From: Mytilus edulis
Lineage: Eukaryota
Length of the DNA: 64,000 nucleotides
NCBI RefSeq assembly: GCF_963676685.1
Contig: NC_092352.1
Coordinates: 46,996,001 to 47,060,000, forward strand
Reading direction: 5' to 3'
Part shown: one piece after another, positions 1-64,000 of the stretch
Numbering within the stretch: position 1 is the first letter of the stretch
Layout of the letters: each line of letters begins with the position of its first letter
Notes under the pieces: generated by a model
What the model saw: only the letters and a program-made list of their open reading frames with translations
Told to the model about the DNA's origin: nothing
Database searches by the model: none
Made by a program: the position numbers and the translations under genes

Positions 1-527
1 TCGAACAGCGGTATACTACTGTTGCCTTTATTTACATGATGCAATGTCAATGGAAGTCTAAAAAGATGTAAAATCTTAAATTATATTACAAGTACAATGT
101 CGTTATAATATCTAATATCTAAAGGATCAAATCAGTAATCATGATGTAAAATTGAAATTTTATAGTTTCAAACCTATATCTTCTTATTGTGAAAAGTTAG
201 ACGCTGCAACAACGAAAAGGATGAATTAACAAGACCGAATGATGGTGTTCTTAATATAGTTCGTTCCGTTATGATTCGAAGTTCATAGAAAAATTTATTT
301 CTTTTGCGATTTCTAGGAGAAAAAGTCTGAAGATATCAAAACAACAACAGCAAACACTAGTATAAGTTTATATTACTAAGGTATTTCAAAACATAGAAGA
401 AAAAACAAGGATATACTATCGGTGTTTGCAAGTAATTAATGTTTAAAGGGTGAACAAATGTTCTGCAGCATATTTATAGAAGTGTTTGGGTAATAAATCA
501 ATTAATATTGTTGTTTTATTACTTTAG

Positions 528-716
528 GAGCTGGTGGATTTACGAACAACAAATGTACAATTAAAAGATAAAGTTTTTCAATTGGAAACAGAGAAGGAGT
601 TCTATATATCTAAACTATTCAATAATCCAGAAATTATGAATATTTTAACAGAGTATTATGGAGCGAATTTAAATAGTTTGTGTGAAGTTAAGGAAGAAGA
701 AATGTTTACATTTTAA
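528..716 (+). CDS. Terminal (leucine-zipper) exon of an ATF3/Fos-type bZIP paralog; upstream exons lie outside the window
   Basis: Acceptor tttag ends at 527, phase 0. ELVDLRTTNVQLKDKVFQLETEKEFYISKLFNNPEIM aligns with the last exon at 24063 (ELKSLIDENRHLKERICCIETEKEFFLSNILRHPVI). Confidence 0.8.
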   Translation, partial: ELVDLRTTNVQLKDKVFQLETEKEFYISKLFNNPEIMNILTEYYGANLNSLCEVKEEEMFTF

Positions 717-819
717 AAACATTAATCAGAATTGCCATTGATAAAATATCTCATATCTAGTCAATATTCCGGAAAACCGGAATACTTCATAAAACATATA
801 TAAGGCTTTTTTTATATAG

Positions 820-1203
820 ACTAGACCGTTGTTTTTCCCGTTTGAATGGTGTTACACTATTAATTTTGGGGCCCTATATAGTTTGTTGTTCGGTGTGAGC
901 CAAGGCTACGTGTTGAAGGCCGTACATTGACCTATAAGTGGTTTACTTTTATAAATTGTTATTTGGATGGAGAGTTGTCTCATTGGCACTCATACCACAT
1001 CTTCCTATATCTATTTATTAATCAATGGGAGATAACATACATGCTAGCTCTAGTAATTTTGGGGCCCTTTATAGCTTGTTGTTCGGTGTGAGCTAAGGCT
1101 CCGTGTTGAAGGCCGTACTTTAACCTATAATGGTTTACTTTTTAAATTGTTATTTGTATGGAGAGTTGTCTCATTGGCACTCACACCACATCTTCCTATA
1201 TCT
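820..1203 (+). repeat. Two adjacent copies of an interspersed repeat
   Basis: taattttggggccc..tatag..ttgttgttcggtgtgagc....ttgtctcattggcactca.accacatcttcctatatct occurs at about 860-1012 and 1054-1203. Related diverged copies lie at about 11180-11370 and 54900-55240, and reversed at about 8590-8680 and 33490-33760. Confidence 0.75.
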
Positions 1204-2032
1204 AGCTAGTGTGCAATAGAACTTACGTTTGATAATGACGAAGAAGATTAGTATCTTCGTACATAATAATTTTTGGAAATTATATACGTCTGTTCCATTG
1301 AAAATTAATAAAGTAAATATCAAAATATCAACACGTCGAAATATCACGACGATTCAACAATTAGAGGGAAAGGTTTCAAACATCTGACACTGTATCTTGA
1401 TCTCACCAAAAAATGGCGTTTCAGCATACAAATTAGAACAAGCACATTTTTACTCAAGATTCACAATGAAATGTTGAATTATGTTAGAATAAACTGAAAG
1501 GTTTTAAACAGGACACATGTCATTGTAAGAAATTAAATAATGACTTGCTGATTAAATATTTCATGACCAAACAACACAATGATACAATTTGTAGAACTAG
1601 AATTTGCTGATAACCTGATAAAGGTCATCGAGTAAAGGAGTCCTGTGTTTTTTTAGAGTCTTTTCCATATGTTAAGAAAGAATTTTGTTTCTGTAATGTG
1701 TTTTGTTTTCCCTTTTTAATGTCTTTCTCCTAAATTGGCTGGTTCTGTTCCATGATTGTGTGTGTAAATGTTTATTCTTATGAGTTTCTGTGCACTCTGC
1801 TGGTTTTTAATCTATAGACAAAAAAGGTTCTCAGCTATTCAGTTTTACTCGATCTTAAGTTCTGTGGATTTTTCTTGCTACAATGTTTTTTTACATTTCA
1901 TATTTTTCTTAAGCATAAGCCCTATAAGGATTAGTGGCGGCTGTTTATTTATGTGGTGCTGATTTAAGGGAATATAAAATGAAAGCTAATTGTTGAATTG
2001 TGATTTAAACTGAAGATTGATATACTAAATTT

Positions 2033-4030
2033 ATCTTATGTTCGGATTATGTGGTGAGACAAACATTCGTTAAGAGTTTCGTGGATTTTTTTTGCCTTGC
2101 CTATGATTGCTGATATCCGTGAGAAGGTGTAATGTTGATAGCACATATTAAGTTATTTCCAGTTATAAATAAAATTAAAGACATGTGTTCCGTTGCTAGT
2201 TTTGTTTATCATGAAGAAGTTTAATTTTTTCTATTTATGGTGGAATTTAATGAAGTTTGGAAATTTATTGATGTCTGAAAAACGGCAGCTCTAGGGGGTA
2301 TCTGAATGTAAACTAAAACATTATTTTCATTTCACAGTAAATACCTTTTAAAAAAATTGTTTTATGATAAATTCCTTATGAAGATCTGGTAAATGGGGTT
2401 AAACGATTATTGTTGTCTAAAAAACAGAACCAAAAGTAGAAAATTTCATTTATAGTTTACAAATAGTTAAATCATATATCATTCAAGGTGGCACGGTAGT
2501 ATTTCCTGGCCCATAAGGGATAATGATAGCCTTTTTAGAATTTTCACCACTTTCTAACACTGCAAAAAATTCTACATTCACAGTTAACTGAAGTACTTTT
2601 ATTTTACTATTCAGAAATGAATTTGAATATGTATCATGACCGTTTACCTAAGGCCACTAGTACTTTTAGGTCTTTTATGGTGCAGTGAATACAAAATTTT
2701 TTAAAATTCTCAAAAATTCATTTTCATCTGTATGTAAAATTATTTCATATTTTTCTACACCTGATTCATCCCTCAGTTTGGGAAAGTATGTTCAGTTGAC
2801 ACTGTATTGTTTGTCCAATCACACTGATTAGATACATTAACCTAAGTAGGGTACACAAAAGAGCAACCTAAATTCTGGAATGCAAATACTACCGTGCCAC
2901 CTCAAATAACCTAGGAAGATGAACTAACGCTAAAAAAATATGCTAAATAAAGAACATGGGAAATCCGTTTTCTAAAAATATAACTACAAATATTATAAGG
3001 AATTAATTTTAACTTCGTTTATGTGTGACCCTGGTAGATGTTTAAAAAAATTTAAGTGCTATTTATTGATGATTACTGAATAATCGTTGCATACCAATGT
3101 ACCTGTTTACTAATTATAAAATGACCACAATTATAGCAATTAACCTTCCAAGGGTTTGTCGGGTGATGTCTAATGTAATAATAAAGATTTTATAGGTAGG
3201 CGTGCATATGTCTTATATTTTTTACTTATTATTCGCTATGCTATACTTTAAACTACTGCTACAATCAAGAAATACCAAATCTTCATAAAACATGTTTTCA
3301 TAGAATATTCTATGATATATCATACACTTTTCTCAAAAACTCAATCAATACGAACTTTGAGAAACATTAAAAATCAAATGTACAAATCAATATAATTATG
3401 GTTACATGATTTGTGAATATTAAAAAATTTCATCGGTAGTTTTAAGTATTGAAAATTCTATAATTCAGTCCTTTCAAAACATCAAGAAATACGGTCTTCG
3501 TGGAAAATTGATATACCAAGTATAAGTAAATATAATTGATCCAGATACCTGATTTAAAAATCTTACAGTTTTTCAAAAGTAGATGTTGAATACCTAAAAG
3601 CGGTTTACACATTATTTTTCGATTTAGAATTAAAAAGAATTTAGAAATATACAATGTGTTAGGCTTATGTATTATAAAGGGAGAGGTTGTTTTAAAAATC
3701 TGGCACAGTCAGTGATAGTTTTTAACTTGCATGTATTTAAGACTGAAGAACTTGTACATATCCAATTTTACTAAAATATTGATAAAAAGGATAGCATGTT
3801 ATCACAACATAGTTTTCTAGGTTGTGTCCTATAATTTGTCTATTTTTCTTTTTCTTTTTTAGCCATGGCGTTGTCGGTGTGTGTTCGATCTATTAGTTAG
3901 ACTGTCCTTTGGTATCTCTCGCCCCTCCTTTATCCCAACGCCCATTTCTGTAAATATGAAAATGTCTGTTTCCGCCAAAATAGAATTCTAAATCAAAATA
4001 ATAGTCATAAATTGGATTGTAATTTATAAA
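2033..4030 (+). repeat. Non-coding segmental duplication, copy 1 (paralog of 4830-6853)
   Basis: Colinear matches run from gttcggattatgtggtgag (2040 vs 4836) through accttccaagggtttgtcgggtga and tcttcgtggaaaattgatata to tctgtttccg.caaaa. Confidence 0.85.
2487..2901. mobile_element. Non-autonomous TIR element (Kolobok-like MITE)
   Basis: TIR ggtggcacggtagtattt / aaatactaccgtgccacc with 4-bp TSD TCAA (2483-2486, 2902-2905). It is absent from the duplicate copy at about 5260 (empty site). Confidence 0.85.
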
Positions 4031-4829
4031 AACAATATATGTATGAGCTACCTGATTGCTAAACGCTTTTTAAAAAGCTGATAGTGTTTTAAAAATAAAA
4101 AAAACCCACATTTGATGAAAATCGATTCTAACTAACTAGAAAGAAATAATTAAAACAATAAACACAACATTGACTCGAAGAAAGTTATCATATGTGGCAA
4201 ATTTTATTCAAAAAGATTAGAGTTTTGAAAAGTACACAAACATTTTGTAAAAACTATTTTAGCTAAAATTAAATAAAAAATTAAAAAGAAGTTTGATTTA
4301 TCATATAACACATGAATGAAATTATGAAATAATGAGAATGCTGCGATCAGTTTAGGAAAGAACATATCTTTGCAATCATGGCAACACCATACTGAGAAGT
4401 TTTATATTAGATACTCTGTAAAGTTTATGCATAAATTTAGATGCGTTGTATATATACATTTACATGACTTATCTTTTTCCGACCGGTTGATCATTCTATT
4501 TATCCCCAACGTGGGGTTCTTTTGTTTTTTTATGCCCCTTATTCAGTAGAATTTTCTTGCTTTCATCTGAAATTTATATTGTGACTTTACGAGAAAAAAA
4601 GAGGCGACCATACCTAATGCCATAGAATGTACAGAACATATCATCTTTATAGATCATTAAAAAAGAAGGATATAGTTTATCTACGTGTTTTCATAAATTA
4701 TTTGAGAAAAAGATTCGAAAACCGAAACTCGTGCAATACGATATATATTCACTCTCGCCAGTGAAATGTTGATTACTAAAAAAGTGCATGCAACAAGCCT
4801 CAACTGAAGGTTTAAAAAACTTAAATATA

Positions 4830-6853
4830 TCTTAAGTTCGGATTATGTGGTGAGGAAAACATTCGTATAGAGTTTCGTTGAACTCGTTGCCTCGCCTATG
4901 ATTGCTGATATCCCTGTAAGGGTGTAATGTTGACAGCACAAAGCCATGTATCAGTCAAATGAAAAAAATGTTTCGTTGGTATTTTTTTCTTTCAGGAAGA
5001 CGCTTTTGTCTATGTTTGGTAGAATTTAATGAATGTTGAGAAATTTTTGATGACTGAAAGAACGACAACCCTTAGCGGTATTTAAATGTTAGCTAAACAC
5101 TATTTTCATGTAACAGTAAAATACGTTTTTTAAACCAATAAATTTTATAATACATTCCTTATAAAGATCTCGTAAGCGGGTTGGAAAGGGTATTTATTTA
5201 AAACAAAAAGTAGGAAAATTTCATTCAGGTCACAATAAGTTATACATGTATCATATATCATTTTTATTATTTAGGAAGATTAGTTGGTCCCGTTAATTTA
5301 ACGTTTGAATCAAATATGCTAAATGAAGAACATAGGAAATCCGTTTTCTAAAAATATAACTACACATCTAACAAGAAATTAATTTTTAACTTCGTTCATG
5401 TGTGACTCAGGTATATGTTTTAAAGAATTTTAAGTGCTATTTATTGCTGATTACTGACAAATTGTTGCAAACCAGTTTTACCAACTATAAAATTACCACA
5501 CATATAGCAATAAACCTTCCAAGGGTTTGTCGGGTGACGTCTAATGTAATAATAAAGTTTGTATACTGGGTAGGCGTACATCAGAAGTGTTTGAATCATA
5601 TGCATCAATTTGCACGTTTTATAATGGCTTGAATTTGTTACTCGTTATTTTCTTTGCTCCACTTTTAACAACTATTACTATCAAGAAATATCAGATTCTT
5701 TCAAAACATGTTTTTAAAGAATATTTTCATGTTATAGGTAATTATAATATTTTTTTAAAACTCAATCAATACGGTGTTCGAGAAATATTTAAGATTAAAT
5801 ACAAGTCAATTTAATTCTGGTTACCTGATTTATGAATCTTTAAGTTTTTCATCGATGAATTTCAAATATCAAAAATTGTATAATTCAGTCTTTTCAAAAA
5901 CTCAAACAATAGAGTCTTCGTGGAAAATTGATATATCAAGTATAAGTAAATATAATTGATCTAGTTACCTGATTTGTAAATCATAAAGTTTTCATAAGTC
6001 AATTTTGAATATTTAAGTCATAAGCACATGAAGAAACGAGTGAGTGGTGAAAAAAAATGTTTATCCAACTCTTGAACCAATGCATGTACATATCATAAAC
6101 GAAGTCCTCTGTGCACGATTTTCTCATTTTTTACGCAAATATATCGTATAATCGTCAATTTTTTTTTCTCTCTGTCTGTAATGATTTAACAAATATGGCT
6201 GCTCATTAAATGCCGTGTTTTGAAGCCGAAGTTTACCGATTGTCACCTTATAGTAAACAAATAACAAAAGGCATAGGCATTGAGCACGTGTTTAACATGT
6301 ACAATCAGATAATTGTTTATTCTAATGAATGTGTATTGCGATCACCGGATTTTTACGAAGAGGATTACGCTCAGGTCACTGTGCATACGGAAAATATGTC
6401 GGCGAATTGCTTCCTCGAAATTAAAGAATTTTCCCCAGAAAAAAGTATATGTACATAAGTTGTATAATGAAAACTATTCATTTAGTTATAAGAAACATAT
6501 GCATATTTTTTGTTAATTTGAGGTTTCTTATGACTTTAAAAAGAGATTAATATTAACTTTGAGTTTCAATTTTAGATTAAAAGAATACAAATATACAATA
6601 AGTAAGTCTAAAGTTCTATAAGGGGAATGGGATGTTTTAGCAAGAAGGTACAGGAAGGGATGATCTTTTAACTTATTTTAGACTTTTTTATTATATATTG
6701 AAGATGTCCAATATAAATCAATACTACTAAAAAATTCATAAACAAGATAACATGTTAGCATGATGTCAATTTCCGTAGATTTAAAATATCTGTTTCCGAC
6801 AAAACATAATTCCATATCAAATTATATTCATATATCGGATTGTTATTTTTAAA
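4830..6853 (+). repeat. Non-coding segmental duplication, copy 2
   Basis: Colinear with 2033-4030; carries its own insertion at 6016-6535. Confidence 0.85.
6016..6535. mobile_element. Probable TTAA-type (Kolobok-like) non-autonomous element
   Basis: Termini agtcataag...cttatgact with TTAA-like flanks; absent from duplication copy 1. Confidence 0.6.
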
Positions 6854-7604
6854 TATTTTTTAAAAAATTCATTGACAAGCAATTACATTAGTCAGTCTGA
6901 TATCACTTATACGTATGTTTCCCTGAGACTTTTAAATATCAATGTATTGCTTTTCATGCAAAATTGCAAGATTTGCCAATACATATACATCTTGAAAGAG
7001 AGTAGTTAACAGTCATATATCAGCAAATACTTTACCCCAAAAGATGTATTTCTAAAAGATTTCATATACAATCCGATATAAACAGTGACACGTTTTAAAT
7101 TCCATGCGTCCGAGACACTTTCATTCAGTTTAAAATTATATGTTTATACTTTCATTAACTTAATTGTCTGTGCCAAGTTTTCATATAATATCAATGTTTT
7201 AATTCATCTGAATAAAGACTTTCAGTTGCGGTCAAATTAAAACAGCATACGATTTCCCGCAATTTTGTATCTGAGAGGCAAATGTTTTATATCTTATAAC
7301 CGAATAATATGATGATACATAAAACAAACATGTACCAATATATATGTGTCTCGTGTTACATGAAGCGTAGTCAATAGGGATATATTAACGTTTATATGCA
7401 AACTCTTAGTACAACACAATATACTTTTGAAATGAATACCATGTACAAGTAATCACAGTTACTATTAAAACATAATAATGATAATTATGATCATGATAGT
7501 AATTTCCTGGAACAGGAAAACATGTGAGGAGATGCAATTAGGATAAACAGGAAGTATAAATGTTCGTCGTTTTTCGGTTTCAACATCTATATGATCAAAG
7601 AAAA

Positions 7605-9382
7605 ATGGCACAATCTCCAATTGGAACTTGTGAAATTTGTGTTCAAGCACCAGGATCACAGTACTGTAAACAATGTCGACAGTACTTTTGTAACAACTGC
7701 AAGATTGCTCATCTGAGATCGAAGATGGCACGTAATCATGTATTTGGGAAAAGAAACGAGACAGGCCAAGAGGAAGAGTTTATATGTAGGCATGTAAATC
7801 GACAACTGTTTATGTGTTTAGATTGCGATTTTCCGTTATGTACGACTTGTCTAGTTGAAAACCACAATGGTCATAACGTGGAAGATTTAGATAAAATATT
7901 TTCATCTTTGCACGACCAAGCATCTAAGGCGATGAAAGGGATTGAAAATGATTTTAAGCGTAAAAGCGGTGGTATGAAAACAATGACAACATCGTATGAG
8001 AAGGAGAGCGAAAAGCTTGAGCGATCGATTTTACTACAAGGAGAAATAATAAAGTCTAGTGTTGACAAAATGGTTAGCACAATCATTGATGACGTTAGGA
8101 AATCTCGCGGGAACGTGAAAAAACATTATCCTACATGTGTCGATGATGCAGTTTCAACTACATGTAAGAAATGGCAACAGCAGTTGGATGAAATTAGACC
8201 CAAAAAAGCAACAGGGAAGACTGTTTTTGAAATTCAGAAACTTCTTGATGAGATAAAAACAATGGAACTTCCAAACCTGCCTGATGCACCTACTGTTAGA
8301 TATAGTGCTAAACCTGTCGACGTAAAAATAATCAAGGATTTACTAGGAGGTGTCAAATTTTTGTAAGTAATTTAACAGATCTTATACTATTTTTTGTTTG
8401 TTTCACATCTCAAAAACGACAAGAGCTTGACATTATATTCATATTTTAAAACTACTTATAACATTCAGAATTGTATACTGCTGTTTCTGTTTACCACGTA
8501 AAAATTGAATAAAGGGCCTCATAAAGTCAGTCAAAATCCGGAAATAAGGGAGGGGAAAATCTCCCAGTCCAATTTGTTCGGAACGGTCTTTAACAATGAG
8601 CCTTGGCTCAAAGCGAACAGCAAGCTATAAAGTGCCCTAAAGAGACATGTAAAACCATTCAAACGAGAAAACTAAATCAATTTAAAATACGAGGCACGAA
8701 AAACACATATGAATCACATCAATAAGCTATTGAATATCAGATTCCTGACTTAGGATAAGTACAAACAAATGCAGCGGGTTTAAACGTTTAAATAGGTAAT
8801 ATGTATATAAACTCATCATAGATGTATGTTTATATATATTTATATATATTTCATCCACAAGAAGAAAATTGTGGCAGCTTTGAAATTCCCGAAAACTAAC
8901 TACGGGTCGCCACAACCGAAACCATTGGATAACTCCAAAGGAGTAATAGCTCTTATATGACTTTTTTTTTTACTATTTGTTGTGCTTAAGTCTATTATCT
9001 TAACGACACTTTTTAAAGTAAAAAGGAAGAAAGAACTGAAAACCATAAAAATGTATAGCCATATAAGTAAATGAAATAATTTGTGTTTTTCAGATCCTTT
9101 TCAAAACTAAACCCAAAATCAAAAGAATTGTTTTTGGTACCTGAAGGGTCTGGGTATGGTTTACGTTTCGTCGGTGGAAAGGATGTCAATGAAGAAGTAT
9201 ACGTGTCATTTGTTTCTTCTGAGGGCCCTGCTGCTAAGGCAGGTCTAAAGCAATTTGATCAAATAATCGCAGTGGATGGAAAACAAACTAAAGGCCTGAC
9301 ACATGACGAAGTCACAAGCATATTTAAGAATGCCAAAGGCAAAGAAAATGTGTCAATAACAATTACGCCTTTTCAGCAGTAG
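7605..9382 (+). CDS. RING-less TRIM-like protein: B-box1, B-box2, coiled coil, C-terminal PDZ (about 348 aa; exons 7605-8362, 9094-9382)
   Basis: B-box1 CEIC..CKQC..CNNCKIAH..H and B-box2 CRH..CLDC..CTTC..HNGH precede a helical region. Donor GTAAGT at 8363 (phase 2) joins acceptor ttttcag ending 9093 in frame (TT+A=Leu). The second exon is a PDZ (GYGLRFVGG..GPAAKAGLKQFDQIIAVDG..LTHDEV). Start taken from homology with the paralog (MAQ). Confidence 0.85.
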
Positions 9383-12300
9383 ATGTGTGTGTAGTGTTAA
9401 TATAGTTGCTGTACTATTTTATTCAAAGCTGAATATAAATTTTCAGCAATGTTTGAATTTATAAATTATTTGTAAAATTCTGAAATAAATTTTCGAAAGC
9501 AAAAATAATAGAACTTTACTTTTATTTTTTCAACTTATTCATTGTTTCATATTCGTAACCGCTTACTTTTGAAATTTAGATATAGAATAAAATAATACAT
9601 TCTTACAAATAAATGCAACTGTAAAGTAGCGAAGCTATATTAGTAACATAGTGTGAAGGCTGCTTCTTCACTTTACCAACTGTATTAGAAAAGAAGTCCA
9701 GAAATGAGAACAAAAATTCTACACCGAAGAACATGAACACATCATTCGATTTAACGACAAGCCTCAGTGTAAACTCTTGTTCCAACACACATGTAGTCGT
9801 ATGGCTTACAACTGTGCAATATAAGGACAAAGCTGATAGAGTACTCGATAGATACAATAAAGGTTCACGAAGGGTAAAAAATGGGCATACTTTGGAGAAT
9901 ATTTGGTACTTTTTAGAAAAGAATTGATATATTTAGCATTTAGACTTTTGAAATAGACCCATTTAAGAACCAAATTGAGACTTTTTTGGTGTTTTATGAT
10001 AAAGTTGATATTTTAGGCCATTTTGTGCCATAAGTGAACCTTGTCCTTTGCTTCATAGATTTCATTGATTTTGTTTGTGATAAGAATAGCAATGTATCAT
10101 ACATTGTTGTATGTGCATCATTAGCACTAAGATTCACTTATCATTCTAATGGTGATTTTGTAAGACACGTTAAGAATCCAATGACATTTTTTGTTATTTG
10201 TTGCCGATTGAGTGTATCCATTGAATGCAATTAAACTACTTGATTAGTTTGATGTCTTGTTACGTTTTTATTCACACAAAAAAGAACTACACAACAAATA
10301 ATTTTATAACAATTTATAAATTAATTCTTTATTTCCTTGTAAAACAAAAACAGAATGGTTGAATTTTTATTAATACTACGATATTAGCACTTGAAAGGTT
10401 AGATACTTTTCTTGTCTTTATGTTCGCTTATTGAATACCTCTTTGTGTTTAAAAAAAAATAATAAGTAAATGGAATTTAAAAGTGATACTTTAGGGAAAA
10501 TGACGATTTGAATAATTGAGGAAAACTGAGCAGACAGAATATCAAATTGAAATATTAGCCAGAAAAAAATACTGATTTACTATAAAGCAGACTAATAAAA
10601 ACGAATAGAAAAGTTGCACAACTAATATACAATATACTTAGTCAAAATAACATGCAAAACCAACAACAGTGAAATTTTTAGCCTATTTTATATTCACTAT
10701 GTAAAAAATATAAGTTCAAAAACTTGAAACGGACGTTGATTCTTATCTTATTTCCTAAGTATTCAACATTGCAATACCAGGAATTAAAACGTAAGGAAAA
10801 TAAAACTTATACAAACAGTCACATCAAGGCTAATTAACACACATTATACACAATGGAAAAAAAACCAATGAAGCTTGAACCCTATTCATATTGACAATAT
10901 CTTTACGTCCTAAGAAATATAAGTCAATACAATTTAAAGAGAAGTGTTTATCAAAATCTTTTCCAGGAGTAATTAAGATAAGTATATCAGTATCGAAATT
11001 CATGGACTTAATGACAACATCAGACTTATTAAAGTTGTAAAAGAACTGTGCACAATCAACGTGCTACATAATAAGTCAAAGCATCATGCAAGAAACACCA
11101 TAAGTAACTTCAGCTTTTCGTTTTACGATGTCATATTTGTTTTCCATCGTTCTGTTCAATCACAATCAGGCCGGAAGTTTTCTCGTTTTAATTGTTTTAC
11201 ATTTGTAATATCGGGGCCTTTTATAGCTGACTCTGTGGTAATGGTTTTCTTCGTTGTTGAATGCATTACGGTTACCCATGATGTTTAATTTTTATGTCAT
11301 TTCGTGTCTGGTGAAGAGTTGTCGCAATACAAATAATACCATAACTTCTCATTTTTATAATTTCTATCTACATTGTCTTTTTTTCAAAACACTTGTTTAT
11401 GTTACCAATAACAACAAACCTCATATTAACATACCATCTGGGAAGGCTTCTTAATACCATGTTAATGTAAATAAAATGTGTTGATTTAAATTAACAAACT
11501 CATAACGCAGTCATCCATAAAAAGGCCCCGAAATTGATTTGTATAAAAATCGGTCATGTTTTGTTCCAATCTTCATCTAAAAATCTCTAACTCATTGTTT
11601 TTTTTTAGGTTGCCGATTAAAATCTGTTTCTATGCTACATGAAGAACAAATAATTTCTATCACATTTTCGTTACCTTTGAGGGCCTTTTAGTTGAAGAAA
11701 ATTTAGGTTTTTGGTTAGTTGGTTAATTGTATGGATATTTCCTATTTAAGAATTGAAACAGAAATATATTTCCTCACTTTTTACAAAAATAGTTCAAATT
11801 TGACGAAGAAGTATTTGAAGGTTTAATGTATGTTGTGATGACTCGTTATCATTTTGGAACAATGTGTCCATTATTTGTTTACTCTTGTTTAGTTCAAAAT
11901 TCAAACAATGTAAAACCACATTAGTTAGTTCAATTCCGAGCAATTTCTATAAGAATAATTCTGAGGAAATTAAAAAAAAATGTCACTTATAACAATGAGA
12001 CCCTCCTATAATTGAGTCCTTTGTAATTGGAAATTATGAGAAATTATTGGCGTATATAAATACAAGATTTTGAATTTAAAGAAAGCATTTCTGATGCTTC
12101 ATATATTTTATAATGTTTTATCATCATGAATCCAGTAAATATTTGTCATCATAATTTCTGGATTGTGTATAACCGAAATAATGTACATTCTTGCATCAAA
12201 ATTGACAATACTGGTATCCTAATTTAGTTAAAACAATATACAGTATCAATGGTCTATATAAAGTGTTCTTCGTTTCAATTTTTCTAACGAATCGAACCGT

Positions 12301-13372
12301 TTTCATTGGCTATAAACTTTATTATGTCGTCTGCTTCTCGTAACGTTAGATCAGTATCATTCTTTACACGAACCTAAAGCATCCAGGAAATTACAGCTTT
12401 TTTTGTTTTAAACGGAAACGAGTAAATGTATTATGTCCTCCTTTATCTTTATATTTATAAACTAATTGTTCTTTATTCTTAAACACAAGTAGTTTGATGT
12501 ATGAAACAACTATTTGAGTTACAACGCTAAAAACCAAAGTAAAACTAGAAGTTTGTTTGTTTTTATTTATTTATTGATGCGAAAAACATCTTTTTCAGTA
12601 TAAAAATATGTTAGCAATGTATACGGTGTAACTTATAAACAGCTTTTCATGAGATCCTTGAGTGTTCAAATATCAATGACTTTTCTGAGGCTAATTCCAA
12701 AAAACAATTCAGACTCACCTAAGTTTATTATTTTTTGAAGTATGCAGTTATAATTTGCAAATAGGTTCATGCATTTCAACTAATAAAAAAACCTTTTATA
12801 AGGGCAACGGTAGTGTACCGTTGTTTAAAAGTAAAAATTGACTAAGATTGTCAGTTTTCCTATCGAAGGTCGGTTGTTTTTTCAGGACACATCGACGTCC
12901 TCCTTCAATAACAATATAGTCGCCACGAAATAACCTTAAAGTGGCACTAAAAACTGGCGTTAAAATACAAACAGTCAATCGATCAAAACACATAAGTCGA
13001 ATGAGAGGAAACATATCCAGGTCACAAAATAAAAAAACTACAAGAGGAAAACAACGAAACAACAGAAACACTGAGGTGCAACATATATGACTGCGTCATT
13101 TGGAATTATTGCGATCACTTGGTGTACGTGTTCGATGTCCGTCGTCGTACGCTTTTTCAAAAAGCTCTTTTTTAACTACTGGAGATCATCATGTAGTGTC
13201 AACCTTATCACACTCAACAAAGTATACAAAGTGAATTTTATTTTCTCACTACGATTATTATATTCATAATAGTATTTACCAGGAAAAAGAAAGTTTGGGA
13301 TGAGATAAAATACACTTATATGAACAGGAAGTTAAAACATTCGACCTGCAACTTCCACATGATAAAAGGAAA

Positions 13373-15409
13373 ATGGCACAATGTCCAGTTGACACCTGTG
13401 AAATTTGTGTTCAAGCACCGGGCTCACAGTACTGTAAACAGTGTCGACAGTATTTCTGCTACAGCTGCAAGACTGCGCATCTAAGATTAAAGATTGCACG
13501 TAACCATGTATTTGGAAAAAGTTTCGAGATTGATCCAGAAGAAGAGTTAAACTTGTTGAAATGTAGTCATGTTGATAAACATGTGTTTATGTGTTTAGAT
13601 TGCGATTTTGCGTTGTGTAAGGGCTGTCTAGTCGAAAACCACAATGGCCATAACGTAGACGATGTGAATAAGATGTTTTCATCTTTCCATCACCAAGCAT
13701 CAACAACAATGAAGGGAATCTTAAGTGATTTCCGGCGTAAAAGCGATAGCATGAAATCATTGACAACATCTTATGAGAAAGAGAGTGAAGCGCTTGAGCG
13801 AGCAATTTTGAATCAAGGTGCAAAAATAAAGTCTAGTGTTGACAAAATGGTGAGCGGAACTATTGTTAACGTTATGAAATCTCGTGAAAACGTGAGAAAA
13901 CATTATCCTAAATGTTTTCAGGATGCAGTTTCAAGTAAATTTAAAACTTGGCTTCAGCAGTTAGCTGAAATTGAACAGAAAGAAGCAACCGAAAAATCTA
14001 TTCACGAAATTCAAAAACTGCACAACGACATGAAAGCAATGGAACTTCCAAACATGCCTGATGTCCCTACGGTTAAATATTGTGCCCAACCAGTCGACGA
14101 AAAAATAATCATGGGTTTACTAGGACGTATCAAATATTTGTAAGTAAAAAGTTATGATATCATAAGAAATAAACATCTCATATATAACTTGTGTTAGAGT
14201 GAACTAAATATGTATATAATCAGTCAGAGTAATGTAAGTCGGGGAAGTATCAAGCTATCAAGTGCATGTTTCCATCCTCTTACAATTCATGATTTTACAT
14301 TTTATCTTCAACTATCTAATATCTATATATATGACAAAATTGTTGGTTTACATTTTGTTGGTAAAATATGACAACAGCGATGCGTGTTTTTCTTATTTGT
14401 CAGGTTTTAATAAAACGATATAAGCCATTTGTTCTGTATGTTCGTTACGTTTTAGCTCATCATGTTCTAAAGCCAATATAAGAAGATGTCATCACTTACA
14501 CATAAAAAAAAATCGACACTACCAAATGATGACTGTTATGTATTTTGTGTATAGGAAAATATGCTAAGTAGATAGAGAAAAACTATAAAAAAAATATGTG
14601 TGGTCTTAGAGTTCAACAGTGTGAAGTATATAAAAGTTATTCTTTGTGATATATAAAAAAAAAAGGCGTTCTTTTATTCAAATATTTAAAAGAATGTTCA
14701 TCAACATTGATATCAAATAAACAAAACTGCATTTCCTTTTTAATATAAGCATATATCTACTATTTTTGGTATATGATTAAAAAAAGGTATTTTTAACATA
14801 TTCTGTTTACGAATATTCATATATAAAAAGAGAATGTTCTTTTTCATAGACCAAACATATCTATTATAAATGTTAATAGATTTTATGAAATTTACGAAAT
14901 TACGAAATTACAACAACCGTCAATGAATTTAAGTAAATACATTATTTTTGTGTTTCAGATCCTATTCCAATCCTATCCCAAAATATAAGGAGTTGATATT
15001 GTTACCCTGTGCGTCTGGGTATGGTTTCAAGTTCATCGGTGGGAAGGATGATGAAGATATTTACGTGTCCGAAGTTTTGCCCAATGGTTCCGCTGCTAAG
15101 GCAGGTCTTAAACAATTGGATAAAATAATCGCAGTGGATGGAAAACAAGTTAATGGCTTGTCTATCCAGGAAGCTGCAGAAATGTTTAAGGATGCGAAAG
15201 GCAACAACGGTGTGTCAATAATAATTGAGCCTTTTCACGTAGCAGATAATTCTTCCAATGGTTCTGCTGCTGTGACAGGTCTCCAAAATTTAGATAAAAC
15301 AATCGTTGAGAATGGAAAACAAGTTGAAAGCTCATCCCGTCATGAAGTTCAAGAAAGTTTTGAGAATGTTGAGGATGTGTCAATAAGAACTGAGCCTTTT
15401 GAGCAGTAG
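13373..15409 (+). CDS. Paralogous B-box/B-box/coiled-coil/PDZ protein with an extra partial PDZ (about 405 aa; exons 13373-14139, 14959-15409)
   Basis: Same architecture and the same phase-2 intron (GTAAGT at 14140; tttcag ending 14958). PDZ: GYGFKFIGG..GSAAKAGLKQLDKIIAVDG. Confidence 0.85.
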
Positions 15410-16652
15410 ATTAGTTGTATAAATGTTTTGTTATAACATTTTTTCCTTGACTGACTGGTCCCATTTATGTATTGGATATTTGTCACTGAAGGTTAAGAAA
15501 CAAACAATCATTTTGTGTCTTAACAATCTGATCATCTTTGCTAGCCAATGTTTATGATGCAGTATCCTACTCTTCATCTTTGGCAGATAAAGTTAAAATT
15601 CGGAACCACGAGGTATTCCTCTTGTAGCATTTCAACTTTCTGCATCCAATAAAAAAAGCCGTGAAAATGTTAAAACAAAATGCATATTATTCACGTAGTG
15701 TTTACCTCCAAAACATAGGACCATATTTAGTATCACTTTCAATGTTCTTACTCAATTTGATTAAAGTTCTTGTGGAAGTTCCTCATGCTATTGTTCAAAT
15801 GTAAACAAATGTTTGAGGTATCTTATTTTACATAGCCAAACTGAAAAGAGTTCAAGTGCTGCCATTGGTAAATAGGTTAATTTGATTTTGTTGGAGTGGT
15901 CCGGATTTCTATCAATCACCAGATGGTGCGACGCTGGATACACAATTCTATCTTAACCCATCAATGACAAAGAGTAGGTAGAATGGATCGTAACACTTGG
16001 CTTTCGAAAAATTAGATCTAATAAGATTTATGAATTACATCAAAGTCTGCAAATATTGTATGAAAAATATTGCTATAAGTAGTTTCGACATTTGTAAAAT
16101 AGAAAAGCAAGAAATCTCCAAAACGGCCTTGTAATTTTTTTCTTATTTTCAAACTTATTTAAGTGAATCTAATGGGTATACATTGCTAAATGTATGAAAT
16201 TAAGAGTATTAAACAAAATTTGTATTTCTGCTAAGTATTTATAAATCGATCCCCCTGAAATAGTAATAGATTCAGTTTTCGTACATTTTTCTAGAAACTT
16301 GTCAATTTTTTCACCTTTTTTATGATGTAGTATGTGACGCCACCCCATCGATCATTGAAATTTTTATCGAAGAGTAAAGACAATTGTATCCAAATATCAT
16401 TTCCATAGAAATGTATGTGGTCGAAGGGTGGTATCACTGTCGTTTGTTTTCAGAAAACTATCATGGCAGAACTCTGCAGCAAAATCAGGATTTAACGAAT
16501 ATCCCTTTATTATGACGTCTTCATGATGTAAGTAATGAAAATATGTTTTTTAATGAAACAATTAGATATTTTTACCTATGTTTTATTCAAGTTTTCACTA
16601 CAACATCTCAGTGAAAGTTTCCGAATATAAGGGCCAAAATTATGAGTTAGTG

Positions 16653-16949
16653 AAAAGTAAAATCACAAAAATACTGAACTCAGAGGAAAATCAATTCGGA
16701 AAGTCCATAATCACATGGCAAAATCAAATAACAAAACGCATCAAAAACGAATGGACAAGAACTGTCATATTCCTGACTTGGTACAGGCATTTTCAAATGT
16801 AGAAAATGGTGGATTGAACCTGGCTTTATAGCTAGCTAAACCTCTCACTTGTATGACATTCGCATCAAATTCCATTATATAGTCACCGATGCGTGAACAA
16901 AACAAACAGACATAATAGGTAAAAATGTCAAAAATAGGGGTACAGCAGT
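16653..16949 (+). repeat. Interspersed repeat (host of the hAT insertion; continues at 18198-18240)
   Basis: aaaagtaaaatcacaaaaatactgaactc...cctgacttggtacaggcatttt. Reverse copies lie at 18837-19039 and about 38230-38545. Confidence 0.75.
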
Positions 16950-18192
16950 CAGTGGCGGATCCAGGGGGTGGTCCCACGGCGCACCGGACCACCCCCATGA
17001 CGAACCTCAAATTTTTTTAAAGTGTCTATTTTTTCAATAACTAGCTAATTAACAAATTAATACTTAAGATTAATCCTTTCGTCGCACTAATTGGTTATGG
17101 ATTACCTGGATACCTAGAGATGTCACAATGATAGAATACGGATCAATGCGTTTCACCTGTATACATCTAATTAAATTGTCAAAACAGCTCGTCAATATGA
17201 AGAAGTTGACTTCTTATTTTGAAAGGTACAGAAAAATACAAATTATTTTTTTTTATTTTTAAGTGAAATTTCTATATATAATTGCATTGTCCAACTAACG
17301 GAGTCTCGGTTTTAAATTTCATTTATGTACATTTTGAAAAAAAAAAAACATTATGAATGAATTAAATTTGTTTATCTATCTCTGTGAGCCCCACCCCTTT
17401 CCCCCAAAATCAACAGCAATTCAAGCACTGAAGTTGGTACCGGCATTTGTACAAAGCGCAACATTTGATGAAATTAAACATTTTGTAGACTTTAACCATA
17501 CTGATTTGCCGAGTCCATCTGCAATGCCGTCCGAACTGCGTTTGTGGCAAAAGACTTGCGAGTCAATGCTTTCAAAACCAGAAACTGTAGCCGGTGCTCT
17601 AAAAGTATGTTCCAAAACAGACTTTCCAAATATTTCTGTTATCTTAAAAATCATAGCTACCATGGGGGTGACGAGTTGCGAATGTGAGCGATCCAATAGT
17701 GAGTTATCACTTTTAAAAACCTACATGAGAACAACTATGGGACAATCGCGTTTAAACGGACTTGCGTTGATGCATGTGCACTACAGTTTGGAACTAAACA
17801 TAAAACAAATTATAGATAACTTTGCAAGGAAACACCCGCGACGCATGATGTTGAATGACCTGATAAACGACTCTTTGTTAAATTAGTAAATTTTGAACAA
17901 TTTTACGTAGAACTATTTTTACCGATTCGGAACATTTTAGCTAAACTTTTTTTACAGCTTGCCTAATTCAGATGACAGTTGCATGTATGTTGTGCTATTT
18001 TAGATTGCAATATATTGTCTATATATATAAGCGTCTTAAATAAAAATCAGTTTTACATGTCTTTAAATTCCTTTACCTAGGAATATGTGCATTGTATGGT
18101 GTTATCCAAATTCATGATCTTCCATAATGTCGAACATACCATTCAATATTTATTTGGGACCATCCCCAATTATTTTTCTGGATCCGCCACTG
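16950..18192 (+). mobile_element. Internally deleted hAT-superfamily DNA transposon with 15-bp TIRs and 5-bp TSD
   Basis: TIR CAGTGGCGGATCCAG (16950) / CTGGATCCGCCACTG (ends 18192); GCAGT on both flanks. Internal ORF encodes a hAT C-terminal dimerisation domain. Confidence 0.9.
17353..17886 (+). pseudogene. C-terminal fragment of a hAT transposase (PRKRIR/THAP12-like dimerisation domain)
   Basis: FPNISVILKIIATMGVTSCECERSNSELSLLKTYMRTTMGQSRLNGLALMHVH..IIDNFARKHPRRM; the N-terminal part of the transposase is missing. Confidence 0.85.
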
Positions 18193-18396
18193 GCAGTCAA
18201 CATTGTGTTATCATCTTAATCACTATAAAAACAACAAATGTAACGAAGAAGCACAAAAAGGCATACATCAAATTAACATCCTCATTTTGATTATATTATA
18301 CGATTATATTTGTCTATGTAAAATGCACCCATCAAGGAAGGAGGGTATGGGTACTGGTGTAAAATTGCGCGTTTGAAATTCGCACAGGTAGACATG

Positions 18397-18780
18397 AAAT
18401 AATTTTGTCGTTCAAAGTATGACGGGATGCATAAATACAGTCACGCAAAATAGATATAACAAACACTGACTTAGCAGTTAAAGTAATAATAATAAATATA
18501 AAATAATAGTGTGGTTCAAAGTATGACGTGATACATAAGTACAGAGTCACGTAAAATGTATATCACAAAAAAAGTTGGTTAACAGTAAAAGTAATATTAA
18601 TGAATAAAATAATTTTGTCATTCAAAGTATGACAAGATACATAGGTACAGATTCACATCATAAAATAATTTTGTCATTCAAAGTATGACAAGATACATAG
18701 GTACAGAGTCACATCATAAAATAATTTTGTCGTTCAAAGTATGATGGGATGCATAAGCACAGAGTTACGTCAAAAGGATA
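18397..18780 (+). repeat. Degenerate tandem array (two ~105-bp and three ~56-bp units)
   Basis: Five copies of aaataat(t/a)..gt..ttcaaagtatga..gat.cata..tacaga.tcac. Confidence 0.75.
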
Positions 18781-18836
18781 TCTCAAAAAAACCAACTCCT
18801 TTGGTGTTTTATTTAGCTGATATGAATCTTTTTTAT

Positions 18837-19039
18837 AAATTTGATGCAACTGTCGTACAAGTGAGAGGTTTAGCGCTATAAAACCATTTTCTACATTTTA
18901 AAATGCCTGTACTTAGTCAGGAATATGACAGTTGTTTTCCATTCTTTTGATGTGTTTTGTCATTTGAATTTGCCATTTGATTTGTCACTTTTCGTTTTGA
19001 GTTCTCCTCGGAGTTCAGTATTTTTGTGATTTTACTTTT
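18837..19039 (-). repeat. Inverted copy of the 16653 repeat family
   Basis: Reverse complement matches about 16653-16870. Confidence 0.75.
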
Positions 19040-22000
19040 GTCATTTATCAACGTCCGTCATTTTTCTGTCATCTTTTACAAAAGTTTCCTATGAATTTAT
19101 GTGGGAAAATGCAACCAAACAAAATGATCATCGGATTATCTGATTTAATTTAAAATTTGTGGTGTCAAAAAAATAGTCACCAACAAGTTTGAATATACAA
19201 AAAAATCAAAGTGCAACATATGGCTTTTAAATGTTGACAACCGTTGTAGATAGAACATTTAACATAATATGAATGTTCAAAGTATCAATCCTACGTCCTA
19301 CTTGGTTGACAAACCTATCTAACGATTCCTTATCTAATTGACCTTAAATGACAATTAAACCAATATAGCCTTTCTTGTTTTATCATGAAAAATTAAAGAT
19401 TGAATGAAATTTGTGTTTATTGCTGTGTTTATCGTGAATAAAAACTATCAAAAGTCTATTTTCCGAAAACATTGAACTGATTAAAAGCTTATTTTACTTC
19501 TTTACGTTGCTCTTACTTGCCCAAGTACCAGGATGTTCATAAACAGAGTAAGTAACCTTTCGACAAGATGTGAACTTCGGAGTCAAAATAAAATTAAGAA
19601 TTGAAATAGGGAATATATCAAAGAGACAACATTCCGACCAAAATACAGAAAACAGCCTATGGCCACCAATGTGTCCTCAACACAGTGAGATATCCTGCAA
19701 CTGGAGTCCATTGTCGATCAATTCCTTAGTTGTACCCCTTACATCACTATTACCTTTTTTTTTCTTATACCCTGAAAACTGCAAAAGAAAGAAAAAAAAC
19801 TGTTCCCCTAACTTGATCACAAAGACAAGATTCTGAGAACACACATATATCAATTCTTCACAAATAATAATGTTGCATTTTATCAGTGTAATGTAAAAAT
19901 ACAAGGTAAGTAATATAGTTTATGTGGAGCTTCTAGTTAAGTTCTGTGAAAAATGTTAGACTTTATAGCTTATATGAAAATCTTAAGGAGAGACATTTTA
20001 ATACATTCCTTTTTTAGTGTATTTATCATTTTATTTAACAAATTTTCAGTTTCAGTATAAAATTCTTAAAAGGTAAGTTTGTAAAGATAGAAGAAAATTG
20101 TTTTATGCACTATATTCTTGCGGCAAAATTGTATTTTCCTTATTTGGAGTTGTACATTGACAGTAAAAAAAGTATACGGAATAAAATTATAAATATTAGC
20201 TGGTTTCTGTGTTTTACGATCCAAATGCATACATTAAAACATCAGTTTCATAGATGAAGAGTATCTATCTGATGTTGAAAAGTTGTCCAGATTATTCTTT
20301 AATTAAAGAATCCCAATGCATTATGAAGTTAAACATACTTAATATTTCTACTGTCATCTTCTTCTTCGAGTGTACTAGCTTAGAATACTCGAAAAATGTT
20401 TGTTCACAACTTTGTCTGCTGGTTAAAATAGAAGACACTGCTATAAATTACTGTCTCAAAGTGACTCATTTCTAGTCTTGATTGGTTTTTGATGCTACAC
20501 GTCCAATTCCAATATTATATTGGATTTAACATTACAAGAACAAATATGTGAAAAACAACTGACTAGTTTACCTTTCCGTTAATATTTGTACATCACCCTT
20601 TTATACTATTAACTTTTTCCTATCAATTTTTGATAAAACTTGTAGTATGTTCACGTTAATTAATACAGATAATTAAGAAGTTATGGTATCAGTGCCAGGA
20701 TACCTCTCCATCAAAGTCAAAATGTATGAAAAGTAAACAATCATAGGTCAAAGGACAGCCTTAAACAGGAAGCCTTCGCTCATACTGTCAAAGCTTTTAA
20801 ATGGCTGATAACACATGCTGTATTGTTAAGAAAAAAACAAATGCTGCCCTCAATTCACACGCGGAATGGATGTAAAAAAAATACAACAATATACAAAAAT
20901 GAAGGATGCCCTTTCAGCAAGTACTTTTAGTAATACCAACACTTAAATTAACACAAAGATAGAAAAAGAATAAGTGCATGCTTGTCTACACATGAAGTGT
21001 GACTAATCTTAATAAACAATGAGTGTATTTATTGTCATACGAGATTTGAGGTCAGTTATTTTTGAAAATATGAATTCCCTTTTCCTATAAATAACTAACT
21101 TAATTAGAATAACTGAAAATAACGACCAGGCTATTACAACACTGGTATAACTTCAGTTCATAAATGATAAAGAATGACGGTATTGAGTACCTATGAATTT
21201 AGCACACTCAACAATTAAAACATCTAATTAAATTCAAATTCAAATATTTGCCAAAAGAAAATTGAAATTTTGGTTGAGGAAAAAATGTATCAATCTTATG
21301 ACATATATCTATATCTAAATATGGGTATAATATGTAAAAGTTAAAGGTTTAAATATAAATGCGTTTGAAACTCTGAATTATTGATCAATTTAAACAGTAT
21401 CGTCGTCTTCCTGGAACCTAAATGTTCCTTATGGTTATAAATAACAAATGGAAATCACCTAGATATATAAATAGATTAACTATACTAGGTTGCACATCTA
21501 CTCCTGACCAGGTAATTAATACGGTAAGATATATTTTTACCTACTATCTATTTCACTACCGTATTTATTTTTCCACGAAGCGTGCGTTAAATTAAATCTG
21601 TCGAGCTTTTTGTCGTGAAGGAAGGATTTTTCAAAACTATACGAACCACTGCAAGGTATGTCGTCGTCTCTGGGGACGTCGTTTTCAATTTTGTAATATT
21701 TTATAGTTTTTACATCAGGCAACACTTTCAATCGAATTTTGTTCTTCGAACTGTACAGAACTTTATTTGGAACATAGTAGGACTAGCTAATGACAAATAC
21801 ATGTGCTTTATTTCAAATTGTCATGCCTACACATCTATTTCGTCTTAGTCATTAAAAACCACGTGTTTCACTTTGTTTAATCATTTTTGAAACAGTCGTC
21901 ATTGAAGGAGAACGAATAAAGTTAGTATTATAATTCTTGTTTTTAAACTTAAATATTTTAAGTTTTGTTTTTAATTTAATATTACTTATCTTCCTGTTTT

Positions 22001-22337
22001 ATTTTTTTTATTCCTATTTTTATTATTAATGTAATAAATTATGAATTTTCATTATATTTATTCATTATACATGTTATAATTATCATAATTATGTTTGTTT
22101 ATATCTGGATTTATAATAGCAACAAATTAAAAGATTAAAACCGATGTTATACCAATTTGCCTTATCTTAGATCATAGCCCAAATATTTGTTCTGAATTGT
22201 TTAATTATAAACTTCCTTTTCCGGGAAGGTTCATAATATGCAAATAACTATAATCAGCAGATGAAATAATCACAATTATAATTTTTTATCATTAACAGCT
22301 GATGATATTTTTTGTTATTAATTTCAGATCTTCAAAT

Positions 22338-24254
22338 ATGAAAATGGAAAGTGAAACAACGTCATTTCGTTTACCTTCTGATGCTTTTACCTTTGGCACA
22401 GATCTTTATAGTTTATCTTTGGAAGCTGTGGAGAAAGAATCCCTGCTACCTTTATTAAAGGATGAACTACGCTGTAAAATACAGAACAAACGACTTTCTC
22501 AAGGAATGGAAGAACTGAAAATAGATTTTAAAATGAAGCCGCCAGCACCTGTAAGTCGAAAAGATATATCAAAAACTTCGTTGTTATCTTGATATCCCTA
22601 CATGGTTTCGTATACATGTAAGGATAGGTGTTTAGAAACTAGTACAATTTTTATAAACAGTTTGAACTCGAAACATCTACATTTATATAAATAACTAAGC
22701 AACAAATATCTAGAATATATCAAAAAATGTAGAATAATAAGACAATTTCTTTTAAATTGATTTGAACTGCTTATCCCATACCTTTCGTAAGATTTCAAAC
22801 ATTTTTACAATAATTGCGTCATTTCCTTTTTATGTTCATATTTCTATTCAAAGTGTCTTTTATACATACGAAAAATCATATATTTTATTAAACAAATGAA
22901 AACAACAAATTTTTTTTTCAAATTTGTTTGGAAATAATATATGTTAACAATTGTAATGCATTTGATATTACAGCTGACAGCTGAAGAAATACAAAAACAA
23001 GAGAACAGAAAACTTCTTAACAGGGAATCAGCCAAGAAATGTCGAAGGAAGAAAAAGACAGTTTATCAAAACGTACAGCAGGTAATGTGCCTATCCATAT
23101 AAAAGTGTTCTGATAGACTTACAAGTAAAACAAAGACATATTTTATTGCCTTAAGGATGTCCGCTACTCTGTTCAAAAATAACAAGCTTATTAAAAGACT
23201 GTTATAAATTGATAGTATATAAATAAAGAAACTAAAAAAGCAGAAAAAAATGGAGGGTCTGTGAGCTTGTTTTCAAAATATAAATCATTGAAAATTTGGC
23301 GGGAAATAATTCTCTCTAGATTTTCTTTGACTTAACATTGGCAACTTTTTTGTTTAAAAAATTATGAAAAAATAACAAGGATTTCATAAGATTTGGGAAT
23401 ATGCCTTTTTAAACAATATGTTATAAAAATAAGAAAAGAAAAGTAGGCTAGTGGGCAATTTTTTAAAATGTTAATATACAGATGAAACCAGAGGATTCCG
23501 AAAATCTGACAAAAATTCAAAAAATAAAGGAGCAAACATCCTTAACTATTACTGAAATTAATAAACATAACGCTCAATAACAATAGCATAACAGCAAACA
23601 CAAAGGAAGGGTGTAACAAGGTTAAGCTTTTGAAATTACATTATGGCAATGACTTGTCTTAGGGTTGTTTTGAATGGCGTGCAAAAGAGTGCCGGAACTA
23701 ACACAAGATATTGTATCGTAATTGAATTACTTGAAACACAGATCAATAAACAAGTCAGTGAATTTCTAATCGCCGTGATAACGCATTTTTTGTGTCAGAT
23801 TATTTTTAGATAAATATGAACGATACTACTCAACGTTATATTGGATGAGTTCAAAATTCTAAAAGAAATTGAAACCATGTCGGGATGGGTACCTAAAAAT
23901 ATTCCATAACAATTACATCGGGTATATAGTGTACTGAAGCTTGCTTATGTTATGATTTTTTTAATGAGTACAATAATCAAATAACACAGATAGACGACAA
24001 AAGATTTGTTGATAAAAAAAGTTACAGGAACATTAAAATCATATCTATTTTTATTTTTTCAGGAATTGAAATCATTGATAGATGAAAATAGACATTTAAA
24101 AGAACGAATTTGTTGCATTGAAACAGAAAAGGAGTTTTTCTTGTCAAACATTCTAAGACATCCAGTGATATCTGAAGTGTTATCAGACTTTTCTAAATCA
24201 TTTGACAACAATTTGACTGAAATCAAAAATGAGATTATTTATGTACAGAACTGA
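22338..24254 (+). CDS. ATF3/JDP2/Fos-type bZIP transcription factor A (about 170 aa; exons 22338-22550, 22974-23081, 24063-24254)
   Basis: ATF3-like N-terminal motif LLPLLKDELRCKIQNKRL (human ATF3 as recalled: LTPFVKEELRFAIQNKHL). 108-bp phase-0 basic exon LTAEEIQKQENRKLLNRESAKKCRRKKKTVYQNVQQ. Zipper exon with canonical GT/AG. Confidence 0.9.
23155..23541. mobile_element. Kolobok-like MITE in bZIP A intron
   Basis: TTAA on both sides (23151-23154, 23542-23545); imperfect TIR ggatgtccgct / agcaaacatcc. Confidence 0.7.
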
Positions 24255-24560
24255 TAAAGTGGATATTCAAGAGTTGAACCCTAAGGGCTTTCATGGAGGA
24301 ATATTCATATTTTCAGACAAATAATTCAGGGGAAAATCATGAAATGTGATTACTATTTGTGTTTTGTATTTATTTATCGCATTCGTGAAATAATTGAATG
24401 ATCTATGCAGCTTATTGTTATTATTTTTAACACTGAAAATCTATAGAAATCAAACATTTTCCAAAGTGTGTAGATGTTTTCTTTTTCATGCACTATTCCA
24501 AAGACATCTGCTTTAATATTAGTTCAAATAAAAACTGCTGAAAAATTGATTAGTACAAGC

Positions 24561-24832
24561 CAATTACAAGATGTAGGCGCTTTAACTGAAAGATTGATAT
24601 GAGCGCACTTTGGATCATGTTTTTTATGGAAGATCTCTGAATATAGTTTTGTGTGTTTTTTCATAAATATGGTTGTTTTAAACAGAATGATGTCAATTAC
24701 AAGATGTAGGCGCTTTAACTGAAAGATTGATCTGACCGAACTTTGGATCATGTTTTTTTATGGAAGATCTCTGAATATAGTTTTGTATATGTTTTACATA
24801 AATATGGTTGTTTTAAACAGAGTGATGTCAAT
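24561..24832 (+). repeat. Direct tandem duplication (133-bp period) downstream of bZIP A
   Basis: caattacaagatgtaggcgctttaactgaaagattgat at 24561 and 24694. Confidence 0.85.
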
Positions 24833-26119
24833 CAAATTATGAATTTGTTCTGTTTTGAATAGCATATTCTTTTATGATATGTTTAGTAAAAGTTTGTTAA
24901 GATTTACTATTGGTTATAAGATGAAGCATATTATTGTTTGAATACATTAAAATGTAATGCAATAGTCAGAATATTTATTCATTATGTATTATGTGTATAT
25001 CATTAATTTTGATAATCAGGACATCAATATATCCGTTAAATGTAAATATAGTGTCAACACTTATTGCTTTATCAATAAGTGATCTATTTTTAGCATAAAA
25101 AATCCAATATCTAATTATATCATTTGTCTATTGTATTTTTTACAACCGAATATGCCATAGTATGGTTTATTAAATCTTTCAATTTTATCAAAGACTTTAT
25201 CGCTGTTTAAAAATGTGTCACTATTTTGTTAACGCTAGAATAAATTTTACATTCCACATGTTCCAATCAATTACTCATTGATAATCAGTACTCAATACTG
25301 TAGTTACTCAGACAATGGTATTATTCATCATTAGGTAAGCCTACGAAATTATATATTTCATACTTTTATCAGTAATGCAAAAATAACTGACAGGTAAGCG
25401 AAGCTTTATTATGAATGTCCGAAATAATTTGTAAATGTTATTAGCACAGCTTAATTATAGATGGTCATAGATATCCGAAATGATTTGTAAATGTTATGTT
25501 CTGTGTTAAATAAAATTAAAAGTTAAAAACAAATTTATTTCATTATTTATTATAATCACAACTATATAAACTCAACATTGTGTGTGATCAAATTGAACGT
25601 TTGCATTCTTTCTTTAAATATTTTTTTTGTGGGTTGACGGAGGAAATATAATGGATAGATGTTGACGCAACGAATTTTAAGGTTTACACTGTTAAAAATA
25701 GTTTCGATAACTTCTATTTTAAATAAGTAGTAAGGCAGGAATCCGCTATTGTATTTGGATTAAATATGGGATAGTGTTGAATGTGTATGATATGTACGCA
25801 ATGAACACTGTAACATTCAGTCTATACTTTAAACTTATATATAAATGATTCTTAATTTAAATGCTATGTATAAAAAATAACCTATTATTACATGACCAAT
25901 GGATAACAAATAGCAATTGTAATGTTACAATGTTGTCGGTTTCAAGAAATTTGAATTACACAAAGGTTTGAAAATGTAGGCGAAAGATTTCAAAATTGAT
26001 GTCCAAACTTACTAGTTGAAAATAAACTGACAATGCCGAGTAAAACGAAAACGACAAACAAAAGTTCACGAAACACATCAAAGAAAACTAAACACTACGA
26101 CCCACAAATGCCACTATAA

Positions 26120-26390
26120 GAGGGGCGAACGATACAAGTGGGACATTCAATTTCATAAATCGAAAATAAACTGACAACGCAATGGTTAAAACAAATAAAA
26201 CAGACAAAGAATTGTACACAAACGAAAACATACAAAAATAAACACCCCGCAACACGAACCCCGACAAAAAATTAGGTGATCTCTGGTGCTCCGGAAGGGA
26301 AAGCAGATCCTGCTCCACATGTGACACCCGTCGTGTTACTCATGTTGATATAAACCATGTCATAAGTCTTATTCGGTAGGTCACACTAAA
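26120..26390 (-). repeat. Interspersed SINE/PLE-associated repeat (opposite-orientation copy at about 43340-43570)
   Basis: ggtgatctctggtgctccggaagggaaagcagatcctgctccacatg matches the reverse of ggatctgcttacccttctagagcacttgagatcacc at about 43374. Shared part also seen at 41900-41985 and 3845-3930. Confidence 0.65.
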
Positions 26391-27177
26391 CATTTTGGTT
26401 GGGGGTAAGAATAATGGGGATGGGAATAGGAGGTTCTAAAATAAGTACAAACCCGACGCTAAGGCATATTCAATAGGTAACATTAACAATCAAGGAATAG
26501 AGGACAGAATTGCCCTTTCGACAATTGAAACATTTCTGTTTTCATCTGTAAAACAAATATATCAATACTGTCTACCAACTCGTGATGGCGTCAGTAATAT
26601 TAGAAAGCTATTAAACAAATAGTTGTTAAATCTTGAAAGATTTACGGATGATCTTAGTTTGCCGTTCCAGAATACTTGTGTCACAGATATGTACCATTTG
26701 TCGTTGTCAGAACCCTGTGTCCATTACATTCATTTGCTGATAACATCAGAGAATGCGACTTAAAAGGACAACCAATTGTTACTCGGTGGGAGGGATTTTT
26801 TTATGCTTACATGCTTATTTCATTCTCCTTATTGGTAAAGTGCACGTGTTTTAAAGCTCTTAACAGACCATGATATTCATTTTCGCAATCATACTCCCCC
26901 CTCAAGAATTTTCGCTCACTGCCAAATGGAGTTTCACGTTTATGATCGATATGAAGGGCTCTACTGGAACTGGCTGTCATTCCACTGCTCCTGTGTTCAC
27001 CCTGGCCCTTGATTCTATTTGTGCTCTTAAATCTTTGGGTTTTCGTTGTCATAATTATAAATTGTTTGTCTTATTTATTATTGTTGTCATGATTTTTATA
27101 GTCCTATGGTGTTTGCTTAATGTTTACCCTTTCAAATAACCATAGAATGTTTCATTTCAGTTGCAAAATACATAAAA

Positions 27178-28359
27178 ATGGATTCATCATCATTAAATTC
27201 TACATCTGATGACGAAAGTGTAAATCAAGATAATTGTAAATCAACAAGGAAACCCATGCTTCCTTTTATAAAAGCTGAACTCAGATGTAAAATTCAAAGA
27301 AAACATTTATCTCAAGGTCTTCAGCAACTTCGGGCAGATTTTACAGAAAAACGGCCAAGCATAGTAAGTATGGAAATATGTTAAAAAACAAAAAAAAAAA
27401 TGTTTATACATTTTTAAAAAAATATTGACAATCAGATTCAAATAAATCGCTTAGAATAACTGCATTTTGTTATCAAACAAAATAAATGTCCTCCGTGGAA
27501 AATGAAATTAAACGTTTTCTCAATATCAGGTCTAGTCAACCTTATTTTATTTTTTAAATGGGAAATACAAATGTCTACATTTTGATTCAAGCTATTTGCC
27601 TTAACACAAGTTGAACTACTTATAAAAAAAGTATCCTATCTTTAATGGTCTCTTTATTTTACAGCTAACAAAAGAAGAGCATGAAAAACAAATTGTAAGA
27701 AAAGAAAGAAACAAACTAGCAGCAAGAAAATGTCGACAAAGAAAGAGACAGATAACAAGTCTTCTACAAGAGGTAAAACAAATATATAATTGGGAATATG
27801 AAAAATTGAAATGTTCAAGAGCAACAGAAACATAAGTGAATTTGATGCACGGTTACACGGAAAAGGTCTCCATATGTTGGAAACATAAAAGGTAGAACAT
27901 TACAGTTACGCTCAAATGAGAAATTAGAAAAACATATTTATATAACAATTTCTGCTTTTTACTAAAACATCCGTTTCAGGCGTAGACATTTTTCAGAACT
28001 TTAAAATAACAAGAACTGACAAGTTTAGCTTCGTTTCGCAGTGCAAAGGCAGTCAACCGTCTCGTAGAGGTGATTACGCCTAGCTGATTCAGTTGAAATA
28101 TTAAATATTTTCTCAAAAGATTTTATTCACTCGAAAATTGAAAAAAAATAGATGAGTATTTTTTCCTCAAATCAATCATCAATTTTTTTTTATTTTGTTA
28201 CAGGAGATACGGGAATTGACAGACGAAAATAAACAACTAAAGGAAAGAATAAGATGTCTTGAACTAAACAGGGAACAATTTGTATGGAGTGTGTTAAACA
28301 ATCAAGTGACAATGAAAATGTTTGGAGAGATATATCGAGCAATGATGAAAGTTTCGTAA
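27178..28359 (+). CDS. ATF3/JDP2/Fos-type bZIP transcription factor B (about 149 aa; exons 27178-27363, 27665-27772, 28204-28359)
   Basis: MLPFIKAELRCKIQRKHL motif. 108-bp exon LTKEEHEKQIVRKERNKLAARKCRQRKRQITSLLQE with canonical NxxAAxxCR. Zipper EIRELTDENKQLKERIRCLELNREQF. Confidence 0.9.
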
Positions 28360-31199
28360 AATGTGTTATAACCAAAGATTGAGAGTTGAATGGATGAACA
28401 AGATATATCGCGATGAGCATTTAACTCATAAGCTGTTGCAGATGACACATTGCAAAGCACGGTTGATTTTTGTAAAATTTATATTATTGAAAAATTGAAT
28501 GATAGGTTATGAAATGTTTTACCGTCCTAATGGTACCGCTTCTATTTTATTTTTACATTAAGAATATTATTTTAGTTCGTGTAAACATATATGAAGAAAG
28601 CGTTATGAAGACATTACAAATCACGGAAATCCAGATATGAACAGATGCATTTAGGTGTAAAAACAGTTGGAATTGCATAAACTGAGCAACGAGTGAGAAT
28701 ATCCCTTAGTATGAGTGCAATGTGTGTGCATTTCTAAACTAGTGTTTCATGAAAATCATATCAAAATTATAACAGATTGATGAAAAATCTCTATTAAATT
28801 TCAATATCGGATTAATCGACTTTTTCCTTTAACTATATGTATCAATTTTAGTTGGCATGTACTAAAAGGTTTAGAGGAGTGGAGTATTGGAGTGAAGTGG
28901 TGGAGTGGAGCCATGAAGTGAAAACATTGGACTTAGGAAATGGAGTGGAGTGGAGTAAAGGATTTTGGTTAAATACTTGATGGATCCACAAATCAATCAC
29001 TCTTCATACCAAATGAAATTGTTAACGAATTCAAATGAAAATAATTTATATTTTATTTTATTTTTTCTTCTTCAAATTGCAGCACACAGTGATTTTATAT
29101 TAATTCATTTGTTATATTTGATTATTCACCAAAGTTGGACAATGTGTTGGGTAGCATTTTATGACAGCTCAGTTATCTATCTAATAATGTGTTTTACTGA
29201 TCTGAATTGTACTATATTTCTAATAAGCGGAAAAAAGAAAAGCAAAGGCTCATTAGCCTATGCTACTATTTCGTTTTCGTTTAGTTCTTTAAATTCGCTT
29301 TGCATGTAAAAGAAGATACACCAGAATGTTGTTAAGGTTTATGACCCCTTTTGTAGCCATTTGAATTACGACATTTTCAAACTACAATTGCATCAAAACA
29401 GTAAAGATAATTAACAATAGAGATGGTTCATTGGGTATGTATACCAAGGGGATATTATTTATTATTATACCTCAGGTGTCATTTTCTATATGAAATAAGT
29501 ACACACTATTTTCAGTATTTTGCATCCGAGCTCATCCATAAGCATAAATGTTAGGCCCGTTGTTTCTACCGCGTTTGGGGGGGGGGGGGGTCCATGAGAT
29601 AAAAATTTACAAGAACTTTTTACAAAGCATTAGCTGGTATAGTCCGCTCGACTTTTCAAAACACAATATGATACTGAGCTCGCAAAAAATGATAGTCAAG
29701 TACTATTTTATCCAAAGACAATGACATTTTACCCCCTCTGAAAGTGACTTTGCTTTACATTTTTGTCCTACTAAGTGTACAATGAGGCGTAAGTAAAACC
29801 TTAATTGAAAAAAATATAAGCTAAATTTATTAACATATTTGATGTGTCAGAAATAATTCAAGCAAAATGAGTACCATATTTACAAATATGTCTTAAATGT
29901 TTTTAATATAAATGTCAATATATAGAGATCTACATATCAGACGGAATATAATCGAGTTTGAAAGAAACAACTGTTTTTATTGGTTGATTGATATCTCAAT
30001 ATACCTGCATCGATTAAACATATTATTGTAAACCATGAGGTATGATCTATTTATAAGACGATATAATTAGATTTGGAATTCCAGGATTATTTTGTTTAAT
30101 GCCGCTATTTATAGATATAAGGGAAATTTTATTTCTAAATTTATTATACCAATCTGATAAAATTTGGATGTGATGGGAAAACACGATCGGTAGAAACCAA
30201 AAGGTAAATAAAGCACATCCTGATTGTATATTAGGAAAATAGCGCTGCATGCTAACTGCATGCTTTATATTCTGTTAATGTTAAAAATTGATCTTATTTT
30301 GATATCTCATTGTTTTCATTATATATCTAATTGACTACGTCATCAAATAGTTAACATACCATATGAAAAAGTATTATATATGACTAAACCGCTACAACCT
30401 TCTATAGGCGTAGTCTTTTTGTCCTTTATGTTCATTTTACTTATAAAAATAGCAGCAACATTGACCTTATTGTATAACTGGGTTGTAATCAATTTTAAAT
30501 TGATTGACTGTTGTCAAATTGCAACATTATGTCAACATATGACTATATAAGGAAATACTGTAGCCATAGATATATACATATATAAGCTACAAATATATGA
30601 AAATTTACCAACAACAACATATTTAACCTCGGGTGTTTCTACTGATAACATCCAAATCATATAGAGTATAAAGATGATATATATTTCATTTGTTCTGGTA
30701 GAACATAAATTCAGGCTTGTGATACGCAATTTGGTCCGAGACCACAATTAATTCGTAGTGCATTTCTTTTAGAACATAAATAAAAATTTTAAAAAATCCC
30801 ATCTGCGCTTTCTCAATGAAATTTTTACAGTGTGTTGTACTACTTTTGGGACAAATAACATCAAAATTATAGAAAACTTCATCGGCTCTAACTCAAAATA
30901 TGGACAATTTTATGTTTAGGGCGTCTTGAAATCTTTTGACAGCTTCCGAAGTGCTAATTCTTAACCTTTTTCAGCTGGACCAAATCACTACTTTCCTTTA
31001 AAATTCTGAACCCAAATTTTTTTACAGTGTAATTTACCCCCCTTTTTGCAATTTGAGGCATAAAACATGGAGACATAAATTTGAAAGGGGTATAAAAAAT
31101 ATTGGCAAGTAACCCACTGTCAACACTAGGGACTATATTTGGGACAACAAAATCAAGGGACGACAACGAAAATCAAGGGACGACAATTGCAACAATTCA

Positions 31200-31467
31200 C
31201 AATCTAAAGTTAGATAACATAAGAAGTAAAGAATTAAGAATAAAAATACGCGATGGAATCGCAAGACAAAAAGGAGTTTGGAATGAACCACCAAAACTTT
31301 CATGATAATTTTTTCGTAGGAACAATGAGACGACAGTAGTTTACCGATGTTTAAATAACGTTAAGATGAAACTGGAACAGAATTTTGACAAAGAAATGAT
31401 TGACGAGCATTTCTTGAGACAGTCGATGCTTTGATCCAAAACAATGGAGAATGCATTGAAAAAGTAA
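31200..31467 (+). pseudogene. Possible decayed intronless bZIP copy (most like paralog C)
   Basis: One frame reads KELRIKIR..EPPKLS**FFRRNNETTVVYR..KLEQNFDKEMIDEHFLRQ, echoing QELRLKIQ..EPKSYE|LT..NRDSLRRSR..MLKQ|TFDTESSKEESLKR. Contains in-frame stops. Confidence 0.35.
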
Positions 31468-31489
31468 TAGTTCTTTCATTTCCATTCCA

Positions 31490-32790
31490 TTGTTTCAACT
31501 ATGTACTGGCTTCCGAAGCTACACAAAACACCTTACAAATATAGATTTAATTCGTCTTCAAGCCATTGTTCCACTACTAAATTGTCTATTCTTCTTACCA
31601 GCACACTTGGTACAATTAAAAACCTGATAATAAATTGTTCAAATAAGGCTTTCGAAAATAGTGGAATTAATTACTTTTGGAGTGTACTTGATAAATTGCA
31701 TGCTTATATTGGTGATTTTAAATCTGTTCAAAGTTTTGATTTTTCTACCCTGTATTCCACATTGCCTCACATTCTCATTAAGAAAAAATTCACACACCTA
31801 ATTGAATGGGCATTTAAAAAGTCAGAATGTGAATATATATGTTCAAACTCTTTTAGGTCATTTTTTAGTAGCAATAAACAAAAAAACTATGTCAATTGGA
31901 CATGCTTTGATACTATATATGCCCTTGAATTTTTACTAGATAACATTTTTGTTCGCTTTGGGGATTCCGTATATCGTCCGATTATCGGAATTCCAATGGG
32001 GACTTACTGTGCACCACTTATTGCGGACCTGTTTTTGTATTGCTATGAGTTACAATTTATGACAAAAATAAGCAAAGACCCATCGAAACAACATCTTATA
32101 AACAAATTTAATAATACTTTTAGATATTTGAATGATATTTTGGCTCTCAATAATGACGACACTTCAGTATGTATATTAAAGAAATTTATCCTGTTGAACT
32201 TACTTTAAATAAAGCTAATACTAACAATGACCACTGCCCTTTCCTCGATCTTGATATCTATATCACTAACGGAAAGCTGAATACTAAAATTTATGATAAA
32301 AGAGATGATTTTTCATTTCCTGTCGTTAATTATCCATTTTTAGATGGTGACGTTCCCTTGTCACCATCTTACGGTGTTTATATATCTCAACTTGTACGAT
32401 TCGCTCGTGTATGTAACAATGTTTTAGATTTTAACGAGAGAAATTTATGTATTACTGAAAAATTATTACACCAGGGTTTTCGATATCACAAACTAGTCAA
32501 AACATTTACTAAATTTTATCATCGGTATAAGGACATCATTCGTAAATATAGCTCAACATGCAGACTTCTTATACGTTCAGGTATTTTACATCCAATTTTT
32601 TATGGAAATATTCTTTATGAAGCACAAAGGTGTCAGTATTCACCTCAAAAACTAACAAAACCTATGAATAGACTTATTAAGAAGGGATATAGTTACGAGA
32701 CTGTTGTCAGGTCATTAAAGATTGCATATTTTGGCGTTAATATTGATTCCCTTATAGGGTCTTTGCATCGGAACTAAACACATTTATTAA
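31490..32790 (+). mobile_element. 5'-truncated, inactive Penelope-like retroelement reverse transcriptase
   Basis: YWLPKLHK, SFDFSTLY, GIPMG..APLIADLFL, FRYLND (catalytic YxDD mutated), frameshift near 32160-32170, then YDKRDDF..YGVYISQLVRFAR. No endonuclease seen. Confidence 0.85.
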
Positions 32791-35700
32791 ACCCCCCCCC
32801 CCCCCCTTTTTAAAATGGCTGGATCCGCCACTGATATGTGTCTACTTGGATTGACGGAACCTTTAAATTACAGCTGAAAAATAGCGAGTTAATGGCAAGA
32901 GGCATACATATTTATAACCATGCAACAGATCACCTATGATCAATCAAAACATTGTTATAGGCGTTCTCAAATTAATAATGAGCTTGTAACTCACCAGCCA
33001 CTGAAACATTATGAAAACAGTGGGAGCCACATAGCAGGTTATAATTCGTAAGAAGAAAAAATATAGATTATATTCAAATTGATCTGTTGGGTCAAAACTT
33101 CAAGAGTACGTTTAGTGACGTCCATCACAGTTTTTACTAAAATTAAGAATGGAAATGGGGAATGTACCAAAGAGACAACAACCCGACCTTAGAGCAGACA
33201 ACAGTCAGTTACCAGCAATTCTTTCAAAGATCCCAATTGATAAAATGAAACTGTAATGCCGTTGAGAAATTGTTGTTGTAAGTCTTAGATCGACATCCGG
33301 TCTCACATCGATGTCCAAATCTGACGTCACAATTAGATTGGAGTCTAAATCGACAGCCAATTTTATGCCTTTCTAATCGACATCTTTTTTGTTGTCGTCC
33401 ATGTTTTGCCATTTCTAATCAACGTCCATTTTGTGGACTTGTCGCAATGACGTCATAACAGTACTTAAGACTAAATTAGATAAATGCATGGTTGCCAAAA
33501 GGACAACTATCCACCAGAGTTCAGATGCAGTGGATGTAAAGCCATTATAGGCAACCATAGGGTCTCATACCATATAGTCAGCTGTAAAAGGCCCAAAATG
33601 AAAAATGTAAAACAATTCAAACTAGAACGGTAATGGCATGTTTAAAACAAAGCAATTCCGAAAAATAATCAGACAGACATAAACCAAGTACAGCAACTGA
33701 ACTACGTGCTCTTGTTTTGAGACAGGCACATAAAGAATGTAGCGGAGTAAACATGTTTGTGTTAAAATTCAAAAAAAATGTTGACAAATATCTTACAGTG
33801 TCCGAATTATAATACTTTCAAAACAATTTGATGTTTTTTTTTTATTTCGTCTATTGTTTAAGACTGAGTGTTGCCCTCTAGATGGTTTTTGGGTTTCTTT
33901 GTCGTTGGGTTGTTTCTTATTGACGTATAGTCACAACATGCTGTTTATTAATAAACATGACATTCGACAACTTGAGCGATTTGATTAGCTTATATCAAGA
34001 TATATAGATAGATATTAATAGGCATGTATATGTTATAACTTATAAGATTTGGGATGTTTTGTTATCATGTATCGATTTAAGTCCTTTTTTTGTTTTGTTT
34101 TAGTTGATTCTTTTGAGAAGAGATGTAACTGGCTTTGTTGTTCCTTCTCAAACGTCTACTAGGTAAGTACGATTAGTAATGTATGAAGCCAACAAGTGTC
34201 TTAAAAGGCGTTTTCCATAAAGACAAAACTAAATAGCTGATAAACAAGGACCAATCTTATAACAATAATGCTGCGTAGCATAGATGTCAACCTTATGGAA
34301 ATGTATATCAAAATATCAGTTACCTATGTCGGGTTAAAACAATCTCTATGGAAAGTCTGTAACTGTTTGGAAATTACGTTGTTTAAAGAACTAAAATCGA
34401 TCAAAGACTTATACATGTAATGTATATGTGAATTCATTTATTATTTATTGATATTATACATCGAATAAAGAAGACTACAATCGATCAGATGTCGTTTTGG
34501 TAATTTGTTGATGTGGTTCATAAAATGTTTCTCGTTTCTACTTTTTTTTCAAATTTGTTTTGATTTACCAAGTGATACCACATAAATGTTGTAGATACTA
34601 AAATAAGAAAACTCAACATTTGGATGAATTTGATAAGAATATCAATTCTGAAAACCTTGTTAATAAACTCACCCTACTAGTATATACCAAAATGGACCAA
34701 AATGATATACCCAGGCGCACTTTTCAATTTAAAAAGACTCATCAATGACAATCGAATAAACAAAAAGGGCCGTGGTGAAGGTAAAAGAAAGCCTATAAAA
34801 TTCGCAGAATGAATCTTTGATAATGCACTTAGAGAAACCCTAGTTGTCGCCGTTACTCAAATATTGAAATAAGTTATCAACTTTAGTCAATCTGAAAACT
34901 GTGTGCATGACAAATATCTAAAACAAATGTCAGATAATGTGGTATTTGAGATTCTTAAAGGATCTTTGACTACTGATAAACTAAATGCACAAATCTAGCT
35001 GCCGTTAAGATTTGCTGGTACTTTTAAAACATACATTATCTTTACAGAAAACTTACGAATAACTTGCAGTTACTAAGCAATAAGTAAATTGTACAACCAC
35101 ATAAGATTGGGTTGACCTGAGATAGTTTTTACTACTCTCTTTTGTTCTCGTTTTGTCATATAGCCGCTCACGATGGTTAACATCACTGAATTCAAATTGT
35201 CAAAACTTTTCAGCGTTTCCCGGTAAAAGTTAATCAGGAAATCTCATAGAACACCAAATACATAGTATTATTGTCAGAAAATACATTTAATTTAACTTTT
35301 TTACAGATAAATACACAATTTTAACCTAGCTACAGATTTTCAAAATCATATATTTTTAGAAGACAAAAACATCGAAGAAAATAATTAATTATTGACAATG
35401 TACATGCGAAGGGAAACAACTCCATAATTACAATTATGAAATGTTTTATAAATCAAATTTCCTTCTTTTACTAAAAATACTAATCTTTTCTGACTATTCT
35501 TGTTGTTCAATCTTCAGGTTTCATTTTTTAAAGTACTGTTAGTTTTCTTTTCGTCGTTTCGTTTGTTCCATTTACATGCTGAATTTATTATCAATTCATT
35601 AGTTTCATTATCGCTTTTTGAATCTTTTGCATCTCTTTTAATATCCATTTTTTTTTTCATTTTCCAGTAAAAAATACATTTATGGATAAGCTATAACAAC

Positions 35701-36218
35701 AATAAAACCAAATGAAAATTAAGGCAATAGTTTAATCAATGATAAGTGTGAAATGGCAGTCCATCAGCACTACTCGAAATTTTAGAATTTCTTACTTGAT
35801 ATATTAGTATATATTACTTTGTCATCTTACTTCCACTGCTAGCATGTTGCAAGTTTAATATGTTATCACTTTTAAATCATTTTCATGTTACAGGAGCAAT
35901 TGATTATTTGACGACTTTTTAAAATTTATAATTTCTGATATTCGATTTCAACTAACACAAAAAACAAAAATCATAGTGCAAAGTTCGAAGTGCGAACTAT
36001 GTATTAGATTCAGAACAAATTCATAAACGCTGTATTATTTTATTTGTTCTTCTTCTTTTAGTGTTCGACATTTTTATTACTTGGTCGTCATTTGCAGAAC
36101 GATTAATATTTTACCAACTCTTGGAAATTATGTATTGAGATTAAGTATTTTCGGATGAGAAACTGCTTAATATCAATTCGGTGGTACCAAGATATTCTGA
36201 TGAATAGTCTTCATTGTT

Positions 36219-39200
36219 ATGATCGAGCCCTCTGACAAAGGACAAAAATACCAGGTAATTACAGAAGAACACCCATCAACCAGTACTAAACAGTTGAAAA
36301 ATAAGAACACAGAAAAAAGTTCAAAAGTTCCACAGAAACGTAAACATAAGAACTCAGATAAAATATCTAAGAGTTCCGACTCTGACGAAGACATAAGTAA
36401 AGCCTATGAAAAGAGTGTAAAAGAGGATAGTTTACTTCCAATTTTAAAGCAGGAGTTGAGACTCAAGATACAAACTAGACGATTAAGTGAAGGTCAAGGA
36501 GAGTTATTACCAGAAACAAAGGAACCAAAATCTTACGAAGTAAGTATTTTGTAAATTACTAATCAACCAAATATCCTAATATCTAGATGAGCGGATATTT
36601 ATTTTTTTATAAACGAGTAAAGATATGACAAACTAGAGGGAAATCACGTCTCAAAAGGTTGAGAGATTAAGAACCGAAGTCTAGGAAAGACAAAAAGCAC
36701 CACGAACATAAGAAAAAAAGACAAAAAAACAGTCTACAATACTCTAACGATTGAACAACCCGTTTTCCACCCAAGTTCTATGGTGAATTAGTATTCTCCG
36801 AAAATATTAGAAGTTCTTGCAATTGTTCATTCTAAAGACTGGAGTGATATTACTTAATATTCCGAATATGTTATGAATTACGGAAGGAATTTAACATCAG
36901 AAGAAAAAAGGAACCAACCATTGTATTGTCGCTGAGCTGCAAGTTTTTTTTGGGGGTGGGGGTGGGGGTATATTTTTTTTTCTAAATGTGTATTTTTTAC
37001 GTAAGGACTCTATTCTTAGGATCTTGGTCATTCTCATTTGAAACATAGTTTGTTCTAATAACTGAAAGTTTTATAATTGAAACGGACGCATTTTCAACAC
37101 AAAGAAATCGTATAACTGGTACAATTTTGTTTTAGCTTACTGAAGAGGAAAAAGAGAAATATAAGCGACGACTAATACAAAACAGAGATTCATTGCGTCG
37201 ATCGAGACAGAAAGACATACGACGCGAGGAAATGTTAAAACAGGTAATTATCATTTGTTATCGACCTTACAGCACTGAGCAGTATTACAATACATGTATG
37301 TTTAAAAAGTGAGTCTTCTCGTTCCCTAATTTGACATATAAATCTGATTTTTTTGGTAAAAAAAAAATGCAGCAAATACTTGACTGTACAATAGATACGA
37401 ATTTAAAGTTTTTAATACAAAATTTTACAAAGTGAAATGCAATGATAATTTCTTTACGACAGGAGAAAATTATTAGTTTTGCAGGCATAATCAATTAAGT
37501 TTGTTATATGATACGGACACGCTTGGTCTTTAGTAAGTGTAAGTGAAAATTATGAACACCAATAGCAGCTGATATTATCTCGATTTACCGTTGGCCTCTT
37601 GTTCTTTTAATATTTTTGTTGTTATCAAGGAAGAAAAGCATGACCTTGTTGGAGGACCATCATTCATCTCCGCATTTTATCGCTCAATACTCAGTTTTCA
37701 GGATTATTATTTGGGAAGTTGTCAATTTCTGTTCGTCTTCTTTATCTCTTGTTAACAATATTGGTTTTTTTTTTATTCCACTTATAGTTTTCGATTGTCA
37801 CATTAAATGCTTCTTTTTTTCTGTTCCGATAATATACGTCTTTAATATTGATGTAGAACATTTTATCAATCTTCAGTTTGTATTATATTTAAAACATTCC
37901 TAGCAGTGACATAAGTGTAACTCTCTATAATGATACATACAAATAAGTACATTACATATTTTGTAGCAATGAATTGTATACTATGAAATGACAATAACAC
38001 TTTAAAGCAAATAACATTGTATAAAAATTACGCAAAGGAATGTTGATTTTACATCTTATAGCATTTTACTTTGTAAATAGATGTCATGAATAAATGCAAC
38101 ATGGTACCTTAACGCCAACATATGATATATATGTATGTATAATAAGTTGTATAAATTAAATCAAAACTGTTTATGATATTTCTTGGATATGAGATAATAC
38201 TTTATATTTCTTAGATATGGGATAATAGCGATTAAGATTATAACACAATGCTGACTGCTGTACCCCAATTTTTAACATTTCTACCTATTATGTCTATTTG
38301 GGTTTTTTCACACATCGTTGTCAATATCATTGATTTTAATGCGACTGTCATACAAGTGAAGGTTTAGTAGCTAAAGACCCAAGTTTAATCCAGCAATTTC
38401 TTCATATGAAAATACCGGTACCAAGTCAGGAATATGACAGTTGTTATCCATTTGATTGATGTGTTTGAGATTTTGATTTTGCCATTTGATTAGAGACTTT
38501 CCAATTTGAATTTTCCCAGAAGTTTCGTATTTTTGTGATTTTATTTTTAATATACATAAAAGTATTACAGACAAGCAGCTTCGATCTCACACAAAACATA
38601 TTGATGATTACTTATACATCTTTGGATTTCAAATGTTTGGCTTTGAGCGTTCCTGATGAAGGTAAATCCAGAAAGTGCGTCGGACGCAAGAAATTATTAA
38701 ACGTGTTGTTTTCAATTTTTTACATCACTGGGTCGATACCTCTGCTGCTGGATATCAGTCCCCGAGGGTGTCATCAGCTCAGTAGTCAGTACTTCGGTAC
38801 TGACATGATTTAACAAACTTTACTAAAATTGTCCGTTTATAAATTTTGAAATTATTAAGAAACTAAGGTTTCAACTCCCTCAGGCAAAGTTGGCTTTACA
38901 TTAATTTGGCTATTTATTTTTGGTATTTTTGACATATAGCTCTTTAACAGTTTCGGTACGTATACATCTTTAGATTTCAAATGTTTGGCTTTGAGCGTTC
39001 CTGATGTAGGAAAATCCAGAAAAGCGCTTCGGACGCAAGAAATTATTAAGCGTGCTGTTTTCAATATCTGTCGACATATTCATGATTAAAATATATTGCA
39101 TGCTGTTTATTTCACAGACTTTTGATACGGAGAGCTCAAAAGAAGAAAGTTTAAAAAGACAAAAGATGCAACTTTTAACAGAAAGAGAAGAATTGAGGAG

Positions 39201-39291
39201 CAGACTAAGGGAAGCAGGAATGGATATTAATGAAAATACCTCTTCTTTTATCTGCAAAGGATGCAAACAGACGATAAAATATCCCTCATGA
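36219..39291 (+). CDS. Divergent ATF3/Fos-type bZIP factor C (about 200 aa; exons 36219-36539, 37136-37243, 39118-39291)
   Basis: LLPILKQELRLKIQTRRL motif. 108-bp phase-0 exon LTEEEKEKYKRRLIQNRDSLRRSRQKDIRREEMLKQ. Zipper exon ends ICKGCKQTIKYPS. Start codon uncertain. Confidence 0.85.
38647..38687 (+). ncRNA. Minimal type I hammerhead ribozyme motif (copy 1)
   Basis: Stem I gcgttc/ggacgc; intact CUGAUGA and GAAA boxes; GUC cleavage triplet; stem III degenerate. Confidence 0.65.
38995..39036 (+). ncRNA. Minimal type I hammerhead ribozyme motif (copy 2)
   Basis: Stem I gcgttc/ggacgc; palindromic stem III AAGCGCTT; UUC triplet; core CUGAUGU (A9 mutated). Confidence 0.6.
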
Positions 39292-40439
39292 TACCACATG
39301 TCAATGTCAGCGTTGTATTGTTATTAGCATTTATCTAAAGCTTTGAACGACACTATTTAATGTGTGGTATAAAGCTTTTCGTGCACTACTCGTAACATTA
39401 GAAAACTTTTTTCTTGTATGTTTACAAATTCCACAAAGAATTCTCAAGTTACCATATACCTAAGCATATGTACGGAGACAAAAATTATTTGCATGCTTTT
39501 TTGTTGAATAATGCAATATTTTTACTTCTATCGAGGGTCTGATTTTTTTTTTTTTTTTTTGTGGTGTTTTCAATTATGTAAAATCTTAAGGGTCTGAAGC
39601 AATATCTAAGGTGTTTAGTGCTATCAGTCTGTTGTTACCTCTGACATTTCTTTTTCCCCTTTATTTCAGACTTTTTTTATTCGATGGCTTGGGGATTTTC
39701 CCTCTTGCATGTTCTTGATTATTTGTTTCCTTTTTCATATATATTTTTAATGACTCAGATTATCGAAGCACTTTTATATAAATATCAGTGTCATGGTGTT
39801 TGATTATAATACATCAGATTTTAGAGAAATTAATGGAAAGAATATGATGCTTTGAAGAATAAAAATTAAAAAGTATAGACAAAACTCTGATATGGAGCAA
39901 CGGATAGAAACATCATTACGGTCGCAAAATTAAAGATGGACTACAGACGATACTGGGCATACAACGTCCTACACTAAATTTAGTGGTCACAGAAAATGAA
40001 ACGAGGATATGTCAATTAATATACTATTTGCTTTTTAAACGAAGCAAATCAGCAAAAAGCCAAATTTCAAAATGGCACGAACAACCCATGTTAAATTATT
40101 TAAATATTTATGTACCACTGTACAATTATCAAAATTGCACTTTTTCATGTAATACAGGTAAGCTGCACGTGTTTATCTGAAATGGTGCATCTCTTGTCAG
40201 CGGACTTTTGTGAATTGTTCTAGTATTTTATATCTGAGTGAATAAATGTTGTCTTAATTTACTCACCTTTTAATTGAACTATGCTGTTTATTAAGAAGTA
40301 CCAGATACATTTCTATATTTGTGTCTTCTGTACTATTATTTTTCTGTTTGTCCCTCTGGTATCTTTCGCCCCTTTTTTTTTTATAAAATGCACGACTACA
40401 TAAATGTTTCTTCTAAATTAGGTTTTATTAATTTCTACA

Positions 40440-41000
40440 AATGGTCTGACAATTCCTAATATACGCCCCATAAGTCGTTTTCTTACCATTTCAAGAAAAA
40501 ATGATAATGTGTCACAGCCGGTGAAGGCATGAAACAGTTGTAATACTTTAAATTTCTTTAATTCTAGAACAAGGCATAATCCAAACACTTGAACTAATCC
40601 AAAGCTATTTTCAGTGCCAAACTATTTCCATAATTGTTTAATCTGAAACCTTTTGAAACAAGACACAGGTAAGACAAAATCATCTACTGTATATCAACAG
40701 TGTTTTCCCCTGTTCTGTCCGAACTTTCTAGGCAGCATCTTAGACATGTGAAAGGATTCTAATTACTGCCTCCTCATAAATAAAAGAAAATCGATTGAAT
40801 ACCTTTATGCAGTATTTTCAATGGCGTGGTCCTTGCCAGATTTCTATTTTAGCTTTGATTTTGTTATCAGCAAGAAATGAAACAGCTTGACTCCGCCAAA
40901 GAAATTCAGTACAAAATATCTTTGAATCGTCCATGTAAATCTTGAGAGGCACGTACCAGAATGTTTTGCATGCCTTTAAAGCTGCCTATGAAGGTTAATT
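40440..41000 (-). pseudogene. Highly decayed DNA-transposon protein relic (Academ-associated XPG-like type, tentative)
   Basis: Minus strand gives YEEAVIRILSHV*DA (HEEADTR-like), LWK*FGT and FHAFTGCDTLSFF/NGKKT, with stops and frameshifts. Confidence 0.55.
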
Positions 41001-43597
41001 CTGATTAAAAAAAAAATGTAGACGAAAATAGTGTTGTTTTATTTGTGTCTTGTTAAAACAGCCTCAGATTGATCATTTGTAGATAGGTTTTGGTACGCAA
41101 ATGAACTTTGAATTTATTCCAGTTCATAGATAATGCCTTACATTATGACCATTGAAGTCAAAGTATTACCACTGTTTCATGTCTTCAACGATAGTAACAA
41201 AATGTCATCTTTTCTGTGAAAGGTCAAAATCAGCTTGGGACGCATATCGCTTAAATGAGATATTTTCAGCAGCGCTATTTTGATTTTTTTTTTTTTGTAT
41301 CTATAAATATAGAATAATAATGAATATAATCTAACATATCTTCGTTGTATTTTCGTAGTTTTTATTTCTATGTTTATATCTACTGAACTCTTGTACATTA
41401 GTAGATTTCATCAACCGTAAAACTATGGTGTTGTATCCCAGTACCATCTGTCGATCATCTTTAATTTGGCGGTCAAATTTGGGGTGTTTTTTTTTCGTTG
41501 CGCTTTATACATTTTGTGCATGTCCCTTATATGTTACTCTGCCAAGTTTCAAATTTTACCATGAAGTGGTAAATTGTTCTGATATCTGCATAACTATATG
41601 TAGTATAATAAACTGATCATGCATACCATGATCACAATGTTGTACATAGGCGTGTGTTTAGTTCTACAAAAGACGCAGTGACGCTAAGAAAAAGTTGAAA
41701 CGCCAAAAAAAGTGAAATCTATAAAATAAAAATAATAAAAAAGCAGTGTTACATGTATATGAACTTATCATGTATAATGATCGGATTATTATTTAGAATA
41801 AATTATTTATCTTCTAGACAAAAATTGCTGGTTATTGTTTCATATTGCATGCAGATGTATTTTTTTTATTGAGGCATACCAACGGTCTAAAAGAAGGACG
41901 TAAGATACCAAAGGGACAGTCAAACTCATAAATCTAAAACAAACTGACAACGCCATGGCTAAAAATTAAAAAGACAAACAAAATAGACAATACCTGAAAC
42001 ATGTTAACTATCTGAATTGATATATGCTTGATTTGTATTAGATTTCAAAATCGACGAGCACTTTGACAGTTATTTCTCGAGAAAAATTAGAAGAAACAAA
42101 TGTTCTAAACATGTTTAGAAGAAAATTCAGTGGCGTGCAATTAAAAATTGTATTATATAAATGGATAGTGTTGTTTTTGTTTTCCTTTTTCAAATGTATT
42201 TATGTGCATGTTAATCAACGTTATTTCCTTTCTATTAGGTATAAAATACTAAATGAAATAAAAGTATTAGACTTTCCAATGCTATTTTTCGATTTAATTG
42301 CTCTATACAAAAAACTTTTCTACAGTATAGAACTAATCGAGTTTTTAATGCAGGATTTTTAATTCATGAATCGATGAGTCTTAAAATGCAACGAAGCCAA
42401 GCGTGCCTTAAACATTGTTACTTGAAGAATACCGCCGATTAGTTGCCTCTATCTTTAAATTTTATCAAATATATTACTAATTAAATAACAATATTGAAAT
42501 AATTTTCGATACCACAATAACATTTTCGAAAGCTTGTAACTTTCTTTTTTGAATAAACAAAGGAATTATTTAGTCTTTTCTTATAAGCATTTATTTTGTT
42601 GTTTGTTTTTGTTGCGGTTTCTGTTGGTCCGTTGTTTTCCTCTTATAGTTGATGTGTTTCTCTTGGTTTTGGTGTGTGGCCCGGATTTTTTTTTCTCGCT
42701 TAATCGATTTATGACCATTAAACTGCGGTATGCTACTGTTGCATTTTTTAACATGTCAACCTTAAGTGTCAATAATGAAACATAACATACGGTTAACAAA
42801 TTAATGTGACAAAGTTTGAAAATCTTTTTCTTTGCAATAGACCTCTAGATTAATTGATGAATTTGAAATGTAAACCAAAGATTTTAGATTAGAAACGGAT
42901 TATTTTATATATCAACTAGACAAAGCTAACCTCATGTACCTGCAATATTTTGTTGTTTTTTTCTTTACATTAGTTAGTTATTTTGTTTTGCTGCATGTCA
43001 TTACTTACAAATATGAAGATTTCATCTAGAATATATTTGAACACTGTTTGTATATGTTGTTAATAAAAAGACATGATATTTTTCAGTTGTAACACTTTTT
43101 AATGGGATCCCCTACCTTTGATGTATCTATATCATGCATCAACTTTTTTAATATTCATGGACCGTCCACACATACAATTAAATCTTCAACAGTACCTTTA
43201 ATGGTTGCAAAGATGTTTTTCGAGGTACGTGGTTTGTTGGCGCTTTTTAAGCTATTTATATTTGACTTAAAGGGTTTCGATTTGACCATTTTATTTAGAC
43301 GACATGGACCTACTATCGAATTAGATTCAGGTTTGAACTTGCATGATCAACAAGACGGGTGCCATGTGGATAAGGATCTGCTTACCCTTCTAGAGCACTT
43401 GAGATCACCCCGGTTTTTGGTAGGGTTCGTTTTGCGCAGTCTTTCTCTTTGTTTTTTTTTAACACTGTTGTTTGCCTTTTTGTCTTTTTCATTTTGTTCG
43501 GCATTTCATAGCGTTGTCAATTTAATTTCGACTTTTGAATTTGGATGTTCTTTTCTTATCTTTCTCCTCTTTTTACGCTCGTGCAGTTTTATATAGA

Positions 43598-43730
43598 CCT
43601 CCTTTATAGGGGTGTGCTCCCACAAAAATTGCTCCAACAGAGATTTGAGGAAAAACGTCTGAAAGTCACTGCATAAGATTTACGGTCACAGTTACACTAA
43701 TTGGTTGACTGATACGGTATGTCTATGTAT
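43598..43730 (+). mobile_element. Small decayed fragment of a Penelope-like RT C-terminus
   Basis: QKLLQQRFEEKRLK/SLHKIYG resembles TEKLLHQGFRYHKLVKTFTKFY of the 32.4-kb RT. Confidence 0.4.
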
Positions 43731-44996
43731 AAAATCACAGCAACATGATTTTTGTCGTCTTAGATCTTCAAATATCAGTGTAATTGTCTGATCTTTAATT
43801 TCCGTTTGTGTATCATTTTCCGCTTTTGACATGTTGACCCCTTGTGTATTCGAATGGCAGGTAATGCATGCATAGCAGCGGGCGTACCCTGTGACGACGT
43901 ACCTGGGCTCATCCTTCAGGAGTTCATGTAATATCTTTTTGTAAGCCTGATTTGTCTTTTTTATCACTTTATGAGAAAAGAACATTGATCAACTAGTGTT
44001 GCCTTAGTTTACTGTAGGATGCGCACTCAATTCCTTACATGATCCTCGCTTGATTTTTCGACTCTATTCTGAGCTGTACTCCAGACAGTAATATTTTCCT
44101 GGACTAAATATTAATATCAGAAAAATAGTCCCAAAGAATCCACAGAAACACGTCCTAATGAGAAAATATAGGCTGGGTGATTTAGTTTCTCCCTTTTTTG
44201 TTGATAGAAGAAACTACCATATAATTGCATAGTCTGGCTAACAGATCTTGACCCTGAATTAAATGTAACTTTGTCAGTATATTCTAACTGCTCTCAAGTG
44301 CAGTAAATATATGTTTTTCCTACTGATTATGTTTGAAAATTGAACTGGTCTAAGTTTTGGAGTTTGTCGACAACGTCAACGAGTTTTTTTATTAGTATTC
44401 ACTTATAAAGGTTGCCCCGTAGAGAACTTGGATTGTCATAAAAGAGGAATTACATCTGTAAAGAATGCATATACAAACACACATAGTGACTAGTCATTCT
44501 TAAGACACCAGGATTGCGGTTTTCTATGACATTCAACATAATTCCTGAATATGATTGAAAAATGCTCTGTGGTTAAAGCTAAATCATTCTAAAGATAAAA
44601 AAAGTATAATAATCTTCGAGATGAAATAAGTAAGAATTTGCTATTAATGTATGAACCAATTGCACCAAGAGCAGAATACTAGTACACCTGTTTGAGAAAC
44701 TTATTTTTTAACTGGTTTTTTTTAATGAGCCAAACACAGGTTAGTCACAGTTTGAATAGGTTGGTTCCTGACAAAATACTATTGCAGCCATAATATTTGG
44801 AGAGAAACTGCCTTATTTGACCAGGCTGGTGATAAAAACCAAGACCTCTTGCACCTGAAGCGAGCATGCTACCATGGGTCACAAAGAAGGTTATATTACT
44901 ATCGGATTTTCTTATTTTAAACGAGCATATGGTTTCAATATATAAGATAAGAATTAAGGAGTGAAAGTAAAGTCAGAGTGTTCATCATGTTCATGT

Positions 44997-45002
44997 TTTA
45001 TT
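44997..45002 (-). promoter_or_regulatory. Candidate poly(A) signal of the TNIP-like gene (would imply a ~3-kb 3' UTR)
   Basis: AATAAA on the minus strand at the end of a transposon-poor stretch following the stop codon; other AATAAA sites exist. Confidence 0.3.
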
Positions 45003-47689
45003 TAACACTTAACAGGCACATGTACATATTATACACAGCTAAAGTATATCGTTTAAATAATATGCATTTTTTTTCCTTAAAACAGAATCAACCAATAGCT
45101 ATGAATATTCAGTAATTTGAAAAGATATTGATTAGATCGCTCCAGATAATGGAGGCTGCCATTTAAGTTGACTCCATGTCTTCATGTGACTTTCAATGTT
45201 GACTCACCTAACTGGTTATTGTTTGTAATCAATTAATCTTAACCAGGGCATACTTTTTCAAACTTATACAAATTTTTAGATTAAAAAGAAGCATCTGATT
45301 TTGAAAAAAGTTTCATTTAAATAAGATGGATGTCATCCTATTTCCCAGGTGGAGCCACTCTTATATCATTTACAACAGAAATAGCTTACATCAAGCTAAT
45401 TATAAAGAGAAGAATATAAAATGAAAATAAACACTAAGATTTATAAATTTAAATTCTATATAATAAACAAACATATAAATAGTTTCACAAAAATGTCCAG
45501 GTCAATTTCAAACATTAACTACATGTATTTCTACTGTGTTTTCATAGTTTTTTCACAAAGTAATTTTTGTTTCGTCAAAATGATCTAATTGTTAATACTA
45601 CAAAAAAGATTTGAGAGAGTAACAGTGCAACCTTATTTTATAACATAAATTAAGACAATTAAGTTTTGACCTTTTGAAAAGGTTGCATACCTTTAACTTA
45701 ATGTGATGCTATGGGGCAACTCAAGCCACCAATGAAATGTGCATTTATCTTTCTTTACAGCAATTTCAGAGCTCTGACATTCCTGCTTGTATAACTCTTG
45801 AATAAAATATGTCATTTGTAATAAATTTACATGCATTCTATAAAGTTGAAATTATTTGAAATTGAACCCTATACAGGTTATATTTATTCTATACATAATT
45901 GATCACAATAACAAAATATAGAAATTTTAGAACAGAAATAATAGTTTTGAAGATACTTAGTTTTGAAAAGACAATTCACAAACAGTTTTTGGCATTATCA
46001 GATATGAGCAAACCCCTTTCCCAAAATGGTATTCAAACCAATGATATAGATTTGTATAAGACATCTTTTAACAAAATATCTTTTTGAGTAAATCCTTGGC
46101 TAAGACATAGTCAATTATTAAGGACACAATTGAGTCCTTCTGCTTTATATCAGAAATAGTTAATAGAAAAAGAGACTAATAAAATGTTATATTAAAGATG
46201 CAACCGTGACATAATAGATTTTAACAACAATGGACACTTTAACTGTACAGGTTTAGAAAGGACAACATAAACAATATGCACCTTATATATACAAATGAGT
46301 CAGACTCATTGTTTGCTAAGATATTTACTCAAATACTTATGCCATAAATGAAATTTCATAACTATTATCAGATATTGTTATTTCTGGTGTATAAGTTGAA
46401 TTTAACAATGAAAAATTAAAGAATGTTGATAATATTACAAATATTAATAATATCTATATTTAATTTTATATAAATATTATAATTTTTGTTTGAATATTAA
46501 GTCATTGAATATGGTTTAAATCTAAATTTTCTTTAAAAAAAATCCTAAATAAGGAAATTAAGAGTGTTAATGCAAAATTTATAATTAATATTTATAACAA
46601 ATGTATAATATATTATCTTTAAATTTTCTTTCTTAAGATACTTGCGTCATTAGCCATTAATCATTGACATTGTCTTGGAAAATAGCGGTGAACATATTAA
46701 CAATGGTCTTTCAAACTAGAGGAAGTTTTCAACTTCAAACGATCTAAGGGCTATCACTTCTGATTAAGATTAAAGCAGGGAAATTGCCTCTTGTTTCAAA
46801 AACAACTGATATTTTATTAATACAAAAAACACTATCTAGTAAAATAAACTACATGGTTGATTTTCCTCCTAACCCTAAAAATTTGTCAAGTGAATTATTT
46901 TCCATATTAAAGTCAATTTGCACTGAACATCAAACTAAGCACTCTTAAGGTTTATTGAATTTATTTGACAACTTGGTCAAGGAAGATAATTTGTGTTAAG
47001 AAACAAAATCAGTCTTATATAGGGGTGGGGAGGTGATAAAGAACACCATTAAGTGGCAACATACTCTTAAATCTATACAAAATTCTTTGTTATATAAATA
47101 AACAATAACAAATCATAGCTCCTGTGTTCTTTTATGGTAAGGGTACAATTAAGTGTAAGACTGTACACAATGTAATTGATTAAAATCAAATCTATAATAA
47201 CAATTGAAGTAGCATTGTGCAAAAAAAGTTGAAATGAAGACATTGCTTCTTTAAAAAAACATTTTAAACAAGACACTAGAGATATTGCTTTGGACTTGAA
47301 TGTTTTTCTTGTCAGCAATGAGTTTGTAAAATATCAGTCCTCGGATGTATAAACTACCAAAGCATATCAATAACTAGTTTACAATTTAATGAGTAACTTC
47401 CCTTACTTTTAGCACAACAAGTCCTAATAATCAACTTTATTTTAAGAGAAAGCAGCCAAGTAAGACAGCAAATTTATACAGATCACAAACAATATGTAAA
47501 AGTTTATATTGTAACTACAATCCTTAAATATCTTGTAAAAGCGAAACACATAAAGTCATTAATATTTTCATTTCAACAATATTAAATATGAAATCTGTCT
47601 TTTTATATATAGTAAGATATTCATACTTCCTCTTCTGTTAGAGAACCAAGACAGAATTGACAATGAATTTGCTGTTAATCTTCCTTATG

Positions 47690-47885
47690 TGGAATATCCT
47701 TTTCTGAAGGAACAGTCAAATAATATGCAGAATATCCTCTTTAAAGAAGAGTCAAATAATATCTAGAATATTCTTGTCATCAAGAACAATCAAATGATAT
47801 ATAGAATAGTTGCATCAAGAACAGTCAAAATAACCTTGTTAGAAAGAACAGTCATAATATCCTAATCACAAAGAACAGTCAATGA
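47690..47885. repeat. Degenerate short tandem repeat in the TNIP-like 3' UTR
   Basis: About six copies of (a/g)gaacagtca(a/t) spaced about 25-38 bp apart. Confidence 0.6.
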
Positions 47886-48034
47886 TCTGTCAGTATAAAT
47901 TTCACTAAAAATGTACAACTGATTTTAACATTTATTTGTGTTTTCCATTTTTCCGTATTTTTCTGGCTAATGCGAAATTTGTCTCAAGAGAAAAAGGGAC
48001 AGATTAAAATCCTTCAGTGGATAATGGATAAATT

Positions 48035-51000
48035 TCACCGCACACAATCTGATGATAAGTCATTCTGTTCTCCATTTTCTCCTCTTCTCCATAATGTCTA
48101 AAAAATACAATTATAAGATAAATTTTTACAAATTTATAGTTAATAATTATGACATATCAAAAGAAGGTTATGCTGATAATGAAAATTATTCATCAACAGA
48201 TAGTGAATAACTTTCAGACACTTTTAAGCAATGTGCCACTATTAATCAATCATTCTTACTCTGAAGATAATCCATGAAGTACCAAAATGTCTTAGTTTAT
48301 GAAAAATCATCAGGTGCTCGTAATTATGTGTTATGGCATAACCTACATTGTTCCTTTAATACACATAATTAATATGGCACTAACAAAAAATCTCCTTCAG
48401 AGCTATTGTGTTTAGAACCAGTTAATATCAGTATTCTCTCTATTACTCATATAATTAGTAATTTCTTAATAAAATGATCAGCATTGAAAATATTAGTTGC
48501 TGCTGGACATTTTAAAAGCTGTTCAGAACTAAGGTTAATAATTGCATTGATATACTGCCTTTTAAATGAGGTCTATGACTTATGTCTTAAATACAACCAT
48601 GCTGCTATCAATCTATGAAAATATTTATTATAGGTAGCTAAACATTTATGTTTTGAGTGAAAATATAAAATTAGCTTATTTGTAATACTTGGTGGGATAT
48701 TTATATGTACTTGAAAAGATTGAAAATCTATGGTATTTTAAAACATGTCTTATAAAAAAGTCGGCAATTTTCTAATCAATTGGGACATTTGAAAATTTGA
48801 ATTATCCATAAATTATTTGTAAAAGCCATTTTTAATGCGTAAGGTTTCAAGATACCATTATTCTTCTATATTTTAAAGAAATAATATGCAACTTCCTACT
48901 AATTATGGGTATTTTTTGGCTGATAAATTTGTTACAAAACACAAGCATCCAGAAATTTCATAAGTGGGGGCCCACTGACTGCCTTAGAGGGGTTCCAGTC
49001 ACGCTTCAGTGATTCCATATATAAGCAACCAAATTTTTTTCACAAAAAAGGGGGGAGAATGAATTCGGTTTTTAGTATATTAAAAATGCAACTGTATCTT
49101 TGAACTCTCTGTACTCATTTTAAACACGATACTTACAGGGGAAGAAGATGGGTTCTGGACTGCTGTAATACCTGTAATATCATTAAAATTTATTTTATAA
49201 CATTTAAAAGAAAATTCATATATTCATACTTCCTTCAAACAGTATTATATTTGAATTGTAAGTTCTTGTATGTTTGATAAAAAAATACAGTATAAATAAA
49301 CTCATTATAGATACCAGGACTAAATTTAGTATATATGCCAGACGTGCGTTTCGTCTACAAAAGACTTATCAGTGACGCTCGAATAAAAAAAAAGATAAAA
49401 AGGCCAAATAAAGTACGAAGTTGAAGAGCATTGAAGACCAAAATTTCTAAAAGCTTATCCAAATACAGCTAAGGTAATCTATGCCTGAGGTAGAAAAGAC
49501 TTAGTATTTCAAAAAATTCAAAATTTTGTAAAGAGTAAATTTATAAATATAACCATATCAATGACAATTCATGTCAGCACAAAAAGTGCTGACTACTGGG
49601 CTTGTGGTACCCTTGGGGAAATAAATCTCCACCAGCAGTGGCATTGACCCAGTGGTTGTAAATAAATTCAGTTTTTGTAATCATCAAAGGTTAAACAGAA
49701 CACACTTTTTACACTTATTCATGCCTGATGTTCTTCCTACACAAAATTTTACAGCAGAGTTCCAGAAATTAAGCATAAAATAGTAAAAAAAAAATACTAA
49801 AGCAGTCTTTTTAACCAAAACATTTCTTATAAGAAGCTTCACATTGCTTTCAGGAAAATTTCATATTATCAACATTGATTTTCCGATATTTTTTTCCTAG
49901 TCAGTTTTGCTCTGCTTAATTTTTTTGGGCAAGTCAAACCTGCATGTATACATGATAATCTAAGTTCTATTATTAGCAACAGGGGCCATGTTTGTTGATA
50001 AATCAACTCCCCCCATACATATTTTTTTATACTAGATTCACTGAGAAACATTCAGTTAAAATGGTTTGCATTTGGACCAGAAGTCAAAGATGAACATTTT
50101 GATTGAAGTTTATGACAACGGCAGATGGACAATGAACAACAATGACAGACCTCAAGTGATGGCAAAAGCTCACATGGCCCTTTAGCCCAGTTAAGCTAAA
50201 GTTTATTAACAATTTTTTTTTTTAAGAAACCTCTATTCAGTACTTAATGATGACTGACACTCACCTGGTAATTTGATTTTCCCACACATCTCACAAACCG
50301 ACCGAGTTGGATGGTTAGAGTATGTGCAATCATCACAATTCCATGCTCCTGGTTGCTGTTCTTGTGGGTATCTCTCTCTATTACTTTGAAGGTTGCCTAA
50401 AAAACAATGAAGGGTAACAGATTTTTTACCATATTTCTCGAAATGCAGAACATATCTCAGAATATAGGGGCAGGGTTTCAATACCTCTGATAAAATTAAA
50501 AGATGTGGTACAGTTGCCAATGAAAAAACTCTCCACCAAGTACCAATTGACGAAAAAGATTACCCTTTTTTTATTCAATAGAGACAAACCACAGTTTTGT
50601 TGTTGACTTTTTTATAAAAGGTAGGCTTTGTACCATCTTTTTTTATTTTCTATTGACCTAATAGGTTATTTTTATAACTAAAATTTAATTCTTCACGTTA
50701 AACACAACTTTTTGTTTGGATTGTGAAGTATATTTCCTTTGAATGATCTCTGTATGTGTAATGCAAACTTTTAAATTTTGATAAGTATTTAACATTACCC
50801 TTGTGTTTAGCTTAACAATTTTATATTTAATTATGATATTGAGTTATGATTTAATTTTGGATGTAACGCGTCTTCTGATTGGCTGACGTAATTTTGTTAA
50901 GAGCCCATAGACATAATTTACATGTGACCGTGACGTCATCAACGTTTTTCATGTTTTTCTACGGTTTAAAATGGAATTTAAAATTAAATTATAAGAAATG

Positions 51001-54000
51001 TCTGTAATATTTTTTCTGTCTATTCGAAATAACATAAAAAATGTGGTTCACACTGTTAAATAACCCGCTACGCGCGTTATTCAGTGTACACCACATTTTT
51101 TATGTTATTTCTTCATAGACAGAAAAAATATTACAGTCATTCCTTAAATAATGCAGTTTCTATTTTTGTTATAATGAAATGCTATTTCTAATACCTGGTC
51201 CAACTTGATTTTGGTGGAATATATAAGGAGGTGATGGCCTAGCATATGGATCAGTCTCTGGTTGTACCATTAATGAATGCTGAGGTCTTGTTGATGTTAT
51301 GTTTGGTGTAAATGTTGGAGGTACTTGTTGTGATAAAAGTTGACTTTCCAACTGACGAACCTGAAAAACACAAACAATCAAATTCCTACAGAAACGTGTA
51401 ATAAAGAAAAATATAATGGGAACTTTGACATGAATTTTTTTATTGCATTTTCTAAAATTCTCTTTATACAAAATAGCTATATGTCTGTCTTTAGTGGAAT
51501 TGACATAAATTCTTAAATCAAAATTTTAAAATGTTAAAAGTCACAGAATCCAAAATAGGGACTACGTCTAATCAATTTAAGACAAGCACCAGCAGTTGCA
51601 AATCAAAATTTTAAAATGCTTATAAACAAACAATTGTAACTCAAAAGCAATATTTTCGCACTATAATTCATTTGATTTGCAGAAATAAAAAATACCAATG
51701 AAAATGAAAACATGAAACTAATCAAATATTTAAAATACTGTATTTGCTTCATAAATAACTAAAATAAGTAATATAATTATTATTTACTACCATTAAGATG
51801 AATTGTAATATGAATTAAAAATATGATGCAGCGCTATTGCATTTCAATTCTCTTATTTCTGACAAAGCGCAATGCTATCTAATCAAATTGACAAGCTATT
51901 GATTTTATGATCTTTAAATTTCCTGTGTTTACTTGCCAATTTTGAACAAATGATCGACCGTTTTAAGCTACATAGATGATGTCCAATATGGGTGGACAAG
52001 TTCAATGAAAAAGCAAAATGATTTCCATTTACACAGTGCTACTGTCAAAAAGATCTCATTACTAAAAAGTGTGTATAGATGCAGAAATTGCATACAATGT
52101 AAATTATAAGTATAATACAAATTTTAAAATGTCACTCAGTGCTACTTAACTCACTTTATTTCTGAGTTCAACATTGGCACTATTAAGTCTAGTGCTCTCT
52201 TCAATGGCTTCTTTAACATTAACTTCTGCTGTTTGAAGCTATAAAGAAAATTTTAATGTCAACCTTTTTGTTTTTGAAATGTTCTCTATTTTTCTTTTAT
52301 CATTTCATTTATAATTTTCCCAATGTTAGCTTTAATAACGTATTAAATCATTAACATATTTTATTCATTACATTAATTTAAAAAAAACAAATTTACAATA
52401 AACTTTTATAAAAAAAAATGTTATAACTTTATTACATATATGTATTTTTATTATTTTTAAGTATTGAAGCATACCTCATACCTGCCAACTGTCACTATTT
52501 GCGGGGATTTCTCCCATGAAAGCTTTTAAAAGAGAAATTTTATCCACAATTTAAAACTAAACAATTAATTTTACAATGGCTATAGGATTGTAAAAGTACA
52601 AAGAAGCTAAAATTAACTTTGAAATGCATTTGAAGCCCCCTTGAAGGTTTTATAAGGCTATAAAAAACTTATCTTGCAAACAAAACCCCCATTGGCATTT
52701 TGAAATGTTGGCAGGTATGATACCTTGCTTGTAGAAGGTTTTTGCTTATTTGTGTTACTTCAAAACATAAAAATGAAAATTTAAGTAGGATTCTTTTCTT
52801 ATTATCCTGTGTTTGTATTTATAAATATCGGATTGAAAATGACTTTTTAAAGTTTTTAATTCCTGCAAATGTGAAAGCATATATATAGCTGTACAAATAT
52901 AATGTACCTGACATAGACATTCTGATCCCAATAGGTTCAGAATTTCAGCAATTTGTAAAATGATGATGATGATGGATGGCCATTTAACGTCCAATGGAAA
53001 ATTAATTGCATATTCTAGACAAGAATATGTTATTGTAAAATAAATTTTAATTCTGCATTATACTCAACTGATTCACTGAGTTGGATTTTTAACATGCTTA
53101 TTCACAAGGATTCAGTCCATAGGAAAACATGTCACCCTACCCAGAAAAATTATTTTGACTACGAGCCGACCAGTATTTGCTCTTAATCCTTAATGCCATT
53201 GTAAAATGGAAAAAAACAGAAAACATGGCATGGTCTAGTGATACAATTGAGGAAAGGAAGATGGGACTATTATCTTAAAGCTAATTTGTATCTATTTTGA
53301 TTCGGATTAAACATGCTCATGATAATGAACCAAAATTTTGATTACTTTTGAAATGATTCTGTTTTGACAATGTAAATAATTTGTATATAAAACAAAATTT
53401 CAATGGTATTGGACTTTTACTGCACTATACATAAAGCACGCAGGTGGAGGATATTACTGTTAGTCATAATGGTGCCTATGAAGACACTGGTGTGGTTCTC
53501 CTATATAGGAGGTTAAAGATACAGAGTTTGTAGTTTTTAGTTACTTGATTGTATGGCTTTGTCAAATTCTGCCATCAAGCTTATCAAACTTCTTGATTAA
53601 TAATGAATCAACAGAACGTGCAAGTCATTTAACAAAATATTTATGTGAACATCATGTGCAAGCGACATATCAAAATCAAATGTTAAATAACTAGTTGGTT
53701 AGCTAGTTTTAGTCAAAACAATGACGTAATAATGGTGGTTTTTGTCGGGAAGATTAAATGTTTCGACCACCATTCAATAATTGCATTGCAATCTCACAAA
53801 TATTTTCTGAATTTACACTATACAATTACCTGAGTTTGATAACGTTTATTCTGATCAACAAGCTTATGATTTTCTGTTCTGAGTTTTCCTAATTGTTTAT
53901 TTATATCATCTTTTTCTGACTGAGCCTTAGCTCGATCACTTCTTTCTCTATCAAAATCTTCCTGGAAAACTGTAAGCTAAAAACAAAAAAGCAAAATTTC

Positions 54001-57000
54001 TTAATTATGTGAGAAAACCTGAAGAATGAAAACATGGTCTCATACAAGAATCTGTGTATATATAACAACATCTAACACCAGATTTCAAACCATGTATAGA
54101 ATACTGCTAACTTACTGTATGTTTAAGATATTTTCAAAAAGTTGTATTTTAAAATGATATTTGACAAACATAAAAATAATATTTGATATAGACTTATTAT
54201 CTAGCCATCAGTTTTCAATGTTTGTGAAAACTCCTTAAGAATTAAGAGTTTCTGAACATTAAAGTTGTTATAAAATTAAATAAAAGTATGACTTACATTG
54301 TGTCGGTTATTTCATTTTTTTCTAAGAACAAGACTATTTATTCTCTGATCACAGGGAAATAGCAACTTATAACAAATTTATGCCTATGTATTAAAATTTA
54401 CAAGATCTAAAGGCATCTTAAGGTTAAGTTTACCTGTTCTCTTAAAACAGCTATTTCTGTTCTTAGGTCTGAGTCAGAAGACACATGTATAGCCTGTATA
54501 CTATCTCCACCTATGCCTTGCTGAAATTTAACAAAGTAATATATCAATTATGATAAGTGTCTAACATGCTTTCTTGAAAGTACTTCAACTCAAATTTCAT
54601 GTACTGGGTAAGTTTAGGTGAACATGATTTTTTTTTTATCATTTGCTTTTGGCTTAGAACTAGCTTTCAGCAACTATGAGTACTCTTAGATCGGTACTTT
54701 GTGTCTTTTTTTTCTATAAGGTAGTTGTTTTTTTCTATTCTTTTTGTTGGTGCTTCAAGCCAATCTGATGAGCCAAGCCATTGATTTGTAGTTTGATTAT
54801 ATGTTGTGCAGCTACACCATTGTCTTACAATAATAAGGGTTACAAACTCACAAACAAGGTCTAATTTTTTGTACATTCTGTATATGCATGTCTTAAGTTA
54901 GGATTCTGTAATTGAGTGGTTTCTTTGGTTGCTGTCTGTTGCATCTGTTTTTCATTTATTGATTTCACATAAAACAGGCAGATAGTTTATTTTATTTGAA
55001 AAGATTATCAATTCAACATGCCTTCTTATAGATGTTCATTGTTAAAGGCTGCACAGTATCCTATACTTACTTAATTCAACATCTTTTAGACTCTGTTGGA
55101 TAGTTGTGTCATTGGCCATCATTGGATAGTTCTGTCATTGGCCATCATTGGATACTTGTATCATTGGATCAATATCTCATTGGTGGCAATCATTGGATAG
55201 TTGTCTCATAGGAAATTATACCACATCTATTTCTTCTATATTGTAAGAGATATTGTATTGCATCAAATAAATTGTTTTTTAGATTGAACTCAAGCCCTGA
55301 TCAGATTTCCCAGATACTGGCATAATGTCACAAGACAACTAAGTTCTGCCCTCACTTATTTAAACCTACCCTAAGAACACTAAGTTCTGCCTCTCTGGCT
55401 AATTGTTCTCTGTTAATTGCATTCAATGATTCCTCTAATTCTCTCTTGTCCTTCTGCAGCTGGTCATAAGATACCTGATATTCTGCTAGCTGAGCTTGAA
55501 GGGCATCTTTTGCCGACTGCAATAAAATTATAAGTGTTTAGAGAGTTTATTAATTTAAACAATTGTTAATATGAGTGATGGCTGAATTAGAAACCATTAA
55601 AAAAATAGGTTTTAAAATTAAAATAAACCAAAATATGTAATCATATAAATAATTTATTTAGGCTACATGTCAATAACACAACACAACCTGTCAAGATGTA
55701 TTTGCAATCAACAAATTTCAAACAGATGTTGAACTATGTCAAGCAAACTCAGCCAGTTGGACAACACTGAGAGGCTTATCCTATCACGGTCATGCTAAAC
55801 TTATTTAATAATATAAAGATGAAATACATGTTTGTTCAAAACTAATGTTGATGTATGAAATTAAATCTGTACTGCACTAATATGAGAGTGTAAGACAACA
55901 TGGTTTAATTTTAAAAGGTGCAAGTAATCCAAAAATGGTATAGTTAATCATTGTTTGGTTTGTGCCTGTATTTTTGTTATCTATTGTTCAATTTATAAAA
56001 ACAGAGCAAAGGTCTTGACCCTGGTCTCAATACCCACTCTTGTCTATAATTAAGTGATTTCATTTGTTTTACATCAATCAGATCTAACATGTTCGAGTGT
56101 GACAGACAGACAGACAGACAAACAAAGAAACAGACATCAAACATTATCAAACAACGCTCCCCTTATTCTAAGCAAGGATATAAGAACCATGACTATAAGG
56201 TGATAGTCATTACCTCGAAATATTGAATGCATATAAAGGGTTTTTAAGGTTGGATTTTTATACCTCTTCATCCTCAAGTCTATTCTTGGTAGTTAATAAA
56301 ATTCTGTCATATTCACATCTTCGTGTTTCATCTTCTAAATTCATTTTTGTAAGCTGTTCTTTTAAAGTTTCAATCTGATATTGAGAATGTTTTGTTTTGT
56401 TTTCTTGGTCAGATCTCATTTCTTTGAACATCTTCTCCCATCTTGAATTGGCTTGCAGTAACTAAAATGAAATAAAATAGTAAATATTGACAAAGTGATA
56501 TACAGAATATTCTTGATATTTTAAGACCGAGTGTTTCTGAGACAAGATTGAATTAATCATTTGTTCTGGTACTCAAGTCTCACATGTGTATATGTTATAC
56601 ATTTCATACGATTAGCAACAAAACAACAACCCTTAATAGAAAAAGTCCTGTCATATACATAAAGAAAAGAAAAAAGTGTCTGAGGATTTGTGTGCCCCTG
56701 CTCAAGCTATGCAATGAAAATGGGAAAGATGGACTGAAAAAGCGAACAGTCATGGGTAACACTTACAGCCCCCACCATTGAATGACTACAGGGGCGTAAT
56801 AAAAGGAGGTACTATAAGGATTCATTATTATTCCACACTTACAGCCCCCATCATTGACTGACTACAGGGACGTAATAAAAGAAGGTACTATAAGGATTCA
56901 TTATTATTCCACACTTACAGCCCCCATCATTGACTGACTACAAGGACGTAATAAAAGAAGGTACTATAAGGATTCATTATTATTCCACACTTACAGCCCC

Positions 57001-60000
57001 CATCATTGACTGACTACAGGGGCGTAATAAAAGGAGGTTCTAAAAGGATTCATTATTATTCCACACTTACAGCCCCCATCATTGACTGACTACAGGGACG
57101 TAATAAAAGGAGGTACTATAAGGATTCATTATTATTCCACACTTACAGCCCCCATCATTGACTGACTACAGGGAAGTAATAAAAGGAGGTAATATAAGGA
57201 TTCATTATTATTCCCACAATAGAAGTTTTTGTATATTTCATGGGTACAGGTCAACCAAGAATTGAAAGGTTCAAGGAATGATAAATTTTCTATAGGCTTG
57301 TAGAGGGGGGTTGGAGGGGTCCTGATCCCGAAATCCTGGGGTTAAAAACATAAAATTTTGAGGTCCCGAATTGAAAAAAAAATTAAATCTCGACATCCCG
57401 AAATTCGAAAAAAAAACAGGATCCAGAAAGGGTAAATCCTGAGCTTAAAAACATCCGATACCGACATCCCGAAAAAAAGGTCCTGCCCCTCCTTGTATGC
57501 AGACTTTTCAACACTACAAATTAAATAACCACAAATATGCAAGTTTTCCTCACTCTACAAAAAAAATAATGAATCCATAATATTTGGTTAGTATCAATGA
57601 CACAGTAACCATTTAAAACAAAAAACAAAAGAGCCATCTGGTGGCCAAAATACAATTGATTGCTTGCTTGCATCCCAGAAAATCAATTGTATTGCCAAAA
57701 ATGAATTCAAAATTATCAGTAGTTTATAGAATGCAGCAGAGCTCTTTTTTAATACCAGACAGTAAATAGTCATCACTGAGCAGTGAATAAAATACATAAA
57801 ATGGTTCAGTGTAGGAAGAGAACCTGTACCTTAACAAGAAAAAGAAAGTTATAAAACAAACCTCTCTGTTCTGCTGTTCCAGTTTTTGAAGTCTTGTTGA
57901 ATTTTCTGTGGTCTGTGTTGACTCTTTTTCTACAATTTTACTCTTCTGAGAAAAGAATTATAAAAAGACACGTTAAATTTAGAAACATGATTTACTACTT
58001 GTACATTAAACACACTACAAATAGTTCATAATCTGATCAAAGAAAACTTGTAAGAATAAAAGGAACAATGTCTTTCAATTTCATTTATTATAAATGTAAA
58101 ATTGTAGGAACATCAAAACAGATAATAACCAATAAGGAGTAAGGAGGAATGAATATACAATTCATACATTAGATGGGGGTCTCATTTGGGGGGTTCCGAT
58201 CCCGGATCCTGCTTACTGTTTTGTCAGATTCCCGTATCCCGCTTACACTATGTACGTAAGCAATTCTCATTTTTTTGTAATTTCCTGGGTCCCGCAAGAC
58301 CTCATTTCCCGTTTTCACGACACAATAATTTGACTTTCACATGTCACGCTTACAAAAAATCGGCAATCCTGTGTCACGCTTATACCCCAATGAGACCCAC
58401 TTAGATATCAAAGAGTTCTCTAATTAGCCATATGAAATATCCTGTTCCTCAATACTCTTCAACTTATTACTTTATTTGGCCTTTTTAACATTTTTTTGAT
58501 TCGAGCCTCACTGATGAATCTTTTGTAGACGAAATGTGCGTCTGGCATAAATATAAAATTTTAATCCTGGTATCTATGATGAGTTTATTATGTAGAATCA
58601 ATTACTGCAAATTCATTTTTTTATCTTGGGATACATATTCAGTTTTTTCCTGGGTACAGGAGAACCACAATTTAAATGTAACAGATATTTTCATAGAAAT
58701 GGAAGCAGACTTTTTCAAAAATTAGAATTTAAATATGCACAAAAATGAAGTTTTCCTCAATTACAATATTTGGCAAGCAGGAAAATACATGCATCCCCAG
58801 TGTGGACTTTTGTTTCTTCTTTACTTTGGAGCAAGTTGGAAAAAAAGTTAGTCTGGCTACTTCTGGTTTGAGGCCAATGCAATGTCTTAGATATGTATAT
58901 TGCCATAAGAAGCTATAACTAACTTTCCAAAAACAAATATGTTCTCTGTAGTCTCAAATAAGTTGAAGCAGCCAATGCTATATTCATACCACTTGTAAAT
59001 GTTATTACTGTTGACATTTTTTATGTCATATTTGATAAAAGTACATTAATTAAAATACTTTTAAAAGTACCACATTTATGTGTATGTAAACAATGAAATC
59101 TTTATTATCTAACATGAACAACAAATAACACATTATTTTAATAGCAGTGTAACCACAATATCCTTTTTGTGGTTTTTAGTAAAAAATTGTATAATGTGGA
59201 TAATATTTACATACTTTTTCACATTAAAAAGTTGAAAGTAAGTCTGGTATAACCTTTGCCTTTTTAAAAAATCTTGTTTTTATTTTTGAGGCTATAAAGC
59301 ATGTGACGTTGGGTATTTAAAATAGGATGTTTATGATTTATTAAACAAATAAATGTGGTATTTTTACCCAAAAATGAAATTTCCTGCGGACATCATGTTC
59401 TATTTTCAAAGAACACAGGGATATAACAGATTATATGCTTATGATTCCGGGTTTGTTTTCAAAAAATTTTTTCACAGAATACATGAGATTTAATACTGAA
59501 ACCTTTCTACCATGAAATTAAAAGCTTCCCTTAATAATTTGATATTTTATTAATCTTTTCACTGTGTGCCGGAAAACACTAAACTGAAACTTGGCTGTTT
59601 TTTTCATTAGGAAAATGTAACAACAAAAATAGTTTTAATCTAAGAGACCACAGACATAACAATTTGAAATTCACACAATACTGCAGATGTGTGTACAAAA
59701 AACCAAAAACCAAAAGAGCAACAAAAATGCCATATTTGTGAATACACGAATTAAACTTGGAAAAGCTGTGTTACAATTGAATCTTATTTCATTCCTTCAA
59801 AATTAATCTATAATATCAATTGAACTGTTGCCATGGAAATGTTAGCCATACTGGTACCTGTAATTCTGATTTGCTGACATAGTCCCAGTCTACAACTTGA
59901 GTCTGTGATGACAGCGACTCAGTAGGAGATACATTATTAACTTGAAGTTCTAACTGCTGAACTTTTCTTAAAAGACGATGGTTTTCTTCCCTGTAAAATA

Positions 60001-61650
60001 TGGTTTATGTTGTAAAACATAACAGTTTTTAACCTTTTTATCATACCAAATAAGTGTTAATTTTTCATTTAATTTTTTTTTTCTAGAACAACAAATAGAT
60101 ACAGAAGTTAAAAATTAGAAAAGATACAATGACCATCTGTAGGTACATACATATAGGTCAGGCCAATGTTTCATTATTTGCTTCCGATGGGTTCTTTATC
60201 ATGTGAGTTCCTGAACATATGTTTTTTTACTATAGTCAGTTAAAAATTCTCAAAATTGTCTTAAGTCATCATTTACACCTTCTGAATAATAAAAATACAT
60301 TATTCTGTAAAGAATTGATGATGGGAAAACTCATTAAAAGGCACTGGATCCATTTTTGGACTCTTCATATTCATATTTTTTTTCAACCTGTTTTTATGTG
60401 TCCTGGCCTTGCACTCATAAATTCCAGTAAAGATTTTGCACTTTGAATATGGAGTAAAGTTAAAAGACCAAAAGCCTATAGGACTCATGCACTTGTCAAA
60501 GTTAGTGATCTTTTAATCAGTTTGCAATGAACTTTTATCTCTGTTTCTAACATGAATAAACTTACAACAGTCTTTTATTTTCCACCTGAAAGAAAAGAAA
60601 ATAATTTCACGATAAAATTAAAGATTTGTTTTCATGTAAAAAAGATTAATTTCTTTTTGCTAATTTAAGATCTTATTTTTGCTGTTTTCCCATACACCTT
60701 GTCATGAGTTACTAAATAGTGGGAATGCATGCTCATTATCATTTACCACTGTTTCTTAACTTTTGCTCAATTTCATTGAGTTGTCCTCCCTTTTGAGTCA
60801 AATCCAAATCTAATTTCACTCATAAATATATAAAATTTGTTCAACCATTCCTTTTATGTTGCTTCAACATTGAAAACAAATTCACAAATTTTCAAAATTT
60901 AACACATAAGTTATATTGACTTCCAAAAGAATTATTTTCAGCCTCAATTCAGAATTTTTGTTGAGGTACTGTATAGTATTAAATAATAAAACTACCAAAC
61001 TGATTAGATTAGAATGTATTCACTGTACACTATCATTGTAGTGCCCTGTAGTTTGCTAAAATTTGCTTTATTTAGGTCTCAAGTGGATAGTTGTCCTATT
61101 GGCAATCACACCACATGTATATTTTTTATATTTTTGAATCCTTGTTTCTTTCAAGAATGTCTGAATCTGGAACACGTATGGAAGAGTTTTGTTTTTAAGA
61201 ATAATCATTTGGCTAAAAAGATTGATCAGCTTGACCAATGTTTATGATCGAGTTCTATTCTGTGTACATGTTATATCAATTCATTATAAAGAAATAAGTT
61301 TCTCCAGTCATCCACATGATAAATAATAAGTCAAGTTTTCTTTTCCTTTAATTGGAGCAGTAAAACTATACAATAAGATGGTTGTTTTGCAGTGGTTTTT
61401 TCTGCAAAAACCCTTTTTTGGGGCTTTAAACTTTGTAAACATTTTTTTTTTAATACATGTTTGTGAAATGTACATTAAGTATTACAGTTTAACAAACCTT
61501 AAAGTTTTCATTCTCCTCTTCTATCTTTGTGAGGTCAGGTAAAATATCTTCTAACATTTTCCTCATTTTTTGTGATGGCCCATCTGAGCCGAGGTCTCCA
61601 TTCATTATTTCATTCACATGGAGACTTAACGCTGTCTCAGACTTGGAGCA
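48035..61650 (-). CDS. TNIP1: TNIP1/ABIN-like coiled-coil ubiquitin adaptor with UBAN and C-terminal NZF zinc finger (13 exons, about 482 aa in window; probably 5'-incomplete)
   Basis: Exons 61650-61498, 60585-60566, 59990-59858, 57945-57862, 56461-56264, 55516-55370, 54520-54434, 53976-53830, 52238-52155, 51360-51195, 50396-50265, 49171-49137, 48097-48035 are all GT/AG with consistent phases. QNRELLQANSRWEKMFKEM..EYDRILLTTKNRLEDEE resembles TNIP1 ELLEVNKQWDQHFRSM..DFDRKLLLAKSKIEMEE. UBAN: VLREQLTVFQEDFDRERSDR. NZF: WNCDDCTYSNHPTRSVCEMC. The symbol is family-level; orthology is not tested. Confidence 0.85.
49293..49670 (-). mobile_element. Retrozyme-like monomer (~366 bp) with a hammerhead motif
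   Basis: Terminal redundancy taaataaa(c/t)tca at 49293 and 49659. Minus strand 49378-49336 reads gcgtca-CTGATAA-gtct/agac-GAAA-cgcacg-TC-tggc. Shares cactgggtc..cagtagtcag..ctgacatga with 38726-38808. Confidence 0.75.
50850..51146. repeat. Interspersed repeat with a long internal hairpin
   Basis: tgtaatattttttctgtctat..aaataacataaaaaatgtggt..cac (~51003-51052) is the inverse of gtg..accacattttttatgttattt..atagacagaaaaaatattaca (~51084-51135). Confidence 0.7.
56759..57214. repeat. Minisatellite, 76-bp unit x6
   Basis: acacttacagcccccatcattgactgactacaggg.cgtaataaaaggaggtactataaggattcattattattcc repeated near-identically. Confidence 0.95.
57303..57491. mobile_element. Short TIR element with 6-bp TSD, nested in another MITE
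   Basis: gagggg...cccctc termini; CTTGTA at 57297-57302 and 57492-57497. Confidence 0.75.
58175..58400. mobile_element. Short TIR element with 6-bp TSD
   Basis: gggggtctcatttgggg / ccccaatgagacccac; TTAGAT at 58169-58174 and 58401-58406. Confidence 0.8.
58440..58590 (+). mobile_element. Partial retrozyme-like repeat with hammerhead motif (58505-58548)
   Basis: gcctca-CTGATGA-atct tttgt agac-GAAA-tgtgcg-TC-tggca; same family as 49293-49670 in the opposite orientation. Confidence 0.65.
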
Positions 61651-61677
61651 CTATATAAAACAAAGCATAAACATGTA

Positions 61678-61885
61678 CTGTGGATTCAGTTAATTTTGTT
61701 TGTACCATCGTTCGTGGATTGCAGAAAACTTTTCCTTTCGAGGATATTTGTTTTCATGGTTTTGCCAAGGTATGCATACAATTTGATTCAAAATTTGTAA
61801 TTCGTTGAACATTTATATTTGAAGTTCACCTGTACCCACGAAAACCATGAAAATTGGTATCCGACGAATAATAATGAATCCGCAG
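61678..61885. mobile_element. TA-flanked MITE (Tc1/mariner-like)
   Basis: ta|ctgtggattca ... tgaatccgcag|ta; related copies at about 57195-57580 and 58600-58800. Confidence 0.7.
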
Positions 61886-62034
61886 TAGTCAAGTGTGACA
61901 GATTTTTTTCAGACTAAAAATACAATTGTACATATGAGCATTGAGAAGTGAATGAAACACAATAGAAAGTGCAGACTTTGACTGACGCTGACCTGTTAAA
62001 CTTTAGTGTAATCTACAACATATACAACTGTTTA

Positions 62035-62232
62035 CTATAAATTCAGAAACTATTTCGATTATTCTTGCGGAAATTGCGACAATCTTATAATAGCAATAAT
62101 TTAAACTCGCATTTTGAGATTTTTTATTTGAATTAAACAGGATTTTCAATATCGCAAAAATTAAAATAGCATTACAGTCTAAAATGACAAACTCACAATA
62201 ATAAATGCACGCAATAATTTCTGAATTTACAG
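62035..62232. mobile_element. TA-flanked MITE
   Basis: ta|ctataaattcagaaa ... tttctgaatttacag|ta. Confidence 0.7.
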
Positions 62233-63155
62233 TATACTATAAAATGTCCAAAGCAAATCCAAATCAAACAACTGCGGGTACAAATGATTTTTTCTTGTAG
62301 ATTCCTCATACCCCAGAAAAATATTGTCACACATATAAAACGGTGAACTTTTCAACTAACTGCTTGGACTACATAACAAACTTCACTTTGAGAGATTTTT
62401 CAGAGAAATATTAAGTTCAACATCTATAGCCACTTGGATCAACTAAAGGAAACTAAAGCTCCTAGAACAGGTATTTCTGTATTGCAGAACTGACACTGAT
62501 CATGTTGAACACATTTTTTATGACAATAATAATTATGTGTGTAAAACAAAATTTGATATCCACGATACCAAGTTCAAATTATATTACATAATATAAAAGT
62601 GTTGACAAGGCATATTAGAAATAGTTGATGTGCAAAAAATATTAATTTAAACGAATAATTTAAAAAAAATCTGTGAATATATTTTTGTTTTGCGTAAACA
62701 CCTTTACTGATAAATGATTCATACATTAATGTTGTGAGGGTCTTACATTTTTAAAGATTTTAAATATGCTGTCAGTTGTCTTAGTATATTTTCCCTCTTT
62801 TTGTTTTGTTCTAAGAAATTTCAGTATGGGTGCAAAGATTATGTGATGTCACTAAATATAAACGAGTCAGCAGAAAATCTACAGAAAATATAATTTTTGA
62901 AATAAAAAAATCTTATCCCATCTATATCTAACACAAATGCTTTTATAATAAAAGACCTTTGACTCTTTTTGAGATGACCTTTCACTTGAAATTTGATTGG
63001 TCCTGAACCTTTTGTATCTGTAAATTGAGAAATTATTATGTGGTTTTCATTAATATGCATAATGGGACTATGTGAATATTGCAATAGTTAGAACTTGCAT
63101 TTTGATATATATTACATATATTTGTATGCAGCTTTTGCTGAAATCACAATCACTA

Positions 63156-64000
63156 TTCTTTATAAGTCACAATAGTTTCTGAATTTACAGTGTTTAAAGC
63201 AATTACTATCCCCTAAACACAAAGCACTCTTCTTTATAAGTCACAATAGTTTCTGAATTTACAGTGTTTAAAGCAATTTCTATCCCCTAAACACAAAGCA
63301 CTCTTCTTTATAAGTCACAATAGTTTCTGAATTTACAGTGTTTAAAGCAATTACTAAATGTATCCCCTAAACACAAAGCACTCTTCTTTATAAGTCACAA
63401 TAGTTTCTGAATTTACAGTGTTTAAAGCAATTACTAAATGTATCCCCTAAACACAAAGCACTCTTCTTTATAAGTCACAATAGTTTCTGAATTTACAGTG
63501 TTTAAAGCAATTACTAAATGTATCCCCTAAACACAAAGCACTCTTCTTTATAAGTCACAATAGTTTCTGAATTTACAGTGTTTAAAGCAATTACTAAATG
63601 TATCCCCTAAACACAAAGCACTCTTCTTTATAAGTCACAATAGTTTCTGAAGTTACAGTGTTTAAAGCAATTACTAAATGTATCCCCTAAACACAAAGCA
63701 CTCTTCTTTATAAGTCACAATAGTTTCTGAATTTACAGTGTTTAAAGCAATTACTAAATGTATCCCCTAAATGCAAAGCACTCTTCTTTATAAGTCACAA
63801 TAGTTTCTGAATTTACAGTGTTTAAAGCAATTACTAAATGTATCCCCTAAACACAAAGCACTCTTCTTTATAAGTCACAATACTTTCTGAATTTACAGTG
63901 TTTAAAGCAATTACTATCCCCTAATCACAAAGCACTCTTCTTTATAAGTCACAATAGTTTCTGAATTTACAGTGTTTAAAGCAATTTCTATCCCCTAATC
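63156..64000. repeat. Minisatellite, 80-bp unit (74-bp variants), about 11 copies, runs off the window end
   Basis: tctttataagtcacaatagtttctgaatttacagtgtttaaagcaattac(taaatg)tatcccctaaacacaaagcactct. Confidence 0.95.

What the first reader, a model, noticed from the sequence alone, without database searches (positions are those of the whole stretch)
528..39291. Tandem array of at least four divergent ATF3/Fos-type bZIP genes, interleaved with the B-box-PDZ pair
Seen: all are on the same strand. The three complete genes share an exactly 108-bp phase-0 basic-region exon and the ELR-KIQ motif, yet their basic regions and zippers differ strongly. The partial gene at 528 resembles A and B, so the B-box-PDZ pair sits inside the array. 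Known: the 108-bp exon is the Fos/ATF3 structure, and these genes are low-copy in most invertebrates. Inference: a lineage-specific expansion of AP-1 partners next to the NF-kB regulator TNIP, possibly a stress/immune locus.
Basis: partly seen in the sequence, partly recalled or inferred. Interest (0 to 1): 0.7.

Follow-up and report, generated by a model that had tools for sequence, protein, structure and literature searches.

The report
Six-gene mussel ATF3-like regulator array
A mussel chromosome carries six tandem, strongly diverged copies of a transcription-factor gene of the ATF3 family, separate from the ordinary ATF3 and Fos genes, which likely give mussels extra stress-response regulators with altered pairing and DNA-binding preferences.

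Summary
The array is real and larger than reported: six same-strand, three-exon bZIP genes (F, E, D upstream; A, B, C in the window) over about 66 kb of a Mytilus chromosome, with two B-box-PDZ genes between D and A and a TNIP1-like gene beyond C. A, B and C are spliced exactly as predicted. All carry the 108-bp basic exon and an N-terminal motif shared with ATF3 of scorpion, amphioxus, crinoid and hemichordate, so they are ATF3-type, not Fos. Canonical ATF3 and Fos lie together on another chromosome. The genome holds at least 16 ATF3-motif genes, part of a mollusc-wide divergent clade. A, B, D, E form a clade with no named non-mytilid member; C and F group with clam or unionid genes, though a single origin was not rejected (AU p=0.08). 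Copies are old (25-58% identical) and conserved across Mytilus species. Zipper charges predict that A, B, D pair with themselves or each other rather than Jun. Co-induction and an 'immune locus' are untested. Nothing in print was found on this expansion.

The parts
528..716 (+). Gene D, exon 3 (leucine zipper and C-terminus). Exons 1 and 2 lie upstream of the window at G000:C9:46992287-46992499 and 46995350-46995457; genes E (46983583-46985881) and F (46969025-46973336) lie further upstream
   Evidence: orthologues P0001 and P0002 at 87%
7605..9382 (+). B-box/coiled-coil-PDZ gene 1 (exons 7605-8362, 9094-9382), inside the array
   Evidence: Pfam zf-B_box and PDZ; open spliced frame
13373..15409 (+). 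B-box/coiled-coil-PDZ gene 2 (exons 13373-14139, 14959-15409); 68% identical to gene 1 in the B-box exon
22338..22550 (+). Gene A coding exon 1 with the ATF3-type motif (ELRCKIQ)
   Evidence: splice joint 22550-22974 in runs X1 and X2
22974..23081 (+). Gene A 108-bp basic-region exon (NRESAKKCR)
   Evidence: Pfam bZIP_1 E=4.9e-05; joints
24063..24254 (+). Gene A zipper exon
27178..27363 (+). Gene B coding exon 1 with the ATF3-type motif
   Evidence: joint 27363-27665 in runs X2 and X7
27665..27772 (+). Gene B 108-bp basic-region exon (NKLAARKCR, the most canonical of the array)
   Evidence: Pfam bZIP_1 E=1.1e-05
28204..28359 (+). Gene B zipper exon
   Evidence: M. trossulus orthologue P0103 at 83%
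36219..36539 (+). Gene C coding exon 1 with the ATF3-type motif (ELRLKIQ)
   Evidence: joint 36539-37136 in X1 and X2
37136..37243 (+). Gene C 108-bp basic-region exon (NRDSLRRSR; Leu where 206 of 213 relatives have Ala)
39118..39291 (+). Gene C degenerate zipper exon ending in a CxxC motif that the orthologue P0207 also has
48038..61650 (-). TNIP1-like gene (UBAN/CC2-LZ and RanBP zinc finger), flanking neighbour; its first exons lie beyond the window's end

Best explanation
This is an old tandem array of six intact ATF3-type bZIP genes that are separate from the genome's canonical ATF3 and Fos and likely act as short, dimeric transcriptional repressors or modulators with changed partner and DNA-site preferences. 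Shown: gene structure, splicing of A, B and C, family placement, conservation across Mytilus species, and low dN/dS between paralogues. Inferred history: ATF3 duplicated early in molluscs; the canonical copy stayed beside Fos; the other copy radiated; F and C are older branches of that radiation and A, B, D, E are later local duplicates in mytilids; two B-box-PDZ genes came to lie between D and A. Inferred mechanism: the proteins are 149-200 aa, lack Fos's long C-terminal tail and keep the ATF3 pre-basic motif, so like vertebrate ATF3 they would dampen or redirect TRE/CRE-type targets. F and E keep a Jun-compatible zipper; A, B and D are predicted to homodimerise or pair with one another; C has the most altered basic region and zipper and may bind a different site or act as a dominant-negative partner.
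For: Six genes and no further remnants in 204 kb. Exact predicted splice joints for A and C in two runs and for B in two runs; D and E have full-length spliced relatives P0001/P0002 and P0005/P0006. The profile's best solved-structure matches are FosB and c-Fos, and the N-terminal motif is present in proteins named ATF3-like from Centruroides, Branchiostoma, Anneissia and Saccoglossus but was not found in the part of this genome's Fos that was read. Canonical ATF3 (K) and Fos are 34 kb apart on C3. Divergent clade excluding K: 95/87 and 99/93; A+B+D+E clade: 100/99 and 99/96. Orthologues in M. trossulus, M. galloprovincialis and M. californianus at 83-96%. Paralogue dN/dS 0.15-0.33 at dS 1.3-2.1 (near saturation, rough) and no DNA-level duplication between the bZIP genes. 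g-e' pair counts: A, B, D 4 attractive/0 repulsive with themselves and each other, Asn at the third a position; K and Fos 0/4 and 0/6 with themselves but 5/0 and 4/0 with Jun. AlphaFold model of the A orthologue: continuous helix 74-139, mean pLDDT 87.5. Vertebrate ATF3 residues 40-84 repress, and ATF3 is TLR- and stress-induced (PMC3278981).
Against: No binding, repression or induction data exist for any of these genes. The AU test does not reject one origin for all six (p=0.08), and the sister group of A+B+D+E changes between trees. The self-pairing pattern is weaker in some orthologues (P0008 2/0, P0009 0/2, P0010 2/2, P0001 4/2), and charge counting is crude. Three raw-read RNA runs showed next to no reads on these exons (X21, X23; X21, X22; about 6% of each run read), so expression is low or restricted there. 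The C orthologue P0207 has no Pfam bZIP match at E<=0.1.
Confidence: 0.6

Rival explanations
1. One reading: all array genes are one mussel-lineage expansion of Jun-binding AP-1 partners that form a co-regulated stress/immune locus with TNIP and the B-box-PDZ genes.
For: A single clade for all six is not rejected (AU p=0.08). The neighbours are immune-flavoured: TNIP1-like, B-box genes, OLD-like ATPase-TOPRIM genes upstream. An AP-1 heptamer lies within 2 kb upstream of the start codon in 4 of 6 genes against about 0.2 per random 2 kb. An ATF3-annotated mussel transcript is listed as up-regulated in a heat-stress table (PMC10079687, passage seen; paralogue unknown).
Against: C groups with a Ruditapes protein (97/94, 94/92) and F with Mercenaria/Potamilus proteins (95/91, 82/82). 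Similar genes sit in at least five other places without TNIP among the open frames I read. The B-box exon has 114 matches in this genome. The motif scan tested six motifs on related genes without mapped start sites; NF-kB sites were seen in 1 of 6.
Confidence: 0.2
2. The copies are functionally redundant dosage or tissue variants of ATF3: same Jun-dependent mechanism and sites, differing mainly in where they are expressed.
For: The invariant Asn and Arg are kept in all six; B has a canonical basic region; expression appears run-restricted.
Against: Basic exons are only 33-61% identical to one another; the substitutions at DNA-contact positions are conserved in orthologues (C: NRDSLRR in P0207; F: NRESAEKAR in three Mytilus species); zipper a/d/e/g patterns differ from K.
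Confidence: 0.17
3. The array is decaying duplicate debris (pseudogenes or dispensable genes) in a repeat-rich region.
For: LINE and hAT remnants lie between the genes; C's zipper is degenerate.
Against: All six frames are open, three were shown spliced, orthologues are conserved across Mytilus species, dN/dS is well below 1.
Confidence: 0.03

Closest known systems
ATF3/JDP2 subfamily of FOS-type bZIPs (bilaterian FOS-ATF3 pair; PMC4736632)
   Same: Short protein, pre-basic ELR-x-KIQ-type motif shared with named ATF3-like proteins of four non-mollusc animals, 108-bp basic exon, Asn-x7-Arg basic region, zipper.
   Different: These are not the ATF3 orthologue (gene K on C3 is). Ser replaces the first Ala of N-x-x-A-A in five of six genes, A/B/D/E have Phe or Tyr at the fourth zipper d position and mostly lose the His-x-x-x-Cys end, and there are 16 or more copies against one in the arthropods and sea urchin listed in that paper's Table S1.
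Fos (c-Fos/FosB/kayak)
   Same: Best solved-structure matches of the bZIP profile; same exon structure.
   Different: No long C-terminal tail; this genome's Fos is on C3, has an acidic self-repelling zipper, and the read part of it lacks the ATF3 motif.
Vertebrate BATF/BATF3 (short Fos-branch bZIPs)
   Same: Short, tandem-derived Fos-branch paralogues with Ser in place of the basic-region Cys (as in C); databases name several mollusc copies 'BATF3-like'.
   Different: The mollusc genes keep the ATF3 N-terminal motif. No vertebrate BATF was in my trees, so orthology was not tested; that BATFs are vertebrate duplicates is recalled.
Unclassified Lottia bZIP 164399 of Jindrich and Degnan 2016 (PMC4736632, Table S1)
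   Same: Its sequence lies within P0134, which carries the ATF3 motif and falls in the same divergent clade.
   Different: That paper left it without a family and assigned no Lottia ATF3; it did not describe a radiation or an array.

Membership tests
bZIP superfamily | Basic region with invariant Asn and Arg eight residues apart | tested here: met
   All six array genes; Pfam bZIP_1 for the A and B exons below the curated cut-off, full-length orthologues P0008 and P0103 above it
bZIP superfamily | Heptad leucine zipper in register after the basic region | tested here: met
   d positions F LLLLFH, E KLLIYS, D VLLLYN, A VLLIFH, B LLLLFN; continuous helix in the model
bZIP superfamily | Zipper and Pfam match for gene C | tested here: inconclusive
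   d positions LELLLA, charged a positions; exon E=0.069; orthologue P0207 has no Pfam hit; it does match the family profile at E=3.6e-28, but C's own exons are rows of that profile
FOS-ATF3 branch | Closest bZIP relatives are Fos/ATF3 and the basic region sits on a 108-bp phase-0 exon | tested here: met
   this genome's Fos and ATF3 have the same exon
ATF3 subfamily | Pre-basic N-terminal motif (P-x-x-K-E-E-L-x-x-x-I-Q type) | tested here: met
ATF3 subfamily | One-to-one orthology with bilaterian ATF3 | tested here: not met
   Gene K lies outside the divergent clade, among canonical-type sequences; the array genes lie inside it (95/87, 99/93). They are ATF3 paralogues
ATF3 subfamily | Stress-inducible; represses through TRE/CRE sites | not testable with these tools
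   No condition labels or binding data
AP-1 (Jun-binding) partners | Zipper complementary to Jun | tested here: inconclusive
   g-e' counts with this genome's Jun: F 5/0, E 3/0, A 2/1, C 2/1, B 1/1, D 2/3, against K 5/0 and Fos 4/0; prediction only
Fos proper | Long C-terminal tail and self-repelling acidic zipper | tested here: not met
   Array proteins end 51-63 residues after the basic exon against 141 for Fos
BATF | Clade with vertebrate BATF/BATF3 | not tested
   No vertebrate BATF sequence was fetched

The most novel reading that the evidence does not exclude
Molluscs have an unrecognised radiation of ATF3-derived bZIPs (16 or more genes in Mytilus) that rewired the AP-1 system: branches changed DNA-contact residues (Ser for Ala, Leu for Ala, Phe/Thr/Ala for the Cys) and the mytilid A/B/D group became a Jun-independent private dimer network encoded in one tandem array, possibly a remnant of a cluster as old as bivalves.
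Probability: 0.3. Interest if true: 0.62.

Novelty: new variant of a known kind. Interest (0 to 1): 0.42.

Why it matters
The animal bZIP complement is described as small and stable (PMC4736632), so an old, conserved, many-copy ATF3 radiation with altered DNA-contact and zipper residues is a clear exception and a natural experiment in how new dimer codes and binding sites evolve. In practice, mussel and oyster stress transcriptomes that report 'ATF3', 'BATF3', 'JunB-like' or 'kayak-like' genes may be reporting different paralogues: database names for this one family include all of these.

Tried and rejected
Literature: eight searches aimed at this expansion or at bivalve ATF3 found no paper that describes it; the library lacks most subscription journals, and supplements of bioRxiv preprints are closed. 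Earlier findings of this scan: four look-ups, nothing. Synteny beyond Mytilus through the TNIP neighbour: the search returned 7 proteins, 4 named Mytilus and 3 unnamed, so no test. Presence/absence variation: DNA-like runs hold 0.30-0.86 of the words; this mixes species divergence with absence and was not used. No listed holder was on record as RNA; the splice joints are the evidence. A complex prediction of C with Jun was not run and would have been weak evidence for a coiled coil. The 110-row careful tree did not finish (the quick tree was read). Promoter motif scan: weak, not relied on. 22 of 235 sequences were left out of the trees for lacking the full core; the careful trees used 47 and 42 chosen rows. 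Rejected: that these are Fos genes, pseudogenes, or a recent segmental duplication.
Full report
Setting. The window is G000:C9:46996001-47060000 of a 1.37-Gb genome. C9 has the same length as the contig given for NCBI proteins named Mytilus edulis, including one whose exons match the window's TNIP-like gene, so this is a blue mussel.

Observation. Genes A, B and C have the stated three-exon, phase-0 structure with an exactly 108-bp middle exon and ELR-x-KIQ in exon 1. The pattern occurs 3 times among 33 open AG-108-GT segments in the window and 0 times in each of 50 shuffles. The piece at 528-716 is the last exon of gene D. Upstream DNA gave the rest of D and two more genes, E and F. A scan of 204 kb with 12 family proteins found these six genes and no further remnants. 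The order is F, E, D, B-box-PDZ, B-box-PDZ, A, B, C, then a convergent TNIP1-like gene whose last coding exon is about 8.7 kb from C.

Expression. Contigs of runs X1 and X2 join both introns of A and of C at the predicted GT-AG sites; contigs of X2 and X7 do so for B. These runs are only guessed to be RNA, but the joints show spliced molecules. Raw RNA runs X21, X22 and X23 (about 6% read) had next to no reads on the exons laid.

Family. A profile of the family matches FosB and c-Fos best among solved structures. The same profile retrieves proteins named ATF3-like from Centruroides, Branchiostoma, Anneissia and Saccoglossus that carry the exon-1 motif. The genome's own Fos and a canonical ATF3 (gene K) lie 34 kb apart on C3 and both have the 108-bp exon; the motif was found in K and not in the part of Fos read. 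Besides the six array genes and K there are G1, G2 (C9, 76.7 Mb), H1-H4 (C3, 8.6-8.7 Mb), J (C14), L (C3, 25.0 Mb) and M (C13): 16 motif-bearing genes, a lower bound. In Table S1 of PMC4736632 (passages, section 5 and supplement rows seen) Drosophila, Tribolium, Daphnia and the sea urchin have one ATF3 row each, Lottia has none assigned, and the unassigned Lottia bZIP 164399 is contained in P0134, a member of this radiation.

History. Trees used a 130-column core (213 of 235 sequences had it). Two careful IQ-TREE runs of 47 and 42 chosen rows put all Mytilus genes except K in a divergent clade (95/87 and 99/93) whose named members are all molluscs: bivalves including Solemya, and gastropods including Patella and Haliotis; many rows are unnamed. 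A, B, D and E form a starred clade (100/99, 99/96) whose named members are all Mytilus; single Pinctada and scallop proteins with a similar basic region are its neighbours in two of four trees (not 52, 54). C groups with a Ruditapes protein (97/94, 94/92) and F with Mercenaria and Potamilus proteins (95/91, 82/82). Forcing all six genes into one clade costs 25.6 log-likelihood units but is not rejected (p-AU 0.08), so several old lineages are favoured, not proven. One Solemya model (P0088) holds two complete motif-plus-bZIP units, which suggests tandem copies in a protobranch too; its units are unresolved in the tree. The array is old: proteins are 25-58% identical, dS among A, B, D, E is 1.3-2.1 with dN/dS 0.15-0.33, no DNA-level duplication links the bZIP genes, and orthologues at 83-96% exist in other Mytilus species, with B, D, E and TNIP on one M. 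trossulus contig.

What has changed. Among 213 cores the first Ala of N-x-x-A-A is Ser in 45 (five of the six array genes), the second Ala is Leu in only 2 (C and its orthologue), and the Cys position is Phe in 101, Cys in 74, Ser in 17. That these positions contact DNA is stated for five conserved basic residues in PMC4736632 and otherwise recalled. In the zipper, A, B, D, E have Asn at the third a position and an aromatic residue at the fourth d. Counting g-e' charge pairs, A, B and D score 4 attractive/0 repulsive with themselves and each other and 2/1, 1/1, 2/3 with this genome's Jun, whereas K and Fos score 0/4 and 0/6 with themselves and 5/0 and 4/0 with Jun; F and E favour Jun (5/0, 3/0). 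Some orthologues show the pattern more weakly. An AlphaFold model of the A orthologue has two short N-terminal helices and a continuous bZIP helix.

Mechanism. By analogy with vertebrate ATF3, which has a repression region just before the bZIP, forms homo- and Jun heterodimers and is induced by stress and TLR signals (PMC3278981, passages and section 7 seen), the array proteins are most likely short repressors or modulators, with partner and site preferences that differ among copies. This step is inference. A mussel heat-stress study lists one up-regulated ATF3-annotated transcript, paralogue unknown (PMC10079687, passages seen).

Neighbours. The B-box exon has 114 matches in the genome and the B-box-PDZ form has a third copy at C9:61.09 Mb, so the interleaved pair is most simply an insertion plus local duplication. 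Two intronless OLD-like ATPase genes lie upstream of F; such genes are already reported in bivalves (10.64898/2026.08.18.745644, passages seen). An immune neighbourhood is plausible but untested.

Verdict. Real, expressed, and a local piece of a mollusc ATF3 radiation that eight literature searches did not find described. It is a new variant of a known family, not a new kind of system. Interest 0.42.

Noticed in passing
G000:C3:8645884-8735224 (L036-L045): A second tandem array of four ATF3-type genes (H1-H4) with Phe in place of the basic-region Cys (N-x-x-A-A-x-x-F-R). This form is common in bivalves and gastropods (Phe in 101 of 213 cores) and has expanded separately in Pinctada and Mytilus; Phe at this position in fungal Yap1/Pap1 is recalled, not tested.
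   Followed up: partly
G000:C9:46957387-46959141 (L020:1387-3141) and 46925442-46927631: Two intronless OLD-like genes 10 and 41 kb upstream of gene F; the first has ABC ATPase and TOPRIM matches, only the ATPase start of the second was scanned. OLD-like genes in bivalves are already described in a 2026 preprint.
   Followed up: partly
G000:C3:23235622-23277694: Canonical Fos and ATF3 lie in tandem on the same strand, 34 kb apart; the Fos part is duplicated on unplaced contig C1339.
   Followed up: partly
P0088 (Solemya velum KAL5017852.1): One predicted protein holds two full ATF3-motif-plus-bZIP units; probably two tandem genes fused by annotation.
   Followed up: partly
window 39118-39291: Gene C ends in CxxC after the zipper, conserved in P0207; a dimer would bring four cysteines together (possible metal or redox site, untested).
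   Followed up: no
G000:C3:24976819-24976631 (L060): Gene L has a PLDLS sequence just before a degenerate ATF3 motif; PLDLS as a CtBP co-repressor motif is recalled.
   Followed up: no
window 7605-15409 and G000:C9:61087030-61090163: B-box/coiled-coil proteins fused to a PDZ domain, three copies on C9, within a B-box family of more than 100 matches clustered on C8, C11 and C12.
   Followed up: partly
P0003 and P0015: Annotated isoforms of D- and G-type genes skip the in-frame 108-bp basic exon, which would give zipper-only proteins unable to bind DNA.
   Followed up: no
window 17338-17883 and 31471-32774: A hAT transposase remnant and a frameshifted LINE-like reverse-transcriptase remnant lie between the array genes.
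   Followed up: no

Follow-up and report, generated by a model that had tools for sequence, protein, structure and literature searches.

Introduction

Drosophila Wech is a RING-less, TRIM-like protein built of B-box, coiled coil and NHL regions. The B-box/coiled-coil motif is often encoded within a single exon, and in TRIM5-CypA such a head acquired a new ligand-binding tail (both PMC2533329). RING and PDZ domains are combined in LNX1/2 and PDZRN3/4, whose PDZ domains select C-terminal peptide ligands (PMC5679597). PDZ is never mentioned among TRIM C-terminal domains in two TRIM surveys (one of them PMC2533329), and the B-box plus PDZ architecture is described in no paper that we found. A scan of 1.84 billion representatives returned no protein outside Mytilus that joins a B-box head to a PDZ domain. 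These results agree with the remark, made in an earlier note on this DNA, that no recognized TRIM class is known to carry a PDZ domain.

We analyzed a window of 64,000 nucleotides from Mytilus edulis (GCF_963676685.1, contig NC_092352.1, positions 46,996,001 to 47,060,000). Two genes on its plus strand, here called A and B, each encode a RING-less B-box1/B-box2/coiled-coil head followed by a PDZ tail. We consider it fairly probable that they are tandem-duplicated, intact members of a three-gene Mytilus subfamily that descends from one fusion of a head exon with a PDZ exon, and that their products are dimeric PDZ adaptors or scaffolds.

Results

Exon 1 of gene A (7605-8362) contains the start codon, both B-boxes, the coiled coil and a linker. 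It lies within an open reading frame at 7560-8366 that ends in TT followed by GTAAGT, with 8362 the last exon base. RefSeq places the start at 7560, i.e., 15 codons 5' of 7605, and an in-frame stop is found 16 codons upstream of 7605. B-box1 (7629-7739, residues 9-45) retains an intact C-x2-C...H ligand pattern, and that of B-box2 (7785-7874, residues 61-90) is also intact. The coiled coil and an L2-like return helix (7887-8360, about residues 95-252) form the predicted antiparallel dimer interface. A phase-2 intron (8363-9093, GTAAGT...CAG) ends with the acceptor ...tttttcag, followed by A at 9093/9094, and leads to exon 2 (9094-9382), which encodes the PDZ domain (Pfam match 9143-9364) and ends in a stop codon at 9380-9382. 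A highly repeated element occupies about 8500-8700 of the intron. There are no runs of N in positions 1-16000 of the window.

Gene B has the same layout. Its open reading frame (13373-14143) also ends in TT followed by GTAAGT, with the last exon base at 14139, and an in-frame TGA lies 24 codons upstream of the start codon. Exon 1 (13373-14139) encodes B-box1 (13397-13507, residues 9-45) and B-box2 (13562-13651, residues 64-93), both with intact ligand patterns, and the coiled coil. The phase-2 intron (14140-14958, GTAAGT...CAG) has the acceptor ...gtttcag, followed by A at 14958/14959. Exon 2 (14959-15409) encodes the PDZ domain (Pfam match 15014-15202), a partial second PDZ repeat, which corrects the earlier description of this tail, and the stop codon. 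The repeat (15230-15406) is an internal duplication of the second half of the domain; it lacks the loop that binds the carboxylate and shares 43% identity with the matching part of the first copy (within 15044-15229). In the orthologues from M. californianus and M. coruscus it has decayed less. A bZIP (ATF3-like) gene lies downstream of gene B.

Each head gives two Pfam B-box matches (PF00643 at 3.2e-9 and 3.9e-7; PF22586), and the head aligns to B-box1-B-box2 of TRIM28 (6h3a) at 2.4e-6. No RING was matched by Pfam in either head or appears in the RefSeq models, and no RING-pattern open reading frame occurs on the plus strand in 1-7604 or 9383-13372. Thus, by strict TRIM/RBCC usage, B-box1 and B-box2 with intact zinc ligands are present and the N-terminal RING is absent; in the wider sense of a RING-less B-box/coiled-coil head with a C-terminal domain, both A and B are TRIM-like. 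The reading of the earlier note, RING-less genes with the order B-box1/B-box2/coiled coil/PDZ, is borne out.

In a homodimer fold test the protein scored 0.60 versus 0.01 for the best control, a score that may reflect solved TRIM coiled coils memorized by the model. Of proteins solved as one-chain pairs, 21 of 30 attain this mark, against 0 of 23 solved as single chains; in a eukaryote set the counts were 17/29 and 0/30. Separate dimer runs share at least 74% of their contacts, with a partner pLDDT of at least 72. The predicted contacts are antiparallel about residue 165 of the RefSeq protein P0007, with interface residues 110-270 (P0007 numbering is shifted by +15), and residues 229-232 pack against partner residues 117-124. 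An AlphaFold2 monomer built from a nine-row alignment was poor (mean pLDDT 50.6) and placed helices in the coiled-coil region at low confidence, and a search of the ESM Atlas gave no usable match. The TRIM-like antiparallel homodimer is thus a prediction that the fold test supports. Of the oligomerizing scaffold proposed earlier, homodimerization gains this model support, and nothing beyond the homodimer does.

The PDZ profile PF00595 matches the two tails at 1.3e-13 (51.5 bits) and 8.5e-14 (52.1 bits), well clear of the cut-off of 23.2, and it scores 54 bits on the orthologue of a third gene, C, introduced below. The carboxylate-binding loops, GYGL in A, GYGF in B and GFGF in C, align with GLGF of PSD-95 PDZ3. 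The His of T-H-D-E-V in gene A aligns with the alphaB1 His of the same domain; B has Ile at this position, though M. californianus B has His, and C has Met or Asn. As judged from the residues, the pocket is canonical, conserved among orthologues and divergent among paralogues, and peptide binding is predicted. Given these differences in the pocket, the paralogues probably bind different ligands. By prediction, gene A would favor class-I motifs (Ser/Thr at position -2), and B, with Ile at alphaB1, and C, with Met, would bind other classes better. The neighboring bZIP (ATF3-like) proteins were considered as ligands and rejected; their C-termini, which end in ...YVQN and ...MKAA, do not match the classical motifs bound by PDZ domains.

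The best sequence matches of the PDZ exon are PSD-95 (1e-11) and InaD-like (5e-11). The top PDB match, 3ugm (a TAL effector), was discarded as a summed-repeat artefact in which each stretch has an E-value >100. The donor gene of the PDZ exon is not identifiable; the best PDZ matches outside the family in the M. edulis genome are only 35-38% identical, and the nearest outside clade in the tree is of the NHERF3 type, with weak support (76/58).

The supposed pair of genes proved to be a trio. Gene C, more diverged, lies 14 Mb away on the same chromosome (G000:C9:61.087-61.090 Mb), and its intron has the position and phase found in A and B. A and B share 67% identity in the head exon and 59% in the PDZ exon, and no similarity is detectable between their introns or their 1-kb flanks; the description of two diverged, intact paralogues of common structure stands. 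For this pair, dN/dS is 0.30 in the head and 0.63 in the PDZ exon. Orthologues of gene A are 89-100% identical in the PDZ domain, versus 60% for A against B. The higher PDZ ratio and the decaying second repeat of B are also compatible with relaxed constraint.

A, B and C form one clade in a tree of 35 heads (SH-aLRT 100) and again in a tree with the 34 nearest PDZ domains (support 96/91). The topology is ((A,B),C) in both, which argues for a single fusion event.

The codon split across the junction, TT+A, encodes Leu and joins the PDZ open reading frames of A and B in frame to the head, and the GT-AG, phase-2, in-frame junction is exact in A, B and C. The junctions reported earlier, from TT followed by GTAAGT into the PDZ exon, therefore hold to the base. 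As a splice finding they are not new. RefSeq proteins XP_071130281.1 and XP_071130282.1 ("uncharacterized protein") of Mytilus edulis have identical joins, the RefSeq proteins P0007 and P0023 carry the PDZ-exon translation of the window at 100% immediately after the head, and P0182 matches the predicted gene C junction exactly. Besides RefSeq, three annotations join the exons; the products are called 'uncharacterized protein', 'PDZ domain-containing protein' or 'TIF1-beta-like'. Four further Mytilus species have annotated orthologues: the models are full-length in M. galloprovincialis, M. coruscus and M. californianus and N-terminally shorter in M. trossulus. The splice model is thus already in the public annotation and is no new discovery.

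Transcript data are sparse. Among reads aligned on 8300-14299, a region outside which lie most of A exon 1 and the whole PDZ exon of B, exon depth is near zero, with 1-2 stranded RNA reads on the end of A exon 1 and on the A PDZ exon. No exon-exon joint is listed among these reads, from which filters can drop records. One contig of run X5 departs from the genome exactly at the gene B donor, 14139; its remaining 74 letters are unaligned. The Logan-derived open reading frames listed in the two protein clusters (all members for gene A, 15 of 27 for gene B) are unspliced forms of 268, 282 and 99-103 aa, and no spliced form of 348-408 aa is among them. Runs labeled 'RNA?' that hold 0.39-0.52 of the words of 7500-9500 were considered as holders of the exons only; read alignment did not confirm this, and they were set aside as evidence.

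The joint missing from these reads, the unspliced Logan frames and the tendency of some non-RefSeq pipelines to over-join (P0018 and P0016 merge gene B with the bZIP gene that follows it) could be taken to mean that the B-box and PDZ frames are not one gene at all: they would be separate or decaying remnants, and the joined models repeated annotation artefacts. We regard this as extremely improbable. The PDZ frames lack a conserved start codon of their own, and all of them open just a few codons past a strong acceptor. Against it, too, are the frame restored in three of three paralogues, the conservation of the PDZ exon and not the intron, the congruent head and tail trees, the contig that ends exactly at the gene B donor, and the agreement of seven independent annotations.

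The heads of A, B and C, by contrast with their tails, are common in this genome. We scored at least 150 RING-less single-exon heads in M. edulis (1106 candidates). Every head examined opens with Met-Ala-Gln right before B-box1, the head is ~250 aa long, and all nine non-PDZ heads examined have a phase-2 donor at the identical aligned position. A, B and C share the marks of this family and sit inside its tree as one clade. The PDZ exon follows only three of these heads. The annotated tails inspected elsewhere in the family are short CxxC (zinc-knuckle) tails and one of ~350 aa without a Pfam match; one member is named 'wech-like' in RefSeq. The earlier remark that bivalve B-box expansions are mostly of the NHL type is not supported as it stands: the nearest relatives inspected in the M. 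edulis genome bear the short CxxC tails instead. The PDZ trio is a small offshoot of a huge, tail-swapping mussel gene family. With nine of nine heads sharing the phase-2 donor and head and PDZ trees congruent, exon shuffling, as first suggested in the earlier note, is the best account of its origin.

TRIM-like proteins that lack a RING are known, as are hetero-oligomers between closely related TRIMs. The trio might act in the ubiquitin pathway, co-assembling with RING-bearing TRIM relatives, as the earlier note proposed, and handing over PDZ-bound substrates, or serving as dominant-negative partners. The modeled TRIM-like antiparallel coiled coil is consistent with such pairing, and the genome has hundreds of related heads that might, in principle, assemble together. 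However, every close relative inspected is RING-less and has the Met-Ala-Gln start before B-box1, so there is no obvious RING partner inside the family. Moreover, no head of the PDZ clade exceeds 34% identity to the remaining heads, and TRIM coiled coils usually pair among close paralogues. We consider this role unlikely.

By analogy with TRIM5/TRIMCyp, the PDZ domain might instead recognize C-terminal motifs of pathogens, with the head multimerizing on them as an innate-immune sensor or decoy. A hugely expanded family that swaps tails at a conserved phase-2 intron would suit such a function, as would a pocket that differs among paralogues and a PDZ exon that evolves faster than the head (0.63 versus 0.30); a bivalve-expanded B-box orthogroup also has the GO term 'interferon-beta production' (PMC8382680). 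Unlike an arms-race receptor, though, the PDZ subfamily is small (three genes), stable and 89-100% conserved in orthologues, and dN/dS is <1. This makes a sensor or decoy role highly unlikely.

Discussion

For the dimeric adaptor that we favor, we propose the following origin. In a large RING-less mussel family, a single exon with a phase-2 donor encodes the entire head. One such exon would have gained a PDZ-coding tail exon once, before A, B and C split, and later duplications would have produced C, at a distance of 14 Mb, and the tandem genes A and B. In the protein, the coiled coil would form an antiparallel homodimer rod of TRIM-like kind, with the return helix packing back on the partner, and an antiparallel homodimer implies two PDZ domains per dimer. 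Having a canonical carboxylate-binding loop, each PDZ should bind C-terminal peptide motifs. With no RING, and so no ligase domain of its own, the protein is most likely a bivalent adaptor or scaffold that clusters PDZ ligands. Higher-order assembly through B-box2 is possible.

A broader reading, which we think quite unlikely, makes the head exon a general multimerizing chassis, coupled through one conserved phase-2 intron to swappable ligand-binding tails, and the PDZ trio dedicated sensors or decoys for C-terminal PDZ-binding motifs of host or pathogen. If it were true, these would be the first TRIM-like class with a PDZ recognition module, with paralogues tuned to different motif classes.

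If the proteins are made and act as the adaptor model predicts, PDZ joins the short list of tails on TRIM-type B-box/coiled-coil heads, and the trio offers a clean, datable swap of a tail exon at a conserved intron phase in one of the largest lineage-specific expansions of bivalves. A dimeric rod with two PDZ domains would be a simple design for clustering proteins via their C-termini, and three paralogues with different pocket residues would let a change of specificity be followed as a natural experiment. For the present the practical significance is limited, the genes being publicly annotated and, within these data, restricted to Mytilus.

Comparison with known systems

TRIM/RBCC proteins, including Wech and TRIM28/TIF1-beta, share with the mussel genes B-box1, B-box2 and coiled coil in one exon and a variable tail, and for the mussel proteins modeling also predicts the antiparallel dimer of coiled coils with its return helix. 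TRIM28/TIF1-beta is also the nearest solved B-box1-B-box2 match of the mussel head. The mussel proteins differ in having no RING and a PDZ tail. The mussel head family with other tails, such as the short CxxC tails, has the Met-Ala-Gln start, head length and phase-2 donor in common with the PDZ trio.

LNX1/2 and PDZRN3/4 likewise combine a ubiquitin-related zinc-finger module with PDZ, a functional analogy only. Their RING is catalytic, they contain two to four PDZ domains, and they lack both B-boxes and a TRIM-type coiled coil, whereas A and B are without a RING, A having one PDZ domain and B one together with a partial repeat. No sequence relationship to LNX/PDZRN appears among the named matches listed. 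PSD-95/DLG PDZ3, InaD-like/PATJ, GRIP1, MPDZ, NHERF3/PDZK1 and MAGI1 share the GLGF-type loop with the mussel PDZ domains, and PDZs of scaffold proteins share the alphaB1 His with gene A, at an identity to the mussel tail of only 30-38%. Those scaffold proteins are chains of PDZ domains; the mussel genes put a single PDZ on a coiled-coil dimerizer.

TRIMCyp resembles the mussel genes in that a new tail was gained at the head-tail boundary through genomic insertion or shuffling. There the tail was retrotransposed and the RING kept, whereas in the mussels the tail is an ordinary spliced exon, and the event is old, predating the split of A, B and C.

Gene structure and splice junctions

The window has the composition of AT-rich animal DNA (~31% G+C). 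Two genes on its forward strand, A (7605-8362 and 9094-9382) and B (13373-14139 and 14959-15409), each consist of a head exon encoding B-box1, B-box2, and a coiled coil, followed by a PDZ-coding exon. The head ORFs (7560-8366, +, in gene A; 13373-14143, +, in gene B) encode ~255 residues with two B-box matches each (PF00643 at 3.2e-9 and 3.9e-7; PF22586). The Cys/His patterns are complete, with B-box1 at residues 9-45 in both genes and B-box2 at residues 61-90 in A and 64-93 in B. By sequence, the only solved relative of the head is the B-box1-B-box2 region of TRIM28/TIF1-beta (2.4e-6).

Both head ORFs contain the donor TT/GTAAGT, with a stop codon one codon later; the final exon-1 base is 8362 in gene A and 14139 in gene B. 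Pyrimidine-rich acceptors (CAG/A) are found 731 and 819 bases from the donors, at 9093/9094 and 14958/14959, respectively. In both genes the split codon TT+A (Leu) puts the downstream ORF back in frame, and this ORF is a PDZ domain (PF00595; 1.3e-13 in A and 8.5e-14 in B). An earlier note had proposed a RING-less, TRIM-like gene pair with a PDZ tail; these donors, acceptors, and Pfam matches confirm all of its junction coordinates, intron phase, and domain calls.

The splice model is also that of public RefSeq annotation, as the M. edulis proteins XP_071130281.1 (P0007, gene A, 363 aa) and XP_071130282.1 (P0023, gene B, 405 aa) carry the PDZ-exon translation of the window at 100% identity straight after the head. 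Both are named "uncharacterized protein"; the genes are already annotated, yet uncharacterized. Orthologues with full-length models are annotated in M. galloprovincialis, M. californianus, and M. coruscus, where UniRef names the protein "PDZ domain-containing protein". The RefSeq models P0008 and P0024 (M. trossulus) and P0032 (M. californianus) have shorter N-termini that lack B-box1 or more, probably through faulty annotation or assembly and not through true loss.

Direct transcript evidence for the A and B splice is thin. The RNA reads examined cover 8300-14299, which includes the end of gene A exon 1 and the gene A PDZ exon but not the gene B PDZ exon. One or two stranded reads fall on the last part of A exon 1 and on the A PDZ exon, the first mate mapping to the - strand in each case. 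A 393-nt contig of run X5 tracks gene B to exactly 14139 and then departs from the genome, with 74 letters remaining. No exon-exon joint is listed among the reads and contigs placed on this interval, and among the members listed for the A and B protein clusters, the Logan-derived ORFs are unspliced forms. The splice joining head to PDZ exon is nevertheless very probably real, given that the frame is restored in three paralogues (including gene C, described below), that the PDZ exon is conserved but the intron is not, that head and tail trees are congruent, and that seven annotations concur.

A RING-less architecture found in Mytilus

The absence of a RING, as proposed in the earlier note, is borne out as far as the DNA shows. 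No RING match was identified in the A or B heads, and on the + strand both the sequence ahead of A and the A-B spacer lack RING-pattern ORFs. In-frame stops precede the conserved start codons by 16 codons in A and 24 in B, and a start directly ahead of B-box1 is common to all heads examined.

Proteins spanning both head and PDZ were found only in Mytilus, in two word-indexed searches (5.8 billion clusters) and in a HMMER search of the 348-aa M. galloprovincialis orthologue against 1.84 billion representatives. The other matches among the best 150 are B-box/coiled-coil or multi-PDZ proteins, and a Pfam scan of ten of these revealed one domain type or the other, never both. As far as these searches reach, the order B-box/coiled-coil/PDZ is confined to Mytilus; they were made by similarity, not by architecture, and an unrelated B-box and PDZ fusion of low similarity could escape them. 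PDZ is unmentioned in two TRIM surveys (PMC3503706, PMC2533329), and no description of this domain order was found in the literature searched.

Tail swapping within a large head family

The B-box/coiled-coil head is nothing special to the PDZ-tailed genes. At least 150 copies of the head exon (~250 aa) were scored in the genome, from 1106 first-look candidates. They are RING-less B-box1/B-box2/coiled-coil heads, mostly in tandem arrays on contigs C8 (73.6-74.5 and 85.6-89.8 Mb), C11 (44.4-44.7 and 77.9-79.0 Mb), and C12 (35.9-36.8 and 41.1-41.6 Mb); most arrayed heads are intact, with one or two in-frame stops in a few. All nine non-PDZ heads examined start with Met-Ala-Gln, and their ends, each a phase-2 donor (AG/GTAAAT or AA/GTAAGT), coincide in the alignment. 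Among the annotated relatives examined, the tail is short and bears a CxxC knuckle in P0034, P0038, and P0040; that of P0050 runs to ~350 aa and matches no Pfam family. The PDZ tail thus adds another case to the swapping of tails at this conserved phase-2 boundary, which supports the exon shuffling suggested earlier and makes the PDZ tail less singular.

A third member and a probable single origin

The heads of genes A and B share 67% identity and their PDZ exons 59%, with no detectable similarity in the introns and 1-kb flanks. A six-frame search of the same genome identified a third B-box/coiled-coil/PDZ gene, C, 14 Mb from the pair on the - strand of the same contig (G000:C9:61087033-61090163; L018 4028-7164). 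Its head (44% identical) is at C9:61.089-61.090 Mb, and its PDZ exon (35% identical) is 2.1 kb downstream. The junction TG/GTAAGT ... CAG/T is also phase 2, at the aligned position of that in A and B, and is matched exactly by the RefSeq protein P0182 (345 aa), named "transcription intermediary factor 1-beta-like". The M. californianus orthologue is P0032.

The PDZ domains of A, B, and C, sampled from four species, group in a single clade (support 96/91) in a maximum-likelihood tree that includes the 34 closest PDZ domains from any source. The heads also form one clade (35 heads; SH-aLRT 100), and both trees have the topology ((A,B),C). This congruence points to a single head-PDZ fusion that would predate the A/B/C split, with duplications afterwards. 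In the head tree the A/B split is older than the divergence of M. californianus and M. edulis. No donor of the PDZ exon can be named among the nearest outside domains (30-38% identity), which are NHERF3/PDZK1-type, the last PDZ of MPDZ, and MAGI1; the NHERF3/PDZK1-type is sister to the A/B/C clade with weak support (76/58).

Constraint and the PDZ pocket

In the A-B comparison, the head has a dN/dS of 0.30 and the PDZ exon one of 0.63 (dS ~0.5-0.6). Among orthologues, conservation of the PDZ matches that of the head, at 89-100% in A and 72-98% in B. The carboxylate-binding loops GYGL, GYGF, and GFGF align with GLGF of PSD-95 PDZ3, and the His of T-H-D-E-V in gene A aligns with the alphaB1 His of that domain. 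In PDZ domains, an alphaB1 His selects Ser/Thr at ligand position -2. This position is His in all gene A orthologues; in gene B it is Ile in M. edulis, M. galloprovincialis, and M. trossulus and His in M. californianus, and in gene C it is Met or Asn. Conservation within orthologues combined with difference between paralogues fits a divergence of ligand specificity better than it fits decay. In gene B, the second half of the PDZ is also present as a partial tandem copy (15230-15406, +; 43% identical) that lacks the carboxylate-binding loop. This copy arose before M. californianus split off; it has decayed further in M. edulis than in the orthologues of M. californianus and M. coruscus, which preserve it better.

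Neighborhood of the pair

Short interspersed repeats occur in the A intron (8500-8700) and the A-B spacer (9900-10050, 11100-11300, and 12700-12900). In transcriptome-like runs, word depth over them is tens to hundreds per bin, rising to thousands at individual positions, and loose ends are numerous at 10049/10050 and 12836/12872; the repeats are probably mobile elements with expression from numerous loci. Gene B is closely followed by an ORF at 17353-17886 (+) that encodes the C-terminal dimerisation domain of a hAT-family transposase (PF05699, 9.3e-9) and is probably a hAT transposon remnant. Two adjacent ORFs (235 and 202 aa) at 31501-32777 (+), with no significant Pfam match, have near-identical copies beside a B-box head on C8 (L020 6202-7253) and constitute a repeated element. 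Farther downstream is an ATF3-like bZIP gene (ORF ~36219-36554; proteins P0020, P0029, and P0017). It adjoins the pair, as indicated by consecutive accessions in M. edulis, M. galloprovincialis, and M. trossulus and by the non-RefSeq models P0018 (M. edulis) and P0016 (M. coruscus), in which gene B is over-joined to it. The C-termini of the bZIP proteins are not classical PDZ ligands.

Predicted dimer and comparison with TRIM proteins

The AlphaFold monomer is too poor for use (pLDDT 50.6). A two-copy fold of P0007 residues 16-363 gave an ipSAE of 0.60 (best control, 0.01), a score that may echo the model's memory of solved TRIM structures and shows likeness, not binding. Of proteins solved as same-chain pairs, 21 of 30 attained that mark, as did none of 23 solved as single chains (among eukaryotes, 17 of 29 and 0 of 30). 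Across runs, contact agreement was at least 74% and partner pLDDT at least 72, and the predicted contacts run antiparallel, with symmetry about residue 165.

We lean toward a non-catalytic antiparallel dimer, which would display two PDZ domains and could cluster proteins through their C-termini. By analogy with TRIM biology, B-box2 may contribute higher-order assembly. Of two refinements, coupling of the protein to RING ligases seems unlikely, and sensing of pathogen motifs by the PDZ tail less likely still. The predicted dimer has the same layout as solved TRIM coiled coils, with residues 229-232 predicted to pack on residues 117-124 of the partner. Compared with RING-less TRIM-like proteins, genes A, B, and C are a variant within that kind, from a tail-swapping mussel family.
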